Positions 1-64,000 of a DNA stretch of 64,000 bases are shown here, in pieces. Positions within the stretch are counted from its first letter, which is position 1, and every line of letters begins with the position of its first letter. The DNA comes from a virus: IMG/VR virus record IMGVR_UViG_3300016476_001169, positions 40,192 to 104,191 of that record; one strand, 5' to 3'. The notes beneath the pieces were generated by a model that made no database searches, was not told where the DNA came from, and saw only the letters and a list, made by a program, of their open reading frames with translations. Position numbers and translations under genes: made by a program.

Positions 1-242
1 ATTCTAGTAACTTCTACACCATCTGAGAATTTAACAGATACAGAGCATTCTTTTTCACCGTGACGAATGTAAGTATCTCTCTTGTAGTTATTGTGAAATA
101 CAAGATTAATCGCTCGCAAGATAGCTGATTTTCCAGCATCAGAAGATCCTACTATAAGATTGATCCCATTGGTGAAATCTATCGTTGTATCTGCATGATC
201 TTGAAAGTTTTTAAGCTTTACTTGTGTAATGTATCTGTTCAT
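1..242 (-). CDS. SbcC/Rad50/gp46-like ABC-ATPase recombination nuclease subunit, N-terminal part (runs off window)
   Basis: Hand translation MNRYITQVKLKNFQDHADTTIDFTNGINLIVGSSDAGKSAILRAI...; LKNF motif plus Walker A GxxxxGKS typical of SMC-like N-termini; not in ORF track because truncated. Confidence 0.85.
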   Translation of the reverse strand, partial: MNRYITQVKLKNFQDHADTTIDFTNGINLIVGSSDAGKSAILRAINLVFHNNYKRDTYIRHGEKECSVSVKFSDGVEVTR

Positions 243-754
243 TAAATTGGTTCCAAAATTTTAAGATTGTGCAAAGACCCACCAAAGAATTTAGAATAAA
301 TCTTTTCTCTACAATCATAGCTATCTATATAGTCTGTTCTTAAGTTAAATAAATGAACAGACTCTAAGGTAAATTTTGGAACAATGTAAAATGGGGCCCC
401 TTTAATACACTTGCAAGGCTGATCATTCTGGGAAAAATAAGTTTTACAAGAAGGGCACTGTATTTGAGAGCAATCTAACTCCATGCCAGTCCAATAATTC
501 TCAAACTTTACAGTTGGACTAAGATTCTTGAAGTATAAGAAAATACTTTTTTGATCGGCATGGTATAGATCAATCATTGATTCACCAACTTTAGCACCCT
601 TGAAATAAAGATTCACTCTGGGTCGGCGATCAAAGCTTTCTTTTAGCTTGATAGGTAAAAAGTAGCCTGGATGAATAATAGATTCTTGAAAGCCATGAAC
701 TATAATTTGATTTTTAGTATAAACTATCTTAGATAATTCGGGCCTCTTAAACAT
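242..754 (-). CDS. hypothetical protein with CxxC...CxC motif
   Basis: 170-aa ORF abutting the ATPase start. Confidence 0.6.
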   Translation of the reverse strand: MFKRPELSKIVYTKNQIIVHGFQESIIHPGYFLPIKLKESFDRRPRVNLYFKGAKVGESMIDLYHADQKSIFLYFKNLSPTVKFENYWTGMELDCSQIQCPSCKTYFSQNDQPCKCIKGAPFYIVPKFTLESVHLFNLRTDYIDSYDCREKIYSKFFGGSLHNLKILEPI

Positions 755-782
755 AATTATATTATAGGCATTTTTATTCTAT

Positions 783-986
783 TTGGAGAAAAGTATATTT
801 GAAATGGTAATAGTTAGAATTGACAGAGACATGCTAATTGAGGACATCCTAGCCATTAGAGCCCTTGTGCCTGTTGAAAATGATGCAGCCAGAGACAGAA
901 TAGACAAGCTTATAGCTTTAGTTAGCAGTTTGCCAAGTGATGAAAACAAGGCGCAATTTCCAAGAGCGAGTGTAAGAAGGTTATGA
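783..986 (+). CDS. hypothetical protein
   Basis: short ORF with ATGA overlap into next gene; start uncertain. Confidence 0.45.
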   Translation: MEKSIFEMVIVRIDRDMLIEDILAIRALVPVENDAARDRIDKLIALVSSLPSDENKAQFPRASVRRL

Positions 987-1477
987 ACATTTATTCCAAA
1001 TTAAAAGATGCATTAATAGAATCTGAAAATGTAAATAATTTCAAAGCTGCAGACCAGATTGCTGCTGCTACTATAAGATTAGCTGCTGCCGCGAGCGATA
1101 ATGAAGTGGGCGTAGATGCTCAAATAAGAGAATACATTGCACAATTGGAAAATCAAGTTGCAAATTTAAGTTTGCAAAATAGATACCAAGCTTTGCAAAA
1201 TCAAAATCTTACATCACAATTAATGGGGGCCATGGGGAATCAAGTGCCAGACGGAGTGACTGTACAACAAAGCGCAAGATTGCCAGGCGCCATAGAAGCC
1301 ATTTTGGATAATCCTGTCATTCCACTCACCGTTAAGAATCTTAACAACCAAGATGTCAATGGTGTTGCAATCAATAGTGAAACTAACAGAGCAACATGGA
1401 ACATGCCTGGTAATATGCCAAAGGGTAATATTAGCGAAGGTGGAATTCACGGCCATGAATTGGCTGTTAAACAATAG
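983..1477 (+). CDS. hypothetical protein with shared N-terminal helical tag and coiled coil
   Basis: MNIYSKLKDAL...KAADQI resembles N-terminus of 24048 protein. Confidence 0.65.
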   Translation: MNIYSKLKDALIESENVNNFKAADQIAAATIRLAAAASDNEVGVDAQIREYIAQLENQVANLSLQNRYQALQNQNLTSQLMGAMGNQVPDGVTVQQSARLPGAIEAILDNPVIPLTVKNLNNQDVNGVAINSETNRATWNMPGNMPKGNISEGGIHGHELAVKQ

Positions 1478-1491
1478 AAGGAATTCAAATC

Positions 1492-1770
1492 TTGAAAAAA
1501 CAAAGACTGATTGAATTACAGAGCAAAGCTGAAGAAGGAAACTCAGAACTCAAAGATAGCATTGAAATCTTAGCAGAATTTTTTGTTTCACAAAGTCAGC
1601 ATAATAAAGAATTGAAGAATGAAATTTTAGAATTAAATTCTAAGATAACAAGCTTAAACAGAAAGATTGATCAAATTTTAAAATTTACAACAACTGAACC
1701 CTTGGCTCAGATCTTGATTGAAAATTTAGAAGAGTTTGAAAAAAATCAAATTGAAGAAGATGATGAATAA
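1492..1770 (+). CDS. hypothetical coiled-coil protein
   Basis: TTG start after AAGGA; followed by terminator. Confidence 0.55.
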   Translation: MKKQRLIELQSKAEEGNSELKDSIEILAEFFVSQSQHNKELKNEILELNSKITSLNRKIDQILKFTTTEPLAQILIENLEEFEKNQIEEDDE

Positions 1771-1771
1771 T

Positions 1772-1803
1772 AATAAAAAGCTCCCTTTCGGGAGCTTTTT
1801 ATT
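1772..1803. terminator. bidirectional intrinsic terminator
   Basis: AATAAAAAGCTCCC-TTTC-GGGAGCTTTTTATT between convergent genes. Confidence 0.85.
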
Positions 1804-2495
1804 TAGCTGAGATTATCTCCAAATTCCATTGGAGTATCAAACTCATTATCACAAACAAAGCATCCAAATCTTTCATGTGAAATCTGGTATGCATCAGACT
1901 TATTGCACCATGGGCACTCTACTTTTTCAATAGAGCCAGAATCACTAAACCAAACTTTGCCAAGAACTTTAGTATTCTTAAGTTCGGGAACTTTATCTGT
2001 ATCACTATTGAAATCAGAAGGAACCAAGATTTTCTTTCTCATACCTTCAACCGAAAGCTCGGCGTTTTCAACATCTTCGATAAGATCAATTTCTAATTCT
2101 TCTGCATTTAATCTTAACTGCTTTTCAAACTCATCTTCTTGAGCTTCTGCAAATTTGCCATAATTGCCTAAAATCTTCTCGACATCTGATTCTGGCACAA
2201 AGTGTGCTTTGCTAATACCTGCTCCAGGAACAGATTCATTATATTTGGCCAGCACCTTTCCAGATGTAGTATCAATAATACCCTCTGAAGTAATTGGGCC
2301 CACTTCTAAAATTGCAGTAGCAAGCCTTTTAGCCGCATAAATTGCCAAGTCTTCGTTTGGCATGACTCCCACATTGTCTTCAAAACCTTTAGCAATTTCT
2401 CTCAGACAATCTTGTTCTTCTGGTGAAAAATGCTCAAAACTTTTAGTTAATGTGTCCCAAAAGATAACCTTACCGCGAGTTAAATTATAATCCAT
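1803..2495 (-). CDS. hypothetical acidic protein with C-terminal zinc ribbon
   Basis: CPWC...CFVC; AGGAG SD upstream. Confidence 0.7.
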   Translation of the reverse strand: MDYNLTRGKVIFWDTLTKSFEHFSPEEQDCLREIAKGFEDNVGVMPNEDLAIYAAKRLATAILEVGPITSEGIIDTTSGKVLAKYNESVPGAGISKAHFVPESDVEKILGNYGKFAEAQEDEFEKQLRLNAEELEIDLIEDVENAELSVEGMRKKILVPSDFNSDTDKVPELKNTKVLGKVWFSDSGSIEKVECPWCNKSDAYQISHERFGCFVCDNEFDTPMEFGDNLS

Positions 2496-2530
2496 GTTTT
2501 TCTCCTACAAAGATTATACTCGATTTGGCC

Positions 2531-3373
2531 CTAATAATCAATCGTTTTAAACTTCAATTCTATTGGATAACTATAGCCTCCAGTGGGTAAATATTGAATG
2601 TTTAATGTTTCGTTTGGTCTTATTAATTGATTGTGAAATTTGACATCTTTCTTAGGCTGTATCTCTCCTGTGGAAATAACATCATCGTCTCCAACCTTAA
2701 ATACAGCTGTCATCTTTCCAGCTCTTGAATTAATAAAACATAATAACATTTTATCTTTATCACTGGTGTTTTTAATTGAAAAATTATAGTTATAACCATA
2801 ATGGCCAGGTATAATATCTTTTCGATTGTCGCCTAGGCGAAATTCGAATGGTTTGTTATCTTTTAGTTCGGCCTGAATATCTCTGTCAAAATCATCTACA
2901 TTGATAATTTTGATGCCGTCAACTTCCTCGCCTGCACCAAGTCTGCAAAACCAGCTATTGCCCTTGTCCATCTTTGCTTCAATTATGCCAGATACTGTGT
3001 CTCCATGTGCAACCTCTTTAATAAGTTGTGGATTTGACACAGATTTAGCTTTGGCATTTAAAAAGCTTTTAATTGCCTTGGAACCTGCTATACCCGGCTC
3101 TTCATTAGTTTCTACTGCAGATCTGAAATCTTTAAAATTTCCTTTTAACTTAAAGTTAAAAACCTGTTCACGCCCCGTTGCATTTAGGTAATGGAAAAAT
3201 ATTCTTGTATTTGATGGTTCATTTATTATTTGTTTGCCTAACTTGCCAGATTCTTCAACCTTTTCTGGAAAGTTTAAAAACACAAGACGCTTGGCCAACA
3301 CACTGTCATAAGCAGTAGAGCCACTTATGACAAGAATACCAAAAAGCAATAGGGCTACGAAGATTTTCTTCAT
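2531..3373 (-). CDS. exported protein of unknown function
   Basis: N-terminal signal peptide MKKIFVALLLFGILVISGSTA; AAGGAG SD. Confidence 0.7.
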   Translation of the reverse strand: MKKIFVALLLFGILVISGSTAYDSVLAKRLVFLNFPEKVEESGKLGKQIINEPSNTRIFFHYLNATGREQVFNFKLKGNFKDFRSAVETNEEPGIAGSKAIKSFLNAKAKSVSNPQLIKEVAHGDTVSGIIEAKMDKGNSWFCRLGAGEEVDGIKIINVDDFDRDIQAELKDNKPFEFRLGDNRKDIIPGHYGYNYNFSIKNTSDKDKMLLCFINSRAGKMTAVFKVGDDDVISTGEIQPKKDVKFHNQLIRPNETLNIQYLPTGGYSYPIELKFKTIDY

Positions 3374-3470
3374 AGCTCAACACTCCTTGCGTTTGTTTAG
3401 GTATGATTATTATTAGATTAAAAGGGGGCTTTTGCCTTTATAATAGACGATAATATTATGAGGTATTATA

Positions 3471-4022
3471 ATGTCTAGAAATTTATTATATGACAAATTT
3501 ATTGCCGAAAGCAAAGATTATTTTAACAATTTTGATTTTAAATCTATTGGCTTTACGGACAATTCCAATTCTGAAAAAGCCTGTGCTTTATTAGACCGAA
3601 TGCAAGCAGTCTATGAGGCAAAAGACTCAGACTATAGTGAAAATGATTTACCAATGGGGAATTTGCGAGAATCAATAGAATTAGGCATAGACCCATGGAA
3701 GGGTGTTCTTCTTAGGATTGGTGATAAGAAAAGAAGAATTGGCTCCTTTATTAAAAAAGAATCCTTTCTAGTAAAGGATGAAGCTGTGGATGATACATTG
3801 GTGGACATGGCAAATTATTCTTTTTTAGGTTGTGCATTAATGGGTGATCTTGGAGATGAAACTATCACTGAAACATGGAAAACCATGGCCAAAGATTGTG
3901 TTTTAGCTAAGATTGTTTTTGAAAACAAGCACAATGATGGCGTTCCTAGATGGTCTATAATTATGTGGCCAAGAATTCTTGCTTCATACAATATTTTAGC
4001 AAAATTCGCTAGAGAAAACTAA
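3471..4022 (+). CDS. DUF1599 / nucleotide-modification-associated domain protein
   Basis: KDSDYS...RIGDKKRRI...DEAVDDTLVDMANY pattern of this family. Confidence 0.7.
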   Translation: MSRNLLYDKFIAESKDYFNNFDFKSIGFTDNSNSEKACALLDRMQAVYEAKDSDYSENDLPMGNLRESIELGIDPWKGVLLRIGDKKRRIGSFIKKESFLVKDEAVDDTLVDMANYSFLGCALMGDLGDETITETWKTMAKDCVLAKIVFENKHNDGVPRWSIIMWPRILASYNILAKFAREN

Positions 4023-4079
4023 AATTCAAGGAAAACTCGGGGCAAAACTGTAAAATTCTCAATAGGAGAGATACAGATA

Positions 4080-6614
4080 ATGCCCCGAGTTTTTAATTTA
4101 TCCGAATTTGATATTAGGTTAGCAGCCAAAACTTATACTTTAGAAAATCTTCCACCAGCCTCTATTGATGAAATCGTCAATGAAATAACAGGGGGGCAGG
4201 CTGCTAATTTAAGTGATCAAGACAAAATTGCCATAGTACAAGAATACTTGGCAGGTAGCATTACTGATCCTTCACAAATTCCTCACGCTCTCCGAGAAGT
4301 TAAAGATCCAAGCCTTGTAGGCTCAGGTGTGGATGTAGCAAACCAAAAGATCAGACAAATCAAAGACGCCATTGCCAGACTCAAAAAAGAAGACTCTGAT
4401 AGATACAAGGCTATTCTTGAATCATTAGGTGGAAATGAAGATCAGCTTTTAAAAGCTGCTTTTGAAAAGTTTCAACAGCAATATATTCCACAGATTATAG
4501 ATCTCTGGAGTGCAAGAATGAATCCAGCTAGAATTAAATCATTCTTAACTTTACCAGAAGAACTTAGAGGCCAGCAAGAAACCGCAACACAATCTCTCCG
4601 TTCTGAATATTTTAACCAAACTACTGAACAATTTACAAAAGTCAGTTCTGATTTGAATGAAGAATTTGGCTTATCTGTTGAACAGATAGCATGGATCTTT
4701 AGGGGTACAAGAACATCAAATGTAGAGTCTATGCCTGATTACCAAAATACAGCCACTAGACTCGGTGAAGGTAATTTAGAAGCTGGTAAAAAGCTCCTAA
4801 CCAAAATTTTGGCTAATTCAGAAAAAGATACTACCACCTGGCTTTCTAACCTTCAAAAAGATTATGCCGCAGGACTTTACACAGGCGGCAAAGACTGGGA
4901 CACAGCAGTTGATAAAGAGGGTAATCCATTATTCGCTCCAGAAGAGCTTGTTGTGGCAAAATCGCTCGCTGAAAAAACTGCTGGTGCAATTACCAAGCAT
5001 GAAGTACTAAGAGAAATTGGCCTTAGTACATTGCAATTCCCACAACAGCCTTCTGATTTATTTGATACAGGCGATCCAGCAAAAATCCAAACAGTTGAAG
5101 GCGAAGATAGATATTTTGAGGCCAGAAACAATCCTTACAACTGGGTCATTCTTTCACAATTGCTTGAGAAGGGTGGCTATGGCTATAACAGCAAAGCTCT
5201 TCCAGATTTCTTTGGTAAAGATTTTACTCAAAAAGAATTAGAAACTTCTGACTGGAATGAAATAAGAAAACAAATTCATGATGCAACAGAAGAAGGTTTG
5301 CCAACTGGAAGTTATATTGATCATGCTTTGTTTTATGTAGCACATACACTTTGTGGCAAGAGCGAAGCTAAGTTCAAAGACATGCTTGCAAAGATGGAAG
5401 AAACTGTTGACAGCGATGTTAGCGTTGATGCACTATTTGATCCAGATCAGAAAGTCATTCCTGACCCAAGATACGTTGACATGCTTCTTAATTTTAGATC
5501 AAAGGCTGAAAAGCGCTGTGTAGATAAATTAAGAGGCACCTTTGGTTTAGAAGTTGTACCTTATGAATTGGGCTTGCCTGTCTTAGATGGTTGTAACATT
5601 AACAAAGATGGATTCCAAGTTGACTTTTTAATCCCTTGTGATGTTTTAGAACAATGGAACCAAGGCCAGGATGGTTTGTATCATCCTACAATCCGCCAAA
5701 AAATGATCTTTGTAGGCGAATATTATGGCTTTGATAGAAGCAACCTTATCGAAGTCAATGCCAAGGGCGCTGAAGGCTTTTATGGCATAGATGGAGACAT
5801 CGCAAAGGTTACCGATAAGAAAACTGGTCAAGTAGTTGAAGCCAAAAACGGAGCATTGCTTACAGCTGGTCAAAAGTATGACATTAGAACTGGCTGGAAG
5901 AAAATGACCGAAGATTTCTTCGCATCTTCTACAGGCAATGCTGCGATTCACATTGATAAAGACCTCAGTGATGATTCTATTATTTCAGAGCTTGATAGAT
6001 GTAAGATTATTTACACCTATAAGATGCCTATTAATAATAGTTTAAATGCTATCAAACAACACGCTGCTGTTTGCCAAGACCCAAACTGTGATTCAAAAAG
6101 AATGTTTGATACATCTTCTGGGGCCCCTATTTTTAAGAAAACCCAAATAACAACTGGCGAAGCCTATGTTAGATGCTGCATTGCTGACTTAGAAATACAA
6201 AAGGGCATGATGCCTGTTATCTTAGAAGCAAGGCTTGATAAGAGCTTTGGCAGAAAAGAAATTCATGATTATTACATGAAGAAAAAAGAAATCGAAAAAA
6301 GATTTGTTGAAAATAGAAAGAGCCCAAGCTTTTCTATGGATTTAGAAGTAAAACTATCAAATGATTTACAAGCTGTTAATAATCAAATTAGTTTTGTAAC
6401 AGAAAAATTCAATGAGAGAAAACAATCACCTGAATACCAAGCTAGTTTAACAGCTTTGCAGCAACTCTTAAACGAAGCCTCTGCTGGTACAAAAACAGAC
6501 AGAGAGATTTATGCACAAGCTAACAACATAATCAAACCTTGGATCCCATACATTCAAAGTAGAAGAAGAGCAAATTTAGCAGACTTGTTATTTAGAATAG
6601 CAATCTCAAGTTAA
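4080..6614 (+). CDS. large hypothetical protein with putative PD-(D/E)XK nuclease-like region
   Basis: 844 aa; FRSKAE...PYE...VDFLIP...GEYYG motif order. Confidence 0.55.
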   Translation: MPRVFNLSEFDIRLAAKTYTLENLPPASIDEIVNEITGGQAANLSDQDKIAIVQEYLAGSITDPSQIPHALREVKDPSLVGSGVDVANQKIRQIKDAIARLKKEDSDRYKAILESLGGNEDQLLKAAFEKFQQQYIPQIIDLWSARMNPARIKSFLTLPEELRGQQETATQSLRSEYFNQTTEQFTKVSSDLNEEFGLSVEQIAWIFRGTRTSNVESMPDYQNTATRLGEGNLEAGKKLLTKILANSEKDTTTWLSNLQKDYAAGLYTGGKDWDTAVDKEGNPLFAPEELVVAKSLAEKTAGAITKHEVLREIGLSTLQFPQQPSDLFDTGDPAKIQTVEGEDRYFEARNNPYNWVILSQLLEKGGYGYNSKALPDFFGKDFTQKELETSDWNEIRKQIHDATEEGLPTGSYIDHALFYVAHTLCGKSEAKFKDMLAKMEETVDSDVSVDALFDPDQKVIPDPRYVDMLLNFRSKAEKRCVDKLRGTFGLEVVPYELGLPVLDGCNINKDGFQVDFLIPCDVLEQWNQGQDGLYHPTIRQKMIFVGEYYGFDRSNLIEVNAKGAEGFYGIDGDIAKVTDKKTGQVVEAKNGALLTAGQKYDIRTGWKKMTEDFFASSTGNAAIHIDKDLSDDSIISELDRCKIIYTYKMPINNSLNAIKQHAAVCQDPNCDSKRMFDTSSGAPIFKKTQITTGEAYVRCCIADLEIQKGMMPVILEARLDKSFGRKEIHDYYMKKKEIEKRFVENRKSPSFSMDLEVKLSNDLQAVNNQISFVTEKFNERKQSPEYQASLTALQQLLNEASAGTKTDREIYAQANNIIKPWIPYIQSRRRANLADLLFRIAISS

Positions 6615-6624
6615 GGAAATAAAA

Positions 6625-7500
6625 ATGCCAGTATTAGACCCTACAGTAATCAGTAATTGGTATAGAATCAAAGACGAATATAATAATTTTTATGTCGTAC
6701 AAGATTTTTCAATGAACCAAAATAGTTCTGTCCAAAATAAACCTCTTGTACAGGGTGACATTGGGACCAGAATCATGGACGTGGGTGGTATCTCCTATAC
6801 TTGGAGTGTTAGCTCGCCAGCTCTTGTAACTGATGGCACAGTTGTTGGAAATGTATTGACATTGATAAAAAATGGCTGGGCAAACATCAAAACTGGTGGC
6901 ATTGGGGCTGCTTATCTTTTGGAGAGAGGCGCTATTAGAATCAATAAAGAAGGCGTTGATTGTTCTGCATCATTTAAAAGTGATAACCCATCATCTTTCG
7001 TTGCTACTTATGGCACTAATGGCAGCAATTATATTGCAAGAGTGGCAAAGTGGTATGATTCTTATTTCACATTCACATTTAGAGGTATACAATCTGCTAA
7101 TTTATCTATTGAAAATGCTGAAATAAACTTTGATCCAGAAATTGGTGAAAGATACTTTGTAGGTGGTACACAGGCCCCTTATTTTAGTGTTAATAGCTAT
7201 AAATTAAGTGGGACCATTACTTTCTTAGTGCCACCTGCTGAATTTTATAAATTTAGAAGCATCTATCAAACAGGTAATGATGTTCCTGGAAACTTAGCTG
7301 GTACTAGATCTTTTTATGTAACTGGTATTGAAAATGCAAATCTTGTTATTGGCCTTCCTGGAACAGGTGGATTTAATTTACAATTAGGTACTGCCAGTAT
7401 GACAACTGAGATAACAGCCGCTATAAAAGCGGGAGATATAACCAAGGTTACATTGAAGTTTGTTTCTTACGCAAACTCTTCTACAAACGAATCTTCCTAA
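6625..7500 (+). CDS. putative virion structural protein (tail tube/baseplate-like)
   Basis: 291 aa, G/T/S/N-rich beta-type composition; function inferred only. Confidence 0.4.
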   Translation: MPVLDPTVISNWYRIKDEYNNFYVVQDFSMNQNSSVQNKPLVQGDIGTRIMDVGGISYTWSVSSPALVTDGTVVGNVLTLIKNGWANIKTGGIGAAYLLERGAIRINKEGVDCSASFKSDNPSSFVATYGTNGSNYIARVAKWYDSYFTFTFRGIQSANLSIENAEINFDPEIGERYFVGGTQAPYFSVNSYKLSGTITFLVPPAEFYKFRSIYQTGNDVPGNLAGTRSFYVTGIENANLVIGLPGTGGFNLQLGTASMTTEITAAIKAGDITKVTLKFVSYANSSTNESS

Positions 7501-7564
7501 TTGTTTTATAATAGATATATTATATCTATAATATACCTCTATATGGGGTGTCAAAAAACTGAAA

Positions 7565-8152
7565 ATGGCTTATAAAAAAACAACCTCAAAGACCGTTCGG
7601 GAAACAAAAGCAGAAGAGAAACCTTTATATCATGAAGTCTTCCCTGAAGAATTATTAGATGATGGCGAGTTTATCTTGTCTTTTACCATACCTGGTCAGC
7701 CAGCTACTAAAAAGACATCACAAAGGGTTTTCAGAAAGCGAATTTTGCCATCTAAGGCTTATTGTGAGTATGAGAAGTACTGTGAGCCTTTTTGCAAGCA
7801 AGCTTGGGCTGATAAAGGCAAGGCCCCTATGGATTATGGGGTTGTTATCAATATGCGAATCTTTCTTAAAAACTGGATTGTTGGTGACTGTACAGGTTAT
7901 CAACAATCCATTGCTGATATACTACAAAAATTTGAAGTATTGTCAAACGACAGCTGGATTCACTGGGATTGGGAAAACTCTCACTGGCTAGGCGGGATAG
8001 ATAAAGAAAATCCAAGAGTTGAAATTACCATCAAAAGATTTAGGCATCCAAAAGAAGCTTATAGAAATGAACAAGAACTTTTTAACAAACAAAAAGAAGA
8101 AAGGAAAGTGGCTCGTTTATTAAAAGAGGCACAAAAACAAAACAATGGATGA
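7565..8152 (+). CDS. rusA: RusA-like Holliday junction resolvase
   Basis: FTIPGQPATKK...D...ADIL...LSNDS...DKENPRVEITI pattern. Confidence 0.7.
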   Translation: MAYKKTTSKTVRETKAEEKPLYHEVFPEELLDDGEFILSFTIPGQPATKKTSQRVFRKRILPSKAYCEYEKYCEPFCKQAWADKGKAPMDYGVVINMRIFLKNWIVGDCTGYQQSIADILQKFEVLSNDSWIHWDWENSHWLGGIDKENPRVEITIKRFRHPKEAYRNEQELFNKQKEERKVARLLKEAQKQNNG

Positions 8153-8621
8153 AGAATTACCAAAAGTAACAGGCGTACACATTATTCATGTTTCTCAAGA
8201 TCTCCCAGCAGAAGACATTCAAGGCTTTATGGAAGATTGGATTGCAGAGAATAGTGACATTTCAACAGATCCAGGCGAGGTTGTTATTTTTTCACCTTAT
8301 CAAATGGATTACACCCTTACCGACACAGAAGATGGTGGACAAACACTTTTCTTGGTAGGTTACATGGCTAGAGAAAAATGGGCCACATTATCTGATGCAG
8401 ATGATCTTCGCAAGTTTGCATTCCAACTTGAAGAAAGCCACAAGAATTTAAAAGTTGGAGTTGAATTGGCCTTGAGTGTAAAAGAGCCTGAAGAAGCTGA
8501 TCAAAATTATAACTTTGTAACTTCTTATTTTGAGAAAAATGAAGAAGTTAGAGACATGCTCATGAAGATGCAGGAAAATTCAGATTTAGAAGATGACGAA
8601 AATTTATTCGGCGGTCAATAA
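8145..8621 (+). CDS. hypothetical acidic protein
   Basis: 158-aa ORF overlapping rusA stop. Confidence 0.6.
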   Translation: MDEELPKVTGVHIIHVSQDLPAEDIQGFMEDWIAENSDISTDPGEVVIFSPYQMDYTLTDTEDGGQTLFLVGYMAREKWATLSDADDLRKFAFQLEESHKNLKVGVELALSVKEPEEADQNYNFVTSYFEKNEEVRDMLMKMQENSDLEDDENLFGGQ

Positions 8622-8663
8622 AATCTGGTACAATTATAAAATAAATCTTCCTGGGTGATAAAA

Positions 8664-9380
8664 ATGGATAAAAGCTACTTTTTGCACAAAGTTAAACACG
8701 AATTGTGCCTTGTTAATAATATTGTTCACTTGAATAATGAAGTTTATTCAATTTCTATGCCAGTAGTCATACCTAAACTGAAGTTAAATGCTACAGATGG
8801 AAGAACTTTGATGCAAAGAATTATTTTCCAGCATCTAAATAGCAATGCTTCTAAAGCTATAGGTTTTCTAAGAGGTATGTTCAATCTGTGTTCAGAGCCT
8901 GATAATTTTGAAACACACCTGATGCTCACATGCCCCGTAGGACAGCTTTCAGAGCCGACAGAGACAGAATGGATCAGGGCCATGGAAAACGGCCTGGATT
9001 CGGGCCAAATTGAGCCCCCTGTGGCATCTATGGGTAAGGATGTATACATCAATGCCTGGGGTATACAAGATTACATCTATGACATGAAAGTTGAGTTCTG
9101 GCCACACACAGAAAAACCTAATGCATTTCAGTGCCACTGTGCAATTAAATTTATTAAACCAGAAGGCATTGAAGAAACTAATCATTTAGATTTTGAATCT
9201 GGTTTTAATTTTTTAATCTATTCTGAAAAGTCCAATTGTTTTGTTCCTTTTTTAATTAAAAATGAAAACAATCCAGTATTCTTCTTGCAAGAGGCAACAA
9301 TTGTCAAACATGAATTAATAGAAGATGAAGATGGAATTGGAAGAGAATTGTTTGTTGAATGTGAAATCTACGCTAGATAA
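8664..9380 (+). CDS. hypothetical protein
   Basis: long ORF followed by terminator; ATG chosen over upstream GTG. Confidence 0.6.
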   Translation: MDKSYFLHKVKHELCLVNNIVHLNNEVYSISMPVVIPKLKLNATDGRTLMQRIIFQHLNSNASKAIGFLRGMFNLCSEPDNFETHLMLTCPVGQLSEPTETEWIRAMENGLDSGQIEPPVASMGKDVYINAWGIQDYIYDMKVEFWPHTEKPNAFQCHCAIKFIKPEGIEETNHLDFESGFNFLIYSEKSNCFVPFLIKNENNPVFFLQEATIVKHELIEDEDGIGRELFVECEIYAR

Positions 9381-9382
9381 AA

Positions 9383-9409
9383 AAAAGCCCCTCAAAATGA
9401 GGGGCTTTT
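9383..9409. terminator. bidirectional intrinsic terminator
   Basis: AAAAGCCCCTCA-AAA-TGAGGGGCTTTT between convergent genes. Confidence 0.85.
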
Positions 9410-9425
9410 AGTTTATTCGAATAAA

Positions 9426-9833
9426 TTAAAGAGCTGGCTCTTCTTCTGATTCGATGATTTCTGGAGCCTCGATAGGAGTTGAAGAACCTACAACACTAAC
9501 ATAGTGTGGCTCTGTCTCTTCAATATTAAGGCTGGTTGCGCCATCAAATCCATACTGTGCAACAATCTCCTTGAAGCGATCTTGGAAATTAGTATTGGAA
9601 TTTGCCAATTCTGTTTCAATAGCATCAAGCTGCTCTTGTGCTTGAGCCTTCTGGCTATTGTAGTTTCTTGTGATCTCTTCATACTGGGCTTCGAGATTCT
9701 TAATAAAATTATAAGCCTGATAACCCTGTGACTGTAAGAAAGTCTGTTGTGCTTGCATGTTGCGAAGTTCGCCATACTCCTCTGGAGTAATGGCTGGTCT
9801 TTCGACCTCAGTGGTACCTAATGATTCGTCCAT
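9426..9833 (-). CDS. hypothetical coiled-coil protein
   Basis: AAGGA SD; heptad-like Q/E-rich segment. Confidence 0.65.
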   Translation of the reverse strand: MDESLGTTEVERPAITPEEYGELRNMQAQQTFLQSQGYQAYNFIKNLEAQYEEITRNYNSQKAQAQEQLDAIETELANSNTNFQDRFKEIVAQYGFDGATSLNIEETEPHYVSVVGSSTPIEAPEIIESEEEPAL

Positions 9834-9935
9834 GTTTTTTCCTTTTGTGATACTTAAGTAATTACTAGTGCTCTACAGCACACACAATTAATTATACACA
9901 AAATTATGGTTCTTGGCAACCAAAATAGATATTGT

Positions 9936-10175
9936 CTAAAGCTGATTTTTCTTTCCAGTTTGATATTCCATTACACTCACAAAGTAATTAATAAAAACAA
10001 GACAAAAAAGTATGCAGATAATGAATAATTTAAAAAGAGTGATGGCTGCATAAATCCAATTTAGATTCAATAAAAAATAGACAATCTCTCCCAATAAGAA
10101 CAACATAAAGCCTAAAAAAGCGAAAAATAAAAGAGAGAATAAAAAATTAAGTAATTTAACCATGATTAATCCCAT
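9936..10175 (-). CDS. small membrane protein
   Basis: two hydrophobic stretches. Confidence 0.45.
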   Translation of the reverse strand: MGLIMVKLLNFLFSLLFFAFLGFMLFLLGEIVYFLLNLNWIYAAITLFKLFIICILFCLVFINYFVSVMEYQTGKKNQL

Positions 10176-10176
10176 A

Positions 10177-10210
10177 AAAGGCCCCTTGAAAATAAATTCA
10201 AGAGGCCTTT
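10177..10210 (-). terminator. intrinsic terminator downstream of candidate ncRNA
   Basis: AAAGGCC(C/T)CTTGAA-N6-TTCAAG(A/G)GGCCTTT stem, ends in T-run on - strand. Confidence 0.7.
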
Positions 10211-10217
10211 CTTATAA

Positions 10218-10312
10218 CACTTGCTTCGTTGCAGTGAGTATTTGAGCCACAGCCTCATTGCTATAGCTGATAATCCGCTGTTCGACCTTCGCCCACTAAA
10301 CTTAAGCAAGTG
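10218..10312 (-). ncRNA. candidate rod-like structured RNA
   Basis: nested inverted repeats CACTTGCTT/AAGCAAGTG, AGTGGG/CTCACT, ACAGC/GCTGT in a GC-richer ORF-free gap bounded by terminators. Confidence 0.4.
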
Positions 10313-10426
10313 AAATCGCGCAGAACATTAAATTTATCTACTTTAAAAGCGGGAACATTACTACATTATGCTATACTTATAGTAGAAACAATAATTTTAT
10401 TATAGAAATAAAATAAAAATCCTTCA

Positions 10427-10452
10427 TTTTAGGGGGCCGAAGCCCCCTAAAA
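10427..10452 (-). terminator. nrdA terminator
   Basis: TTTTAGGGGGC-CGAA-GCCCCCTAAAA directly after nrdA stop. Confidence 0.85.
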
Positions 10453-10453
10453 A

Positions 10454-12904
10454 CTATGAACCGCAAGCCTCGCAGTCAGGATTATCAAGTGAACAGACTG
10501 CACTATTGAACTCATCTGGATTAAATTCCTTGATAGGCTCTGGCTTCTCAACTCTTTCAACCTTGTCAAGTGATTGCATACCAGAAGTATCAATTCCGAG
10601 GCCCTTAATTGCAGCAGCCTTTGGCTTGGTTCTGAGGTAATACATACCTGTCTTCAATCCAATCTTCCATCCATAAAAGTGTGCAGAAGAAAGCTTAGAC
10701 ATAGTTGGTTCTGCCATAAACATATTCAATGATTGAGATTGATCAATGAAATAGTTTCTATCTCTAGCCATGTCAAGGATGTTTTTACCCTTCATCTCCC
10801 ATACAGTCTTGTAAACTTCACGAATGTCTGCTGGAATCTCTTCAATGTTTTGAACTGAGCCATTGTCAATGATAAGTTTCATTCTGATGTTATCAGTCCA
10901 AAGACCATTATTGACCAAGTCTTCTACAAGATGCTTATTGACAATAGCATATTCACCACTAAGGGTATTTCTCTTGTAAAGATTTGCAGTGAATGGTTCA
11001 AAACATTCATTGTTACCAAGGATTTGTGCAGTAGAAGCAGTTGGCATTGGTGCAACTAACAAAGAGTTTCTTAAACCAACACTCTTGATTTCTTCCTTAA
11101 GGGCGTTAAAGTCCCAAAGGCCTGACAAATCATTTTCATTCAATCCCCAAAGATCATACTGTAATAGACCCTGCGATGCAGGAGATCCAGTGAATGTTTC
11201 ATAGGGGCCATGAATCTTAGCTAAATCCTTAGAAGCAGTAAGTGCTGCAAAGTAAATAGTTTCAAAGATATCCTTGTTCAACTTCTTTGCTTCATCTGAT
11301 TCAAATGGAAGACCCATAAGCGCAAATGTATCAGCAAGTCCTTGAACCCCAAGTCCAATTGGGCGATGTCGGAAATTAGACTTCTTTGTTTCAGGAGTAG
11401 GATAGAAGTTAATATCAATCACCTGATTAAGATTTACAGTTGCTTGGTATGTTACTTCATACAATCTCTGGAAATCAAACTTGCGGAGCTTTTTATCTTT
11501 CTCTCTAACTTTGCCTGATGGAATTACAACATACTTTGGAAGAGCAATCGAGGCCAAGTTACAAACAGCTGTTTCATCCTTGTCTGTATACTCCAAAATT
11601 TCTGTACAGAGGTTTGAAGACTTAATTGTACCAAGGTTCTTCTGATTGCTCTTATAATTTGCAGCATCCTTGTAAAGCATGTAGGGGGTACCAGTTTCTA
11701 CTTGACTGTCAAGTACCTTCTCCCAAAGTTCACGAGCCTTAATAGTCTTGAGAGCCTTGCCCTCTGCTTCATACTTTTCAAATAGTTCTGTGAAAGCTTT
11801 GCTCTCAGGACTATCATAAGCATCTATAAGGCCAGGAACTTCATTTGGAGAGAATAAGCTCCAGTTTCCGTCTTCTTCTACTCTCTTCATGAAAAGGTCT
11901 GGAATCCAAAGGGCTAAGAATAAGTCTCTAGCACGAAGTTCTTCCTTGCCATGATTCTTGCGAAGATCAAGAAAATCAAATACATCTGCATGCCATGGTT
12001 CGAGATAAACAGCGATGGAGCCCTTGCGCTTTCCACCACCCTGATCAACGTATCTTGCAGTCTCATTGAATACACGCAACATAGGAACGATGCCATTAGA
12101 TGTACCATTGGTCCCCTTAATGTATGAACCCTTCGCGCGAATTTTATGAATGTTGATGCCAATACCACCAGCATTTTGTGAAATAGCTGCACAGTCTGCA
12201 AGAGACTTATAGATTCCTGGGATAGAATCATCATCTACATCAATCAAGAAACAAGAAGAAAGCTGTGGGCGCTTTGTACCTGCATTAAACAATGTAGGAG
12301 TCGCATGAGTAAACAAACCTTGCGAAAGCATGTCATAGGTCTTTTGGACCATTTCAAGGTTGTCTCCCCAAATACCAACAGATACTCTCATGTACATGTG
12401 CTGAGGTGTTTCAGATGGCTTACCCTTCATTTTTAAAAGATAAGATTTCTCCAGAGTCTTGTATCCAAAGTAATCAAAATTAAAGTCACGATCATGAACA
12501 ATCATAGCATTTAATTCTGCACTGTGCTTTTCAATTGATGCATAGGTAGAATCAGAAATCAAACCAGCCTTTTCACCAGTCTTAGGATTAATGTATTCAT
12601 ACAAACTCTTAGCAACAACTGAAAATTCTTTAGGCACATCCTTATAAAGAGATGTAATTGCAATTCTTGCAGCAAGCTTCGCATAATCTGGATGTGTAGT
12701 AATCATAGATGCTGCTGTTTCGGCACTTAACTGATCCAATTCAGCACTGGAAACACCATCATACAAACCTGAAATTACCTTCTTGGCAACTTCAAAATAG
12801 TCAACATAATCTTCATTCAAGCCATAAGTCTGCTTTCTAATTCTAGAAGAAATCTTATCAAACTTAACTTGCTCTACTGTGCCATTTCTCTTTACTACAT
12901 TCAT
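10454..12904 (-). CDS. nrdA: ribonucleoside-diphosphate reductase class Ia alpha subunit with N-terminal ATP cone
   Basis: VVKRNG ATP cone, [40 protein letters not shown]-terminal CEACGS. Confidence 0.97.
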
Positions 12905-13864
12905 TTAAAAATCCTCATCTGTCGCAAATGACTTTTCTTCCTTAACGCCTACACCACTCTTGGAGTATTCACTTACACGCTTCTCAAAGAAGTTTGTCTT
13001 GTTTTCCATGGCAATATTCTTCATGAAATCGAATGGATTCTCAGAATTATAAATCTTGCCAACACCCAAATCAACAAGCAAGCGATCGGAAACATACTCT
13101 AAGTATTGCTTCATCAAATCAGAGTTCATACCAATCAAAGATACTGGCAATGATTCTGAAATAAATTCTTTCTCAATCTCAAGTGCCGAACCAATGATCT
13201 CAATTAGGCGATCTTTAGAAAGCTTGTTTTCAATGTGATTGTTATAAAGATGGACAGCAAAGTCTGTGTGCAAGCCTTCATCACGAGAAATAAGCTCATT
13301 GGAGAATGAAAGACCTGGCATCAAACCACGCTTCTTAAGCCAGAAGATAGAACAGAAAGAACCTGAAAAGAAGATACCTTCAACAGCTGCAAAAGCGATC
13401 AATCGCTCAACGAAAGATTCAGAACCAATCCACTTAAGGGCCCATTCAGCCTTCTTCTGTACAGCAGGGACTGTATCAATTGCGTTGAATAGGTGATTTT
13501 GCTCAGCCTTATCCTTGATGTATGTATCAATTAGAAGAGAATAAGTTTCAGAATGGATATTCTCCATCATGATCTGAAAACCATAGAAGAACTTAGCTTC
13601 TGTATATTGAACCTCAGATACAAAGTTTTCTGCAAGGTTCTCATTTACAATTCCATCGCTTGCAGCGAAGAATGCCAATACATGCTTTACAAAGTGCTTT
13701 TCGCCTTCATTTAGCTTTTCCCAGTCAGCCAAGTCTGCAGAAAGGTCAATCTCTTCTGCTGTCCAGAAGGAAGCTTCAGCCTTCTTGTAATAATTCCAAA
13801 TGTCATGATGCTGAAGTGGGAACAATACAAAACGGTTCTTATTCTCAACTAAAATCTTTTCCAT
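12905..13864 (-). CDS. nrdB: ribonucleoside-diphosphate reductase class Ia beta subunit
   Basis: [43 protein letters not shown]. Confidence 0.97.
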
Positions 13865-14204
13865 TTACGTTTCTTTCTTAGGTATTTTGAATCTTATAAT
13901 TTTTACGGTAAGTTGAATAATACAACTAAAACAACACAATGCTTAACATGATTCAAAAATTTACATAATTTTATTTTATAAATTCTGGCAGCAATAGATG
14001 CCGCGTTTCTCAATAGAATTATGGTGCCAGAAAGAACTTTAAGGCACTTTTAGGCGATAAAAAAAGCCACCACCTAAAATAGCTTAGGTGTGACTAATTA
14101 AGGTACTTTGTAGTACCCTTTGCGCTTTAGAATCAGGTTAACAACAGACTTTATTTTACTAGTTTTGACACCATAGAACCTGTCTAAATTGTATTAAATT
14201 TTAA

Positions 14205-15095
14205 TTAATTTGAACCTTTGAGAGGCACTTCTGCATAAAAAATTTTTTGCCTACCCCAGTCAATTGATTCTGCTAAAATTTCTCCATTTGGCCCCACAAT
14301 TTGTGTATGTCCTTGGAAATACAAACCTGGTTTTAACCAGCCGCAGCAGTATGGCCTAACTATGGCTATTTGATTTTCTATACTTCTTTGAATTTGTGGG
14401 CTTTCTTTTTCTTTATCAAATGGATAATTAGGATAAGGCCTCCAACCGCCTGAAGGAGCAACTAAAAATTGGGCCCCTTTGTCACACATGGATTTAATGA
14501 AATTTGGATCATCTAAATCATAACAAATTACTACACCTATTTTAAATTCTTTAGTTTCAATAGGCTCATCTGAATTACCTGGTTTAACACCCCATGAAGT
14601 TTCAATAGGTACGAGTTTATTCTTGCAATAACTGCCTGCTACAAAGCCATTATCGTCAAACACATAGCAAACATTGTAAATGCCATTAAATTTTTTTTCA
14701 TAAATACTACCAGATACAATTACAACATTGTTTTCAAAAGCTATTTGTGAGAATACTCGTTTGACAATGTCTGTTATTCTAGATTGCGCCAGCCATTCAC
14801 CCATACCATTCAATTTTATTATTGAAAATAACCAATCTGAAAATCGCTCTAGCCAGTTTTTTAAACCGAGGGGCTGAAAGGTTAATTCGTTCCCGTTTCT
14901 TATTTGCTGTATTCGATAGCTTTCTTTAGCCCAGGCTAGACAAAAACCAAGATCTTCTGGGAAAACAACAACTTGAGCCCCATTTTTAACAGCTTCTTTG
15001 GTAAGATTATTAATCAGATTGAAAAACTGTTTTTCATTCTTGCATTGAACCAAATCTAATTGAACCGCAGCAACTTTGATTTTCATTTTATTCAC
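14205..15095 (-). CDS. carbon-nitrogen hydrolase (nitrilase superfamily)
   Basis: VAAVQ, VVFPE, K in YCKNKL, ICYD nucleophile motif (E-K-C triad). Confidence 0.85.
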   Translation of the reverse strand: MNKMKIKVAAVQLDLVQCKNEKQFFNLINNLTKEAVKNGAQVVVFPEDLGFCLAWAKESYRIQQIRNGNELTFQPLGLKNWLERFSDWLFSIIKLNGMGEWLAQSRITDIVKRVFSQIAFENNVVIVSGSIYEKKFNGIYNVCYVFDDNGFVAGSYCKNKLVPIETSWGVKPGNSDEPIETKEFKIGVVICYDLDDPNFIKSMCDKGAQFLVAPSGGWRPYPNYPFDKEKESPQIQRSIENQIAIVRPYCCGWLKPGLYFQGHTQIVGPNGEILAESIDWGRQKIFYAEVPLKGSN

Positions 15096-17447
15096 CTAAA
15101 AAAATGTAATTGTAGGATGTCTTCTTGGCGTTGGCTGATTGCCATAGGTTTGAACTGCACCAATGTCGAGTTTCTGGCTTGAGGTAGTGCCTGGAAAATT
15201 AGTAGGATATGCTATACCAACCAAAGCAGAACCACTGCCAGTTGTTGTATTTAAAGTAAAATCTACATAATCAACGCCTAAATGAACATAAGGGGATGAT
15301 GTTAATAAAATTTCATCTGTTTGATATAAATAGGGTGGGTTTGACTCAAAAGTATTACCAGCGTTGTTATAGTATGCATTTCTTATAACTTTGGCCATTG
15401 AAAACGAAAGTGGAAAATCACCATCGGCAAGAATCCCATGGTCGCCGCCATTTGTAAATAAACTATTACTAATAATAAAACGCCCGGATGGATAAACTTT
15501 AACCCCGGATTTTGAACATTGATTGGCAGTTATAAAATTAATTCTTAAGTCAGTGCATTCTTGGGCGATAATCCCATTGCCATGGCTGGTCAAAGAACCG
15601 CTAACATCATGAATGATAGTATGATCGACTCTCAAGCTCAATTGGTAGCCATAAATTCCAACACCAACTATATTATCAAAAACACATCCGCTAATAGTTA
15701 CATGATTTGCAGAATCTGCATAGAAGCCAGCGGATGTAGTGTTTGCACCTACGATGTGGCTTATACGGCTGTTCTCAATCCAAATTGCTTGCTGGTTTCC
15801 CGATCCTAATACTATGCCGCTATCTAAAGAATTGTGAAGCCAACAGTGTGAAATTAAAAAACTTTTATCTGTTGTTGATACTAATTTTTCAGCAAAATAA
15901 TTTCCATCTATTTCTATATTTAAAACTTGCAAATCATGCTCTCTAATAAACAAAGCGCCAAGACCAGCCATGGAAAATTGAAGGGGATCTACAGTGTCAT
16001 CAACTAATAAAATGGGTTTCTCGCCCAAATCATAGTGAAATACTTCATAACCAGAGAGAGACAAATCCCAAAGCTCAAGCGGTGACGTCAATACATACGT
16101 TCCAGATTGTACATGAGCTATGCCTCCAATGTTATAGAGCTCTGCGCCCTCAGATAATGCATAAAGATTGTTAACAGCACCACCAATTACACCATAGCCA
16201 CCAGTAGCACCATCTTCTGCAACGTATAAATCTGAAGCTATGACTGCGGCTTGACCATTCGTTACATTTAAAATCTCGAAACGATGGTCCCCTTTATTAA
16301 CTATAAAACTAGAATAATCGCCATCGCCCCAAGCTGAAGCTGAATTCCAAGCAGCATCTATTGCGACTGCGATGCCAGTATCTACATTTGACCATGAAGA
16401 GAGGCCTGAGTTGTACACAAACAAATGGTGATCATTTAAATTCTGAAAACCAGTAGATACTTTTCTGCCGATTTTAATATAATCGGTTAAGCTTGGAGTA
16501 CCATCTAAATAAAATACAATCCAATATCTTCCTGGGGCCAAAGTTGAATTGATACTTACACTAACCCAATCAGGACTTGCTGATAATGTAGCTGCGCCAA
16601 CAACGCCAAAATCTATAACTGTGCCAGATGGAACTCCTGCATTATCATCTCTAAGTTCAATGTAAATGTCACCCACTGGAGAACCCTGAGCCCACATGAC
16701 TATCGACAATTGCTTGAAAGTTTTAGTTGAATCAATGTCAAACCAAGCGGCCATTGGCTCAGTTGAAGTCTTTGCCATTTCAGTGATTGTGGTGTTGCTA
16801 ACCAAGCTTGCGGAGCGGCTTTTGAAACCTATGTGATTATTTTGAACATAAATAAAATTACCTATGTCGTCTGAAATAAAATCTCTTGTTGGGCTTGAAA
16901 GAAACTTCATAGTTCCTTTGTAAGGTAAATTTGTTATTTGCTGGAAAGATGTACTAAAAGTATTTAAAGTTAAATCTACACCAAGATTTGTTGCAACTGC
17001 ACCACCACCATAATTTTGGAATTGTCCAAAAGCAATTGAACTTGCGAGGGGCCTCAAAAATACTTGATAATGTTCATAAGGGTAGCCTGGCCCTACTGGC
17101 GAGGTAATAATAAGCCTAGCATTATTTGGTATAAAGTCAGCTGTTTCAACCATTTCGCTTGACGCAACAACTTCACCATCGCCACCAATAACAACAAAAC
17201 GGATGCCTATCCAATAAGTGTCTCCTGCAAAAGACCCCATGCCTGGCATAATGGTATAAGAAGCGTAATCTGGCTTGTAAGGCGATACTGGTTGGTTTAA
17301 TTCTAAATCATTGATGACAACTGTTTGGTAAGTGGTACCATAAGAATAATTGGGGCCAGCATTTGGGTTAAAAGGATTAAACGCAGAACCAGCCTCTTGG
17401 CTGCCTGTCGTTTTCACTTCCCATTCTATGCTGTGATTAATAGCCAT
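15096..17447 (-). CDS. putative tail spike / virion protein with right-handed beta-helix region
   Basis: 783 aa; C-terminal GI...I.N repeats and DIGAVQ ending; next to tail fibre. Confidence 0.6.
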   Translation of the reverse strand: MAINHSIEWEVKTTGSQEAGSAFNPFNPNAGPNYSYGTTYQTVVINDLELNQPVSPYKPDYASYTIMPGMGSFAGDTYWIGIRFVVIGGDGEVVASSEMVETADFIPNNARLIITSPVGPGYPYEHYQVFLRPLASSIAFGQFQNYGGGAVATNLGVDLTLNTFSTSFQQITNLPYKGTMKFLSSPTRDFISDDIGNFIYVQNNHIGFKSRSASLVSNTTITEMAKTSTEPMAAWFDIDSTKTFKQLSIVMWAQGSPVGDIYIELRDDNAGVPSGTVIDFGVVGAATLSASPDWVSVSINSTLAPGRYWIVFYLDGTPSLTDYIKIGRKVSTGFQNLNDHHLFVYNSGLSSWSNVDTGIAVAIDAAWNSASAWGDGDYSSFIVNKGDHRFEILNVTNGQAAVIASDLYVAEDGATGGYGVIGGAVNNLYALSEGAELYNIGGIAHVQSGTYVLTSPLELWDLSLSGYEVFHYDLGEKPILLVDDTVDPLQFSMAGLGALFIREHDLQVLNIEIDGNYFAEKLVSTTDKSFLISHCWLHNSLDSGIVLGSGNQQAIWIENSRISHIVGANTTSAGFYADSANHVTISGCVFDNIVGVGIYGYQLSLRVDHTIIHDVSGSLTSHGNGIIAQECTDLRINFITANQCSKSGVKVYPSGRFIISNSLFTNGGDHGILADGDFPLSFSMAKVIRNAYYNNAGNTFESNPPYLYQTDEILLTSSPYVHLGVDYVDFTLNTTTGSGSALVGIAYPTNFPGTTSSQKLDIGAVQTYGNQPTPRRHPTITFF

Positions 17448-17532
17448 TATCTACCAATTTCCGCAATCTTGATTGCTGCTGTTATGTCTTTAACTTGTAA
17501 ATCAATATTTATCATAATGTTATACCTTAAAG

Positions 17533-20500
17533 CTAAAATTCAGTATCACAACTGACTTTCCATTGCCCGTAAGCATCACCAGCGGTGGTCACTGATGTTA
17601 TGAATCTAAAACTATCACCTCTAAAATTGGAAGAGTCTACAGTTAAAGATCCCAAATTTACACTTTCATCAGTACTCAACACTGTTAGAACAGGTGAGCT
17701 AATGGGTCTGGCAGCAGTATTTAAATAAGCACTTCCTCTAAGGCCGCCTCCAGTAGTATTGTATCCACCTGTCCTTACTTCAGTGATTTGATAATATCTT
17801 TGACATAAAGAAAATTCATGACCATAATTTCTTCTTTCATAAGGTGTAGCTACTGAGCCTATTTCTACTTGGATACCTGTTAAATATAAAGTAGCGTTTA
17901 ATGTACCAATTAAATTAACTAATGAACCACTTGGCCCATGATAATTTGCTGATGCCCAAGTAGATGCTGTTCCTTGAAATGTACTTCCATTAGCAATTAC
18001 AAAAATAAATTCGATACCATTTAAGTGATCATTAGTCCACGTTCCTGATGTGTCTCCTGGAATAACTATTGTTTTCTTTTCCCAAGTGTTAGAAGCACTT
18101 ATTGTGTAAGTAAAAGGATAACTTCTATTAAATGTACCATGGTTGCGAACTGAACCACCAAATGTACCTGTTAAGCTGCTATAAGCCCAAAAAGACAATG
18201 TGACAGTTTTGGCGTTAGCTGTACCCCATTGAAAATCAATAGTATTAGTTCCTTCGATAACATGTGATAAGAAATTATAATCACCAGCACCCGGAGAAGT
18301 TGTAGTAGTAGTTTTCATGCCTATGTAAGAAATGAATCCATCAGGAGAAGCAACTCCACCATAATTTTTACCAACAGTTAATCTTCCAGACCCATTAATG
18401 TTCATCTTCCATCGGTCAATAAAATTGGAAGTACTTGATGGAGTTGTGGATGCCGCACTATTTCTTTGATCTATGTTTCCATCACCATTAATAATTCTAT
18501 TTCTAAACCCTGTATTGTAAGCAGTGATTGCATTTGAATTTTGATAAAGATTACCACCTACATACAGAGATTGCCCAATACCAGCACCACCCGAAACCAC
18601 CAAAGCGCCTGTCGTTGATGAAGTAGAAGCTGTTGTAGCTGCAATTGTAGTTTTACCACTGTAATCTACTTTAAAAATACTAGAGCCAAAGTTTTGTAAA
18701 TCAATTTGATTACCAACAAAACTAGTCGCTGTATTAACAGCGATAATTGTTCCACTTGTAGATCCAGTAAAGTCGCCCAAGGCTGGAGTTTCTGCAGTAA
18801 AGGCTGAACCAATTTGCAAAACAGCACTTATTGATGTTGCAGTAGGCGTTGCAGACAAATTAAATGAATTATTTGTGGTATTCCAAGATGCATAAGTAGC
18901 TCCCCCGAAAGAACTAGCATTATTAAATTGAATTTGCCCATTGCTGCCTGCCGGAGAGCCTCCCGATACTGTCGCCCAAGTTTGGTCGCCTCTTAAAAAA
19001 GTTGTTGTTGTGGCTGTGCCTGTGGCAAGTCGGGCTGTTGCAATTGTTCCTGATGTAATCTTGGATGCATCTAAACTTGGTATGTCAGCTGCAACCAATG
19101 CCCTAAATGCGGGCGTAGTCGCTGAACCTGTTGTGGGGCCCGCTAATACATAATTAGCAGAAGTTGCTGCCAGGGTGGCTGTCAATGTCCCAGTTGTAGT
19201 GACTGTAGAAGTTGAAACAGTGAATATATTTGGCAAGCTTAATCCAACGCTTGTTACACCTGTATTCGAAAGAGTGCCACCAGAAAAACTTAAACCTGTA
19301 GAAACTGTAGCATTACTAAAACCCCCAGCATTGTTTCCATATAATAAAGAAGAACCAGTAGTTTGCGGGGCGTAATTCAATGAAGGTATGTCAGCCGCAA
19401 CTAAAGCTCTGAAAGCAGGCGTTGTAGCCGACCCAGTCGTTGGTCCTGCGAATACATAATTGGCAGAAGTTGTAGACAAAGTGGCTGTTAATGTTCCAGT
19501 TGTCGTAACTGTAGAAGTTGAAATTGTAAAGATGTTTGGCAAACTTAAACCAACACTTGTCACACCTGTGTTAGATAAAGTTCCCCCAGAAAAACTTAAA
19601 CCTGTAGAAACTGTAACATTGCTAAAACCACCAGCATTGTTGCCGTATAAAATAGATGTTCCTGTTGTTTGTGGAGCGTAATTCAATGAAGGTATGTCTG
19701 CTGCGACCAAGGCTCTAAATGCAGGAGTCGTAGCCGAACCTGTTGTGGGGCCTGCAAATACATAGTTAGCAGAAGTTGTTGAAAGAGTTGCTGTTAATGT
19801 TCCAGTTGTAGTAACTGTTGAAGTTGAAAGAGTGAAAATATTTGGCAAACTTAAGCCTACACTGGTTACACCAGTATTAGATAAAGTTCCACCTGAAAAA
19901 CTCAAACCTGTAGAAACTGTAACATTACTAAAGCCACCAGCATTGTTGCCATATAATAAAGAGGCCCCTGATGTTGGAGGTGCATAATCCACGCCAGAAG
20001 AAGCTGCTGTAAAGGCAGATGTTCCAGAGCCTTTTACCAGACCCGTGATAGAAGAAGTACCTGTACCACCACGAGATACAGAAAGCTCTCCAGACCATGT
20101 TATTGTATGAGTATTCGCGACACTACTACTAACAACAGTAACATTAGTGTCATTGACAAATGTTTGTGTACTACCAGTAACAGTGTTTAATGATGTAATA
20201 CCAGAAGATCCTGGACTTGCAGCTGAAATGGTGATTGAGTTTGTGCCATGAGTAATGGTTACATTTGAACCAGCAGTTAAAGTTTTATATTCTAAACCAG
20301 AAGCGCCATTGTTTACACCCAATAAGGAATTTGAAGTGCCTAATGTCCCTAAACCTGTTCCGCCACGGGATGTGCCTAACTCTCCAGACCATGTTATTGT
20401 ATGAGTATTCGCGACACTACTACTAACAACAGTAACATTAGTGTCATTGACAAATGTTTGTGTGCTTCCAGTAACAGTGTTTAACGATGTGATGCCAGAA

Positions 20501-23268
20501 GACCCAGGGCTTGCAGCCGAAATGGTTATTGCATTTGTCCCATGAGTAATAGTTACATTTGAACCAGCAGTTAAAGTTTTATATTCTAAACCAGAGGCCC
20601 CATTATTTACACCAAGCAAAGAATTCGAAGTGCCTATTGTTCCTAAACCTGTACCACCCCGAGAAGTGCCCAATTGTCCAGACCATGTTATGGTGTGAGT
20701 ATTTGCAACACTGCTGCTCACAACAGTAACATTAGTATCATTAACAAATGTTTGCGTACTGCCAGTAACAGTATTGAGCGATGTAATGCCTGAAGAGCCA
20801 GGACTTGCAGCTGAAATGGTTATTGAACTTGTACTATGAGTAATGGTTACATTTGAGCCAGCAGTTAAAGTTTTATATTCTAAACCAGAGGCCCCATTAT
20901 TTACACCTAATAAGGAATTCGAAGTACCTAATGTTGATAAGCCTGTACCGCCATAAGATGTTGCCAGTGGGTGATTTGTTAATGACAGTGTACCTTCTAT
21001 GGTAACATCTTTTTTGGCTGTAATCAGTCCTGCCCCATCAATACGCAAACGCTCGGTTGATAATTCTTCGCCTTCAGCATCGGTATAGAAAACGATGTCA
21101 CCATAAAGGTATCCGCTACCAAGCGTAGGACTCGTTTTTTCAATTATTTTAATGCCAGCAAAATGTGTAATGTCATCAGATTTTTTAATACCAAATTGAA
21201 TGGAGCCTGTGGTACCCGTGTAAGTAAATACACTTGGATCGCCGCCAAAATAACCATCTGAGCCAGTGTAGAATTTTTGACTTACAGCACTGCTTGAGAA
21301 TGTCTTTTGGCCTGCAAAAGACTGTGAGCTAGTTGACACAACACCTCTAGCTGAAGTGCCAGCATCTGGTAAATTAAATGTGTGTGTGGTAGATGTCGAT
21401 GTAATTCCAAAATCAGAACCTGAAGTACCAACGGCAAATGTCTGAGAAGTGCCTGTTAAAGAATTTAAACTTGCTAAACCTGTTGCTGCTACAGTGATTG
21501 AACCATTGCCATTAGTGACACTAATTCCAGAACCAGCCGTAATAGTTGATAGTGTAAATGTGCCAGAAGTGTTACCTATTAGTAATTGTCCACTAGTTGC
21601 AGATGTAACTCCTGTACCGCCATTTGGAACTGATAATTGTGTGCCTAAATTAAGGGCCCCTCCAATACCAACCCCACCTGTTACAACTAATGCACCAGAG
21701 GTTGTTCCTGTTGAAGCCGTATTAGACCCCAAATTTAATTTTTGTGTAGTAACTTCGCCTGCTGAAGACACCGCAAACTTACTAACATTGTTTAATTTGT
21801 AATCTGCAAAGTTGCCACCAAAACCAGATGAAATATTCGCACCATACACAGTGCCGTTCGCATCGCCATTGGAGAAATCATTCCCAACCAAAACGCTAAC
21901 TGTTGTAGTACTCCATGTTGGTGGTCCACTGGAAATTTTTAATCTATTACTAGTATCATCCCACTGTAAATGTGTTGCACTATCTATTGTGCTAGAGCTT
22001 GCAGAATAATAAGCAACTCTATTGGCGGTACCAGAATTAACAGTACCTCCACCACCACTACCGCCAGTTGCAGCTATGGTAATAGTACCTGTAACTTCAA
22101 CTCCGTCTACATAAGCTGGCGTTTGTGTAATTGTGACATTTGAACCAGGCTGCAATGTTTTATAAACTAATTTACTGCCAGTGCTATCAACGGCAAGAAT
22201 TTGATTACTTTCACCTAAAGTTCCTCTTCCTGTGCCACCACTGGAAATTGGCAAGATACCACCAAATCCAATAGTTGTGTTTACAGAAACAGTTGAACAC
22301 TCTATTTGAACAGTCCAGCCTGAAGCCCCCGTCCCAATGGCGTCTATAATAAGTCTTACTTCTTGGCCGCTATTTAAATTTTCATTAAATGTTGGTGTAT
22401 TTGCCCTGTTGATAAATACTTCACGTTCCCCTGCAGGCAATGTGAGTGTAGCCAAGAAAACAGCTTCAGGAGCTGTTGGGTCAGGGAATGGCTGACCAGC
22501 TCCAGTAATTTGAATACTAACAATAGAATCTTCTGTTGCTGAAAAATCTTCTACCTGGAAAATAATTCTAACAACTCTAAATACCAGAGCACTAACTCCA
22601 TCAGAAGGATCAAATGGGACTATCGCAACTTCTTGATCAGGCCCCAAAGATACAGGTGTCACACCATTTAAAAATCTAATAATAAGGGCCCTGTCAGGCA
22701 GTGGCAATAATGAATTAACCCATTTATTCGATGTGCTATTAAATTTTAAAAATTGAGTATCTGAGGGGGATGATAGTGCCACATCATTTAAATCCCCTAG
22801 CCCAGAATTCCCACTAACAACACCTGACGAGGCTTTCAAAACACCATTTAAACTTCCAATGCTTAAAGAAGATGTTACAGTTGTAGAAACATTTAAAGAT
22901 TTAGACCAAGACAAGTTACTACCTGTTGATTGCAACACCATGCCAGAAGTGCCACCAACTGCGAATCTAGTCCAGTCTGAGCCATTATAATAGAGAAGAT
23001 CGCCTGTAGTTTGCCCCGGTACATTAAAAGCAGTGGAGTCAATAGATTGGCCATTGAATACTACATTGCCATTGAAATTTACAGTGTTGTTGAAATTATG
23101 TACGCCAGTCCACGTCGGCGAAAAAGAAGTATCTAAAAGTAATGAACCTGAGCTAGTTATGGGAGCATTATTAGGTAAATCAGTCTTGATTCCTAAGATA
23201 CCACTAACGCTAAAACCAAACTCACCTAATTGTGTTTTTCTCGGTGGAACTATAAAGAATGTTGGCAT
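17533..23268 (-). CDS. long tail fibre protein with tandem internal repeats
   Basis: 1911 aa S/T/G-rich; GGTG repeats, GALVVxGG motifs, C-terminal FRNRIINGD...LCQRYY domain common in phage fibres. Confidence 0.85.
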   Translation of the reverse strand: MPTFFIVPPRKTQLGEFGFSVSGILGIKTDLPNNAPITSSGSLLLDTSFSPTWTGVHNFNNTVNFNGNVVFNGQSIDSTAFNVPGQTTGDLLYYNGSDWTRFAVGGTSGMVLQSTGSNLSWSKSLNVSTTVTSSLSIGSLNGVLKASSGVVSGNSGLGDLNDVALSSPSDTQFLKFNSTSNKWVNSLLPLPDRALIIRFLNGVTPVSLGPDQEVAIVPFDPSDGVSALVFRVVRIIFQVEDFSATEDSIVSIQITGAGQPFPDPTAPEAVFLATLTLPAGEREVFINRANTPTFNENLNSGQEVRLIIDAIGTGASGWTVQIECSTVSVNTTIGFGGILPISSGGTGRGTLGESNQILAVDSTGSKLVYKTLQPGSNVTITQTPAYVDGVEVTGTITIAATGGSGGGGTVNSGTANRVAYYSASSSTIDSATHLQWDDTSNRLKISSGPPTWSTTTVSVLVGNDFSNGDANGTVYGANISSGFGGNFADYKLNNVSKFAVSSAGEVTTQKLNLGSNTASTGTTSGALVVTGGVGIGGALNLGTQLSVPNGGTGVTSATSGQLLIGNTSGTFTLSTITAGSGISVTNGNGSITVAATGLASLNSLTGTSQTFAVGTSGSDFGITSTSTTHTFNLPDAGTSARGVVSTSSQSFAGQKTFSSSAVSQKFYTGSDGYFGGDPSVFTYTGTTGSIQFGIKKSDDITHFAGIKIIEKTSPTLGSGYLYGDIVFYTDAEGEELSTERLRIDGAGLITAKKDVTIEGTLSLTNHPLATSYGGTGLSTLGTSNSLLGVNNGASGLEYKTLTAGSNVTITHSTSSITISAASPGSSGITSLNTVTGSTQTFVNDTNVTVVSSSVANTHTITWSGQLGTSRGGTGLGTIGTSNSLLGVNNGASGLEYKTLTAGSNVTITHGTNAITISAASPGSSGITSLNTVTGSTQTFVNDTNVTVVSSSVANTHTITWSGELGTSRGGTGLGTLGTSNSLLGVNNGASGLEYKTLTAGSNVTITHGTNSITISAASPGSSGITSLNTVTGSTQTFVNDTNVTVVSSSVANTHTITWSGELSVSRGGTGTSSITGLVKGSGTSAFTAASSGVDYAPPTSGASLLYGNNAGGFSNVTVSTGLSFSGGTLSNTGVTSVGLSLPNIFTLSTSTVTTTGTLTATLSTTSANYVFAGPTTGSATTPAFRALVAADIPSLNYAPQTTGTSILYGNNAGGFSNVTVSTGLSFSGGTLSNTGVTSVGLSLPNIFTISTSTVTTTGTLTATLSTTSANYVFAGPTTGSATTPAFRALVAADIPSLNYAPQTTGSSLLYGNNAGGFSNATVSTGLSFSGGTLSNTGVTSVGLSLPNIFTVSTSTVTTTGTLTATLAATSANYVLAGPTTGSATTPAFRALVAADIPSLDASKITSGTIATARLATGTATTTTFLRGDQTWATVSGGSPAGSNGQIQFNNASSFGGATYASWNTTNNSFNLSATPTATSISAVLQIGSAFTAETPALGDFTGSTSGTIIAVNTATSFVGNQIDLQNFGSSIFKVDYSGKTTIAATTASTSSTTGALVVSGGAGIGQSLYVGGNLYQNSNAITAYNTGFRNRIINGDGNIDQRNSAASTTPSSTSNFIDRWKMNINGSGRLTVGKNYGGVASPDGFISYIGMKTTTTTSPGAGDYNFLSHVIEGTNTIDFQWGTANAKTVTLSFWAYSSLTGTFGGSVRNHGTFNRSYPFTYTISASNTWEKKTIVIPGDTSGTWTNDHLNGIEFIFVIANGSTFQGTASTWASANYHGPSGSLVNLIGTLNATLYLTGIQVEIGSVATPYERRNYGHEFSLCQRYYQITEVRTGGYNTTGGGLRGSAYLNTAARPISSPVLTVLSTDESVNLGSLTVDSSNFRGDSFRFITSVTTAGDAYGQWKVSCDTEF
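19075..19985 (-). repeat. three tandem 306-bp (102-aa) coding repeats
   Basis: AAACCTGTAGAAACTGT recurs at 19292, 19598, 19904. Confidence 0.9.
20065..20955 (-). repeat. three tandem 294-bp (98-aa) coding repeats
   Basis: TAAAGTTTTATATTCTAAACC recurs at 20278, 20572, 20866. Confidence 0.9.
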
Positions 23269-23424
23269 AATCTTTTATTATTTTTCTTTTGAAATTAGTT
23301 TCAATTATTTTAATTTTACTGCAAATAAGAGGCAAAACCTACGAAGAGCATTAGTTTTTATTAAAGAGGCAACAAAGGTAAAATTCAACCAAAACTTTTA
23401 ATATTAAAATAAGGGAGTAAAAAA

Positions 23425-24051
23425 ATGCCTATTTCATTTGATGAAGCTTTAAAGTTTGTTTTGAAACAAGAGGGTGGTTATAGCAATCATCCAGCTGACA
23501 AAGGCGGTGCCACAAATAAAGGCATCATACAGTCAGTATACAATAGATATAGAAGAGATAAAAATTTAAGTATTAGGTCTGTTAAAGACATAGAAGATAA
23601 AGAAGTTAAAGAAATTTATGAAACCCAATATTGGGATAGAATAAGAGCACAATACATTAAAGCGCCATTGGGTCTTGTTTTGTTTGACACAGCTGTTAAT
23701 TTTGGCGTTGGTGGGTGCATTAGACGATTGCAAAAAGCTTTAAATGTGCCTGTGACAGGCGCTTGGACACAAAACATAAGTGATGTAATTCACACATGCG
23801 ATGCAGGTAAAGTTGCACTTGCTATTTGCAAAATGAGGATGGAGTGGCGAAATTATATTTCACAGCACGATCCTTCACAAAAAGTATTTCTTAGAGGATG
23901 GTTAAACAGAGACAATGCACTTGCCTCTGAAGTTAAAAGAATGATAGGTGCTGGGATTTTAGAAGTTGAAGATGAAGAATTCGAAGATGATGATTCTAGA
24001 GAATTTGATGATACAACTCTAATTGATGTGGCGCAAGAGGATTTACGATGA
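23425..24051 (+). CDS. glycoside hydrolase family 108 endolysin with acidic tail
   Basis: EGGYSNHPADKGGATNKGI, FDTAVNFG, FLRGWLNR. Confidence 0.92.
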   Translation: MPISFDEALKFVLKQEGGYSNHPADKGGATNKGIIQSVYNRYRRDKNLSIRSVKDIEDKEVKEIYETQYWDRIRAQYIKAPLGLVLFDTAVNFGVGGCIRRLQKALNVPVTGAWTQNISDVIHTCDAGKVALAICKMRMEWRNYISQHDPSQKVFLRGWLNRDNALASEVKRMIGAGILEVEDEEFEDDDSREFDDTTLIDVAQEDLR

Positions 24052-24635
24052 ATATTTACAAACGTATAGCAAGGACTTTGAGATTAGCATCTGATTTAGA
24101 TCGTGCTCAAAAACACCAAGCAGCTGATAAGATTGTCGAACATGCAATTAGAATTGCCCAGGACGCTCCAGAGTTTACTCCTGGTACAGAATTACAATCT
24201 GGACAGCAATACAAAGTCCCAGCTGACGAATCAAATATGAATGTAATAAATCAAGTTGCAGAAACAGGCAAGCCTAACTATGCAACCGTTGGTGGAGAAA
24301 AAGTATTAATTACACATGGCGACCCGTCAGGATTCTGGCTTTTACCAGATTCAGCAGCAGCCACATTCTTTAACAACAATCCAGATTTTAAAACCAACAA
24401 TGTGCTATCCGATGTTGATCAAAATGCTGGAATTCAAGCAAATTTTGAACAAGGCAAAAATCGTCTATGGATAAATGCGCCTGGCATGCAAAAGTATGCT
24501 GGAGCCAAATGGTTAGGATGTCATGATCTTATTAATGGCAAAGGCGCAGGTCAATATGGCGGAGCAAAAGGCGCCATCGAAGTAACAACTCAAACGGGGC
24601 CTGATGGCCAACAAATGTTCGTTAAATCTAAATAA
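24048..24635 (+). CDS. hypothetical protein with shared N-terminal helical tag
   Basis: LASDLDRAQKHQAADKI...RIAQ; ATGA overlap with lysin. Confidence 0.65.
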   Translation: MNIYKRIARTLRLASDLDRAQKHQAADKIVEHAIRIAQDAPEFTPGTELQSGQQYKVPADESNMNVINQVAETGKPNYATVGGEKVLITHGDPSGFWLLPDSAAATFFNNNPDFKTNNVLSDVDQNAGIQANFEQGKNRLWINAPGMQKYAGAKWLGCHDLINGKGAGQYGGAKGAIEVTTQTGPDGQQMFVKSK

Positions 24636-24725
24636 GTTTGTATTTTTAATGTAAATAATTATTAAAAAAATAAAAATGGTTGATTATTTCCGTTTTGCGT
24701 AATAAAATTCGTAAGGAAATTCGTA

Positions 24726-25193
24726 ATGAAACACCATTTTAAGTCAATATTAAAGTATTTTGTTGTAATTTCAATTATTTTATTTGTATTTTTCTCACCT
24801 TTTAAAATCATTAAAGTCCAAGGTTCATCAATGTATCCTACTTATGTGAATAATCAACTATTATTGGCTATGAAAACTAAAAACTTCCATAAAAATGATG
24901 TTGTTGTCTGCAATGATGAGGGATACAACATTTTAAAGAGAATAAAATTTATAGAAGGCGAAACAGTTTATAGTTTTTACCAAGATACAGATTCTAATGT
25001 GAAAATTATAAGCCCTGACGAATATAAAAATCTATTTAATCATCACTCTACAACAACTTTAGTTTCAAAAACAAAAGTTTTAAAAAACCAAGTTTATTTA
25101 TTGGGTGATAACTTAAATAACTCAGATGACTCCAGAAGATTTGGATGTGTAAACGTCACTAGCCTTAGATATAAAATTATTTATCCACTTTAA
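24726..25193 (+). CDS. lepB: signal peptidase I (S26)
   Basis: TM anchor, GSSMYPT (Ser), LKRI (Lys), GDNLNNSDDSRRFG. Confidence 0.9.
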   Translation: MKHHFKSILKYFVVISIILFVFFSPFKIIKVQGSSMYPTYVNNQLLLAMKTKNFHKNDVVVCNDEGYNILKRIKFIEGETVYSFYQDTDSNVKIISPDEYKNLFNHHSTTTLVSKTKVLKNQVYLLGDNLNNSDDSRRFGCVNVTSLRYKIIYPL

Positions 25194-25209
25194 GGTGAGG
25201 AAAATCATA

Positions 25210-26469
25210 ATGGAAAAAAGAGAAAAAGAACAAAAAGATTTTGAAGCTTTACAACTTCCAGATGCTGGTATTTTTAATCCGGCTTTGCCCTTCGCAGAAT
25301 TGGTTTACCATGATGCTTTCGGACGTTTAAGAATTTCTGAAAACTTTACACTATTTGAAAGCCAATTTAGGTATAAAGATAATGGCAAATTTGATACTAG
25401 TACTGTTGGTGCAGGTTCTACATCACACGTAGTAAATGAAAGTTGCATCAATATGTCTGTAAATACAGCAGAAAATGACGAAGTGATAAGAGAATCTAAA
25501 AGAGTCTTTACATATCAACCTGGGAAATCTCTTTTAATTATGCTGTCATTTGTTTTTTCAACTTTGCAGAACAATTTAAGACAAAGGGTTGGATATTTTA
25601 GTTCAACAAATGGTATTTATTTTGAAGCTGATGGCACTACGCTATATTTAGTATTAAGAAGCTCAAATTTTTCTGAAAGAAGAATACCACAATCTCAATG
25701 GAATGGCCATAAATTTGATGGCAGTACATTTTTCCCCAGATTATTAGATCCATCTAAGGGTAATATCTTTTGGGCAGACATTGAATGGCTTGGCGTTGGC
25801 GACGTCAGGTGTGGATTTGTTTTAGATGGCACGACAATTACAGCACATACTTTTCATAATGAAAATTTATTTTCAACAACATACATGACAACTGCTTGTT
25901 TGCCAATCAGATATGAAATAAAAAATACAGGAATAACAACATCTTCTAGTACCATGAAACAAATTTGTTCAACTGTAATTTCTGAGGCTGGCTATCAAAG
26001 TAGAGCAATAACAAACTTTGATACAACAAGTATCCTAACTGCAAATTTAAAAGACACAGGTAGCCCTGGCACATTAACTCCAATTATTTCTATGAAATTA
26101 AGAAGTGACAGGCTAGACGCTATTGTTTTACCAATGCAAATAGATCTTTTTTGCACTAGTAATGACATTTTAAAGTGGGTATTATTGTTAAATCCTACTT
26201 CTCTGTCTACTACTAGCTTTTATAACTATAGCACTACCACAAGCAATGTAATGATTGATACTTCTGCTACTACTGTGTCTGGCGGCACTATAATAAATGG
26301 TGGATTCTTGCAACAAAAAGGAGCGGTATCACTTGATGGCGTAGAAGCTTTTAATCTTCAACTTGGCAGAACTATTGCAGGCACTAGTGATATAGTGACT
26401 CTCGCTGTTATTTCTAACGGCACAAACTCCAAAGTTGGCGGCGGAATTGGATGGTATGAAATAATTTAA
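25210..26469 (+). CDS. putative virion structural protein
   Basis: DAFGRLRIS, YQPGKS, EWLGVGDVRCGF motifs of a recurrent phage structural family. Confidence 0.65.
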   Translation: MEKREKEQKDFEALQLPDAGIFNPALPFAELVYHDAFGRLRISENFTLFESQFRYKDNGKFDTSTVGAGSTSHVVNESCINMSVNTAENDEVIRESKRVFTYQPGKSLLIMLSFVFSTLQNNLRQRVGYFSSTNGIYFEADGTTLYLVLRSSNFSERRIPQSQWNGHKFDGSTFFPRLLDPSKGNIFWADIEWLGVGDVRCGFVLDGTTITAHTFHNENLFSTTYMTTACLPIRYEIKNTGITTSSSTMKQICSTVISEAGYQSRAITNFDTTSILTANLKDTGSPGTLTPIISMKLRSDRLDAIVLPMQIDLFCTSNDILKWVLLLNPTSLSTTSFYNYSTTTSNVMIDTSATTVSGGTIINGGFLQQKGAVSLDGVEAFNLQLGRTIAGTSDIVTLAVISNGTNSKVGGGIGWYEII

Positions 26470-26488
26470 AAACAGTATAATCTAAAAT

Positions 26489-27163
26489 ATGAATATTTTA
26501 GTAAAATTCCCAACAAGAGGTAGGCCTGATTTATTTTTTAATACACTTGATATTTATTATAAACAGGCCTCTAATTTTGGTAAAATGCATTTCTTGGTGA
26601 GCATTGATAACAATGACCCACACATGAATACCGATAAGGTAATAGCAAAATTAACAACTTATGTGAATTTATCATTTCATTTAGGGGACAGTAAAAATAA
26701 AATAGATGCTGTAAATCGAGATATGAATTTCGCCCCCGATTATGATATCATTTTACTAGCCTCTGATGATATGATCCCGCAAGTTCATGGTTATGATGAA
26801 ATAATCAGAAAAAACATGCAAGAATATTATCCTGATACAGATGGTATTCTTTTCTTTAATGATGGCTATCGAGGAAAAGATTTAAACACCTTGTGTATTT
26901 TAGGTAAGAAATATTACCAAAGATTTAATTACATTTACAATCCAGAATATCTATCTTTATTCGCAGACAATGAGTTTATGGATCTTGGATGGATGTTGAA
27001 TAAACAAACCTATTTTGATGATGTTATTATTAGACATGAACATCCAGAGCATGGATTCCACATGCAAAAAGATCGAATACATGAATTAAATGAAATCAAT
27101 TTTGTAACTGATCTTGCAGTTTATCGCAAACGCAAAGCTAATAACTTTTATTATTACATTTAA
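26489..27163 (+). CDS. GT-A fold glycosyltransferase (GT2-like)
   Basis: KFPTRGRP, LASDDM DxD motif, HEHP. Confidence 0.75.
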   Translation: MNILVKFPTRGRPDLFFNTLDIYYKQASNFGKMHFLVSIDNNDPHMNTDKVIAKLTTYVNLSFHLGDSKNKIDAVNRDMNFAPDYDIILLASDDMIPQVHGYDEIIRKNMQEYYPDTDGILFFNDGYRGKDLNTLCILGKKYYQRFNYIYNPEYLSLFADNEFMDLGWMLNKQTYFDDVIIRHEHPEHGFHMQKDRIHELNEINFVTDLAVYRKRKANNFYYYI

Positions 27164-27164
27164 A

Positions 27165-27800
27165 ATGAAAAAGATTATCTCATTCTCAGTTTGGGGAGAC
27201 AACCCTAAATATACATTAGGCGCTGTTAGAAACGCAGAATTAACACCTGAAATTTATCCTGGATGGATTTCCAGATTTTATTTGGGAACTTCAGTGGATG
27301 CTGGCATTGTTAAAATACTGCAAAACTTGCCCAGTACAGAAATTGTTATCATGCCAGAAGCAGGTAACTGGACAGGAATGTTTTGGCGATTTTATCCAGC
27401 TTCAGAAGATGATGTAGAGGTTATGGTTTCCAGAGACTCTGATTCAAGAATAGATGAAAGAGAAAAATTAGCTGTTGATCAATGGCTTGAATCTGGAAAA
27501 TCATTACACATTATGAGAGACCACCCTGAGCATACAAGTTTGATTATGGGCGGTATGTGGGGAGTGAGAGGCGGAGTAATTAAAAATATTAGGGGCCTCA
27601 TTGATGAATATCAAAAAGGAAATTTCTGGCAGGTTGACCAAAACTTTTTAAATGCTGTAATTTATCCACAATTAAAAGATGACGCTTTTGTTCATGATGA
27701 ATACCAAAATTACGAACAAATTAAACATAATTTCCCCAGCCAAAGGCATGGTAGAGATTTTGTCGGCCAAAGAGTCAGTGAATTCGAAGAAAGAGAATAA
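27165..27800 (+). CDS. putative glycosyltransferase
   Basis: ISFSVWG, MFWRF, SRDSDSR, RDHPEH, GGMWG, DQNFL. Confidence 0.7.
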   Translation: MKKIISFSVWGDNPKYTLGAVRNAELTPEIYPGWISRFYLGTSVDAGIVKILQNLPSTEIVIMPEAGNWTGMFWRFYPASEDDVEVMVSRDSDSRIDEREKLAVDQWLESGKSLHIMRDHPEHTSLIMGGMWGVRGGVIKNIRGLIDEYQKGNFWQVDQNFLNAVIYPQLKDDAFVHDEYQNYEQIKHNFPSQRHGRDFVGQRVSEFEERE

Positions 27801-28414
27801 TGAAAATTTTAGCCTTGATTTTGCATGGTCAAAAATCCTCTCAAAGATTTGAAAATATCTCCAAAACATGGGGCCAAGAAATTGATTTTTTATTCTATTC
27901 TGACCACAATTCATTTAAAACAATCAAAGTTACAGATAGAAACGATTACGCTTCAGCAGAACTAAAACAGATCAACATCATAAATGATTTACCAAAAGAA
28001 TATTTAGATTATGATTGGTATTTATTCTGCGATGATGATACTTTTATAAATACAAAACTCTTATTATCTACAATAGATTCATTTAGCCCAGAAGAGGTTA
28101 CAGGACAACTCATTCAATGCTGGCAACCAGATCCAACATTATGTTATTTATCTGGCGGAGCTGGCTTTTTAATGAGTAATAAAATACTAAAATCTATAAA
28201 GGGAAGAATACCAAATTATAATTCAGGTTACAGCGATGTAACAATGGGATTATTTTATAGAGAAAATAACATAAAAATTAAACATTCTGAATTGTTTATG
28301 TCGCAAAATCCCGAATTCTATAATGTTAGTGATAATAACATTCCTAAATTCATAAGTTTTCATTACATAAAAGATTATGAAACTATGAGAAAAATGCATG
28401 AGATTTGCAAATGA
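27800..28414 (+). CDS. Fringe/GT31-like glycosyltransferase
   Basis: TWG, WYLFCDDDTF, SGGAGFLMS, DVTMG, ISFH. Confidence 0.8.
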   Translation: MKILALILHGQKSSQRFENISKTWGQEIDFLFYSDHNSFKTIKVTDRNDYASAELKQINIINDLPKEYLDYDWYLFCDDDTFINTKLLLSTIDSFSPEEVTGQLIQCWQPDPTLCYLSGGAGFLMSNKILKSIKGRIPNYNSGYSDVTMGLFYRENNIKIKHSELFMSQNPEFYNVSDNNIPKFISFHYIKDYETMRKMHEICK

Positions 28415-29085
28415 AAATAATATTACATCATCTAGGCCTAGGTGATCACATTGTCTGCAATGGTTTGATTAGAAATTATTTAAAAGATAAAGAGAAACAC
28501 TTACTTGTTGTTAAAAACAGAAACATTGAAAGTGTAAAATTTATGTTTTCTGATTTAAATAATTTAAACTATTTACAAGTAGATGACAATGTTAATATAA
28601 GACAATTTATAAATAATACATTTTCAACCGACATTGTTAAAATTGGATTTCAAGAAAATGAAAGATTAACCAATCTTGGATACACCTGGGATGAAGCATT
28701 CTATCTGCAATTGAATGTAGATTTTAATAAAAGATGGGATGATTTTTACATATCAAGAAAAATCAATGAAGAAAAAAGATTATTCAATAAATTAGTTAAA
28801 AAGGGCCCCTATGTTTTAATACACAATAGCGGCTCAGATCAAATAGACAGAATTGATTACACAAAAGTTGATCCAACATTGAATAAGGTTTTTGTAGTTA
28901 AATCGCACACAATTTTTGACTACTGTACAATTATTGAACAAGCTGCAGAAATACATTGTATAGATTCTGCCTTTAAACACTTAGTTGACTCTTTAGATAC
29001 AAAAGCAAAATTATTTTATCATAAAAATTATAATTACCGCGATTCTTTGGAGCATAAATCTAAATTAGATTGGACCGTCGTATGA
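28411..29085 (+). CDS. putative GT-B type glycosyltransferase
   Basis: HHLGLGDHI and EIHCIDSAF motifs. Confidence 0.6.
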   Translation: MKIILHHLGLGDHIVCNGLIRNYLKDKEKHLLVVKNRNIESVKFMFSDLNNLNYLQVDDNVNIRQFINNTFSTDIVKIGFQENERLTNLGYTWDEAFYLQLNVDFNKRWDDFYISRKINEEKRLFNKLVKKGPYVLIHNSGSDQIDRIDYTKVDPTLNKVFVVKSHTIFDYCTIIEQAAEIHCIDSAFKHLVDSLDTKAKLFYHKNYNYRDSLEHKSKLDWTVV

Positions 29086-29711
29086 AACTTGATCAAATAT
29101 ACATTTCACATTATGAGAAATTGACTGATAGAAAGGTGTATTTTGATAAAGTAATTTCTACAAATACTATTTTTAAAGGGGCCCAAGTTGTTGCTTCCAA
29201 TGACGAAATTGACAAGCAAGTTCTTTTAAACAATAGTTATGTAGATGATAGAACAGTTTGGCACGGTCTTAAAAACTCAGAAATTTGCATAGCTGAACAA
29301 ATGTTCAAGATTTATCGTTTGATTGCAAAATCTAATAACGATTTATGCTTAATCTTAGAAGACGATTTTGTATTAACTGAAAATTTTAATCATTATTTAA
29401 ATGAATTTCTCAATAATTTGCCTAATGATTTTGATTGTATCTTTATGTCTTCTTGTTGCGATTTAAAACCAAAGCATAATAATGTTGTGAATAAGTATTT
29501 TTATGAAGAAGAAACATCCAGATGCACAACAGCTTATTTAATTAAAAAAGAAACTTGTGAAAAGATTTTATCAATAGCTAATTACACTGCGCCCATAGAT
29601 TGGCACCTTAATTTTATTAAAGAAAAATTAGGTTTAAAATTTTATTGGACAGACCCCATCATTGTTCTTCAAGGCTCAGAAAAAGACATTTATAAATCCA
29701 ACTTAAGATAG
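29082..29711 (+). CDS. GT25-like glycosyltransferase
   Basis: DRK, LILEDDF, TTAYLI, PIDW. Confidence 0.8.
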   Translation: MKLDQIYISHYEKLTDRKVYFDKVISTNTIFKGAQVVASNDEIDKQVLLNNSYVDDRTVWHGLKNSEICIAEQMFKIYRLIAKSNNDLCLILEDDFVLTENFNHYLNEFLNNLPNDFDCIFMSSCCDLKPKHNNVVNKYFYEEETSRCTTAYLIKKETCEKILSIANYTAPIDWHLNFIKEKLGLKFYWTDPIIVLQGSEKDIYKSNLR

Positions 29712-29718
29712 GCAAAAA

Positions 29719-30513
29719 ATGAGAAATGTTCTAATAACTTTCATCCACGGGGATGATTATGTAAGACTTCCAGATTTAGAAGTTACTTTGAAATCATTAC
29801 AAAAACTTAAGGGCTTTAAGAAGATTGTTCTGACCAGTGGTGTTAAAGAGGCTAATTCAGCCTATCTTGCACAATTTTTTGATGAAGTAACACCAGTAAA
29901 AAATCCCAACATCACTCATTGTGTATCTGATAGATTTTTATCTTATTATTTATGGATTTGTGATAATCATGATAAGTATGACAATCTATTTCACATAGAC
30001 TGCAGAGATGTTTATTTTCAAAAAGATCCATTTGAATGGATGGCACAATTTCCAGAAAAGAACATTTTTATAACTACAGAAGGTTTTGTGCAAAGTTATT
30101 CATCCTGGAACAGAAATGAACAAACAGTTTTGCAATCAACAATGAGAATAACTTATGACTTTATGAATAATTGGGTTTTAAATAGTGGTACCATTGGTGG
30201 AAAAACAGCAGTATTGTCTCAATTGTTTTTAAGCATTTGGAGTAATACAAATAGAAAAGATGCAAAAAATACAGATCAAGCTATTGTTAATTATTTTTAT
30301 CCACAATTTGTCTCAGATCCCACAGTCATGATTACAGATGCTACTAAAGACAATTTCTGCTTAATCGGTGAAAGTGTGAACTGGGCAGATGTGAAATGTG
30401 AATGGAAAAATGAAATGGCTCATGATTTAAATGGTAATCCTTACTGCATTTTTCATCAGTGGGATAGAACCTATTTAAAAGATACAATTATGCAGCTGAT
30501 GAGTGGTAAATAA
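29719..30513 (+). CDS. putative GT-A glycosyltransferase
   Basis: DCRDVYFQKDPF, LNSGTIGG, DQAIVN, HQWDR. Confidence 0.7.
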   Translation: MRNVLITFIHGDDYVRLPDLEVTLKSLQKLKGFKKIVLTSGVKEANSAYLAQFFDEVTPVKNPNITHCVSDRFLSYYLWICDNHDKYDNLFHIDCRDVYFQKDPFEWMAQFPEKNIFITTEGFVQSYSSWNRNEQTVLQSTMRITYDFMNNWVLNSGTIGGKTAVLSQLFLSIWSNTNRKDAKNTDQAIVNYFYPQFVSDPTVMITDATKDNFCLIGESVNWADVKCEWKNEMAHDLNGNPYCIFHQWDRTYLKDTIMQLMSGK

Positions 30514-30514
30514 A

Positions 30515-31183
30515 ATGAATAAAATAATCAACAATTTCTCTATCCAATATAATGATAATTTATCTTTCAATTTCAATGAAGGATGGGAGCCCCTTTTAGC
30601 TTTTTATCAAACATGTGAATTAGAAACCAAAAGATACTTTGCTTCCATTATTAAAGAAGACTGGAATGTAATTGATGTTGGTGCAAACATTGGTATGTTT
30701 TCAGCCTTGTTTGCACAGGTTACCAAAGGTGACATTTTCTTAATCGAAGCTGCAGAGATCAATATGAATATGTTAAAGAATAATCTTAAAGACTTTGGCA
30801 GCAACATTCATTATTTAAAAGAATATCTTTCATCTCAAGTAGAAGAAAAAGAAGGTACAGTGCATTATTTGTGGACTGGGCATGGTTCACAACTGCGCGA
30901 AGAAGGCCTCTTTAATACTAATACTATTGATAATCTTTTCTTGGACTACGAAAGCAAAATCAATCTTATTAAAATTGATATTGATGGTTGGGATTTTCCT
31001 TGTTTAGTAGGGGCAAGAGAAACAATTAACAATCACAGGCCCATTGTTATGGTAGAAGTGATGGATGAAACATTGCAACTCACAGGAAATAAAACACAGG
31101 ATGTATTTGATTTCTTTGAATCTTTAAATTATAAAAATGTAGCTATCTTAGATAAAACCAATTACATTTTTGAAAGTAAATAA
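30515..31183 (+). CDS. FkbM-family SAM methyltransferase
   Basis: IDVGANIG, LIKIDIDG, RPIVMVE. Confidence 0.85.
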   Translation: MNKIINNFSIQYNDNLSFNFNEGWEPLLAFYQTCELETKRYFASIIKEDWNVIDVGANIGMFSALFAQVTKGDIFLIEAAEINMNMLKNNLKDFGSNIHYLKEYLSSQVEEKEGTVHYLWTGHGSQLREEGLFNTNTIDNLFLDYESKINLIKIDIDGWDFPCLVGARETINNHRPIVMVEVMDETLQLTGNKTQDVFDFFESLNYKNVAILDKTNYIFESK

Positions 31184-31185
31184 TT

Positions 31186-31758
31186 ATGTTTGTAGTAACA
31201 CCTTCATTAACAGATAAATTCTTATTAGAAGAAATCCTATTGCTAAGAGATCAATACAATGTAAAGATTTTTGTAGAAACAGGAACACATGTTGGCGCCT
31301 CTGCTCTAATTGCAGCAAAGCATTTTGAAAAAGTTATTACTTGCGAAAATCACCCCTGGTATTATGAAAAAGCAAAAGAAAACATTGAAAAAGAAGGGGC
31401 CCAAAATATTGAATGTCACTTCGAATCCAGTGTTAGTCTTTTTGAGAAAATTTTCCCGCTCGAAGATAGAGCAATTGTATTCCTTGATGCACACGCAGAC
31501 CACGACTTCCCACTATTAAGAGAATTAGAAAAAATCGCTGTTAGCAAAATTAAACCTGTTATTATTATTCATGATTTTTATGTACCCGATGAAAATAACA
31601 ATCCTAAATTCCAATACGATACATGGGAAGGCCATAGAATAGATCTTGATTTTATTCATGATAAATTAATTGAAATTTATGGTGAAGAAAAATTTGTTCA
31701 TTATTATTTACCAGAACAAGAAATCTCAGGCGTAATTTACATCACACCTTATGAATGA
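31186..31758 (+). CDS. class I SAM methyltransferase-like protein
   Basis: FVETGT, FLDAH, IIIHD. Confidence 0.7.
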   Translation: MFVVTPSLTDKFLLEEILLLRDQYNVKIFVETGTHVGASALIAAKHFEKVITCENHPWYYEKAKENIEKEGAQNIECHFESSVSLFEKIFPLEDRAIVFLDAHADHDFPLLRELEKIAVSKIKPVIIIHDFYVPDENNNPKFQYDTWEGHRIDLDFIHDKLIEIYGEEKFVHYYLPEQEISGVIYITPYE

Positions 31759-32602
31759 TTTTATTCAGATTAATAAATTTGCAGAACTCAACGATGACAA
31801 ATTTATTATTTTTTGTAAAACAGATTATTTGAATGAAGCTTTTGAAAAAATTAAAAAGCTAGATAATGATGTTATTTTAATAACTGGAAATAGTGATTAT
31901 GGGATTTATAATAATGGCCCCTTTTTAACTATTAAAGATTTAAATAATAACTTATTATTAAAAACTCATTTAAATGATTTACCAAGAAATATCAAATTCT
32001 GGTTCGCACAAAACAATCTGACAAATATAGATTTTATAATCGCACTGCCCATGGGCCTCGAGAATCATAAAGAATGCATAATACCTAACCACGGGAAAGG
32101 ATGGAATCATGCTATCGAGAAAATAAACATTCTTGAAAATAACATTGACAGGGGCCCATTTAAAAACATTTATCTTAATTGCAACATAGAAACTAATTAC
32201 AACTATAGGAAACAAATAAAAGACTTCTGCAATCTTAATAACATAGATGTAGAAGAAAATCAATTAAATTACAAAGACTTCATAGAAAAAGCTCAACAAT
32301 ACAAGGCTATAATTTGCCCCTCAGGCAACGGACTAGACACACACAGAATGTATGAAGTTTTAGCAATTAAAAGAATACCAATCCTTATTAAATGTGGTGA
32401 ATACCCTATTTATGAAAATTTATTTTCAAAACTACCTTGTGTAATTTTAGATAACATAAATGAGATTAATAATGATAAAATCTCAAATCTTATAGAAGAT
32501 AAAATAAAGAATTTTGATGAGAGTATTTGTAGTTTTTCTTATTGGAGAAATTTTATTCTAGAAAAAAAGAATAGAATTGTACATAAAATACAAGAGGTGT
32601 AA
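31751..32602 (+). CDS. exostosin/GT47-like glycosyltransferase
   Basis: LITGNSD, LPMGLEN, ICPSGNGLDTHRMYEVL. Confidence 0.7.
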   Translation: MNDFIQINKFAELNDDKFIIFCKTDYLNEAFEKIKKLDNDVILITGNSDYGIYNNGPFLTIKDLNNNLLLKTHLNDLPRNIKFWFAQNNLTNIDFIIALPMGLENHKECIIPNHGKGWNHAIEKINILENNIDRGPFKNIYLNCNIETNYNYRKQIKDFCNLNNIDVEENQLNYKDFIEKAQQYKAIICPSGNGLDTHRMYEVLAIKRIPILIKCGEYPIYENLFSKLPCVILDNINEINNDKISNLIEDKIKNFDESICSFSYWRNFILEKKNRIVHKIQEV

Positions 32603-32603
32603 A

Positions 32604-33629
32604 ATGAAAAAAGTACTTGTATTAGGTGGTGGCGGCTTTATTGGAGGCCATTTAGCTAAGAGATTAAAGAACGAAGGCAATTTTGTCAGAGTTGTTGATA
32701 TCAAACCACATGAATACTTTAAACATGAAGACATTTGTGATGAATTTATAGTTGGAGATTTGAGAGACCCCAAATTAGTTAGTACAATTATGTGGGCCCC
32801 TAATCAACATTCAGAAAATGATAAAGAATGCAGCTTTGATGAAGTTTATCAATTAGCAGCAGACATGGGTGGAGCTGGCTACATTTTTACAGGCAATAAT
32901 GATGCTAATGTTATGCACAACTCAGCTCTTATCAATTTAAATGTAGCATACGAAGCAACCAAAAAGAATGTAAAGAAGATCTTTTATTCCTCTTCTGCTT
33001 GTATGTATCCAGAACATAATCAACTTGACCCAGAAAACCCAAATTGCGAAGAATCTTCTGCTTACCCAGCCAATCCAGATTCTGAGTATGGATGGGAAAA
33101 ACTATTCTCTGAGCGATTATTCTTGGCTTTTAATAGAAACTATCATCTTGATGTAAAAATCGCCAGATTCCATAACATTTTTGGACCTCAAGGCACTTAC
33201 AAAGGTGGCAAAGAAAAAGCACCAGCTGCTATGCTTAGAAAAGCAATTGAAACACCTGAAGGTTCAGAAATTGAAGTTTGGGGCGATGGAAGTCAAACAA
33301 GATCATTCTTACATGTAGATGAATGTGTAGAAGCTGTTCTTAGACTAATGGATTCAGATTTTAAGGGGCCCGTTAATATTGGTTCAGAAGAAATGGTGAC
33401 CATTAATCAATTGGCTCAAATGGCTATCCAGTTATCAGGTAAAAACATTACAATCAAAAACATCTACGGGCAAGAATTTATTGACAAGTATGGATTCAAA
33501 TGTCCAACAGGAGTCAAAGGTAGAAACTCTGATAATAGACTCTATAAAGAAAAGATTGGTTGGGAAGTATCTCAACCACTTATAGATGGGCTCAAAAATA
33601 CATACGACTGGATGATTACACTTTATTAA
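32604..33629 (+). CDS. NAD-dependent nucleotide-sugar epimerase (GDP-mannose 3,5-epimerase-like)
   Basis: GGGGFIG, QLAADMGG, SSACMYP, YGWEK, RFHNIFGP, KEKAPAA, WGDGSQTRSF, GVKGRNSDN. Confidence 0.9.
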   Translation: MKKVLVLGGGGFIGGHLAKRLKNEGNFVRVVDIKPHEYFKHEDICDEFIVGDLRDPKLVSTIMWAPNQHSENDKECSFDEVYQLAADMGGAGYIFTGNNDANVMHNSALINLNVAYEATKKNVKKIFYSSSACMYPEHNQLDPENPNCEESSAYPANPDSEYGWEKLFSERLFLAFNRNYHLDVKIARFHNIFGPQGTYKGGKEKAPAAMLRKAIETPEGSEIEVWGDGSQTRSFLHVDECVEAVLRLMDSDFKGPVNIGSEEMVTINQLAQMAIQLSGKNITIKNIYGQEFIDKYGFKCPTGVKGRNSDNRLYKEKIGWEVSQPLIDGLKNTYDWMITLY

Positions 33630-33644
33630 TCACCAATTAATCGA

Positions 33645-33688
33645 AGAAAATCGCTCTAAATAAATAGATAAAGAGCGATTTTCTTTTT
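33645..33688. terminator. terminator between convergent genes
   Basis: AAGAAAATCGCTCT...AGAGCGATTTTCTT. Confidence 0.65.
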
Positions 33689-33753
33689 TCAAAAACTCAA
33701 TAGAATTATTTAATTTTTTAAATTTATAAAATAAAAATAAATTGACCAATAAA

Positions 33754-34314
33754 CTAGCCACTAGCAGACTTTGTACGCAAATCATTTAACTTCCTCTTAG
33801 CAAGAGCATCATCAGGGAATTTATTTAAGCATTTTTCTAAAGTTTCAATAGCACTCTTAAAATCACTTTTAGCAACGTAAGCTTCTGCCAAAGAATGATA
33901 AGTTGGGCTAGTGCAGTCAGGGCGCTTGATAGCTTCTGCTAAAAATGGCAAAGCAGAAATGTAATCTTTGTGACTGTAAATAAAAAAGCGGCCAACCTCA
34001 TCCCACATAAAAAAGGTTTCTTCATTCGCCCGTAAACCTTGCATTAAAAGCCTAAATGCCTTATCTTTAAACTCTGCGCCCCTCTTTTTATCATCTACAC
34101 CTAAAGACCAATAATAATAACCTAAATCTGACCAAGTATTTACATCTTTTGGATTGTACTTAACCTTTTGCTGGAGATGATACAACATCTCTGGATAATT
34201 ACCCTTATGAAAATAGTAATCAGATTTAACATGATGATACTGATAGGCTTTATCCTCATCTTTAACTTGATGTAAACTCATTATTGATAAAATAAAAAGG
34301 GGCAAAACATTCAT
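33754..34314 (-). CDS. TPR-repeat protein, possibly exported
   Basis: W..LG..Y, Y..LA..Y, A...L...L...PDD TPR patterns; hydrophobic N-terminus. Confidence 0.75.
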   Translation of the reverse strand: MNVLPLFILSIMSLHQVKDEDKAYQYHHVKSDYYFHKGNYPEMLYHLQQKVKYNPKDVNTWSDLGYYYWSLGVDDKKRGAEFKDKAFRLLMQGLRANEETFFMWDEVGRFFIYSHKDYISALPFLAEAIKRPDCTSPTYHSLAEAYVAKSDFKSAIETLEKCLNKFPDDALAKRKLNDLRTKSASG

Positions 34315-34384
34315 AATCTAAATTCCTTAACAACTGCGTTTATTAAGTGGTATAATTACATTATAAAGTTGATGAGATAAAACT

Positions 34385-35131
34385 ATGAAAAAATTGATTT
34401 ATTTTACATTTGGCAACAATCCTAAGTTCTTAAGATTATTAGACCTCTGTGTAAAGAGTTTAAACAAGACAAATTATAATGGTGATTTATTAATCATCAC
34501 TGACCAGGCTGATGCTGTTAAAAAAGAAATTAAATTTCAGCATAATGTGCACTACTTAGAAGTGCCGCCAGCAGACTTAGAGCAATCTAGTGCAAATAAG
34601 TTTAAAATTTATCAATTTGAATATATTAATGATTATGATAAAATAATTTATTGTGATTTAGACTTCTTGTGGTGTACATCACCAGACATTTTATTTGATC
34701 TTATAACAGAAGATAAAATTTACATTGCACAAGAACCTGGATTGCTTTCATTAGGATACTATAATGCCGGGCTTACACAAGAAGAAGTAGATTTTGTAGC
34801 AGAAAATCAAGTGCTGGGATTTAGTGCTGGATTCTTTGGATTTAAATCTTCTATGATTTATGTATTCCAAGAACTCGATGAACTGTTTAAGAAAAACACA
34901 GTTAAAGCACACTGCTTAGAACAACCTACTTTTGTAACTTATCTATTTAGAAAAAATTTATTTGATGCAGCTTTCAATAACTTGGTAATACATACAGGCT
35001 ATTACTATGTAAGAAACAAAGTAAGACCACAGAATGCAGTAGCTTTACATTTCTCTGGCAAGGTTGGAGACTTCTATCATAAACACACACTAATGTTTGA
35101 ATACTACTTAAAGGCTATACTAGCACCATGA
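34385..35131 (+). CDS. GT8-like glycosyltransferase
   Basis: IIYCDLD, FSAGFF, LEQP, HFSG. Confidence 0.7.
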   Translation: MKKLIYFTFGNNPKFLRLLDLCVKSLNKTNYNGDLLIITDQADAVKKEIKFQHNVHYLEVPPADLEQSSANKFKIYQFEYINDYDKIIYCDLDFLWCTSPDILFDLITEDKIYIAQEPGLLSLGYYNAGLTQEEVDFVAENQVLGFSAGFFGFKSSMIYVFQELDELFKKNTVKAHCLEQPTFVTYLFRKNLFDAAFNNLVIHTGYYYVRNKVRPQNAVALHFSGKVGDFYHKHTLMFEYYLKAILAP

Positions 35132-35664
35132 TAAGATACCAAAATAGAAATTTACTTATAGATAGCTTCCAAAAGAACTTAATTGTAGCTGAAATTGGTG
35201 TTTTTAAGGGCGATTTTTCAAAAATGATGCTCGATCTAATGCAACCAAAAGAACTACACCTTATTGACATCTTTGAAGGCATGATGTGCTCAGGAGATAA
35301 AGACGGAAATAATATTGTTTGGACAAATCTTAATCATGAATTAGAAATCTTGAAAAAGCATTTTTCAGAAAATGAAAACGTGTTTATTCACAAAGGGAAA
35401 AGTGAAAAGATAATGTCTGAATTTTCTGATGATTATTTTGATGTTGTTTACATTGATGGTGATCATTCTTATGAGGGTGTCAAAAGAGATCTAGAAGTAG
35501 CTTACAAAAAAGTTAAAACTGGCGGCTTTATTTGCGGCCATGATTATGGCCTCAAATTTATTAGTGTAATGAATGCTGTAAATGAATTTTGTGCTGCAAA
35601 AAAATTAAAAATTGATTTTCTGACAAATGATGGTTGTCCATCTTTTGGTATTAAAAAAATTTAA
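35128..35664 (+). CDS. class I SAM methyltransferase (Methyltransf_24-like)
   Basis: AEIGVFKG, YIDGDHSYEGV, GGFICGHDY. Confidence 0.85.
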   Translation: MIRYQNRNLLIDSFQKNLIVAEIGVFKGDFSKMMLDLMQPKELHLIDIFEGMMCSGDKDGNNIVWTNLNHELEILKKHFSENENVFIHKGKSEKIMSEFSDDYFDVVYIDGDHSYEGVKRDLEVAYKKVKTGGFICGHDYGLKFISVMNAVNEFCAAKKLKIDFLTNDGCPSFGIKKI

Positions 35665-35741
35665 AAAATTGTTACTGATGCTAATTCCTAATTTCGGGGC
35701 GCCAAGCCATTTTTGTTTTTTGTTTCGCCCGAAGTTAGGAA

Positions 35742-36194
35742 TTACACATCGTGGAATGCACCATTAGAAACGTTAAAACAAAAGAGGCCCCTATTTATAA
35801 ACATTTCAACGCAATCTAAACGATCCTCTACAACAAAACTAATCTTATAACCACCGCGCTCAATGCTATCACACATAGCACTCTTGTAATCGGGCGATTT
35901 TCTAAAATCACGATCACTACGCATAATCAACTGATTATAACTAATCTTATGATGTTCTAACCAACGCTCAGTAAGTTCACGGTTCCTCTCAGGACGACCC
36001 GTAAGAATGTAAATTAAATTATTCTTGCTGAATAGCTTCAACATCTGGGCAACTGGCAAAATAACCTGATCATCCATGCACCCATTATAAAAAGCCTCCC
36101 AATTCTTGGGCTTGTTCTGAACATGGTGCAAACGATGATCACAATTTGCCAAAGTGCCATCAATGTCAAAAATACAAACACTATTTAAACTCAT
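35742..36194 (-). CDS. HAD-family phosphatase (phage PNK 3'-phosphatase-like)
   Basis: FDIDGTLA, LTGRPE, K, VEDR. Confidence 0.85.
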   Translation of the reverse strand: MSLNSVCIFDIDGTLANCDHRLHHVQNKPKNWEAFYNGCMDDQVILPVAQMLKLFSKNNLIYILTGRPERNRELTERWLEHHKISYNQLIMRSDRDFRKSPDYKSAMCDSIERGGYKISFVVEDRLDCVEMFINRGLFCFNVSNGAFHDV

Positions 36195-36248
36195 AGTAAT
36201 ATTATCACCCAAAAAGGTCGCAAACAACATTTATAATAAAACATAACT

Positions 36249-37565
36249 ATGTTTAAAACTTATAACTATCAAAATAGCCTTGTTAAACTTGCAGCTGTGG
36301 AAGACAAAACAGCAATGGATTTAACACCTGAAATGATACAGGCAGTTAAAGAAGATTCTTCCATAACACACCCACTTGTAGAAGAAGCTAAAAAAGACTA
36401 TATTGGTAAAGTTAAAGGCCTCGTACCCTCGCAAGATAAAGAAGCTATAGACCAAATCTGGAATGATTATTTAAGAACACTTAAATCACTCCCAAGAACT
36501 ATCAACGAAGAATTCCCAGATTATCAAACATGGTTGCAAAATAATGAGGCCAACATAGTTAATTGGTACAATGAACACTTTATAACACCAAAAAATCAAA
36601 ATCCGTTTCAAAAATCATTAGAAGAATCTGGATTAGATGTTAAAACCTATGTAGAAGAACACATCGCACCTGGAATCTACCAAAGAGAATTAACATTAGA
36701 TAAATTCCAAAAATTCGGAATTAATCCACAAGTAGAAACAAATAATCCACTTATCAAATTCAATGCACTCATGGATAACTACTCAAGAGGAGTAGCTGAA
36801 CACTTTACACAACAATTAGATGAAATTGAACCAAGTAGTGGTAAAACTATTACATTTGTAACAGGGCATCCTGGTGCTGGTAAATCAACTATCCTAGAAT
36901 TAGACAATTCTGATAAAGATGATCCGTTAAGAAAAACAAAATTTGGGACCCTTATTGATCCTGATGAATTTCAACCTTATTTGCCAGGCTTCAGTGGTGG
37001 AGCTAGATCAGGTGATGTTCTTATCTATGCAAAACAATTAATAGCAAAGAAATTACAAAATGAAGCTATGAATAGAGGACTAGACATAGCAATCCCATTA
37101 GTAGGTGGACAAGCAAACATTCTTGCTAAAGACATAGCTGATGCACTATTGCAAGGCTATAATGTAAATGTAATACATAAAGAATTATCACAAGATGAAA
37201 GCCAACAAAGATCTACAAGTAGAGCAGAAGCTGGTGGTAGATTAATTGCACCTAATACAGGAACAACAAACCCGGCTGCAGCATACCAAGATTTACAAGA
37301 AGGCCCCGAAATTAAAAATAAAATCACCAGTATTCTTAAAGATAGAATTAAAGAAGAAAAGAAACTAGGTGAAATAAAAACAAGACTATTAACAGATGAA
37401 GAAATAGAGGCCCTGCTCAACAGAGTACATTTCTTTAATAGTGACCAAATTGTTACCTCGTCGGTAACTTTCGCGCGAAAAGCAATCAGAGTAGCAAAAA
37501 CCCTCGAATCCATAAGAGAATTCAAAGCAGTAGATACCATAATTAATTTACTAATAAAATTATAG
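36249..37565 (+). CDS. zeta-toxin-like P-loop kinase domain protein
   Basis: GHPGAGKST, IDPDEF, R...R...GGR in C-terminal half. Confidence 0.7.
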   Translation: MFKTYNYQNSLVKLAAVEDKTAMDLTPEMIQAVKEDSSITHPLVEEAKKDYIGKVKGLVPSQDKEAIDQIWNDYLRTLKSLPRTINEEFPDYQTWLQNNEANIVNWYNEHFITPKNQNPFQKSLEESGLDVKTYVEEHIAPGIYQRELTLDKFQKFGINPQVETNNPLIKFNALMDNYSRGVAEHFTQQLDEIEPSSGKTITFVTGHPGAGKSTILELDNSDKDDPLRKTKFGTLIDPDEFQPYLPGFSGGARSGDVLIYAKQLIAKKLQNEAMNRGLDIAIPLVGGQANILAKDIADALLQGYNVNVIHKELSQDESQQRSTSRAEAGGRLIAPNTGTTNPAAAYQDLQEGPEIKNKITSILKDRIKEEKKLGEIKTRLLTDEEIEALLNRVHFFNSDQIVTSSVTFARKAIRVAKTLESIREFKAVDTIINLLIKL

Positions 37566-37677
37566 AAAACTAAAGACATAGGAAATTAAACACTTTTTTT
37601 ATAATCTAATCTATAATGTTGTGTGCTAAGCACACATTTATAAAAATAATCTGTGCAAAGCACATTGAGGAATTAAA

Positions 37678-38184
37678 ATGAGACAAGTATTAGCAGAATT
37701 ACATTCCTTGATCAGCGAACTCGAAGATCAAGGTTTAGTAGCAGAAGCATCAACATTACAAGATGTTTTTGTAAAGATCGCAGCAGAAGATGATGATTCA
37801 GCTTTCCAAGCTGATTTCGACGCAATGATGGACAAGTATGGCGCAGCCAAGATCCTCTCAGCACTCGCAGACGCTATGGGTGATGATGACATGGGTGGCG
37901 ATGATGAAGACGAAACAGCAGCTTTCGCATTCGGCGATAAGCCAGGTGTTGATGGCCCATCAAGAAATGAAATCGTTGGCAAATACTCAGCTATGTACAT
38001 GAGAAGCAATGGCACAATGAATCCTAATGAATTGGCAGCACAAGCTTCTGAAGCTACTGGAACCGAAGTAAGACCTGAAGAAATTACTAGAGGCCCAGGC
38101 TACAATGCTCAAGCAGATATGGCAAAAGAGCTCGGTAAAGACTTTAGCAAAATGCCATACGGCAGAATGTCCCCAACTGAATAA
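37678..38184 (+). CDS. acidic hypothetical protein with shared N-terminal helical tag
   Basis: GAGG SD; LEDQGLVAEASTLQDVFVKIA. Confidence 0.7.
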   Translation: MRQVLAELHSLISELEDQGLVAEASTLQDVFVKIAAEDDDSAFQADFDAMMDKYGAAKILSALADAMGDDDMGGDDEDETAAFAFGDKPGVDGPSRNEIVGKYSAMYMRSNGTMNPNELAAQASEATGTEVRPEEITRGPGYNAQADMAKELGKDFSKMPYGRMSPTE

Positions 38185-38203
38185 TTTTTAATTTTAATTA
38201 ATT

Positions 38204-38236
38204 TAAATCCCCTCATTGAGGGGATTTATTTTTTTA
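38204..38236 (+). terminator. intrinsic terminator
   Basis: TAAATCCCCTCA-T-TGAGGGGATTTA then T-run. Confidence 0.8.
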
Positions 38237-38294
38237 TAGGTTACTAAAGAATCTTTTTATAAATAAAAAGTAATAAACCAATTAGGGATTTACT

Positions 38295-39023
38295 ATGAAA
38301 AACATTTTGGCTCAACTGAATAATGTAGCAACATCATTAGAAGATAAAAATAAAATAGCAGAAGCTAATGCTGTTAATGAAATATTTCTTAAATTAGCTA
38401 AAAAGAAAAAGAAAACAAAAAAGAATGTTCCAACAAACCCAGAACTTTGGGCACAATGCAAAGCTTGGGCAAAGAGAACATTTGATGTATACCCATCAGC
38501 TTACGCCAATGGCGCAGCCGCTAAAAGATATAAATCAAAAGGCGGAGACTGGAAAACAGCATCCAATGACAGTAGCTTTACTAAACTTGCAAAGAAAACA
38601 CCTGAACAACTTCTCGCAGAGATTTATGAAACAGCCGAAAAAGTCAACAAATTAGACGATTCTAAGGGTGATGATAAGCTCGAGGCTCTTATTGAAGAAA
38701 TGATGGGCCACAATAAAGATTTACCAACAATGGAACTTAATCCAGTAAACCATGAAGACATGGCCATTGAAGCAGAATCAAATCTTGAAGATGCTATCAA
38801 TAACTTTGATTCAAACCTCTATAAAGTAGATCCACATGGCGACTGGGTAGGCAGCGAATGGATGAAAATCGATGAGTACATTGAAATGCTCATTGATAAA
38901 TATGGCGATAACATTTTGGATGCACCAGCTGCAATAGATGCTAATCACATAGCATTTGATTCACCAGAAGGATTCCAAGTGATTAACATGGTTCACAAAT
39001 CAAACTGGAATCATGGAAAATAA
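38295..39023 (+). CDS. hypothetical protein with helical tag and PTNPxLW...YPSAYA...YKxKGG domain
   Basis: motif recurrent in large-phage proteins; function unknown. Confidence 0.7.
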   Translation: MKNILAQLNNVATSLEDKNKIAEANAVNEIFLKLAKKKKKTKKNVPTNPELWAQCKAWAKRTFDVYPSAYANGAAAKRYKSKGGDWKTASNDSSFTKLAKKTPEQLLAEIYETAEKVNKLDDSKGDDKLEALIEEMMGHNKDLPTMELNPVNHEDMAIEAESNLEDAINNFDSNLYKVDPHGDWVGSEWMKIDEYIEMLIDKYGDNILDAPAAIDANHIAFDSPEGFQVINMVHKSNWNHGK

Positions 39024-39037
39024 AATTTAAATAATTA

Positions 39038-39066
39038 AAAAGGGGGCTGATTCAGCCCCCTTTTTT
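39038..39066. terminator. bidirectional intrinsic terminator
   Basis: AAAAGGGGGCTG-ATT-CAGCCCCCTTTT. Confidence 0.85.
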
Positions 39067-39566
39067 TACCACCATAATTCAAACCATAATTTAGAAAGAT
39101 AGTCTACTGCTTGCCTGACATCTTTAGCCAAACGCTCTCTTTCTTTAAAGTCCACTGAATTATAATACTTATTAGTAGAATAATAATTTTCAAATGCAGA
39201 AATAATGAATCTTAATTTCTCATCATAAGATTCTGCTGTTTCACCATTGGCAATGCCATTATTAACCTGTAAGAATCTTCTTAATCTAGGAATTAAAAAG
39301 AGGGCCATTGTACGATCTAAATGCCAAGTTTCAGTATCATCAAAGCCAAATTTTTCTCTTTGCTTACGATACATCTTTTTAGTTTTATTATTCTTTTTGT
39401 AAACTTCATTCGCTACACTAAAACATGTATTTGATTTGGGATCTACTTTAGTTCTTTTTTTATTAACAGTTTGCGTTCCACAAACTGCATTCAAGAAATC
39501 ATCTACAGACCCTACCTGAAATCCCTTAGCTTCTAATCTTTTTTTCTTTTCTTCAGTCATTGTCAT
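39066..39566 (-). CDS. hypothetical phage protein
   Basis: ETWHLDRTMA...IPRL...LWW pattern. Confidence 0.65.
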   Translation of the reverse strand: MTMTEEKKKRLEAKGFQVGSVDDFLNAVCGTQTVNKKRTKVDPKSNTCFSVANEVYKKNNKTKKMYRKQREKFGFDDTETWHLDRTMALFLIPRLRRFLQVNNGIANGETAESYDEKLRFIISAFENYYSTNKYYNSVDFKERERLAKDVRQAVDYLSKLWFELWW

Positions 39567-40077
39567 TTACTTCTTTTTCTATCAATTTAAGGAATGCTTC
39601 ATCTTTCTCAATGTCAATAATAATTTGATCAAGTCTATATTGCATTAAATGATCTTTTCTTTTTTGAATTTCTTCTGACGTTGGATGTTTTGGCCTTAAG
39701 TTATTGCTATACACTTCATCTCTTGCTTTGCGCCATTCAGGCACATCACATTCACAATCACTAACACAAATAGCACAATTACAAGATGGGCAAACAGCTT
39801 CATTGCATTTACATTGCCAACAGAATTGCCACTTAAGATTATTTACTAATTCAGCAAGCCTAGTTTCTTCATCCCATTCATGAATTTCCCAATCATCAGC
39901 AGCTAAATCTGCTAATCCAAAAGGTGCATCTTGAGATTCATAAAAATTGCCACTAACAAACATATCAATAAACATATATTTGTCAAAATCGTAATAAGTG
40001 TAAGTGCCCTCATCCCAAGCATTGCGGCGAATAGGCAAGCCGTTTTTTAAGGCGTCAATTACTTCACCAAATTTCAT
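39553..40077 (-). CDS. DUF2829/Tad2-like domain fused to Cys-rich region
   Basis: MKFGEVIDALKNG.PIRRNAW...DLAADDWEI. Confidence 0.6.
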   Translation of the reverse strand: MKFGEVIDALKNGLPIRRNAWDEGTYTYYDFDKYMFIDMFVSGNFYESQDAPFGLADLAADDWEIHEWDEETRLAELVNNLKWQFCWQCKCNEAVCPSCNCAICVSDCECDVPEWRKARDEVYSNNLRPKHPTSEEIQKRKDHLMQYRLDQIIIDIEKDEAFLKLIEKEVNDND

Positions 40078-40406
40078 TCCACTATCTCCCAATCAACCTC
40101 AAGAAGCTCTGCAGCCTCCAATGACCTACCTTGAGAAGATTCTGCTTTAACAAAAAAGCCGCCATTCTCATAAACACAATAGGTAAAATTATTCCAAATT
40201 TTTCTTTTCAGCTTTTTACCATCTAATAAAAATTGAATTATCTGACCTGGCAAAAGATGACCCACATGAGGGTCCTTGATAATTAAACTATCCTGATAAA
40301 TACGATTTATGTCAATCAATTTATCTTTGTAAATTTTATTATAATCTATAAAATTATCTTGATAAATATTAATGAAATCAACAGGCTGTGATGTGCTGGT
40401 ATACAT
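40074..40406 (-). CDS. DUF2829/Tad2-like protein
   Basis: LLDGKKLKRKIW...ELLEVDWEIVE. Confidence 0.5.
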   Translation of the reverse strand: MYTSTSQPVDFINIYQDNFIDYNKIYKDKLIDINRIYQDSLIIKDPHVGHLLPGQIIQFLLDGKKLKRKIWNNFTYCVYENGGFFVKAESSQGRSLEAAELLEVDWEIVE

Positions 40407-40455
40407 AAATTTAAAATCCTTAATCTATTATGGGCCCCCTAATTAAAATTAAATA

Positions 40456-40839
40456 CTAATAAGTAGCTAAAATCTCATCAGGATACTCATAACTAATTCT
40501 AACAGAGGCCTCACCAGGACAATACAACACCCTGGCCTTTACACTCTCTACATAACGATTTGTATCATCAGGCAAAATGCCACAACTTACTAACAAATCC
40601 ATGATAGGCTTTAAACAATTGTCAGGGTCATGCTTGGCAGTCCATTGATAATTTGCAAGAATCAAAATGTCCACCTTTACAGGGAAGGTTGTAGCAGGAG
40701 ACAAATCTTCCTTAACCTTAATGGAATTTAATTCTATCCATTTCCTGTATTTTGCACTCTTTACAAGCTTTCCACGAGCTATTGGGACGTACATCCTGTT
40801 AGCACTAAAAGGAGGCCCCAAAATTACACTATTACCCAT
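40456..40839 (-). CDS. rusA: RusA-like Holliday junction resolvase (second copy)
   Basis: PPFSANRMY, DPDNCLKPIMDLL, ILPDD. Confidence 0.8.
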   Translation of the reverse strand: MGNSVILGPPFSANRMYVPIARGKLVKSAKYRKWIELNSIKVKEDLSPATTFPVKVDILILANYQWTAKHDPDNCLKPIMDLLVSCGILPDDTNRYVESVKARVLYCPGEASVRISYEYPDEILATY

Positions 40840-41005
40840 GATATAAAATCCTTTAAAATAATATTATCGCACAAAAATCGCCCAACCACCACCGGAGGTA
40901 ACAATTAAAGGCAGAATGCAATAACAACACTATAATTAAAAAGGGGCAAACTAATTTAAACAATAAACTTATTATCAAAGGGTTAAATAAAAAAGGAAAA
41001 ATTTT

Positions 41006-42382
41006 ATGGCAGATAATGTAGCAATTACAGCAGGTAGTGGAACTAACATAGCCACTGACGACGTAGCAGGAACACACTACCAAAGAGTAAAACTAGTAGA
41101 CGGTACATTAGACTCTACAACAGCTATAGCATCCGGTGGAGGAGTAGAAGCAGGAGCACTAAGAGTTACAATAGCTTCAGACTCAACAGGAGTATTGTCA
41201 GTAGATGACAATGGTGGAACACTAACTGTTGACGGAACAGTCACAGCAAATGCAGGCACTGGCTTTGTATCAGTACAGACAGAAGATGCAGCATCCTCTG
41301 GTGGTGAAACAGGAACAATGATTCTTGGAGTTAGAAACGATGCAGCAGCTTCTAAAACATCAGCTGATGGAGACTTTTCTGCTATAGCCACCGACTCAGC
41401 AGGCAGAGTAGGGATTGCAGACCTTGGAGGATCAATAACAGTTGATGGAACTGTTGCTGCAACTCAATCTGGAACATGGTCCATTAGAAATCAAGATGGA
41501 TCTGGAAATAATTTAACATCAGCATTGAGAGGTTCTGAAAGAGCACTATCTGTTCAATTGGTAGATGCATCTGGTAACCAAGTTACTTCTTTTGGCGGAG
41601 GAACACAATACACAGAAGACGCAGCATCTGCTGGCGGTGAAACAGGAACAGTTTTTCTTGGTGTAAGAAATGATGCAGCAACATCAAAGACATCAGCTGA
41701 TGGAGATTTTTCAGCAATAGCAACAGATGCCGCAGGAAGAGTTGGCATAGCTGACCTTGGAGGAGCCATTAGTGTAGATGACAATGGATCTTCTTTAACA
41801 GTGGATGGATTCTCAACAACTGGAGCGGCTGCTTTTGTTAAAATTACAGACGGCACCAATACAGCAACAGTTAATGCTAACGGCGGACTAGAAGTTACTG
41901 GTGGAGTAGCTCATGGAGCAACAGATGCAGGTAACCCATTAAAATTAGGGGCTAAAGCAGAAGCTTCAGTTACAGGATCCACAAACGTATCTGATGGACA
42001 AAGAACAGATCTTTATGCAGATCTTGATGGCGTTTTATTAACTAAACCGTTTATACCTTATGGAGATATTAAAGTAGAAAGAGTAACAGACACAGGTGGT
42101 ACTGCAACAGCATTTACAACCTTTGGGGCTACAGCATCTCAAAGAAACTACATAACAACTATCACAGTTTATAACTCATCAACAACACAAGGTTTTATAG
42201 ACCTAAGAGACGGTACAGCTGGATCAGTACTATACACTATACCACTACCAGCACTTGGTGGTGCTACTATCAATTTCCCTGTACCACTTAGACAGCCAAC
42301 AGTGAATACAGCATTAGCTTATGACGTTAGTGCAGCAATTACAACTGCATACATTTCAGTAGTCGGATTTAAAGCTTACTAA
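41006..42382 (+). CDS. putative virion structural/fibre protein with internal duplication
   Basis: G/T/A/D-rich; ~56-aa TEDAAS...IADLGG unit occurs twice. Confidence 0.65.
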   Translation: MADNVAITAGSGTNIATDDVAGTHYQRVKLVDGTLDSTTAIASGGGVEAGALRVTIASDSTGVLSVDDNGGTLTVDGTVTANAGTGFVSVQTEDAASSGGETGTMILGVRNDAAASKTSADGDFSAIATDSAGRVGIADLGGSITVDGTVAATQSGTWSIRNQDGSGNNLTSALRGSERALSVQLVDASGNQVTSFGGGTQYTEDAASAGGETGTVFLGVRNDAATSKTSADGDFSAIATDAAGRVGIADLGGAISVDDNGSSLTVDGFSTTGAAAFVKITDGTNTATVNANGGLEVTGGVAHGATDAGNPLKLGAKAEASVTGSTNVSDGQRTDLYADLDGVLLTKPFIPYGDIKVERVTDTGGTATAFTTFGATASQRNYITTITVYNSSTTQGFIDLRDGTAGSVLYTIPLPALGGATINFPVPLRQPTVNTALAYDVSAAITTAYISVVGFKAY

Positions 42383-42395
42383 AGGAGAACTACAC

Positions 42396-43112
42396 ATGCC
42401 TGTTTATACTTTTACAGCATCCACTGGTACAAGAACCCTAAGATCTACATGGGTTATTGCAGAACTATGGGGCGGAGGCGCGTCAGGTGGCGGAGCCACA
42501 GGTGGAACAGCAGGCACACCAACCTATGGAGGTGGAGGAGCAGGCGGCCAATATGTTAATACATACCTAGGAGGCTTTGGTGTTAATAACGTACTTACAA
42601 TAGCTGTAGGACAAACCAGAACAGGAGCAGCAACAGCAGGAGCAGCTGGAAACGACTCAACTGTATCCAACCCATCATTAACAGTGGTCGCAAGAGCAAA
42701 AGGCGGAGCCAACGGCGGCGGACTTAACGTAGCCGACGGCGCAGGCGGCGGAGCCGGATCAACAGCCTCAGGACTAGGAGATATTATCTATGCCGGAGGC
42801 GACGGAGGTAATAGAGCTACAACATCCTCGGGAGGAGGCGGAGGAGCTGCTGGAACAACAGGCACAGGCGGCAACGCCTCCGGTGGTACAGCAGGCACAG
42901 GTACCGTAGAGAACCCCTCACCCTCAGGAGGTACCGGAGGAGCCGGTAGAACAACGGCAGGAGCAGGTAATACAGGCCTAGTGTACGGAGGAGGCGGCGC
43001 AGGAGCAATAGATGACGCCGGAATCAACAGAGCAGGAGGCAGCGGAGCCGCAGGCTACGTTAGACTCTACGAATCACCACCAGTATTCTTACTCTGCCTA
43101 GGATGTGGCTAA
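42396..43112 (+). CDS. glycine-rich virion protein
   Basis: ELWGGGASGGG, YGGGGAG, GAAGYVRL glycine-rich domain pattern; AGGAG SD. Confidence 0.75.
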   Translation: MPVYTFTASTGTRTLRSTWVIAELWGGGASGGGATGGTAGTPTYGGGGAGGQYVNTYLGGFGVNNVLTIAVGQTRTGAATAGAAGNDSTVSNPSLTVVARAKGGANGGGLNVADGAGGGAGSTASGLGDIIYAGGDGGNRATTSSGGGGGAAGTTGTGGNASGGTAGTGTVENPSPSGGTGGAGRTTAGAGNTGLVYGGGGAGAIDDAGINRAGGSGAAGYVRLYESPPVFLLCLGCG

Positions 43113-43351
43113 TGACACTTATTCTATTACTGAAATCATCACAAGAAGCACCAGTTATAACAGATACTAACTCCTTCTACTCAAATAAAGCAATCCTTAG
43201 AGACAACTTCACAGGAGTTAGCGTAGACACAAGCCTGGCAACAAGAACAACCAGAAAAGCTGACCTAAGAGACACATTCTCAGGAACACTTGACCAAACT
43301 ATAACAAAAGTAGGCAGCGAAAGAGGATACGCAACAAGAAGAAGCCTATAA
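43112..43351 (+). CDS. hypothetical protein
   Basis: TAATG coupling to previous gene. Confidence 0.5.
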   Translation: MTLILLLKSSQEAPVITDTNSFYSNKAILRDNFTGVSVDTSLATRTTRKADLRDTFSGTLDQTITKVGSERGYATRRSL

Positions 43352-43506
43352 ACCAAAATTTTGAAACAACTTTTTCAAAATAATTAATTAAATGGGGCCC
43401 AAATTAAATTTTATATATAAATATATTTTAGGATATAACCCAAAAACCAGAAATGGTACCTTAAATTTTACCCACCCCCCCTATTCCTAAATAAAAGGCG
43501 AGTAAC

Positions 43507-43740
43507 ATGGACGAAATCATACTTAAAGCATGCGATCTATTAGACGAATTAGGTAAAGAAAATTTATCAGACCAAATCTTTCATAGATTTGCTGAAAAAT
43601 ATAATGCTCCAAGAGGCAAAATGAAATCCAGATGGACAGTGAAACATAAACGCGGAATTGATTGTAATAACCCAAAAGGATTTAGCCAGAAACAATACTG
43701 CAAGAGAAAAAAGAGGGGCGGGCAATACAAGTCAGATTAA
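43507..43740 (+). CDS. small protein with helical tag and W...K..IDC.NPKGFSQ..C motif
   Basis: recurrent phage motif; tag ACDLLDELGKENLSDQI. Confidence 0.65.
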   Translation: MDEIILKACDLLDELGKENLSDQIFHRFAEKYNAPRGKMKSRWTVKHKRGIDCNNPKGFSQKQYCKRKKRGGQYKSD

Positions 43741-43821
43741 AAAATAAGGGCCCCTTCTTTTGTTAAGGTACTAATCCAAAGAATAGGGTACCTTAAATTT
43801 TACCCTCCCCCCCCCTGTTTT

Positions 43822-43877
43822 TGCGGTAAATTTTGCGGTAATTGCTGCGGTAAGTATTGCGGTAAATGTTGCGGTAA
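43822..43877. repeat. five TGCGGTAA repeats at exact 12-bp period (iteron-like)
   Basis: starts at 43822, 43834, 43846, 43858, 43870. Confidence 0.9.
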
Positions 43878-44198
43878 ATTTAAAATAAATTGGGGCCCAA
43901 ATTGTGATTTAAAATGGGAGTTTAAAAAATAAAAATAAGGGGCCACCGCGTTCGATGGGAGTCACAAAAAAATGGGGGTGAGGAAACCCCCTTCCTTATG
44001 GTACCTAAATTAAGACATACCCCCCCCTGTTTTTCTATACAAAACGCTATAGTATGTAGTATGTATGCTTATACTTATAGTATTGTAATGTATTGTATGT
44101 ATTAATGCTTTATGATGTATGATGTATTGATCTAATAGCGCATAGATCTATCTGCTGGGATTTTTATCTTAAAAGATTATAGTTTATTCTATAATAGT

Positions 44199-44447
44199 AT
44201 GAACTTCGATTACCAAACCCTGACGACGATTCTGCTCACCGCTGTGCTTTGCTCCATCACTTTCTATGTGTTGATAGCGGGTTTCGATTGGAAACCAAAA
44301 CACGCAGTATTCGCTTCGCTCTTTGCACCAGCTGTCGTGCCAGTTTTCATGACCTGCCTTGCAATCTACATCATTGGCGACACGCTTCGTTCATTCTGCA
44401 ACTATGCAATCAATCTGGGTTCACCAAAGCAGGTTCGTCGGGCGTAG
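44199..44447 (+). CDS. small membrane protein (cassette)
   Basis: ATG directly after element; two hydrophobic segments. Confidence 0.7.
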   Translation: MNFDYQTLTTILLTAVLCSITFYVLIAGFDWKPKHAVFASLFAPAVVPVFMTCLAIYIIGDTLRSFCNYAINLGSPKQVRRA

Positions 44448-44533
44448 GGATTATACCATAATTTACACTTTGTAGATTATGGGCTAGGCCCCCTTTTTTA
44501 TATTAAATTCTGCTTATTGGGTTCTATAATAGT

Positions 44534-44629
44534 ATGCAAAAACACTTTACCACCATCATTGATTCTGCTTTCCTTTTTGTTATGGTTTGTTGGATAGGTG
44601 CATTTATGGAGTGGGTATTATCATTATAA
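44534..44629 (+). CDS. 31-aa hydrophobic peptide (cassette)
   Basis: MQKHFTTIIDSAFLFVMVCWIGAFMEWVLSL fills the space between two elements. Confidence 0.55.
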   Translation: MQKHFTTIIDSAFLFVMVCWIGAFMEWVLSL

Positions 44630-44695
44630 CCCTTTGTGGGTTCTGGCTCATCGGGGGATTTTATCTTAAAACTTATTAATGGGTTCTATAATAGT

Positions 44696-44824
44696 ATGAG
44701 AATCAGCAATCGTACAATCAACAATGGTCGCCAACTTGTTCTGCAGACTCGCCGGAACTGCTGGGTAGTCACTTTGCGTCCACATCGTCTGCTCTTTGCA
44801 CATCGTTCCCAATCATCGTTCTAG
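44696..44824 (+). CDS. 42-aa basic peptide, paralogue of 45636
   Basis: MRISNRTINNGRQ...CWVVTLRPHRLLFAHR. Confidence 0.7.
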   Translation: MRISNRTINNGRQLVLQTRRNCWVVTLRPHRLLFAHRSQSSF

Positions 44825-44862
44825 TTTTATCTTAAAAGATTATTGTAGGAGTCTATAATAGT

Positions 44863-44937
44863 ATGGAAATCATCATCGCAGACACTCTCGCCGTTGTTGT
44901 TCTTGTTTTCGGTCTTATCTTCGGTAAGTCCAAGTAA
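44863..44937 (+). CDS. 24-aa single-TM peptide, paralogue of 45562
   Basis: MEIIIADTLAVVVLVFGLIFGKSK. Confidence 0.6.
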   Translation: MEIIIADTLAVVVLVFGLIFGKSK

Positions 44938-44973
44938 ACATCTTAAAAACTGAATATAGGATTCTATAATAGT

Positions 44974-45096
44974 ATGATTACAATCAATAAAGCATCTCAT
45001 GGTGGTTACAACGTTTCGCTCGATGGAACTTTTCTAGCATGGTTCCCAAAAATCAAAACCGCTCGCGACTTTGCGAAGGGTAGGCTTTTTCACTAA
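44974..45096 (+). CDS. 40-aa peptide, GGxNV..DG family
   Basis: MITINKASHGGYNVSLDGTFLAW... Confidence 0.65.
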   Translation: MITINKASHGGYNVSLDGTFLAWFPKIKTARDFAKGRLFH

Positions 45097-45161
45097 GCCT
45101 TTGTAGGCTTTGGGGCGTTGCTGGTTTTATCTTAAAAAGTGTTATTGGGTTCTATAATAGT

Positions 45162-45491
45162 ATGAAAAACTTTGAAACTGTTGTGGTTCGTGGCATTGCC
45201 ACTTTCAACTTTGAACTGATGCTTGATTCTGATACTTTTGAGAATGTGTGCAATGAACTTGATTTGAATGCGGAAGATTATCGCACATTCACTGAAGAGC
45301 AATGGCTCAAGGTTCGTAAGAATCTCAAAGATACTACTTTTGACAACGAAGAACACATTGAAGTTGTAGATTTGTATGATGCTTCACGTATTTCAGTTGA
45401 TGAAGTGACTCTACAAACTGACTTTAATGACATTTCAGTTATCACTTATGAGATTGGTGATAAAGTTCATTCAATCGAACTAGATGTATAA
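45162..45491 (+). CDS. acidic hypothetical protein (cassette)
   Basis: ATG after element; stop just before next element. Confidence 0.75.
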   Translation: MKNFETVVVRGIATFNFELMLDSDTFENVCNELDLNAEDYRTFTEEQWLKVRKNLKDTTFDNEEHIEVVDLYDASRISVDEVTLQTDFNDISVITYEIGDKVHSIELDV

Positions 45492-45561
45492 AGTAACACT
45501 TTGTACATCTTGGGGCGGCCCCATTTTTATCTTAAAAGAAGAAAGTTTATTCTATAATAGT

Positions 45562-45636
45562 ATGGAAATCATTCTCTCAACCTTAGTTGTCGCCGCTGTT
45601 GTTGTTATCGTTCTTGGACTCATTGCGAGCAAGTAA
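45562..45636 (+). CDS. 24-aa single-TM peptide
   Basis: MEIILSTLVVAAVVVIVLGLIASK. Confidence 0.6.
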   Translation: MEIILSTLVVAAVVVIVLGLIASK

Positions 45637-45776
45637 TGAAACTGAGTCACCGCTTAATCAATAATGGGCGTCAGTTTATCTTTCAGAATCATACTGATTG
45701 CTGGGTTTTGACAATCAAGCCACACAGACTTTTAATAGCACATAGATTCCAGCCGCTTTGGACTTGGAATCATTAA
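45636..45776 (+). CDS. 46-aa peptide, paralogue of 44696
   Basis: MKLSHRLINNGRQ...CWVLTIKPHRLLIAHR; TAATG coupling. Confidence 0.7.
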   Translation: MKLSHRLINNGRQFIFQNHTDCWVLTIKPHRLLIAHRFQPLWTWNH

Positions 45777-45842
45777 GTCTTTGTAGGCTTTGGGCTTAGG
45801 GGCGAAAATATCTTAAAAACAAAAGGGGGCTTCTATAATAGT

Positions 45843-46094
45843 ATGAACGAATATCCTGGTTACAAGAATCGCGCCACTTGGGTTGCAAGCGTCTGCCTCG
45901 GTGAATCAATCAATCAACTTCGTGCTGATTATCCTGAGATGACAATCTTGGATGTAAAGACAGAATGTCTTGAGTTTCTACTCAATCATTCTAATCACAA
46001 GTTTGTCAATCAGTTTCTCCATGTGGTTGCTGATGAGATTGATTGGGAGTTTCTCTACAATGACAATCTTAAAAGCCAACTTGCAAAGGTTTAA
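45843..46094 (+). CDS. hypothetical protein, Y.GY.N.ATW family
   Basis: N-terminus similar to 50367. Confidence 0.75.
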   Translation: MNEYPGYKNRATWVASVCLGESINQLRADYPEMTILDVKTECLEFLLNHSNHKFVNQFLHVVADEIDWEFLYNDNLKSQLAKV

Positions 46095-46180
46095 GCCTTT
46101 GTAAGTTTTGGGGCAATGGGGGCCAGATCTTTGGCCCCCTTATTTTTATATTAAAAAATCATAATAAGTTCTATAATAGT

Positions 46181-46312
46181 ATGCAAGACACATTTAATGA
46201 CAACTTCGACATCGCCGCGCTCACCGTTGCTTTTGCCAACCAGGACACAGATTATGACGCACAACCTTTTCATCTTGATGTAGTTGATTACAACCATGCT
46301 TGCCGCTTTTAG
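46181..46312 (+). CDS. 43-aa acidic peptide (cassette)
   Basis: MQDTFNDNFDIAAL...; followed by hairpin. Confidence 0.55.
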   Translation: MQDTFNDNFDIAALTVAFANQDTDYDAQPFHLDVVDYNHACRF

Positions 46313-46394
46313 CGCGGCATGGTTGCAGGTTTAATTATGTTTTGATGTTAATAAATTTTTATCCTTAAAAATAAAAATGGGGCTCTATAGTATT

Positions 46395-46580
46395 ATGAAC
46401 TTCGCAGACTTTCTTTTGTCATCTGGCGTCAGTATTATTGACGGTGCATTCTCAGCTAATGGTATGAAGTATTTTTTCATCAACAATGATGTATTTAGAG
46501 TTAGTCAAATCGGTTCTATTATTCGTGAGTTTAAAGTATCCCAATCAGAGATTAATGCAATCATTTTGTCTTTGAGATAA
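46395..46580 (+). CDS. hypothetical protein (cassette, divergent element)
   Basis: CTATAGTATT-ATG start. Confidence 0.6.
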   Translation: MNFADFLLSSGVSIIDGAFSANGMKYFFINNDVFRVSQIGSIIREFKVSQSEINAIILSLR

Positions 46581-46645
46581 GTCTTTGTAGACTTTGGGGG
46601 CCTGGTGATTTTATCTTAAAAACTATTATTGGATTCTATAATAGT

Positions 46646-47002
46646 ATGAATACTATTGGAAACTACAACCTAGAACACACCATTTACCGCTTCTTGCCAG
46701 TGACTCATGTCAAGTCCTTGGAGCGATTCCTTGAGCAGGGTATTCATCCCGGTGATTTCATGGCTCGTGTGCTTGAGAATAATCTTGTTGGTGCTGTTGC
46801 CAACGGAGATGAAAACTCCAAGCAACATCTTTGCGACTTGGTTATGTTTATCCATAACCACTTGCCAGGTCGGTTCCTCAAGCCGGGTTGTGTCGATGAT
46901 TTTATCAATGGCACTGTCCGATACACTGTAACCGAGGGTGGTTACTGTGACTGGATTGAAACTGACCCTATCAAACAAAAGTATATTTCTGCAGAGAATT
47001 AA
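46646..47002 (+). CDS. hypothetical phage protein (cassette)
   Basis: GIHPGDFMARVLENNL motif. Confidence 0.75.
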   Translation: MNTIGNYNLEHTIYRFLPVTHVKSLERFLEQGIHPGDFMARVLENNLVGAVANGDENSKQHLCDLVMFIHNHLPGRFLKPGCVDDFINGTVRYTVTEGGYCDWIETDPIKQKYISAEN

Positions 47003-47067
47003 ACCTTTGTAGATTTTGGGGTACCCCCGCTTTTGTCTTAAAAAGTGCTTTTGGATTCTATAGTAGT

Positions 47068-47349
47068 ATGGAAACTTCTGAAGACTTCAATGGCAACCCC
47101 GTATCTGGTTTGTATGCGAACATGAGCGATGCGCTTCATTTGGAGATATCAGCGATGTGCAAGCAGCATGGCTGGCGCTTATCAGTGACTCACGGTGACG
47201 AACACGCCGAGTATGGCTTCTGGACAGTTTGGAGTGATGAGTTTGGGCTGATATGCAACGAAGTCAGCAGGTCGCATTGTTATTACATCCTCAAGGGTGT
47301 CACCATAGGTTTGATGATGCACAAGGCAAAAGAAAACCAATTTGTGTAA
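47068..47349 (+). CDS. hypothetical protein (cassette)
   Basis: element-ATG to stop-element. Confidence 0.7.
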   Translation: METSEDFNGNPVSGLYANMSDALHLEISAMCKQHGWRLSVTHGDEHAEYGFWTVWSDEFGLICNEVSRSHCYYILKGVTIGLMMHKAKENQFV

Positions 47350-47421
47350 ACCTTTGTAGGTTTTGGGGTGTCGGGCCCCAAAAATTTTATCTTAAAATAT
47401 CCTGCATGGTTCTATAATAGT

Positions 47422-47700
47422 ATGAAAACATTCATTATCAAAAACGTGCTGGTTGAGTCGAAGTTGCCCGGTCTGGGTTCTGTCAAGAGTAAGACTGTCA
47501 ATACGATGGTTCCACCCTGTGATTGGGAGCAGTTGAATACTCACCTTTTTGAGATGTTCAAGGGGTTCCTTGAAAACTTTACTGATGTAAAGTTTGATTC
47601 TCTGGTGATGTCTTTTGAGTATTCTGACTCTGAGACACCTGACTTGATTCATCAAGTCGACCATGGTTTTGATTCTGAAGGTGATATCTACTGTTGCTAG
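47422..47700 (+). CDS. hypothetical protein (cassette)
   Basis: start reassigned to ATG after element. Confidence 0.7.
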   Translation: MKTFIIKNVLVESKLPGLGSVKSKTVNTMVPPCDWEQLNTHLFEMFKGFLENFTDVKFDSLVMSFEYSDSETPDLIHQVDHGFDSEGDIYCC

Positions 47701-47779
47701 GTATCACCTTTTAACCTTTTGTAGGTTTTGGGCCGCCCCCGCTTTTGTCTTAAAAAGTGCTATTGGATTCTATAGTAGT

Positions 47780-48016
47780 ATGAAAGACCTCATTTTCCAA
47801 GACGACATCTACTTCACCCTCACTGCCGAGCAAGCCGAATGGGCTGTCGCTTCGTGGACTAAGGTTCTCCTCCATCGGGGTATGATACCCGGTCGCATTC
47901 CTTCTGAGAGTGAAATCTCCCGATTCAAAACGGCGATTCCGGGAGTTCTCAACGGCTCCCCGCAGGAAGACCTCGGTTACATCCTGCATTCGGCTTCTAA
48001 GGTGCATTGGGATTAA
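47780..48016 (+). CDS. hypothetical protein (cassette)
   Basis: start reassigned to ATG after element. Confidence 0.7.
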   Translation: MKDLIFQDDIYFTLTAEQAEWAVASWTKVLLHRGMIPGRIPSESEISRFKTAIPGVLNGSPQEDLGYILHSASKVHWD

Positions 48017-48083
48017 CCCTTTGTAGACTTTGGCCTGTCGGGCGGGATCCATCTTAAAAAGGGGCATAGGATTCTATAATAGT

Positions 48084-48278
48084 ATGAAAAACTTTCCACT
48101 TATCACCAAGTACATTGATGAAATCGGCATTGACGTAAACCAGTCAGAACGCCTGTTTCTCAGCATTCTTGAAGACCGCCTTTCAGATGTTGAGAATGGC
48201 AGATGCACTGTTGATGATGCAGTGGGAGAAGCCTACGACTTCTACGCTGAGGCAATGAATAGTTGTGACGACTATTAG
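48084..48278 (+). CDS. acidic hypothetical protein (cassette)
   Basis: start reassigned to ATG after element. Confidence 0.7.
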   Translation: MKNFPLITKYIDEIGIDVNQSERLFLSILEDRLSDVENGRCTVDDAVGEAYDFYAEAMNSCDDY

Positions 48279-48344
48279 TCCTTTGTAGGCTTTGGGGGAC
48301 TCCCGGGATTTATCTTAAAAACTATTATTGGATTCTATAGTAGT

Positions 48345-48578
48345 ATGGAAACCTCTTCATTCACCTTCATCAACATCTGCGACCTCTCCCGCCAACTCAT
48401 GCCGGAACAAAAAACCATTGCGGATTTTTACACCGCATACAACCTTGTGCAGGAGTGGGTCAAAAACAATGATGCCGTGATGTACGAGCATGAGAAGTAC
48501 CACTTCTCACGTTACGAGGCGATGGAACTCGCCACTGCGGCGGGTGTCAAAACAATCGTGGTACACGATTGTTCCTAA
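48345..48578 (+). CDS. hypothetical protein (cassette)
   Basis: element-ATG to stop-element. Confidence 0.7.
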   Translation: METSSFTFINICDLSRQLMPEQKTIADFYTAYNLVQEWVKNNDAVMYEHEKYHFSRYEAMELATAAGVKTIVVHDCS

Positions 48579-48713
48579 GACTTTGTAGGTTTTGGGGCGT
48601 CGCCTTTACTAAATAAGCTAAAGAAAACATAATTTAGCAAAGGATTTAGTAAAGGATTTAGTAAAGGGCCCCCTATTTTTATCTTAAAACTTATTAAACT
48701 GTTCTATAATAGT

Positions 48714-48968
48714 ATGAACTTTCACTCAATCAAATCAATCGTCGCCGCATCGGACATCGCCTTTTCGCTTGATACCTCGCTGGATGATTTTCTGAACGAA
48801 TCTGACAAGTGGACTTTTGGAGACGCTCCTCATGTGCTTGTCAAGCCTTTTGTTTTTGAGCGGGCGTTTTATGACTACTTTGGCGACCAGGATGATGTTG
48901 TCGCAAAGTTCAAGCCGCTTTTCAATGAGATTTTGGAAGCCGAAGCCATGATTGATGTTGCACAATAG
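48714..48968 (+). CDS. acidic hypothetical protein, paralogue of 63577-63834
   Basis: ASD...T(F/W)GDA...ID shared. Confidence 0.7.
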   Translation: MNFHSIKSIVAASDIAFSLDTSLDDFLNESDKWTFGDAPHVLVKPFVFERAFYDYFGDQDDVVAKFKPLFNEILEAEAMIDVAQ

Positions 48969-49039
48969 GCTTAAGCCTTTGTGCATTCTGGCCAGTCCCC
49001 GGTTTTATCTTAAAAAGTGTCATTGGGTTCTATAATAGT

Positions 49040-49177
49040 ATGAGTTATACAATCCAACAATGCAATACAGGTGGTTTCAACGTTCTTTGTGACGGTCAAG
49101 TTATCGGATGGTGTCTCGCACCATGGCAATCACGAACTGTGATTAAAAAGCACATTGATGCTAATCCACTCCCTTAG
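49040..49177 (+). CDS. 45-aa peptide, GGxNV..DG family
   Basis: MSYTIQQCNTGGFNVLCDGQVIGW... Confidence 0.65.
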   Translation: MSYTIQQCNTGGFNVLCDGQVIGWCLAPWQSRTVIKKHIDANPLP

Positions 49178-49218
49178 TTAGTTTTCTCTTAAATAACTTT
49201 ATTGGAATCTATAATAGT

Positions 49219-49356
49219 ATGAACATTCAAGACATTATTGCCATCATCTTTTTTATACCTGTTGGTTTTGTGGCTATTACGTCAGCAGTATGTTTGCTTT
49301 GTATGCCTTTTCATTATCTTTCAGATTATATTCATTTAAGAAGTAAGACTTTGTAA
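49219..49356 (+). CDS. 45-aa membrane peptide (cassette)
   Basis: hydrophobic; stop falls inside the next CTTTGTAA box. Confidence 0.55.
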   Translation: MNIQDIIAIIFFIPVGFVAITSAVCLLCMPFHYLSDYIHLRSKTL

Positions 49357-49429
49357 ATTTTGGGGGCATGGGCGGTTTTATCTTAAATCATTGTTGTTAG
49401 GTTCTATAGTAGTATAAGAGGTGAAGCAA

Positions 49430-49660
49430 ATGACAGGACTTGAAGCACTGGATTTATTGAGAAAAGGTAATGTCAAAGTTAAGCGTTCTGAATGGCACAA
49501 GGATGAATACTTGGAGACTTTTGATGGTAAAGATGTATATCCTTCCACAGAGTATGACCGCGAGCGTGGTGACAAATGCCATTATCCAAGTGATGCTCAA
49601 AGCTTAACAATGAACATATTAGATGATTTTCTTAAAGATGACTGGGAGGTAGTAAAATGA
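49430..49660 (+). CDS. DUF2829/Tad2-like protein
   Basis: EALDLLRKG...KRSEW...DFLKDDWEVV; GAGGTG SD after element. Confidence 0.65.
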   Translation: MTGLEALDLLRKGNVKVKRSEWHKDEYLETFDGKDVYPSTEYDRERGDKCHYPSDAQSLTMNILDDFLKDDWEVVK

Positions 49661-49741
49661 GAGGTACAAGGTTAACCCTTTGTACCTTTTGGCGTATCCC
49701 CGGTTTCTTCTTAAAAATCTGCCATTATGTTCTATAGTAGT

Positions 49742-49900
49742 ATGAAATCAATGACAATCACGAGGCGCGACATCGAGAAGGCGCGCAAAAACAACCCTTC
49801 TACCATTCCTGCATCTGAGCGTCCTTGGGCGCGCCCAACTGTATACAAGTCGGGGCGTGAATATCAACGCAACGCAAAGCATCGGAACCGAGAAGAATAA
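49742..49900 (+). CDS. 52-aa basic peptide, paralogue of 58788-58949
   Basis: MKSMTITRRDIEKARK...VYKSGREYQRNAKHRN. Confidence 0.75.
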   Translation: MKSMTITRRDIEKARKNNPSTIPASERPWARPTVYKSGREYQRNAKHRNREE

Positions 49901-49965
49901 TACTTTGTAGGTTTTGAGGGGCCCCATTTTTTATCTTAAAAACTATTATTAGATTCTATAGTAGT

Positions 49966-50148
49966 ATGGAAAACAAAGTTGTCACGGACTGGAACGCAGT
50001 CGCCCCTTCTGCTCATGGTACTCTTGTTGGTCTCAAGTTGATTCTTACGGGACTTGAGAATCATGATTATCCTGTGAATGTTCTCAAAAAAGTGCTGGAA
50101 GGTTATGAAAAGCAGATTGCAGAATACCTTGCAGAAAAGAAAGATTAA
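49966..50148 (+). CDS. hypothetical protein (cassette)
   Basis: ATG after element. Confidence 0.65.
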   Translation: MENKVVTDWNAVAPSAHGTLVGLKLILTGLENHDYPVNVLKKVLEGYEKQIAEYLAEKKD

Positions 50149-50150
50149 TC

Positions 50151-50300
50151 ATGGAAGATTTTAATGTAGAAATCCGACCTTCCGCCCGTGGTGGTTGGAA
50201 TCTTTATATCGATGGTGATTTTTGTGGCTATGACAAGTCCAAGAAAGTTCTAAAAGAACTTGCACAAGAAATGATTAAGAATGAGCATGGACTTTATTAA
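50151..50300 (+). CDS. 49-aa peptide, GGxN...DG family
   Basis: MEDFNVEIRPSARGGWNLYIDGDFCGY...; second gene of cassette. Confidence 0.6.
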   Translation: MEDFNVEIRPSARGGWNLYIDGDFCGYDKSKKVLKELAQEMIKNEHGLY

Positions 50301-50366
50301 GTCTTTGTAAATTCTGGCCCGCAGGGCGGTTTTATCTTAAAACCTATTATTGGATTCTATAATAGT

Positions 50367-50597
50367 ATGAATAATGCAACCTATAACGGCTATGCCAACT
50401 ACGCTACTTGGAACGTCTCAGCATACATTACCAATGACGAAGGTTTGTATAACTTGGTAAAGCGTTATGACACTTGGGATAAGTGTAAAGAAGCGTTGAT
50501 TATGTGTGGTGTAACCCAAACCTGTGATGACATCTCTTTTGATGACCCAGATTTGGACACAAACGAACTTGATGAGATGCTGGCAGAACTTTCATAA
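50367..50597 (+). CDS. hypothetical protein, YNGY.NY.TWNV family
   Basis: recurrent phage motif; related to 45843. Confidence 0.75.
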   Translation: MNNATYNGYANYATWNVSAYITNDEGLYNLVKRYDTWDKCKEALIMCGVTQTCDDISFDDPDLDTNELDEMLAELS

Positions 50598-50680
50598 GTT
50601 GCCAGCATTTTTTAGGCTTTGTAAATTCTGACCCACTGGGCGGTTTTATCTTAAAAAAGATTATTATTCCCTATAATAGT

Positions 50681-51052
50681 ATGAATACTGCAATGAAAAT
50701 CCAAATCCATCCAAACGCTTGTGCTAACTACATCGCCCGTTGCTACCGTCACAATCGTCATTCGCAGAATATGCTTCACAATGCGGCTTTTGCTGATAAA
50801 CTTCGCAAGGTTCAGGGTCAATGGTTGGAAGTTGACACCGAGCATCTTTTCGCAGACCAGTTTAATACTGTGCCTATTGAAGGTGTAACAGAGAATGGAT
50901 TGCGTGTAATGCAGTCAGATGTTGTTTCAATCGTTAATGATGTGCGTAATAATGTCGTAAAGTGTCAATGGTGCTACGGTTACGACAAAGATAATGATGG
51001 AAAGTGCGATAAATGCGGAAAAGATGACTATTTATCGCCTTTAATGCCATAA
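50681..51052 (+). CDS. hypothetical protein with C-terminal zinc finger
   Basis: CQWC...CDKC. Confidence 0.75.
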   Translation: MNTAMKIQIHPNACANYIARCYRHNRHSQNMLHNAAFADKLRKVQGQWLEVDTEHLFADQFNTVPIEGVTENGLRVMQSDVVSIVNDVRNNVVKCQWCYGYDKDNDGKCDKCGKDDYLSPLMP

Positions 51053-51124
51053 ATTAACACTTTGTGGCTTCTGACCCGCTGGGCGATTTTATCTTAAAAA
51101 GATTCTACTGCATTCTATAATAGT

Positions 51125-51364
51125 ATGAAAAGAATGACCATTGCCGAAGCGAAGCGTATCTGTTTGGAGCGAGATGGCTCCCTGCCGAGAATCGGCTACT
51201 CCCGTGACGTTGTGACTCGCGAAGAGCAGGTCGAAGTCACCAACTATTGTGAAGGTCCAAAGTTTTATCGGACTACCACAAAAGTCAACTATACACTCGT
51301 CAACGCAGGTGGTACTTTCAAAGTGCAAAAGTACACTCACCCTTCAGTTCCTCCACGGTATTAA
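51125..51364 (+). CDS. hypothetical protein (cassette)
   Basis: element-ATG to stop-element. Confidence 0.65.
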   Translation: MKRMTIAEAKRICLERDGSLPRIGYSRDVVTREEQVEVTNYCEGPKFYRTTTKVNYTLVNAGGTFKVQKYTHPSVPPRY

Positions 51365-51430
51365 TACTTTGTGGATTCTGGGACATCCCCCGGTTTTATC
51401 TTAAAAAGTATTATTGGGTTCTATAATAGT

Positions 51431-51832
51431 ATGAACGAAATCTTTATTCTCCAGTCCTCCGAAGTCGATTCCCTTGGTGCTTGCTCCTACGGCACCCTCC
51501 GCTCTGTTGACCTGTTGCCACGCTTGGCTAACTATCTCAGCATTGCCCTTGACACAATCGAGGTTCGCTTTGAGAATGCTGGTCAGGCTCTCAAAGACTT
51601 TGAGCAAGGTTTTGTTGCAGAATACCGCCACATTGTGGCAGATGCCGTTGAGTTTCACGAACTCAATGCAGATGAATACGGTAGTGCATACCCTGAATCT
51701 GCCGAGATGGATGCACAAGAGATTATTGTGTCATTGTTTGACGCTTTAGACCAACTTTCGCCTGATGGTCAATACTTTGGCTCACATCCCGGCGATGGTA
51801 GCGACTTTGGCTACTGGGAGAATGAGTTTTAA
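51431..51832 (+). CDS. acidic hypothetical phage protein
   Basis: GTLR..DL...YFGSHPGDGSDFGYW motif. Confidence 0.75.
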   Translation: MNEIFILQSSEVDSLGACSYGTLRSVDLLPRLANYLSIALDTIEVRFENAGQALKDFEQGFVAEYRHIVADAVEFHELNADEYGSAYPESAEMDAQEIIVSLFDALDQLSPDGQYFGSHPGDGSDFGYWENEF

Positions 51833-51980
51833 TGTTAAATAACATAATAATGTGCACTATTATGTTATTATTCATCGCTTTTTACATCTATCTAGGTTTT
51901 ATTATTAAATATAAGACTTTGTAGATGTTGGCCAGGCCCCAATTTTTATCTTAAATATTATTATCGCATTCTATAATAGT

Positions 51981-52163
51981 ATGAATAATCCTAACATTCC
52001 TAAGTGTCCTGACCGTGTACCATTTAAGTCTCAAGGCGATTACGCCAATGTTCGTCCTACTAGGTTCAAGCCTGCTCCAGATGGTGATTGGGATGACGAC
52101 CTCGACCCTGAAGATAGGGCTCGCATGATGGGTCGTGATTTCATGGGTCCAAGATGGCGATAA
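51981..52163 (+). CDS. hypothetical protein (cassette)
   Basis: ATG after element. Confidence 0.6.
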   Translation: MNNPNIPKCPDRVPFKSQGDYANVRPTRFKPAPDGDWDDDLDPEDRARMMGRDFMGPRWR

Positions 52164-52211
52164 ACATCTTAAAATAACTTATTTATTTCTATACTAGTAA
52201 GGAAGAAAACT

Positions 52212-52490
52212 ATGTACATTACCAACATCTTTGCAGACATCGACGACTTATCAACTGGTTATTCCGCTTTTGTATCTTATGGATTAGAAGAAGATGATGA
52301 TTTGGACTTTATTGGTATCTATCCTCTTAATAGACTGATTGGAAATAATAGTTTTGACAGCGAAGAATCGCTTAAAAGTGCGATTAAGAATGCTTTAGTT
52401 AGCACTTATCCAAATAAAAAGATTACTTTTGATTATTATTTCCAATATGAAAGTAATGAAGTAATTAAGCGATACAATGAATCTGCATAA
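52212..52490 (+). CDS. hypothetical protein, last gene of + arm
   Basis: AAGGA SD after element variant. Confidence 0.65.
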   Translation: MYITNIFADIDDLSTGYSAFVSYGLEEDDDLDFIGIYPLNRLIGNNSFDSEESLKSAIKNALVSTYPNKKITFDYYFQYESNEVIKRYNESA

Positions 52491-52505
52491 GTTATGCAGA
52501 TTTTT
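52481..52505 (+). terminator. terminator at convergence of the two arms
   Basis: ATCTGCATAA-G-TTATGCAGAT-TTTT. Confidence 0.7.
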
Positions 52506-52539
52506 GGCGATGGGCCAAAAACTACAAAGGTTTATTTTG

Positions 52540-52623
52540 TGGTAGTAGCAAGAGGAGGCCTCGAACCTGCCGTCTCCCGTTCCGGAACGCTTGTTTTATC
52601 CAAATAAACTATCTTGCTACTAC
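52540..52623 (-). tRNA. degenerate tRNA-like element (Arg-CCG-like)
   Basis: acceptor AGCAAGA/TCTTGCT (extendable to 12 bp, then CCA), D arm GTTT-ATTTGGATA-AAAC, T arm GG(C)AGG-TTCGAGG-CCTCC; anticodon arm poorly paired around TTCCGGA. Confidence 0.65.
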
Positions 52624-52626
52624 TAC

Positions 52627-52786
52627 TTATATGCCTTGACATAACTGTTTGCGTCAGTCCCTGCCAAGGACAGTAAGAACTTGTGGCTTTTTGACCACCC
52701 CAAGGTTGCTACCCTTATTTGAATCTCGCAATAGATTCTAGCCGTTCTGGATTCTTACTGGCTGAGGTTGTTCGAATCAACCTCAT
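52627..52786 (-). ncRNA. candidate multi-stem structured RNA expressed from a cassette promoter
   Basis: six hairpins plus 9-bp long-range helix CAGTAAGAA/TTCTTACTG; only a 23-codon ORF. Confidence 0.6.
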
Positions 52787-52856
52787 ACTATTATAGAGCA
52801 TTATTGTGGTTTTTAAGATAAATTTTTGGGGGACTGGAGCCAAAAGTTACAAAGGA

Positions 52857-53183
52857 TTAAATCCTTTGTTTTACATTGGCATCTTTATCTTCCCAATTAA
52901 AGAAAAGAAAAGCAAAGAATGCAAGTGCATATAAAACCAATGCAGAGCCGAATGAAAAGTTCAAAAGATTCATTGCTATTGGTGCTTTATCATTACCAGT
53001 AATAATCCACTCAATCCAACCGCCAATAATTCCAATTACTGGAGTGGCAATCAAAGCAATCGTGCCAAGTTTAACAAGATACTTGCCTAAAAATTTCATT
53101 ACACCAATAGCAACAGCAACAATAAGAGTAAACAAGCCGATGTAAACAAGTGACTGAAGCAGTCGGGCAGTAATTTCGTTCAT
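52857..53183 (-). CDS. membrane protein, 3 TM (cassette)
   Basis: start reassigned to ATG after element. Confidence 0.7.
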   Translation of the reverse strand: MNEITARLLQSLVYIGLFTLIVAVAIGVMKFLGKYLVKLGTIALIATPVIGIIGGWIEWIITGNDKAPIAMNLLNFSFGSALVLYALAFFAFLFFNWEDKDANVKQRI

Positions 53184-53295
53184 ACTATTATAGAATCCAA
53201 TCAATCAATTTAAGATAAAAATGGGGGCTACTCCCCAAAGGCTACAAAGGACTAATAATCGTCACCACCATAGTAACCATTCACGATTTTGCATT

Positions 53296-53619
53296 TTAAA
53301 ATTCCCCATACTCAGATAGGATTTTGTTTTTGATTCTAGATGGTAGTTCAACATTTTTGGCTAAACCCATCAAGATTTGTTTTGGTTGCAATAGAGATTT
53401 ACGTTTTTCTTGGTTGACTTTCCATTCATAAACAACCAAACACCATTCCCCATCCCATCCATGTTCGTGCTTAATAAAATATGTTTCTCCATCAACAGAA
53501 GGAAAAACACCATCAACAAAAATCTCCGTATCCATAGGTTTAAAGAAATCTGTGTTATAAAAAATTTCTCTACCTGAATTGGTTTTCAGATTATAAATCC
53601 AATACTTTGGTTTTTGCAT
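53296..53619 (-). CDS. hypothetical protein (AT-rich cassette flanked by direct repeats)
   Basis: start reassigned to ATG after element. Confidence 0.7.
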   Translation of the reverse strand: MQKPKYWIYNLKTNSGREIFYNTDFFKPMDTEIFVDGVFPSVDGETYFIKHEHGWDGEWCLVVYEWKVNQEKRKSLLQPKQILMGLAKNVELPSRIKNKILSEYGEF

Positions 53620-53688
53620 ACTATTATAGAATCCAATCAATCAGTTTAAGATAAATTTTTGGCCAGAGGCCCCAAAATCTACAAAGGA

Positions 53689-53997
53689 CTAATAATCGTC
53701 ACCGCCATAGTAACCGTAGTCCTCGTCACAGCCATATCCAGCTGAAGCAAGAGCATCTGCATCATCGCTCATGTCGTGGCAATTATAAGGAAAACAGTAC
53801 TCTTCAGGGTCAGGCTCTGCAAGCACATCATAAGTGGCTATGCACTCGCCGTCGTGGTCAACGGTGTATATTTCACCCGGACCAAATCTACCCTCGCTGT
53901 CGTTTACAGCGATGTCTATCATCACACGAGAAAGAATCGTGCAAATGTCCGAAGCGGAAGCACTGGAAGGGACGCTGAAGTTGATGTTGATTTCCAT
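53689..53997 (-). CDS. acidic hypothetical protein
   Basis: C-terminal DDADALASAGYG.DEDYG motif. Confidence 0.75.
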   Translation of the reverse strand: MEININFSVPSSASASDICTILSRVMIDIAVNDSEGRFGPGEIYTVDHDGECIATYDVLAEPDPEEYCFPYNCHDMSDDADALASAGYGCDEDYGYYGGDDY

Positions 53998-54063
53998 ACT
54001 AGTATAGAACATTATGGTATTTTTTAAGATAAAACCGGGGACAGGGCCAAAACCTACAAAGTG

Positions 54064-54405
54064 CTAATCTTCGAGGTCTGGATTGACTTGAATCCTAGTT
54101 TTACTAAGGACTTCTGCCATTTTGTAGCATTCTACAAGATATTCATGCACAGTTCGTGCAATGTAAAGCGGGTGAATCGACGCACCTATGTTTTTGGCTG
54201 GCATTGAAAAAACTATTTCTGTTTTGCCATCTGCAAATGACACAATGTCAGCAAGTAGGTCAATGTCTTTGTAGTCACGATAAATAATATCAATGACACC
54301 AAAGTCATGGGTAGCACGATAGATGATTTCTTTTGATTTCTCAAGAAGAATGTTTTGGATAAAATCATCAACGGATACTGCGAAGATTGCTCTAGATGTT
54401 GTCAT
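54064..54405 (-). CDS. hypothetical protein (cassette)
   Basis: element-ATG to stop-element. Confidence 0.7.
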   Translation of the reverse strand: MTTSRAIFAVSVDDFIQNILLEKSKEIIYRATHDFGVIDIIYRDYKDIDLLADIVSFADGKTEIVFSMPAKNIGASIHPLYIARTVHEYLVECYKMAEVLSKTRIQVNPDLED

Positions 54406-54488
54406 ACTACTATAGAATCCAATAATACTTTTTAAGATAAAAGCGGGGGTGCCCCAAAATTTACAAAGGATTAAATTCCTTTGTAAAT

Positions 54489-54776
54489 TTAATAATCATC
54501 ATCCCAACGCTCGCCAGCATCTGATTCATCAAACCAATCAGGGGCAACGCTGGACAGATTTACAGGGTGATAACTGCTCCCGCAGTCATTGAACGACGCT
54601 TGGGGGTAAGCGGCTTTTGCTTCCTCAAGAGTATCAAACTCATCGAGCCAAATCCTGCAAGTCTGACCTGCAAGAACTGACGATTCGGAATAAACACCGT
54701 ACTCATACACGCCATACGTTTCATTGCAATAGGTTGCGCCAGCAGATGGATACTCTATTCTAAACTCTGTTTTCAT
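54489..54776 (-). CDS. acidic hypothetical phage protein
   Basis: SSVLAGQ...FDTLEEAKAAYP...PDWFD..DAGERW. Confidence 0.75.
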   Translation of the reverse strand: MKTEFRIEYPSAGATYCNETYGVYEYGVYSESSVLAGQTCRIWLDEFDTLEEAKAAYPQASFNDCGSSYHPVNLSSVAPDWFDESDAGERWDDDY

Positions 54777-54843
54777 ACTACTATAGAATCTTGTATCTAC
54801 TTTTTAAGATAAACCCGGGCAGTGCACCAAAGTTTACAAAGCC

Positions 54844-55281
54844 TTAAGTCGGTACACTATTGTAAACCTTAAGTGTAAAAATACCTAAACTATTAAACAT
54901 ATCAATACAGTCATCTCTATCTTCAATAGCATACACAGGAATGTAGTCATGGCATTTCATTTCTTCTATTAAATCGCTTTTAACCATAGGTGATTTACGG
55001 TAATCATTCTTATTTCGCATAAATAGAGCATCATAATCAATGTTATTATCTTCTAACCATTTAGTTGTGAGTTCTCTATTAGATTCTGGGCGGGCTGTTA
55101 GAATAATAATCATGTACTTTTCTTTAAGCATGTTAATAAGTTCTCTAACAGGTTCAACAACTAAATCTTCATTGCAGTTATTAAAAAATGATTGCCAATC
55201 TTTTTTCTTTGATTCTATGAAATGTAATCGGTGATTACAATCAGCTAAGGTTCCATCTAAATCTACGATTACACTATCCAT
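54844..55281 (-). CDS. HAD-family phosphatase, paralogue of 35742-36194
   Basis: VDLDGTLADCNHRLH, LTARPE, RKSP, IEDR. Confidence 0.85.
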   Translation of the reverse strand: MDSVIVDLDGTLADCNHRLHFIESKKKDWQSFFNNCNEDLVVEPVRELINMLKEKYMIIILTARPESNRELTTKWLEDNNIDYDALFMRNKNDYRKSPMVKSDLIEEMKCHDYIPVYAIEDRDDCIDMFNSLGIFTLKVYNSVPT

Positions 55282-55355
55282 ACTAATATAGAGCCCCTTT
55301 TTTATTTTTATGATATTTATTGACACGAGCCAGAACCTACAAAGAGTAAATCTTT

Positions 55356-55688
55356 CTAGGGAACCTTGCTGGTGTGGCATAGGAGAACATTACCAACAAT
55401 CGGGCGACCTGCCAACTCGGTTGCCTCAATGTTGAGGGTTGGATTATTCCAAAGACCCTCTTCGTCACATACAAGAATGTATTCTGTATCTGGAACATCA
55501 ACCAACTCAATGGAATCACAGCCGATTGCATTGTAGAGTCCTGAGAGACCAAACACCATGTCGCCATCATGCTCGACAGCAGGTGGAACAACATTGACTA
55601 CATCGTAGCCACCTGTAGGGGTGATAAGTACACCGACACCGCTATCGACGATTTTCTTGACTGAAGGTTGAAGAGTGATTGTATTCAT
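55356..55688 (-). CDS. DUF3846-like protein
   Basis: AIGCDSIELV...CDEEGL...N..AT...IVGNVLL. Confidence 0.7.
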   Translation of the reverse strand: MNTITLQPSVKKIVDSGVGVLITPTGGYDVVNVVPPAVEHDGDMVFGLSGLYNAIGCDSIELVDVPDTEYILVCDEEGLWNNPTLNIEATELAGRPIVGNVLLCHTSKVP

Positions 55689-55744
55689 ACTATTATAGAA
55701 GCCCCCTTTTATTTTTAAGATGTTTCGACCAGATCACCCACCTT

Positions 55745-55921
55745 CTACAAACCCTTATTTGTTGGGATTGAGAAGATGACAAAAGGTGTTACTATAAAAA
55801 TGCCAAGTCTGACATAAAGATTATGAAAAATAAAAAATGAGATAAAAATAAATCCAAAAGTCATCGTTGACTTTGCGAGCATTACAATGCTATTGTGGGA
55901 TTCTGCAATATAGTTTTCCAT
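55745..55921 (-). CDS. 58-aa membrane peptide (cassette)
   Basis: hand translation MENYIAESHNSIVML...; hydrophobic. Confidence 0.5.
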   Translation of the reverse strand: MENYIAESHNSIVMLAKSTMTFGFIFISFFIFHNLYVRLGIFIVTPFVIFSIPTNKGL

Positions 55922-56016
55922 ACTATTATAGTTTCGGTTTTTAGTTTTTATGGTAGAAATTAAAAGTGGGGCCAGGATTTACAAAGTATTAATTTGTAAA
56001 TCCTGCATGAAAAACA

Positions 56017-56334
56017 TTAACCTTGCTGCATTCGCTCTTTTGACGCTTTTTCTGCTTCACTGATAACTGCATACCAGCGGGCGGAAATAGCATCATTCTT
56101 ATCCCTTGAATACCACATTCGATTATCTGGACACCACTTATCTTCAGTTTTTAACATCCAATAAGCAGTTCGTTTCCAAAGAATCCAAACAAAAGCGGCA
56201 CAGTTGCAGATAGAAGCAGACCAGCCTGCGACACCATCCAACTTTAGAACTGTATTAATCAAATACATGAACATAATATAGGGGATAGCCGCTTCAAAAA
56301 CGCTAACCAAGTTGATTTTGAGTGCTTTAACCAT
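56017..56334 (-). CDS. membrane-associated hypothetical protein
   Basis: second gene of cassette, adjacent to upstream stop. Confidence 0.6.
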   Translation of the reverse strand: MVKALKINLVSVFEAAIPYIMFMYLINTVLKLDGVAGWSASICNCAAFVWILWKRTAYWMLKTEDKWCPDNRMWYSRDKNDAISARWYAVISEAEKASKERMQQG

Positions 56335-56335
56335 G

Positions 56336-56689
56336 TTACTTACCTTTCAACTCGGAAAATCGAGTTGGAACAAAAGACGCATCATAAGAATAGGGGAAGA
56401 TAGTTTCGATTTGGTTAATCATGCTTGACAAATCAAAGTACGCTGGCGTGGTTTCGCCTTTGTTCACAATGTAACCAAAGAGTTCAAACTCTTCCTCAAA
56501 CTTAGTACCTTCGATAATGTACAAAGTGTCGCCAGTAAAAATATCATCAATCTTACATTGAACGATAGGGTCAGATTCGAGAATCTGGGAATCCAGTTCT
56601 GGCAACTTATTCAGCACACTAACTGGAATCAAAAACTTATCGGACTGCTTAACGATGTAATCGGCGTAGGTCTCAAGTGCAATGTTCAT
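56336..56689 (-). CDS. DUF2958-like protein
   Basis: LP.L..Q...DPIV..K...YIIE...LFGYI...YFDL pattern. Confidence 0.55.
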   Translation of the reverse strand: MNIALETYADYIVKQSDKFLIPVSVLNKLPELDSQILESDPIVQCKIDDIFTGDTLYIIEGTKFEEEFELFGYIVNKGETTPAYFDLSSMINQIETIFPYSYDASFVPTRFSELKGK

Positions 56690-56774
56690 ACTATTATAGA
56701 ACGCCACACTCGTTTTTAAGACAAATTTTAACACTTTGTAGGGGTTGGGGCGTCGCCCCCAATAATAACCCCGT

Positions 56775-57590
56775 TTAGGGGTTATTATTGTACCATTCAT
56801 CAACACTTATTGAGATTTCAGCGGGTGCAATACACGGGATGTGGCTAGTTGCTTCCATCCAATAGGAATAATCGGCTTTTTGCAACGCTTCTTTTGCTCT
56901 TTCGTCTATTAACTTGATGAATGCTGTTGTTCTGGGGTTATAATCTAAACCTTTAAGTATTCTACCTGCTCCATCACCATGAGTTCGGAATGCTAAGTCT
57001 GGATTTTCATCTTTTTTAACAAACTTAAACTTATCGGAGCGGTAACTTTGTCTTTTAGGTCTAGTTTCCCCCTTGACTCTTTGCCAGATTTGAAACTCTG
57101 TTCGGAGTCTACCCATTTCGTAAACCACTCCTTGGGGAGTTTGGAAACTTACTTCTGGGCATTGTTCGGTATAAACACGAACAAACTCTGGGTGTAATCT
57201 ATCTTCAATAGATGGTTTTCTAAATGATGGTGGGATTATAAATGCGATAACATCGCACGATTCAGCACATTTATTAAAAGTTTTGATTGCCAATGCACAA
57301 GCACGACCAAAAGGTGGATTACCAACCGCTATTAGGTGCTGTTTATCTAGATTTAGCGAGAAAAAATCTGCTTGTAATACATCTGGATGCCTTGGTTCAA
57401 TGTCATAAGCCAGAATCTCTTTTACTTCTGCCTCTTTTAATGCCCTCAAAAAACTACCGCCACCTGCTGTAGGTTCGAGAAATGTATGGTCTTTGCCAAC
57501 TATACCGATTAGAATGTCTGTAAAGTGCTTTGCAACACTATCTATTGTATAGTATTGTTCTGCACCTTGCTTTCGTGGATTTCCTGCCAT
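56775..57590 (-). CDS. N6-adenine/N4-cytosine DNA methyltransferase
   Basis: EQYYT, LEPTAGGGSF (motif I), DIEP, DFF, GNPPFG (motif IV), IAFIIP. Confidence 0.85.
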   Translation of the reverse strand: MAGNPRKQGAEQYYTIDSVAKHFTDILIGIVGKDHTFLEPTAGGGSFLRALKEAEVKEILAYDIEPRHPDVLQADFFSLNLDKQHLIAVGNPPFGRACALAIKTFNKCAESCDVIAFIIPPSFRKPSIEDRLHPEFVRVYTEQCPEVSFQTPQGVVYEMGRLRTEFQIWQRVKGETRPKRQSYRSDKFKFVKKDENPDLAFRTHGDGAGRILKGLDYNPRTTAFIKLIDERAKEALQKADYSYWMEATSHIPCIAPAEISISVDEWYNNNP

Positions 57591-57593
57591 TGA

Positions 57594-58118
57594 TTATTCC
57601 TTATCTTTGAATGGTAAATCTATTATCGTGCGATTTTCGTTGAAAATAGACTCAAACTTTACATTTTCTGCATCTATTAGTTCCAAATCTTTGGCTGGAA
57701 GAAGAACAAATCGGTATTTCCATTGTGGCATTTCGGAAATGTCCACTACCATAAAGTAATCATAAGATGAAAAGTACTTATCGGCAATGCTTTTGATTTC
57801 TTCTGCGGTTCTGCGACTCTTAGAATCGAACAGGGAGGATTTGCCAACTCGGATTTTAGTTTTGCTAGTTTTGGTATTGGCGGTTTTCATTTGAATAGAC
57901 TTCAACGAGCCGTCCACAGATACCCAAAGGTCAGCAGATTCTCCCTGCGTAGTAGCATCAGAAGTTGTATTGTCGAACTGGAATGCAATGATGTCTTCCA
58001 AAGCAACACCGCATTGGCGACCACTGCAAAACCACTCAATGGTTTGCTCTTGAGTCATGCCTGGCACACGGAATGAAGGCATTTGCTGTGTGTAGATGGT
58101 GTTGATTTCGAGATTCAT
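57594..58118 (-). CDS. putative PD-(D/E)XK endonuclease
   Basis: G..LE...ADL...IQMKT motif order; immediately upstream of MTase. Confidence 0.5.
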   Translation of the reverse strand: MNLEINTIYTQQMPSFRVPGMTQEQTIEWFCSGRQCGVALEDIIAFQFDNTTSDATTQGESADLWVSVDGSLKSIQMKTANTKTSKTKIRVGKSSLFDSKSRRTAEEIKSIADKYFSSYDYFMVVDISEMPQWKYRFVLLPAKDLELIDAENVKFESIFNENRTIIDLPFKDKE

Positions 58119-58194
58119 ACTAGTATAGAAGCCCCCTTTTATTTTTAAGATGTTTATACATTTTTGGGGCCCTGTGGCCAGAAGTTACAAAGAA

Positions 58195-58563
58195 CTATAT
58201 TTCAAGTTGCCAGAACTCATCGGCTCTAATCGAATATTTGCACCACTCTGTTTTATTGATTGAGAAATAAGACAGGTCAACATAACCTGACTCAGTGTGC
58301 AAGTAATCCTCGATTGTGCCATCGAGTTCAGCCTCTTCGACCATTTCTTCATCAAGAAGAATCAAGTGACCGTACTTAGAATCAGCGAACGCCTCAATGG
58401 CATCCTGCTCATGGTAAGCCTCCACAACAAATGGAGTAGACACATTGCCCAAACCAGCGTGGACGAGGAAGGTATTCCCAAAGTTTCTACCTGGGTTGAT
58501 GATTTCTACGTTCTCAAAAATCCAATCGTTTGCTTTGCCAGCGGCTGTGAGTGTTGTATTCAT
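58195..58563 (-). CDS. acidic hypothetical protein (cassette)
   Basis: VVEAYHEQDAIE motif; start reassigned. Confidence 0.7.
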   Translation of the reverse strand: MNTTLTAAGKANDWIFENVEIINPGRNFGNTFLVHAGLGNVSTPFVVEAYHEQDAIEAFADSKYGHLILLDEEMVEEAELDGTIEDYLHTESGYVDLSYFSINKTEWCKYSIRADEFWQLEI

Positions 58564-58648
58564 ACTATTATAGAATCTAATGATAGTTTTTAAGATAAAA
58601 CTGGGGGAGCAGCCAGAAGCCACAAAGTGTTATCCTTGTGGCTTTGAA

Positions 58649-58777
58649 CTATGCCATAACATTACCTGATTCAAAATCAAATTGTAACTGTGCAGAAATA
58701 TCATAATCATCGTATGAATTATCTACAACGTTATTATCACTAGTCGGTTCTGCGTCGTTGTTTTGCGTATCTTCCAT
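58649..58777 (-). CDS. 42-aa highly acidic peptide
   Basis: AGGGGG SD; MEDTQNNDAEPTSDNNVVDNSYDDYD... Confidence 0.5.
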   Translation of the reverse strand: MEDTQNNDAEPTSDNNVVDNSYDDYDISAQLQFDFESGNVMA

Positions 58778-58787
58778 AAATTTCCCC

Positions 58788-58949
58788 CTAATCTGAGATT
58801 TGATTTTTATGTTTTGAATGACGGCAATATTCTTTGCCAGACTTATAAACAGTAGGGCGAGACCACGGACGTTCTGACGCAGGAATCACTGTTGGGTTAG
58901 CCTTACGAGCCTTTTCTATGTCACGTCTTGTAATAGTTACCGTTTTCAT
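58788..58949 (-). CDS. 53-aa basic peptide, paralogue of 49742
   Basis: MKTVTITRRDIEKARK...VYKSGKEYCRHSKHKN. Confidence 0.75.
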   Translation of the reverse strand: MKTVTITRRDIEKARKANPTVIPASERPWSRPTVYKSGKEYCRHSKHKNQISD

Positions 58950-59007
58950 ACTATTATAGAGCCCCCTTTTTATTTTTAAGATAGAATCCGCCCCCTAGGG
59001 CCAAAGC

Positions 59008-59544
59008 CTACAAAGGGTTAGTATTCAAGTTCTGTGAATCAACATAAATTTTATGTACTTCATTTATTTGAGATTGTAATGTATCTAATTTATTTTTGTC
59101 TTCAAAATAATTTTTAATGTCTTGTTTTGTTAAATATCCATATTCACGAGGCATAAGCCTATTGGTGAAATAAGCCCAAAATAAATAAAAAATTAAAATT
59201 GTAGTAATTACAACAAATAATTTGACAAAAATATTATTCACCAAAAGCAAAGGCATGAATGGCGTAGAAACAAGAAAAGACAAAGCAAAAAATCCACACC
59301 ATCCGTCTGAGTTTAACGTGAGTTTCTTTTTTGTGCCATCTGAGTTATAATAATAATTTATTTTACTAAACTCATATATTTTATTATAATTTTGAATATT
59401 ATCAAGCAGGTCTGAATAAGAAATACCAAATTTATCAAATGCAATTATATTATATGCATCTAATTTCATGGCTGGTTTAATACCATCTAAGAGTCTAGTG
59501 TCTTCTACAGAAGACCATGATTTGCCAGTGCCACATGAAAACAT
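59008..59544 (-). CDS. AT-rich membrane protein (cassette)
   Basis: two TM segments; ATG after element. Confidence 0.65.
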   Translation of the reverse strand: MFSCGTGKSWSSVEDTRLLDGIKPAMKLDAYNIIAFDKFGISYSDLLDNIQNYNKIYEFSKINYYYNSDGTKKKLTLNSDGWCGFFALSFLVSTPFMPLLLVNNIFVKLFVVITTILIFYLFWAYFTNRLMPREYGYLTKQDIKNYFEDKNKLDTLQSQINEVHKIYVDSQNLNTNPL

Positions 59545-59622
59545 ACTACTATAGAATATAGTTACGATTTTTTAAGAAGAAATCAGGGAGGAGCCAAAAC
59601 CTACAAAGGGTTACTTTGTAGA

Positions 59623-59847
59623 TTACCATCCTTGCTCGGCTTGACGGGCGCAGATGTCACACTGATACCCGCGATGCTTATCAGCAGGGGTCAGCATATT
59701 CGGTCGCCCACAGTTTCCGCAAGGGAGGTTCCGAGGGTTGCGCTTGGATGCCGCACGAAGGGCAGAGCCACTGCGAGCAAAGCGAGTTCCATCCCCCGCG
59801 TCGAATGGGTCGTCGTCGAAGTCGTAATCGTCATCGTAATAAGCCAT
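59623..59847 (-). CDS. zinc-ribbon protein with acidic N-terminus
   Basis: LRAAS..NPRNLPCGNC...YQCDICA; GAGGAG SD. Confidence 0.75.
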   Translation of the reverse strand: MAYYDDDYDFDDDPFDAGDGTRFARSGSALRAASKRNPRNLPCGNCGRPNMLTPADKHRGYQCDICARQAEQGW

Positions 59848-59944
59848 GTCTCAATCTCCTCAAAGTTATACTATTATAGAACACAGTGATAAGTTTTAAG
59901 ATAAAAAGGGGGTGCGCCCAGAAAAAACAAAGGCTTAGATTTCT

Positions 59945-60283
59945 CTAAGCCACTGCTTCTGATTTTTGAGCCGCTTTCCAGTCGATTTGCTCAGTTTCAT
60001 CCCAAGTCATTGGGAGGTTGCATTCGACAAAGAAGGCAAACCCTTCGGCTTCAGCATCGTTGGAGTCGTAAAAGACAGCCGCTTCCTTGTACTGACCAAA
60101 GTCATGGTACTCATTTTTTACTCCAAAATAAGCACCATCGGGCTGATTGATAAAACGATTATCGAGAAACTCGACAAAACGCCGAACTTCCTTTGACATA
60201 GCGGAGAGGTAATCACCATTAGAGTTTACCTGCACACATTCTTCTTCAACAGGGGTTGGACCAAGGGTCAAATATTCTCGCAT
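59945..60283 (-). CDS. hypothetical phage protein
   Basis: LGPTP.EE.CVQV...HDFGQY motif; AGGAG SD. Confidence 0.75.
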   Translation of the reverse strand: MREYLTLGPTPVEEECVQVNSNGDYLSAMSKEVRRFVEFLDNRFINQPDGAYFGVKNEYHDFGQYKEAAVFYDSNDAEAEGFAFFVECNLPMTWDETEQIDWKAAQKSEAVA

Positions 60284-60379
60284 TATCTTATCTCCTAAAC
60301 TAGCGTTGGTTACTCTACTATAGAATAAGTTTCTATTTTTTAAGATAAAATGGGGCGGGCCCCCATAATTTACAAAGGA

Positions 60380-60526
60380 TTAAAAGTTATCTTCAATCAC
60401 TTCGTAAAATAAATCGGTAGCCATCTTATACCTCAAGCTTGGATTGGTCTTAGCCAAACCTGGCTCAATGTAATCAATCCAATCAAAGCACTGTTCGATA
60501 ACGGGTTTTTTATTTGTAAGTGTCAT
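60380..60526 (-). CDS. 48-aa peptide (cassette)
   Basis: MTLTNKKPVIEQCFDWIDY... fills space between elements. Confidence 0.6.
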   Translation of the reverse strand: MTLTNKKPVIEQCFDWIDYIEPGLAKTNPSLRYKMATDLFYEVIEDNF

Positions 60527-60558
60527 ACTATTATAGAGTCCTTTATCTTATTTTAAGA

Positions 60559-60747
60559 TTAAATTACATAATTCATAAACTTTGTAATGTCGTCATGGAG
60601 CATCTTTAACTCTTCATTAGATAAATCTAAATATTCAGCCAAATCATCGAATCGCTCTTTAGAAGAAAGAAGCACACAAAAGCCTTCTAGAATTACCAAT
60701 AAATCGTGTTCTGTTTTATTTGACAGAAAAGAAAGTGTTTCAGACAT
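60559..60747 (-). CDS. hypothetical protein
   Basis: second gene of cassette. Confidence 0.55.
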   Translation of the reverse strand: MSETLSFLSNKTEHDLLVILEGFCVLLSSKERFDDLAEYLDLSNEELKMLHDDITKFMNYVI

Positions 60748-60748
60748 T

Positions 60749-61096
60749 TTACCACCATCCATGTAATACGTTACCAGCATCAGCGTGAACCCTAAAGATA
60801 GTTTTCAAATCTTGAAACTCTTCAGGTCTGATTTGCCAAGTACAAGTAGCATCCTCGGTGTAAATAGAGAAATCAAACGCCTCAAGGGCATCTGCCATGG
60901 CAGAGATTGTCTCATTGTCAATCCACTCTTGATAAAGACTTACACCCGTTGCAAGTTCTACCAAGTCATTGTATACCTTCCCACGGAAGGAGTCATTGCC
61001 TACACCTGACAACATACCGCCACAAAGACTGAAGTCGCCATCAACACTTGCACGTTCTGTGCGATTTTGCTCATACCAAAAACAATCAAGTCCCAT
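60749..61096 (-). CDS. hypothetical phage protein (MGLD...GWW family)
   Basis: MGLD start, SFRGKVY; AGGAG SD. Confidence 0.75.
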   Translation of the reverse strand: MGLDCFWYEQNRTERASVDGDFSLCGGMLSGVGNDSFRGKVYNDLVELATGVSLYQEWIDNETISAMADALEAFDFSIYTEDATCTWQIRPEEFQDLKTIFRVHADAGNVLHGWW

Positions 61097-61188
61097 TTTC
61101 AAATCTCCTACTATTATAGAACATTATGGTATTTTTTAAGATAAAAAAGGGGGGATGGCCAGAATTTACAAAAGGTTAAAAGGTCGGC

Positions 61189-61449
61189 TTATTGATGCCG
61201 ACCTTCTTCCATCCACCACATGTGAGCGGCTTCCTCATTCCAATGAGAGTAGGCTTCAATGCCCAGCATCTCACGATTCTCGACCTCGCCCCACTCGTCG
61301 TAGGGGTCATCGTCATAATAATCGCAATCATCAGACTCTTGGTCTGCGTAGTCGAGAATGTTTTGCTCTACAAGAGCCTCAGCCGCCATCTCAAGGGCGA
61401 TTTCATCTTGAAGGGTCTCGTATTCGTAGGTGTCGTAAAAGTCTTCCAT
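61189..61449 (-). CDS. very acidic small protein
   Basis: D/E-dominated 86 aa; ATG after element. Confidence 0.7.
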   Translation of the reverse strand: MEDFYDTYEYETLQDEIALEMAAEALVEQNILDYADQESDDCDYYDDDPYDEWGEVENREMLGIEAYSHWNEEAAHMWWMEEGRHQ

Positions 61450-61545
61450 ACTATTATAGAAAACCATAACACTTTTTAAGATAAAACCGAGGGCGGCCCA
61501 AAATTTACAAAGCATTAAAAAAGAGGAGATTTCTCTCCTCTTCTG

Positions 61546-61866
61546 TTAGACAGTTGCCGTTCGGCGAGTCGGCGTAGCACTCTTACTAGCCTTTACAGCC
61601 TTGCGCTTGGGAGTTGATACTACAGGTGCAACTGCAGAGTTGTCAACAACCAGTTCACCATTGCGAATGTCGAGCAACTGATGAAGCAACTTACCCTTCG
61701 AGCGAGCAGACACGACAGATACAATGTCGGCAATCTCTGTGTCCGAAAGTTCAAACCGATAAGTGTTTCCACCAGACTTGAACGTCACATCCACAGTGGA
61801 TGCCTCGGAATCCACCACAATCTTCTCTGCCATCGTCGAATCGAAGTTCGTAAAAATCGCTGTCAT
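61546..61866 (-). CDS. KTSC-domain-like protein with basic tail
   Basis: ST..E.I......V.F.SG.TY......A.SKGK; AAGGA SD. Confidence 0.6.
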   Translation of the reverse strand: MTAIFTNFDSTMAEKIVVDSEASTVDVTFKSGGNTYRFELSDTEIADIVSVVSARSKGKLLHQLLDIRNGELVVDNSAVAPVVSTPKRKAVKASKSATPTRRTATV

Positions 61867-62058
61867 AATCTTTTCTTGTTTCCTTTTAGGTTTTTCTTTG
61901 ATACTACTATAGGAAAGAGATGAAGGTTTTTAAGATGGATTTTGGATTACAAATGGATCGTTTTGCCATAAAACAATTACAACAGCTGAAAAACGATTAC
62001 AAATGCAGCATTTTGCAATAAAACAATTAGGGGCCAGGGCCCCAAAATTTACAAAGGG

Positions 62059-62385
62059 TTATTCTGAATCAGATTCATAATTACCCTCTTCATCTTTATG
62101 GACAACTATTGGAGTGTATTTACCAACATAGGAGCCGATTACATTATAATCTATCCATTCCATCGCTTGTTCCACAGGGTCTTCATCCCATTCACAATCT
62201 TCCCTAAACTGGCTGGCGAAACAATCAACCAACAAGTCATAATCATAGCAAGCAACGGAAACACTTTCACCTTCACGCTCCAAATCATAAGTGCCTATAA
62301 GAGCAGAATCACAATCTGGTAAAACAAGTGCTTGATTTTTCGAAAGTAAATCTAATGTTTCATCAATAGAATAAAAATTAATCAT
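62059..62385 (-). CDS. acidic hypothetical phage protein
   Basis: D.ALIG...YDY...AMEWIDYNVIGSYVG..TP; ATGA overlap with uvsE. Confidence 0.75.
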   Translation of the reverse strand: MINFYSIDETLDLLSKNQALVLPDCDSALIGTYDLEREGESVSVACYDYDLLVDCFASQFREDCEWDEDPVEQAMEWIDYNVIGSYVGKYTPIVVHKDEEGNYESDSE

Positions 62386-63287
62386 ACTGTAACCTTTGCT
62401 CTTTCTAGAATGTCTAAAATAGCATAATCTTTGCTTTTTAGTTCAACATCCCAAACAACATCGTAGCCGTAAGAATCAGGAATACCTTGTGCCATGTCGG
62501 CATGATTACGAGTATCGCCCTTGCCTTCGGAATAATGGAATACTGGTGTTGTATTCCAAGTAGAATACGCTAGTTCGAATGCGTTTTTGTCAGATAAATC
62601 ACCATGTAGAAACTTATGGTGCAATGTATCAAAGGTAATAGGAATGTTATGTGGCTCATAATAATACTTTACGAGATTCTTAACGCTCCAAACGCCCTTG
62701 ATATTATCATTAACCTCAATAACCAATCTATTCTTAACAGAATCAGAAAGTTTATCAAAGGTAGACATAAAAGCATTCGAAATAACATCTGGTTCACCAT
62801 CTTTGCGACAGTGAATGTTTAACGGTGCAGAATAATCTTGCGGAAGACCAAACCAGTCAAAAATCTTAGCATGGGTTTCCAAATCGAGAATCGAGTTTTG
62901 GATTGCCCTTTGGTCATTAGTTGTGAGAGTAATGTATTCACTAGGATGTGCAGAAACTTTAAGGTCATTATTTGCAATAAACTTTTTTATCTTATCTATT
63001 TCGTATTTAATAAAACCGTACTCTGGCAAATCTTCGACTTGCATCAATACCTCTGGATGATTCAACACAGGCATTAAATCGCTGGAAACTCTATAACCCT
63101 TGATACCAGAATCAACACAATGTTGCATTACTTTATGTGTAACATTGAAGTTGTTTCGGATAATCCCCGACAACTTGAGCAGGGCATCTTCACGCTTCAT
63201 AGAAGAGAAGGACTTATATGTCATGGTGCGGAACTTGACACCCTGCTCACCGAGAATGTTGGAAATACAACAAAGGGAAAGTTTCAT
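62382..63287 (-). CDS. uvsE: UV-damage endonuclease (UvsE/UvdE)
   Basis: LCCI, YRVSSDL, SAHP, NIH, RLVIE, PITFDTLHH, FHYSE, HAD, DVELKSKDYA. Confidence 0.92.
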   Translation of the reverse strand: MKLSLCCISNILGEQGVKFRTMTYKSFSSMKREDALLKLSGIIRNNFNVTHKVMQHCVDSGIKGYRVSSDLMPVLNHPEVLMQVEDLPEYGFIKYEIDKIKKFIANNDLKVSAHPSEYITLTTNDQRAIQNSILDLETHAKIFDWFGLPQDYSAPLNIHCRKDGEPDVISNAFMSTFDKLSDSVKNRLVIEVNDNIKGVWSVKNLVKYYYEPHNIPITFDTLHHKFLHGDLSDKNAFELAYSTWNTTPVFHYSEGKGDTRNHADMAQGIPDSYGYDVVWDVELKSKDYAILDILERAKVTV

Positions 63288-63344
63288 ACTATTATAGTTT
63301 CTTTCATTATGTTTTTAAGATAAAAATGGGGCTGCCCCCAAAAT

Positions 63345-63572
63345 TTACAAAGGGTTATTTTCTTCGATAATCCAGTTTTCTGCTAGAACATCTTCAATTT
63401 TAAATGAATACCAAGCCCAGCCTATTTCAGCACCACATGACCTGCGCCAATGAAATTCCAATTTATTATCGTCGATTTTTACAGATATAACTGCTTTACG
63501 ACCATGGTATTCCTTTGTCCTTGAAGCAATTTTACCTTCACGAAGGGCTGGCATAACTTCTTCTAATAACAT
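63345..63572 (-). CDS. DUF2829/Tad2-like protein
   Basis: EEVMPALREGK...R...EDVLAENWII. Confidence 0.6.
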   Translation of the reverse strand: MLLEEVMPALREGKIASRTKEYHGRKAVISVKIDDNKLEFHWRRSCGAEIGWAWYSFKIEDVLAENWIIEENNPL

Positions 63573-63576
63573 AATC

Positions 63577-63834
63577 CTAGTTCTCCAAGTCGATGTAAAT
63601 GGCAAAGTCAAGGTTCTTCACTTTATTAAGAACCAACTCAATCTGTCGTGCGATTTGATTATCATCGCTAAAACAATCTTCTAGCATAAAAGTCATAAAG
63701 TCAGTCGATATCATCGTGCGATTTGCATCACCCCAAGTCACAGGAGGGTCGGAGTCCAAAAGCAACTGCCAAGCGTCTGGGCATCCTATGAAAAGGTCAG
63801 AAGCCTCGATAAATGAACAAGTTTTGATTTCCAT
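63577..63834 (-). CDS. acidic hypothetical protein, paralogue of 48714
   Basis: ASDLF...TWGDA...YIDLEN. Confidence 0.7.
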   Translation of the reverse strand: MEIKTCSFIEASDLFIGCPDAWQLLLDSDPPVTWGDANRTMISTDFMTFMLEDCFSDDNQIARQIELVLNKVKNLDFAIYIDLEN

Positions 63835-64000
63835 ACTATTATAGACTCCTGACCCCTTTTTTAAGATGATTACAGTTCGATTCCGAATTCCTTCATTACA
63901 GGAAGAACCTCTTTTGCTGGCTTATTGTAAAAGCCTTCTGCGATAAGGTGATTATTAATCTTCTCTCGCAATTCAATGGTTTCTTGTTGGGCGGCTTTTA

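Follow-up and report, generated by a model that had tools for sequence, protein, structure and literature searches.

A repeated stop-to-start module resembling PeSL cassettes separates shuffled genes in an uncultured freshwater phage

What is the function of an element that stands some 50 times ahead of short, unrelated genes: is it a recurrent promoter, a site at which genes are exchanged, or both? The question is raised by a window of 64,000 nucleotides (the whole stretch of DNA analysed here), part of a 104-kb contig that represents an estimated 29% of the genome of an uncultured freshwater (lake) tailed phage. The large terminase (TerL) of this phage shares only 24% identity with the best match among isolates, and near-identity and protein searches of cultured-phage records revealed no close relative. 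TerL and DnaE point towards actinophages, the ribonucleotide reductase (RNR) towards phages of Flavobacteriia. A pattern scan of IMG/VR gave one match, by chance, and the array is missing from the sole IMG/VR relative, since that sequence is only a fragment. The original prediction had recommended looking for a recombinase, RT or sigma factor in the rest of the genome; in the contig, genes for a UvsX-like recombinase and for two sigma-70-family factors were found, together with one for a DnaE-type polymerase. An ORF at genome positions 20005-20991 had been considered as a zinc-finger sigma factor and was discarded, since it has no Pfam match and the two sigma factors are other ORFs. No Gp23 or DNA_pol_B was found in the 104-kb fragment, the Gp23 control being itself silent, and with its DnaE-type polymerase the phage is described as not demonstrably T4-like. 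A T7-type RNA polymerase was not found either, the T7 control being likewise silent.

A relaxed scan located 50 modules between positions 44166 and 63867 of the window and none in the remaining 84 kb of the contig, in agreement with the array of about 50 units that had been proposed for the interval 44161-63870. Each module extends exactly from the stop codon to the start codon, at a constant length of about 80 nt, and consists, in this order, of a built-in TAA, box 1 (CTTTGTAG-NN-TTTGG), a short GC hairpin with a T-run, box 2 (TTTTATCTTAAAA), a spacer of 14-15 nt, the near-palindromic box 3 (TTCTATARTAGT) and the ATG. Box 1 was recognised in 31-36 of the 44 modules fused to ATG, starting in most of them 30-31 nt ahead of box 2, and the gap between the upstream stop codon and box 1 was exactly 2 nt in 17 of the 24 scorable cases of the window (158 of 291 over all loci). 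For box 2, 54 matches with up to two mismatches were obtained vs 13.7 expected by chance, and the exact bipartite pattern gave 16 matches, all of them within the interval, vs none for the reversed control. Literature searches with the motif strings yielded nothing relevant.

In 44 of the 50 window modules ATG begins 4 nt past the TATAAT-like hexamer of box 3, with 3 nt in between, and no Shine-Dalgarno (SD) sequence is present. In the six SD-led modules, the SD leader begins where the ATG would stand in fused copies. Of 713 module instances, 606 were fused and 70 were SD-led, with 85% of the copies lacking an SD; the non-array genes of the phage use SD sequences. Variation in codons 2-13 after the module ATG was found chiefly at third positions (152 vs 74 and 57), which indicates that this ATG is a real start codon.

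Features of the array, with positions in the window
Feature	Position	Strand	Remarks
Plus-strand arm	44166..52490	+	28 modules, 26 fused to ATG; SD-led modules at 49380-49410 and 52166-52195
Micro-gene pair, two copies in swapped order	44696..45776	+	A and B, each with its own module
Same stretch, second copy of the pair	44696..45776	+	B' then A', coupled by TAATG under one module
Example module	45094..45164	+	TAA 45094-45096; box 1 45099-45113; GC hairpin region 45114-45124; box 2 45125-45137; spacer 45138-45151; box 3 45152-45161; ATG 45162-45164
Minus-strand arm	52540..63867	-	22 modules, 18 fused; SD-led modules at 59902, 60346, 61142 and 61936
Last minus-arm module	52540..52819	-	Heads a conserved non-coding RNA, not a protein (predicted driver)
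Direct repeat (~98 nt), right copy	53181..53278	-	Orphan 27-nt 3' end of the family-20 gene plus full module
Direct repeat (~98 nt), left copy	53617..53715	-	Genuine 3' end of the family-20 gene, with a module
HAD/PNKP-type phosphatase cargo, 145 aa	54844..55281	-	PF25109, 1.2e-23
UvdE-type UV endonuclease, 301 aa, largest cargo	62382..63287	-	PF03851, 2.6e-36; headed by a fused module

Instead of the single series of cassettes originally described, the modules form two convergent arms, 28 on the plus strand and 22 on the minus strand, which approach each other between 52490 and about 52540. The minus arm runs off the contig end and is continued in relatives, and the first plus-arm gene (44199) has no module upstream. 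Modules fill the intergenic space of the array almost wholly. The hairpin, which had been called variable, turned out to be near-constant in length and weak in folding, with a mean dG of -6.1 kcal/mol vs -3.3 kcal/mol for control 38-mers. Folding at dG ≤ -5 was observed in 29 of 44 modules vs 24% of controls, the hairpins being weak in a third of the modules, and the array region contains 33 terminator-like sites vs 14.9 expected.

These traits support, as predicted activities, the proposal that in every unit a terminator-like hairpin is combined with a promoter and with a start codon. Each array gene would then be its own transcription unit, parted from the next by one module of about 80 nt, in which the GC hairpin and T-run would attenuate transcription from upstream, and box 2, spacer and box 3 would constitute a bipartite promoter. 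The candidate promoter elements, TTAAAA and TATART, are separated by 16-17 nt, within the spacing of the sigma-70 family (17 ± 1 nt), and TTAAAA-16-TATAAT scored 10/12 in a consensus scan. In addition, the module heads tRNA genes, ncRNA, a DNA ligase gene and SD-led genes in relatives, which points to a role in transcription and not in translation alone.

The position predicted for the transcription start is less conventional. A canonical sigma-70 start lies about 7 nt past the hexamer, and with the hexamer so near the ATG such a start would fall past the ATG in fused copies and within the SD of leadered ones. With the start codon 4 nt past the hexamer, the mRNA of the fused genes is most likely leaderless or provided with a leader of no more than 5 nt, as judged from the arrangement of the sequence. 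A doubtful alternative keeps the canonical start, about 7 nt past the hexamer and after the ATG, so that translation of each gene would depend wholly on read-through from modules further upstream, and box 3 would serve as a repressor site or as an AU-rich signal for SD-independent translation. This alternative accommodates the canonical -35/-10 spacing, the purine found at position 7 past the hexamer in 97% of the non-fused copies, and the weakness of the hairpins, which makes read-through likely. On the other hand, no module lies upstream of the first plus-arm gene, and the exact 3-nt spacing would be left without a mechanistic reason; moreover, an SD starting at position 4 would be truncated in any transcript made from its own promoter, and each transcript would open with a long untranslatable stretch.

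Non-fused copies show a purine bias at positions 4 and 7, which may be a legacy of fused ancestors and is therefore not decisive for the start site. Other promoter types were considered and rejected: a Bacteroidota -33/-7 promoter, due to the misfit of the motif and the use of SD by the other phage genes; box 2 as the real -10 (TATCTT), since its TA is not conserved in relatives; a T7-like promoter ending in CTATA-R, since positions -12 to -8 are variable; an archaeal TATA/Inr, since the replication genes are bacterial in type; and the phiKZ late TATG with G as start, as well as AR9 motifs (PMC5312081), with which the ATG would go untranscribed.

The scan of relatives suggested in the original prediction was carried out on metagenomes, where 600 further module copies were detected on 70 related contigs, and the order strings of genes differ among these relatives. 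At least two well-supported downstream neighbours were observed for 20 of 46 families, and 80 of 100 gene adjacencies recur in at least two independent contigs. Metagenome contigs could contain mis-joins at repeats; most of the alternative adjacencies recur in independent assemblies. The single-copy families 13, 14, 21 and 23 are found in both arms, always co-oriented with the promoters of the arm. As had been anticipated, gene-order breaks between relatives lie inside the module: 57% of internal homology ends fall within modules, which make up 18% of the length. Within the module, box 1 is linked to the upstream gene and box 3 plus the 3' spacer weakly to the downstream gene, with the middle linked to neither. 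Modules also show parallel lineage-wide changes, suggesting exchange between module copies. In the window itself, a family-23 cassette flanked by direct repeats of about 98 nt constitutes an insertion scar. None of the loci lay on a circular contig.

With about 50 copies per genome, the module would double as a short, portable stretch of homology. Recombination from one module to another, or by way of excised circles, could delete, insert or move gene units, as PeSLs (promoter-early stem-loops) do in T4-type phages. General recombination would be the simplest mechanism, with a UvsX-like gene in the contig and no need for a dedicated capture machinery. We therefore consider it probable that the element is a PeSL-like regulatory cassette doubling as short homology for gene shuffling, in a phage not demonstrably T4-like.

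It could also be argued that the element is merely a recurrent promoter, and that illegitimate recombination takes place anywhere, with selection keeping the events that leave genes intact. Modules occupy nearly all the intergenic space, so that module breakpoints could in part be a product of selection against broken genes; pairs of modules have only short exact matches (median 14 nt; at least 20 nt in 32 of 946 pairs); the right junction of one scar lies 27 nt into a coding sequence and not in a module; and the backbone order is mostly conserved. However, random breakage would not be expected to keep module register and fixed length at the junctions, to leave arm-switching cassettes co-oriented in every case, to flank inserts with direct repeats built of module parts, or to produce the parallel module changes mentioned above, and we regard this explanation as unlikely.

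With regard to the cargo, module-headed ORFs in the window range from 23 to 301 aa, beyond the 24-180 aa given for most of them in the original prediction. Few of the 41 cargo proteins tested match known families (8 Pfam and 16 PHROG families in all), and clear Pfam matches (E ≤ 4e-10) correspond to four families: UvdE, PNKP-type phosphatase, DUF7249 and DUF3846. The anti-defence content that had been proposed is not borne out by these matches, and PADLOC gave zero hits. Nor do the data support an open-ended capture library, since no more than 65 families account for the 644 headed ORFs from the 70 related contigs, the backbone being for the most part common to them. The array is probably an accessory-gene region, with a presumed pre-replicative timing of expression.

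The small family pool also bears on whether the array could be an integron-like platform, in which a dedicated site- or structure-specific enzyme from the unseen ~70% of the genome would cut and join at box 1 or at box 3, thereby capturing and moving cassettes. Such a platform would explain why the genes are cut precisely at a built-in TAA and ATG and why box 1, to which no role has been assigned, is strongly conserved; the contig is an estimated 29% of the genome, and an HNH gene is present in the extended array of one relative. Nevertheless, no integrase or resolvase was found in 104 kb, and the attC ends RYYYAAC/GTTRRRY, whose absence the original prediction had noted, were found in 0 of 44 modules; breakpoints are spread across the middle of the module and not at a single position, and every cassette carries its own promoter module. 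We hold the integron-like reading to be very improbable. The same applies to its combination with transcription starting at the A of the ATG through a phage sigma factor, which is highly unlikely as a whole; if true, the phage would possess a self-contained 'integron', with leaderless mRNA as the form in which all of its cargo is expressed.

The interest of the array as a PeSL-like shuffling cassette lies both in gene turnover and in translation. PeSL-type cassettes have so far been described from T4-type phages only, with SD leaders; here the same cassette logic appears in a phage not demonstrably T4-like, with hundreds of natural copies and many rearranged relatives, which provides a large comparative data set for phage accessory-gene turnover. 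The fusion of hexamer and ATG beside SD-led sister copies offers a clean comparison, set up by nature, in which to study how start sites are chosen and whether phages employ leaderless translation as a deliberate mode of expression. If the start is leaderless, initiation in an entire block of genes would do without the SD that the other genes of the phage use.

Several known systems share part of these traits. The host-takeover module of SPO1 is a dense block in which small early genes are accompanied by numerous strong promoters and terminators, which resembles the predicted density of such signals here, but it has strong SDs and operons; neither a repeated stop-to-start module nor shuffling is known to have been described for SPO1. 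The cI transcript of lambda is a leaderless mRNA. Leaderless mRNAs are common in Actinobacteria and make up 33% of those of C. glutamicum, with hexamer-to-start spacings of 3-11 nt (PMC3890552). The fused copies share with them the lack of SD, ATG as the only start codon and a TAnnnT hexamer just upstream. However, the -10 hexamer of leaderless genes is expected about 6-7 nt before the start. In every fused copy here the interval is 3 nt, the shortest of those reported for C. glutamicum, and an entire block of genes shows the trait in a phage that otherwise uses SD.

Integron cassette arrays and PeSLs had both been cited as loose precedents, a judgement too cautious for the latter. Integrons likewise line up single, unrelated genes with a repeated element at their borders, but their promoterless cassettes are read from one Pc, whereas each unit here carries a promoter module; moreover, the units lie in two orientations and have no attC cores, and no IntI was found in the fragment. 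In middle promoters, the Mot box is centred near -30. The middle-promoter stem-loops (PmSLs) of nt-1 (PMC4122927) similarly combine an upstream box unlike TTGACA with a -10-like box; box 2, however, is not a Mot box, and its distance of 16-17 nt to the hexamer is the canonical -35/-10 distance. The close precedent is that of the PeSLs of the T4-type phages RB49/phi1, T4/PST and KVP40/nt-1, intergenic composites that extend from the stop codon of one gene to the start codon of the next and include a stem-loop and a sigma-70-like promoter. They number about 50 per genome, precede ORFans in plastic regions and lie where indels, replacements and displacements occur (PMC2839356, PMC4122927). Excised mini-circles are a further trait of PeSLs. 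The stop-to-start composite, sigma-70-like promoter, copy number of about 50, ORFan-rich plastic block and rearrangements of relatives at the motif are all found here. The differences are the absence of SD in 85% of copies with the hexamer 3 nt from the ATG, the fixed-length architecture with the additional conserved box 1, the dense uninterrupted arrangement of copies in two convergent arms, and a DnaE polymerase in a fragment where gp23 and a family-B polymerase were not found (with the Gp23 control silent). The best reading of the sequence is that the array represents a start-codon-fused variant of PeSL cassettes.

A relaxed scan located 50 modules in the window, in line with the original prediction of an array of genes each delimited by a conserved multi-box element. 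They are arranged in two convergent arms that meet near position 52500, and the full module pattern was confined to 44166-63867. Box 2 with up to two mismatches was matched 54 times, in comparison with 13.7 expected. The gap between hexamer and ATG was 3 nt in 44 modules, and a Shine-Dalgarno (SD) leader was found instead in six. The fused ATG heads ORFs of 23-301 aa and is the true start codon, since variation over codons 2-13 is concentrated at third positions.

Features of the module array, its edges and the phage contig
Feature	Position	Strand	Observation
Left array edge	43380-44160		few ORFs; GGTACC...poly-C motif three times
Iterons	43818-43878		five TGCGGTAA copies, period 11-12 nt
GTATG-rich stretch	44040-44130
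+ arm	44166-52195	+	28 modules (relaxed scan)
Minus arm	52790-63867	-	22 modules (relaxed scan)
Conserved ncRNA	52540-52819	-	fronted by final - arm module
3' part of ncRNA	52546-52618		Rfam tRNA match, 28.5 bits, just below threshold of 29
Two sigma-70-family factors (ECF/SigH/FliA-like)	G000:C1 (the phage's own contig) 9854-10447 and 12936-13631		outside the window

Analysis of the module revealed a spacer of 14-15 nt between boxes 2 and 3; counted from the 8-nt box 2 core, it was 15-16 nt in 630 of 634 copies. The stop codon lies exactly 2 nt upstream of box 1 in 158 of 291 scorable cases, with a spare TAA kept 2 nt before box 1 in many of the rest, and box 1 mostly starts 30-31 nt upstream of box 2. 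Given these distances, the unit is a fixed stop-to-start module of about 80 nt. Folding of the GC stretch was weak (mean -6.1 kcal/mol vs -3.3 in controls) and the T-run of box 2 follows, a combination that looks like an attenuator. A promoter scan of the module returned TTAAAA and TATAAT, 16 nt apart.

A metagenome pattern scan for the module yielded 93 loci, 70 of which, mostly from lake and estuary assemblies, carried at least two modules and added 600 copies. Cassette by cassette, the relatives were 70-95% identical to the window at the nucleotide level; a few contigs were collinear and about 100% identical, and therefore derive from the same population. In a contig of this population (L014:1-127), window positions 46570-46696 are joined to 46273 onward within coding sequence, probably an assembly artefact, which could also be a duplication or a circle. 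Clustering of all 644 module-headed ORFs gave 65 families.

Cassette order and breakpoint position in relatives, the comparisons proposed in the original prediction, both agreed with its proposal of shuffling at the element. Gene-order strings had a common backbone, on which block transpositions, single-cassette moves, duplications and swaps were observed; the window itself contains two copies of a micro-gene pair, with the order of the two genes swapped. At least two independent contigs supported 80 of 100 adjacencies, and 20 of 46 families had at least two downstream neighbours so supported. The single-copy families 13, 14, 21 and 23 were found in either convergent arm, co-oriented with the promoters of their arm in every locus. 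Such polarity-preserving arm switching would be expected under the Arbiol et al. mini-circle model and would not be expected under unequal crossing-over.

Regarding breakpoints, 57% of internal homology ends fell within modules, whose share of the array length is 18%. Pairs with a common upstream gene and different downstream genes were 67-89% identical through box 1 and at background level in the hairpin, while pairs with only the downstream gene in common retained box 3 and also, to a weak degree, the spacer's 3' half. The alignment of the arm-switched family-21 cassette starts 12 nt ahead of its ATG and stops where its box 1 ends. Direct repeats of about 98 nt, which include an orphan 27-nt copy of a neighbour gene's 3' end, lie on both sides of the family-23 cassette. 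This tail also accompanies family 23 where it occupies a second site, in loci L018 and L070; where it occupies a third, family 23 is bracketed by two copies of the box 1 variant of family 25. Exact module-to-module matches were short (median 14 nt, maximum 32), so exchange between modules would be short-homology recombination. The fifth hexamer base was A in 73% of window modules, in 93% at loci L054/L079 and in only 25-35% in most other relatives, a lineage-wide parallel shift that suggests exchange among module copies.

The phage contig is a linear 104,191-bp IMG/VR fragment with a CheckV completeness of about 29%, and its right-hand 64 kb form the window. A recombinase and sigma factors, which the original prediction proposed to look for in the rest of the genome, were both present: the contig encodes a UvsX-like recombinase, together with a DnaE-type polymerase, sliding clamp, DnaB-like helicase and RecJ-like exonuclease, and two sigma-70-family factors, which probably serve to redirect the host's core RNA polymerase. 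Large terminase, class I ribonucleotide reductase and a tail fibre of 1911 aa were also identified; neither Gp23 capsid (Gp23 control silent) nor family-B polymerase was found on the fragment. Cultured-phage matches were remote even at best (TerL, 24% to Microcystis phage Ma-LMM01; DnaE, about 35%; ribonucleotide reductase, 57% to Tenacibaculum phage pT24). Most cargo proteins had no match to known families, the matched ones being UvdE, a PNKP-type phosphatase, DUF7249 and DUF3846, and defence-system models gave zero matches to the cargo.

In relatives, the module also fronts tRNA genes, DNA ligase, an Ogg-like glycosylase gene and the conserved ncRNA, which points to a role in transcription. 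Among 713 module instances, 606 were ATG-fused, 70 SD-led, 20 had a leader without SD and 17 lacked an ORF. The SD of SD-led copies often starts at position 4 past the hexamer, where the ATG starts in fused copies, and a canonical start about 7 nt past the hexamer would leave out both. Transcription beginning with the A of the start codon would be extreme yet not unheard of, since in C. glutamicum promoters the -10 motif is reported to lie 3-11 nt from the start site (PMC3890552); we lean slightly towards predicting a leaderless or near-leaderless start. SD-like motifs were common upstream of non-array genes (AGGA in 25 of 86 upstream windows, vs about 3 estimated from composition).

As for the array edges, the left one may be an origin or regulatory region. 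In relatives of the ncRNA locus, GTG replaces the ATG; about 100 nt of the ncRNA are near-invariant across six relatives, and compensatory changes occur in its 5' hairpin. At six loci (L061, L020, L062, L016, L037 and L080), the array extends past the right end of the window, with the same promoter before tRNA clusters (10 genes at the richest locus, at least 14 different ones overall), DNA ligase, the Ogg-like glycosylase gene and larger genes of unknown identity; a gene for an HNH endonuclease is located close by.

With respect to known systems, integron identity was not supported, every tested integron feature being absent from the fragment. Promoter-early stem-loops (PeSLs) are intergenic cassettes that reach from one gene's stop codon to the next gene's start codon and comprise a stem-loop, an early promoter of sigma-70-like type, SD and start codon; they cluster ahead of ORFans and occur at indel sites, and their excised mini-circles have been demonstrated (PMC2839356, PMC4122927). 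By analogy, the module appears to work like a PeSL, although it lacks the SD, has a fixed architecture with box 1 and a different promoter-to-start geometry, and is carried by a phage of a different lineage.

Follow-up and report, generated by a model that had tools for sequence, protein, structure and literature searches.

Organization of the RNA cassette

We analyzed a 64,000-nt stretch of phage DNA (the window), in which one promoter module occurs in 47 copies. Forty-six of these head other cassettes. The copy at 52787–52822 on the minus strand is the only one of the 47 without a plausible protein behind it and is followed by a structured RNA, as the first-pass annotation had proposed. The features of this cassette are as follows.

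52787–52822, minus strand: cassette promoter module (TTTATCTTAAAAA, 13-nt spacer, CTCTATAAT, AGT; repeat families D1–D13)
52763–52785, minus strand: P1, hairpin UGAGGUUG/CAACCUCA of 8 bp with a 7-nt loop; variable 5′ hairpin that includes the promoter-fused AUG
52671–52760, minus strand: four-way-junction core (P2–P5), from minimum free energy (MFE) and consensus folds
52751–52760 with 52671–52680, minus strand: closing helix P2, 10 bp; 6 pairs with compensatory changes among 79 distinct sequences
52721–52738, minus strand: P3, loop AUUGCG; 5 such pairs among the 79 sequences
52727–52731, minus strand: UUGCG of the P3 loop, proposed 5-bp loop–loop partner of the P6 loop
52701–52717, minus strand: P4, invariant loop GUAGCAA
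52683–52698, minus strand: P5; 2 pairs with compensatory changes among the 79 sequences
52635–52668, minus strand: P6, long two-part hairpin (5′ strand 52668–52655, 3′ strand 52647–52635) with the invariant loop ACGCAAA
52649–52653, minus strand: CGCAA of the P6 loop, proposed partner of the P3 loop
52542–52623, minus strand: tRNA-like 3′ module (Rfam tRNA 28.5 bits, E 5e-4, model positions 1–71, full length; fold z −3.5)
52612–52618 with 52547–52553, minus strand: acceptor stem, 7 bp, extendable to 12 bp by leader–trailer pairing
52480–52533, minus strand: cassette end with CCTTTGTAG box, hairpin and palindrome (repeat families D9, D15 and D16)
52501–52521, minus strand: cassette-end hairpin UUUUUGGC-CCAUC-GCCAAAAA
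within 52480–52533: cassette-end palindrome UCUGCAUAA-C-UUAUGCAGA, common to the convergent gene 52212–52490 (plus strand)

The RNA begins, as annotated, at the ATG position of the promoter module (ATG 52786–52784, TATAAT 52795–52790), and the sequence suggests promoter function with a start at or near 52786. The putative promoter lies directly upstream of P1 and the putative terminator after the 3′ domain; beyond it comes the convergent gene, and no ORF lies downstream of the RNA. As judged from these elements, transcription of the whole gene probably starts from the phage's own cassette promoter and stops at its cassette terminator. Other members of the family carry a promoter of the form TTGCAx/TTGACA-17-TAATAT as well as a hairpin that leads into a U-run, which points to independent transcription units. 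Another short-ORF cassette in the window, at 45562, contains a 24-aa hydrophobic peptide and a 46-aa ORF, and its fold was ordinary (z −0.8). ARAGORN found no tRNA or tmRNA gene in the window or in the whole 104-kb contig.

The MFE of 52786–52627 (minus strand) was −52.8 kcal/mol, compared with −36.0 ± 3.9 kcal/mol for 200 shuffled sequences (z = −4.3), none of which folded as well; the folding was thus better than that of the controls, as the structural proposal demands. For the core together with the tRNA-like part, the folding energy was −82.5 kcal/mol (z = −4.5). The P1 hairpin proposed earlier at 52763–52785 was borne out by sequence and fold. A closing helix around three hairpins was also present, although it measured 10 bp (52751–52760 with 52671–52680) and not the 9 bp first given; all three enclosed hairpins were found, P4 extending over 52701–52717 instead of 52702–52716. 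Two further hairpins had been drawn at 52657–52671 and 52637–52656. These were not conserved in homologues, and covariation favored the single P6 hairpin at 52635–52668 in their place. The architecture is a four-way junction plus the outer hairpin P6, joined through a proposed loop–loop contact. The core runs straight into the tRNA-like element (52623–52542), again as described before.

The ORF from the cassette ATG has 23 codons, in agreement with the first-pass annotation. From the same ATG, the related cassette phage L150 has an ORF of 11 codons; L002 has a 9-codon ORF in a different frame, and L009-type members have no AUG. Among homologues, it is the pairing that is conserved, with compensatory changes, and not the 23-aa ORF, which differs or is absent. 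To judge from this comparison, the ORF is not a peptide gene. The AUG at the RNA 5′ end would be a by-product of the promoter module and not a working start codon. In the predicted fold, this AUG is buried within P1. Unrelated sequences occupy the P1 position in other members and still form a hairpin; contig L204 is without P1. The cassette is almost certainly a real, conserved non-coding RNA gene, and its product would be a stable two-module RNA of about 250–290 nt.

Conservation of the core

Searches with exact or degenerate words of the approximately 135-nt core brought up 18 viral contigs, 104 from metagenomes, and a single one from a metagenome-assembled genome (MAG), so that the core is known from about 120 phage or metagenome contigs. 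The core model R1 scored 114–162 bits on all 81 sources searched and 141.3 bits (E 5e-28) on the window, where it aligned at full length with 52630–52762 (minus strand). The window core has the P2–P5 four-way junction and P6, together with the invariant ACGGCU, AUUGCG, AAAU-P4(GUAGCAA)-GG, and ACGCAAA, and is 99.3% identical to that of L002 over 141 nt.

Covariation was examined in the homologues gathered, as the first-pass annotation had advised. In the MAFFT alignment A3, 14 pairs were changed on both sides and 98.4% of the cells were paired; none of 500 shuffles was as good, and slid controls were 34–46% paired. Among the 79 distinct sequences, counted in an alignment fitted to the model, 21 base pairs showed compensatory changes and 98% of the cells were still paired; seven pairs of P6 were altered on both sides in this set. 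P4 and the J2/3–P4-loop pairing showed no variation in the present sequence set. These alignments show strong purifying selection on the core, accompanied by compensatory changes. The loop pair UUGCG/CGCAA was invariant in 77 of the 79 sequences. L204 combines UUGUG with CACAA, a compensatory change from C-G to U-A in the loop–loop contact, and L205 combines UUGUG with CGCAA, a wobble change (U·G). On this basis, we propose a P3–P6 loop–loop contact, which may be intra- or intermolecular.

The description as an undescribed multiway-junction RNA held up: the pairing is conserved, and Rfam 15 gave no match to the window copy, L002, L150, or L204 even at E ≤ 1–10, with no covariance-model match of their cores to GOLLD, ROOL, raiA, or any other family in that release. 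At the gathering threshold, the Rfam search of the whole window returned nothing, and permissive scans of the RNA locus in the window and of L002, L150, and L204 gave just the sub-threshold tRNA match and chance rows. The RNA locus had no blastn match among 50,697 phage records, and literature searches uncovered no report of a comparable RNA from cyanophages or other phages. RNase P RNA was considered for CCAGAACGGCU, which presumably resembles the CR-V region of that RNA, and was rejected, as there was neither an Rfam match nor a P4 partner. In genome contigs from 185,579 species, the single match was a contig of 4.3 kb, phage-like in character and binned with a Crocinitomicaceae MAG, so there was no sign of a host-encoded original. 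The RNA family is conserved among large, uncultured phages of fresh water and occurs widely in metagenomes from freshwater and estuarine sites.

Exchange of the 3′ domain

The 3′ module of the window RNA aligned end to end with the Rfam tRNA model (RF00005), including the acceptor stem, U8, the GG of the D-loop, a T-arm (GCAGG-UUCGAGG-CCUCC) whose loop UUCGA fits UUCRA, and the discriminator A, which is followed by CUACCA. Unlike a tRNA, it scored below the cut-off (28.5 bits against the gathering value of 29 bits), was rejected by ARAGORN, and has in place of the anticodon arm the 16-nt stretch AGCGUUCCGGAACGGG, a CGUU-CCGG-AACG mini-hairpin with a 4-nt loop; the 7-nt anticodon loop on a 5-bp stem is missing. 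The likeness is limited to 52546–52618 and does not include the core. No relatives of the module were found by blastn among the 50,697 phage records, and its D-arm word had 0 matches in the viral contigs. A tmRNA was rejected as an identity, since ARAGORN finds none, the module is self-closed at the 3′ end, and there is no conserved ORF.

The usual 3′ domain of the other members (model R2) is a clover-leaf with a 10-bp stem, two arms, and a CUGG-UUGAAnU-CCAG hairpin. Its 10-bp acceptor-like stem, stacked on the T-arm-like hairpin, is found in almost all other members; the domain shows 8 compensatory pairs and was seen in over 90 of the roughly 104 copies from metagenomes. Model R2 found nothing in the window at E ≤ 1, and the tRNA-like module stands in that place. 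All that is left of the clover-leaf in the window is the last ~6 nt (ACCACA) of its 3′ strand, and at its 3′ end the window gene (ACCACAAAAUAAACCUUUG) retains a match to the terminal part of the clover-leaf cassette of L150, a phage whose cassettes are 66–80% identical to those of the window and which has its RNA cassette at the same place. On this comparison, the conserved clover-leaf has been replaced in the window phage by a tRNA-derived module. Nothing in the tRNA-like module corresponds to the 15-nt loop (AGACCAUCGAAAGAA) that is invariant in the usual clover-leaf; the two 3′ modules may be non-equivalent, and the window copy may represent a crippled or re-purposed variant. The arrangement differs again in two contigs: L204 has the core alone behind its own promoter, with a Shine–Dalgarno sequence ~20 nt on and then an 88-aa ORF, and L205 has the core and clover-leaf directly upstream of an ORF. 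The downstream ORFs of both had no family match.

The flanks of the phage whose core is 99% identical are unrelated to the window flanks, which indicates that the core moves between phages. Both junctions of the window copy are confirmed by other contigs: L154 is 99.9% identical to window positions 53925–52650, and L185 is 99.96% identical to 52767–50536. L185 joins an L002-type upstream part to a window-type downstream part at the shared 141-nt core and is either a chimeric assembly or a real recombinant at the repeat. Fourteen DNA runs hold more than half of the sampled words of the stretch. By tblastx, several small accessory genes were common to the window phage and clover-leaf-type phage, suggesting that these phages draw on one accessory-gene pool. 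The window virion protein had no match in five clover-leaf-type phage records, and a search for the T4 gp23 family gave no match, with the controls likewise blank.

Expression and the neighboring gene

Four studies have metatranscriptome (RNA-library) contigs that contain the core, with word depths reaching about 1400. These contigs cover only 52627–52785 of the stretch, have flanks of the clover-leaf type, and come from libraries that may contain DNA; any expression they show concerns clover-leaf-type copies and not the window's own copy, and the missing cover over the window-specific flanks carries no weight either way. One of them (X17 record 12) spans 52634–52761 unbroken through P2–P6. 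The boundary between core and 3′ domain is bridged by X15 record 1 and X19 record 13, the latter at a depth of 387 compared with 342–409 for core only; this hints weakly that cleavage spares many molecules. The RNA family is abundant in RNA libraries.

In clover-leaf-type phages, a phrog_1987 gene lies 0–1 gene upstream of the RNA. This gene also occurs in phages without the RNA (68 loci where R1 and R2 were both without a match) and in T4-like cyanophages, KVP40, and Campylobacter phages. Its predicted structure (pLDDT 92.9) had no significant structural match: the best Foldseek result had E 0.06 and TM 0.30, and the best VIA-align result Z 3.3, the rows being mainly class-II aaRS anticodon-binding and Brix-type domains at Z 2–3, below noise. 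We did not count phrog_1987 as a partner of the RNA, as it is widespread without the RNA and absent from the window phage contig.

Discussion

The best explanation overall, to which we give an even chance, is a two-module non-coding RNA gene with an invariant core and a replaceable tail that mimics tRNA. All that the two interchangeable 3′ modules have in common is a four-way clover-leaf, a long acceptor-like stem, and a T-type hairpin with a 7-nt loop on the 3′ strand; these shared features make a tRNA mimic the most likely nature of the 3′ module. Such a module would engage the host tRNA-handling machinery, that is, RNase P, 3′ trimming, CCA addition, or another tRNA-binding factor, and might serve to define and protect the RNA ends or to dock the RNA. 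The invariant module 1 would be the effector and bind a conserved host or phage partner in trans. This more specific reading, a tRNA-mimic handle on a trans-acting effector, we hold with somewhat less than even confidence. The five phage records searched (29–89% complete) yielded no gene for TROVE (Ro60) or for a CCA-adding enzyme; any protein partner would be host-encoded or of an unknown family.

Non-coding RNAs with a tRNA-like part beside a second functional module are known. The bacterial Y RNA YrlA, which acts with Ro60/Rsr, has this plan in one molecule, as does the window RNA; in YrlA, however, the tRNA-like part is distal to the stem formed by the two RNA ends, whereas that of the window RNA is a self-closed 3′ domain. 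Rfam gave no Y RNA match at E ≤ 10, and no TROVE gene was seen in the five incomplete records, although a Ro60 may be encoded by the host. MALAT1–mascRNA and the tRNA-like structures of plant viruses, which are eukaryotic or RNA-virus systems, have tRNA-like 3′ ends appended to a functional RNA. They have no homology to the window RNA; by analogy, the tRNA shape of a 3′ module could plausibly offer RNase P or the CCA enzyme a handle. In phage T4, a structured RNA, RNAD (species 2, 119 nt), is followed a few nucleotides on by RNAC (species 1, 139 nt), a stable RNA that has a canonical T-arm and an acceptor-like stem but lacks a decoding anticodon arm. Release of the window RNA by tRNA-processing enzymes, as first suggested, is reasonable by analogy with RNAD–RNAC, whose precursor we take to be cleaved by RNase P (p2Sp1 substrate). 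Unlike the window RNA, which has its own putative promoter and terminator on a contig without a tRNA gene, the T4 RNAs are co-transcribed with eight tRNA genes, and RNAD is not unusually folded (z −0.8), whereas the window core is. Short words (GUAAG...CUUAC, AUUGCG) suggested homology to rnaD; this was dropped, as R1 and R2 found nothing in the T4 rnaD/rnaC locus (L019, T4 69500–73500). Like the window RNA, RNAD and RNAC are phage-encoded and have no known role (PMC3014915). GOLLD and ROOL are likewise phage-borne, tRNA-associated RNAs of unknown function with kissing loops that have conserved partners; lake metagenomes are a known source of GOLLD, whose linker can contain tRNAs (PMC12286853). 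They differ from the present family in size (500–800+ nt versus 250–410 nt) and give no Rfam match here, and the tRNA-like part of our RNA is an integral 3′ domain instead of a neighboring gene.

Several other readings were weighed against the two-module RNA with a tRNA-mimic tail. RNase P might cut 5′ of the tRNA-like module, so that the transcript is a precursor of a ~165-nt core and an ~85-nt tRNA-like RNA acting separately. The canonical acceptor stem, D-loop GG, and T-loop UUCGA, the A/U-rich linker kept between P6 and the 3′ module in all members, and the T4 locus, where 6 nt separate a structured RNA from the stable RNA with a T-arm behind it, all agree with such a cut. The window acceptor stem is, however, extended to 12 bp by leader–trailer pairing, position 3 of the T-loop in the usual clover-leaf is G and not C, and the contigs bridging the boundary hint weakly at uncut molecules; we regard this reading as unlikely, though deserving of real weight. 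There is a rather small chance that the core is not a monomeric protein binder and that it either self-assembles, with an intermolecular P3–P6 contact giving a small RNA-only oligomer that presents tRNA-shaped modules, or traps a ligand, the junction being a free-standing aptamer, produced in quantity to soak up a host metabolite or signal, and the tail a built-in stabilizer; one estimate covers both versions. If either were true, the tail swap and the tail-less L204 would show the core to be an autonomous unit. Assembly through the 5-bp loop contact into dimers or rings, with tRNA-like modules displayed or enclosed, in principle a small counterpart of the GOLLD or ROOL cage, is quite unlikely in our view. 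The loops are complementary, invariant, and covarying in L204; the kissing loops of ROOL and GOLLD, first taken as tertiary, proved quaternary, and these RNAs are phage-borne, near tRNA islands, with tRNAs possible in the GOLLD linker (PMC12286853). Against this, our RNA is 3–4 times smaller than GOLLD or ROOL, matches neither these nor raiA in Rfam, and has a P6 about as long as P2 plus the junction, which makes an intramolecular contact geometrically plausible.

That the core is a ligand- or protein-sensing aptamer controlling a downstream gene in cis seems very unlikely for the family as a whole. Its invariant junction and loop nucleotides are aptamer-like, and the ORFs behind the RNA in L204 (with its Shine–Dalgarno sequence) and L205 make a cis role possible in some phages. 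A gene downstream was found only in these two, their ORFs belong to no family, and the window RNA is followed by a putative terminator and a convergent gene; moreover, of about 104 copies from metagenomes, more than 90 have the clover-leaf, the inspected copies end in a terminator hairpin, and alternative terminator/anti-terminator pairing was not seen. A self-cleaving or otherwise catalytic RNA is highly improbable: the compact pseudoknotted fold, the invariant junction nucleotides, and a phage-borne family exchanged between phages would suit it, yet no ribozyme family of Rfam 15 matched at E ≤ 10, a conserved candidate cleavage site was not identified, and RNA contigs run continuously through P2–P6. 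We find it scarcely credible that the locus is decayed or chimeric, whether a leaderless 23-aa mini-gene, a pseudo-tRNA remnant, or an assembly chimera at the shared core. The AUG does stand exactly where the other 46 cassettes start proteins, and the mixed joint of L185 at the 141-nt core shows that chimeras or real recombinants occur. However, the ORF is unconserved with its AUG within P1, both flanks are of the cassette type (promoter on one side, CCTTTGTAG terminator on the other), each junction is backed by an independent contig, L150 keeps an RNA cassette at the same place, and the core bears the marks of purifying selection and compensatory change.

To our knowledge, phage-encoded stable RNAs with tRNA-like parts, as in T4 RNAC and RNAD, have gone fifty years without a function, and one is still lacking for GOLLD and ROOL, whose structures are now solved. 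The present family, with its well-supported secondary structure and testable loop–loop contact, is small enough for probing and structure solution. The tail swap in the window and the core-only copy in L204 distinguish an essential part, the core, from a replaceable one, the tRNA-shaped tail, and this distinction directs attention to host tRNA-handling enzymes. Through the promoter/terminator cassette system, a structured RNA can travel as a module in the manner of any small accessory gene.

Results

An RNA gene in a phage cassette array

The window forms the final 64 kb of an IMG/VR phage contig of 104 kb (CheckV completeness 29%), in which one virion protein shows ~43% identity to proteins of T4-like cyanophages. 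Short units, or cassettes, make up two convergent arrays at 44.1–63.9 kb (window 44161-63870, both strands). Each unit is headed by a promoter module, TTTATCTTAAAAA-N13-(T)TCTATAAT-AGT-ATG, that includes the start codon, and ends with a CTTTGTAG box and a G+C hairpin. In the 47 copies of the module in the window, the start codon is fused 3 nt after TATAAT, an arrangement that implies leaderless mRNAs. The RNA gene closes the minus-strand array and is the only unit of the arrays without a credible protein. The other short-ORF unit, at 45562-45843 (+), encodes a 24-aa hydrophobic peptide and then a 46-aa ORF, overlapping via ATGA, and folds no better than chance (z -0.8). The features of the RNA gene are as follows.

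52822-52787, minus strand: predicted cassette promoter of the RNA gene
52786, minus strand: ATG of the RNA cassette
52763-52785, minus strand: P1 hairpin, read from the sequence
52751-52760 paired with 52671-52680, minus strand: P2 closing helix, enclosing P3, P4 and P5
52721-52738, minus strand: P3 hairpin, loop AUUGCG
52701-52717, minus strand: P4 hairpin, loop GUAGCAA
52683-52698, minus strand: P5 hairpin
~52533-52501, minus strand: predicted cassette terminator of the RNA gene
52212-52490: convergent gene met after the terminator

Fold and homologues of the core

The first-pass annotation had proposed P1, a closing helix and three enclosed hairpins at 52786-52627, and all of these were recovered on the reverse strand. 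The fold energy of the 160 nt was -52.8 kcal/mol, against -36.0 ± 3.9 in 200 dinucleotide shuffles (z -4.3); none of the shuffled controls (0/200) was as good. With the tRNA-like part included, the energy was -82.5 kcal/mol (z -4.5). The structure beyond P2-P5 continues to 52635 (minus strand); the last two hairpins of the earlier reading were not conserved in homologues, which have a single conserved hairpin, P6, in their place.

Exact core 20-23-mers matched 10 viral contigs, and a pattern fixing only the loops and junctions matched 16 viral contigs, 1 small MAG-binned contig and 104 metagenome contigs. A P4-centred word added two further viral copies, L204 and L205, both divergent. Some of the homologue-bearing contigs are 300-358 kb long and 84-89% complete. 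Only the ~135-nt core is common to the homologues. A sigma-70-type promoter of its own (TTGCAx or TTGACA, 17 nt, TAATAT) precedes P1 of the gene by a few nt in most phages, and a hairpin and then a U-run close the gene.

When 15 sequences were aligned with plain MAFFT, RNAalifold yielded the same helices as the single-sequence fold. When the structure was written out on the MAFFT alignment, 98.4% of cells were paired and 14 pairs were changed on both sides; 0/500 shuffles matched that pairing, and sliding the partners by 1-3 columns reduced it to 34-46%. Alignment of 79 distinct sequences to R1, the model of the core, gave 21 pairs changed on both sides, including 6 in P2, 5 in P3, 2 in P5 and 7 in P6. 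This larger set was fitted to R1 and was used for detail, the claim resting on the MAFFT result. Pairing is therefore conserved among homologues, with compensatory changes. Covariation speaks neither for nor against P4, its GUAGCAA loop or the junction strands, all of which are invariant. P1 forms a hairpin in all but L204, and its sequence is unrelated between lineages.

The loops of P3 (AUUGCG) and P6 (ACGCAAA) hold the perfectly complementary UUGCG and CGCAA, invariant in 77/79 sequences. In L204 the two read UUGUG and CACAA (C-G exchanged for U-A), and in L205 UUGUG and CGCAA, which gives a U.G wobble. One compensatory event in the sequences is thin evidence, pointing in the right direction, for a putative P3-P6 loop-loop contact. 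As a second candidate, we would guess at pairing of GCU in J2/3, the strand between P2 and P3 (52742-52740), with AGC in the P4 loop (52710-52708), which never varies.

Reading frame and expression

The annotation had also considered a 23-aa ORF. The ORF from the same AUG has 23 codons in the window and 11 in L150, a related metagenome contig; copies of the L002 type carry a 9-codon ORF in a different frame and those of the L009 type lack an AUG, so that it is the pairing and not the ORF that is conserved. The AUG is paired inside P1 and most plausibly belongs to the promoter module.

Within the stretch, contigs of RNA libraries in four studies (marine, freshwater, riverine and wetland) cover only 52627-52765/85, with a word depth of up to ~1400 in a size-fractionated RNA library. 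Their loose ends run into the clover-leaf and into P1 hairpins of the L002 type. This supports abundance of the family's RNA in nature, for copies with clover-leaf-type flanks rather than for that of the window, and with the proviso that RNA-library contigs may include DNA. Depth was similar in contigs bridging the boundary of core and 3′ domain and in core-only contigs, which hints weakly that the two modules frequently remain joined.

A tRNA-like module in place of the clover-leaf

The family is ordered as P1, core, an optional ~115-nt insert and a 3′ domain. The insert, found in L013, L116, L144, L150 and L190, is structured, lies between P6 and the 3′ clover-leaf, and had no match in Rfam.

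L013, 7866-7980, minus strand: optional insert
L150, ~1460-1575, plus strand: optional insert

The usual 3′ domain is a clover-leaf. Its acceptor-like stem has 10 bp, its first arm is long and its second arm carries the invariant loop AGACCAUCGAAAGAA; a hairpin, CUGG-UUGAAnU-CCAG, abuts the 3′ strand of the stem. The domain shows 8 compensatory pairs. A search of the window with R2, the model of this domain, found no clover-leaf, and a tRNA-like module occupies its place. The Rfam tRNA model aligned over its full length to 52618-52546 and scored 28.5 bits (cut-off 29; E 5e-4). The matched features are an acceptor stem of 7 bp, UA at positions 8-9, a D-arm whose loop has GG, discriminator A and a T-arm, GCAGG-UUCGAGG-CCUCC, that contains a single C.C mismatch. 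In place of the 17-nt anticodon arm, 16 nt form CGUU-CCGG-AACG, and the module is therefore unable to decode. ARAGORN rejected it and found no tRNA gene in the whole contig. Leader and trailer lengthen the acceptor stem to 12 bp (52623-52612 with 52553-52542), which may alternatively be read as a 10-bp stem then A-CCA. A search of the phage records gave no relative of the module. The P4-loop heptamer GUAGCAA (52707-52713, -) is repeated exactly at 52614-52620 (-) in the 5′ strand of the acceptor stem, so the 3′ strand, UUGCUAC, could alternatively pair with the P4 loop. Chance may account for the repeat (by a post hoc estimate, ~0.5% for a 7-mer in 83 nt), or it may reflect an alternative pairing or be a relic of module insertion.

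The cassettes of L150 (1.8 kb) are 66-80% identical to those of the window, and its RNA has the same promoter-fused AUGAGG start and array position and carries the full insert and clover-leaf. It follows that the cassette lineage began with the ordinary RNA and that the window phage replaced the 3′ domain later. As the last nucleotides of the window RNA, ACCACAAAAUAAACCUUUG, still match ACCACACAAUAAGGCUUUG of L150, the replacement is internal.

The window core is 99.3% identical to that of L002 but only ~80% to that of L150. The 13.6-kb L002 locus shares nothing else with the contig at the DNA level, and phages have therefore exchanged the core recently. Otherwise only scattered small accessory genes are in common, by tblastx matches with loci L009, L011 and L012. 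Several small cassette genes (e.g. contig ~80.7, 85.4, 100.8, 101.2 and 103.7 kb; window ~40.5, 45.2, 60.6, 61.0 and 63.5 kb) have protein-level relatives in accessory regions of clover-leaf-type phages.

In the metagenome contig L185 (1-3060), the upstream 791 nt are L002-type, with a sigma-70 promoter and an L002-type P1, and from the shared core onward it is 99.96% identical to window 52767-50536. Either natural recombination at the shared 141-nt core or chimeric assembly produced L185. The window locus is not such a chimera, because both its flanks are cassette-type and other contigs (L154, L185) show each junction. Each of 14 DNA runs, drawn from at least 12 studies, contained over half of the sampled words of the stretch.

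The core stands alone, without P1 or 3′ domain, in L204 (3653-3840, -), a G+C-richer phage, behind a TTGACA-17-TAACAT promoter. An SD and an 88-aa ORF, which belongs to no known family, follow after ~20 nt; no other arrangement seen was leader-like. In L205, core and clover-leaf directly precede an ORF.

Discussion

We have shown a conserved, structured, independently transcribed RNA with a constant core and a replaceable 3′ domain, almost certainly a real ncRNA gene. No family of Rfam 15 matched the core of any variant, which bears out the earlier view that the RNA lies outside known families, and no paper describing it was found in the literature; the family is new to Rfam 15. GOLLD, ROOL, raiA, known riboswitches, ribozymes, RNase P, SRP, 6S, tmRNA and YrlA were excluded at the sensitivity of the Rfam 15 models. 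The Rfam gathering scan, which covered the whole window, showed no family at 10176-10423 (minus strand) either. The nearest precedent is T4 RNAD-RNAC, a pair of unknown role; R1 and R2 searches of the T4 rnaD/rnaC locus gave no match. New here are the tRNA-derived tail in place of the clover-leaf, a promoter/terminator cassette that has captured the gene, a core 99% identical to that of a phage with an otherwise unrelated locus, the loop-loop covariation and the core-only variant.

All that the two 3′ domains have in common is a tRNA-like outline, namely a four-way clover-leaf whose long acceptor-type stem bears a 7-nt-loop hairpin on its 3′ strand. RNase P and the CCA-adding enzyme both recognise this top half of a tRNA. 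Most likely, the 3′ tail would be a tRNA mimic that recruits the tRNA machinery of the host, either to set or protect the RNA's ends or for docking, and the invariant core would bind a conserved partner in trans. We hold this combination of tRNA-mimic handle and trans-acting effector tentatively. No TROVE or CCA-enzyme genes were found in five phage records. A precursor of two RNAs, an idea that overlaps with the handle, seems unlikely, and the depth of boundary-bridging contigs hints weakly at modules that often stay joined. GOLLD and ROOL, phage-borne and tRNA-associated, offer a looser parallel and raise the possibility that the P3-P6 contact is intermolecular; that the RNA forms oligomers is improbable. 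We give still less credence to a cis leader, and little indeed to a ribozyme. An artefact or a mini-gene is scarcely credible given the conserved pairing and the changing ORF.

A phrog_1987 protein (~140-156 aa, motif YCHxDGYP...RDRGE) lies 0-1 genes upstream of the RNA in all clover-leaf-type phages examined (loci L020-L031, L002, L008, L011-L013 and L015). This family is also common in phages without the RNA, with members in T4-like cyanophages, KVP40 and Campylobacter phages. Its structural model is confident (pLDDT 93), yet gave no significant structural relative or recognisable fold; the low-Z matches were mostly class-II aaRS anticodon-binding or Brix-type RNA-binding domains.
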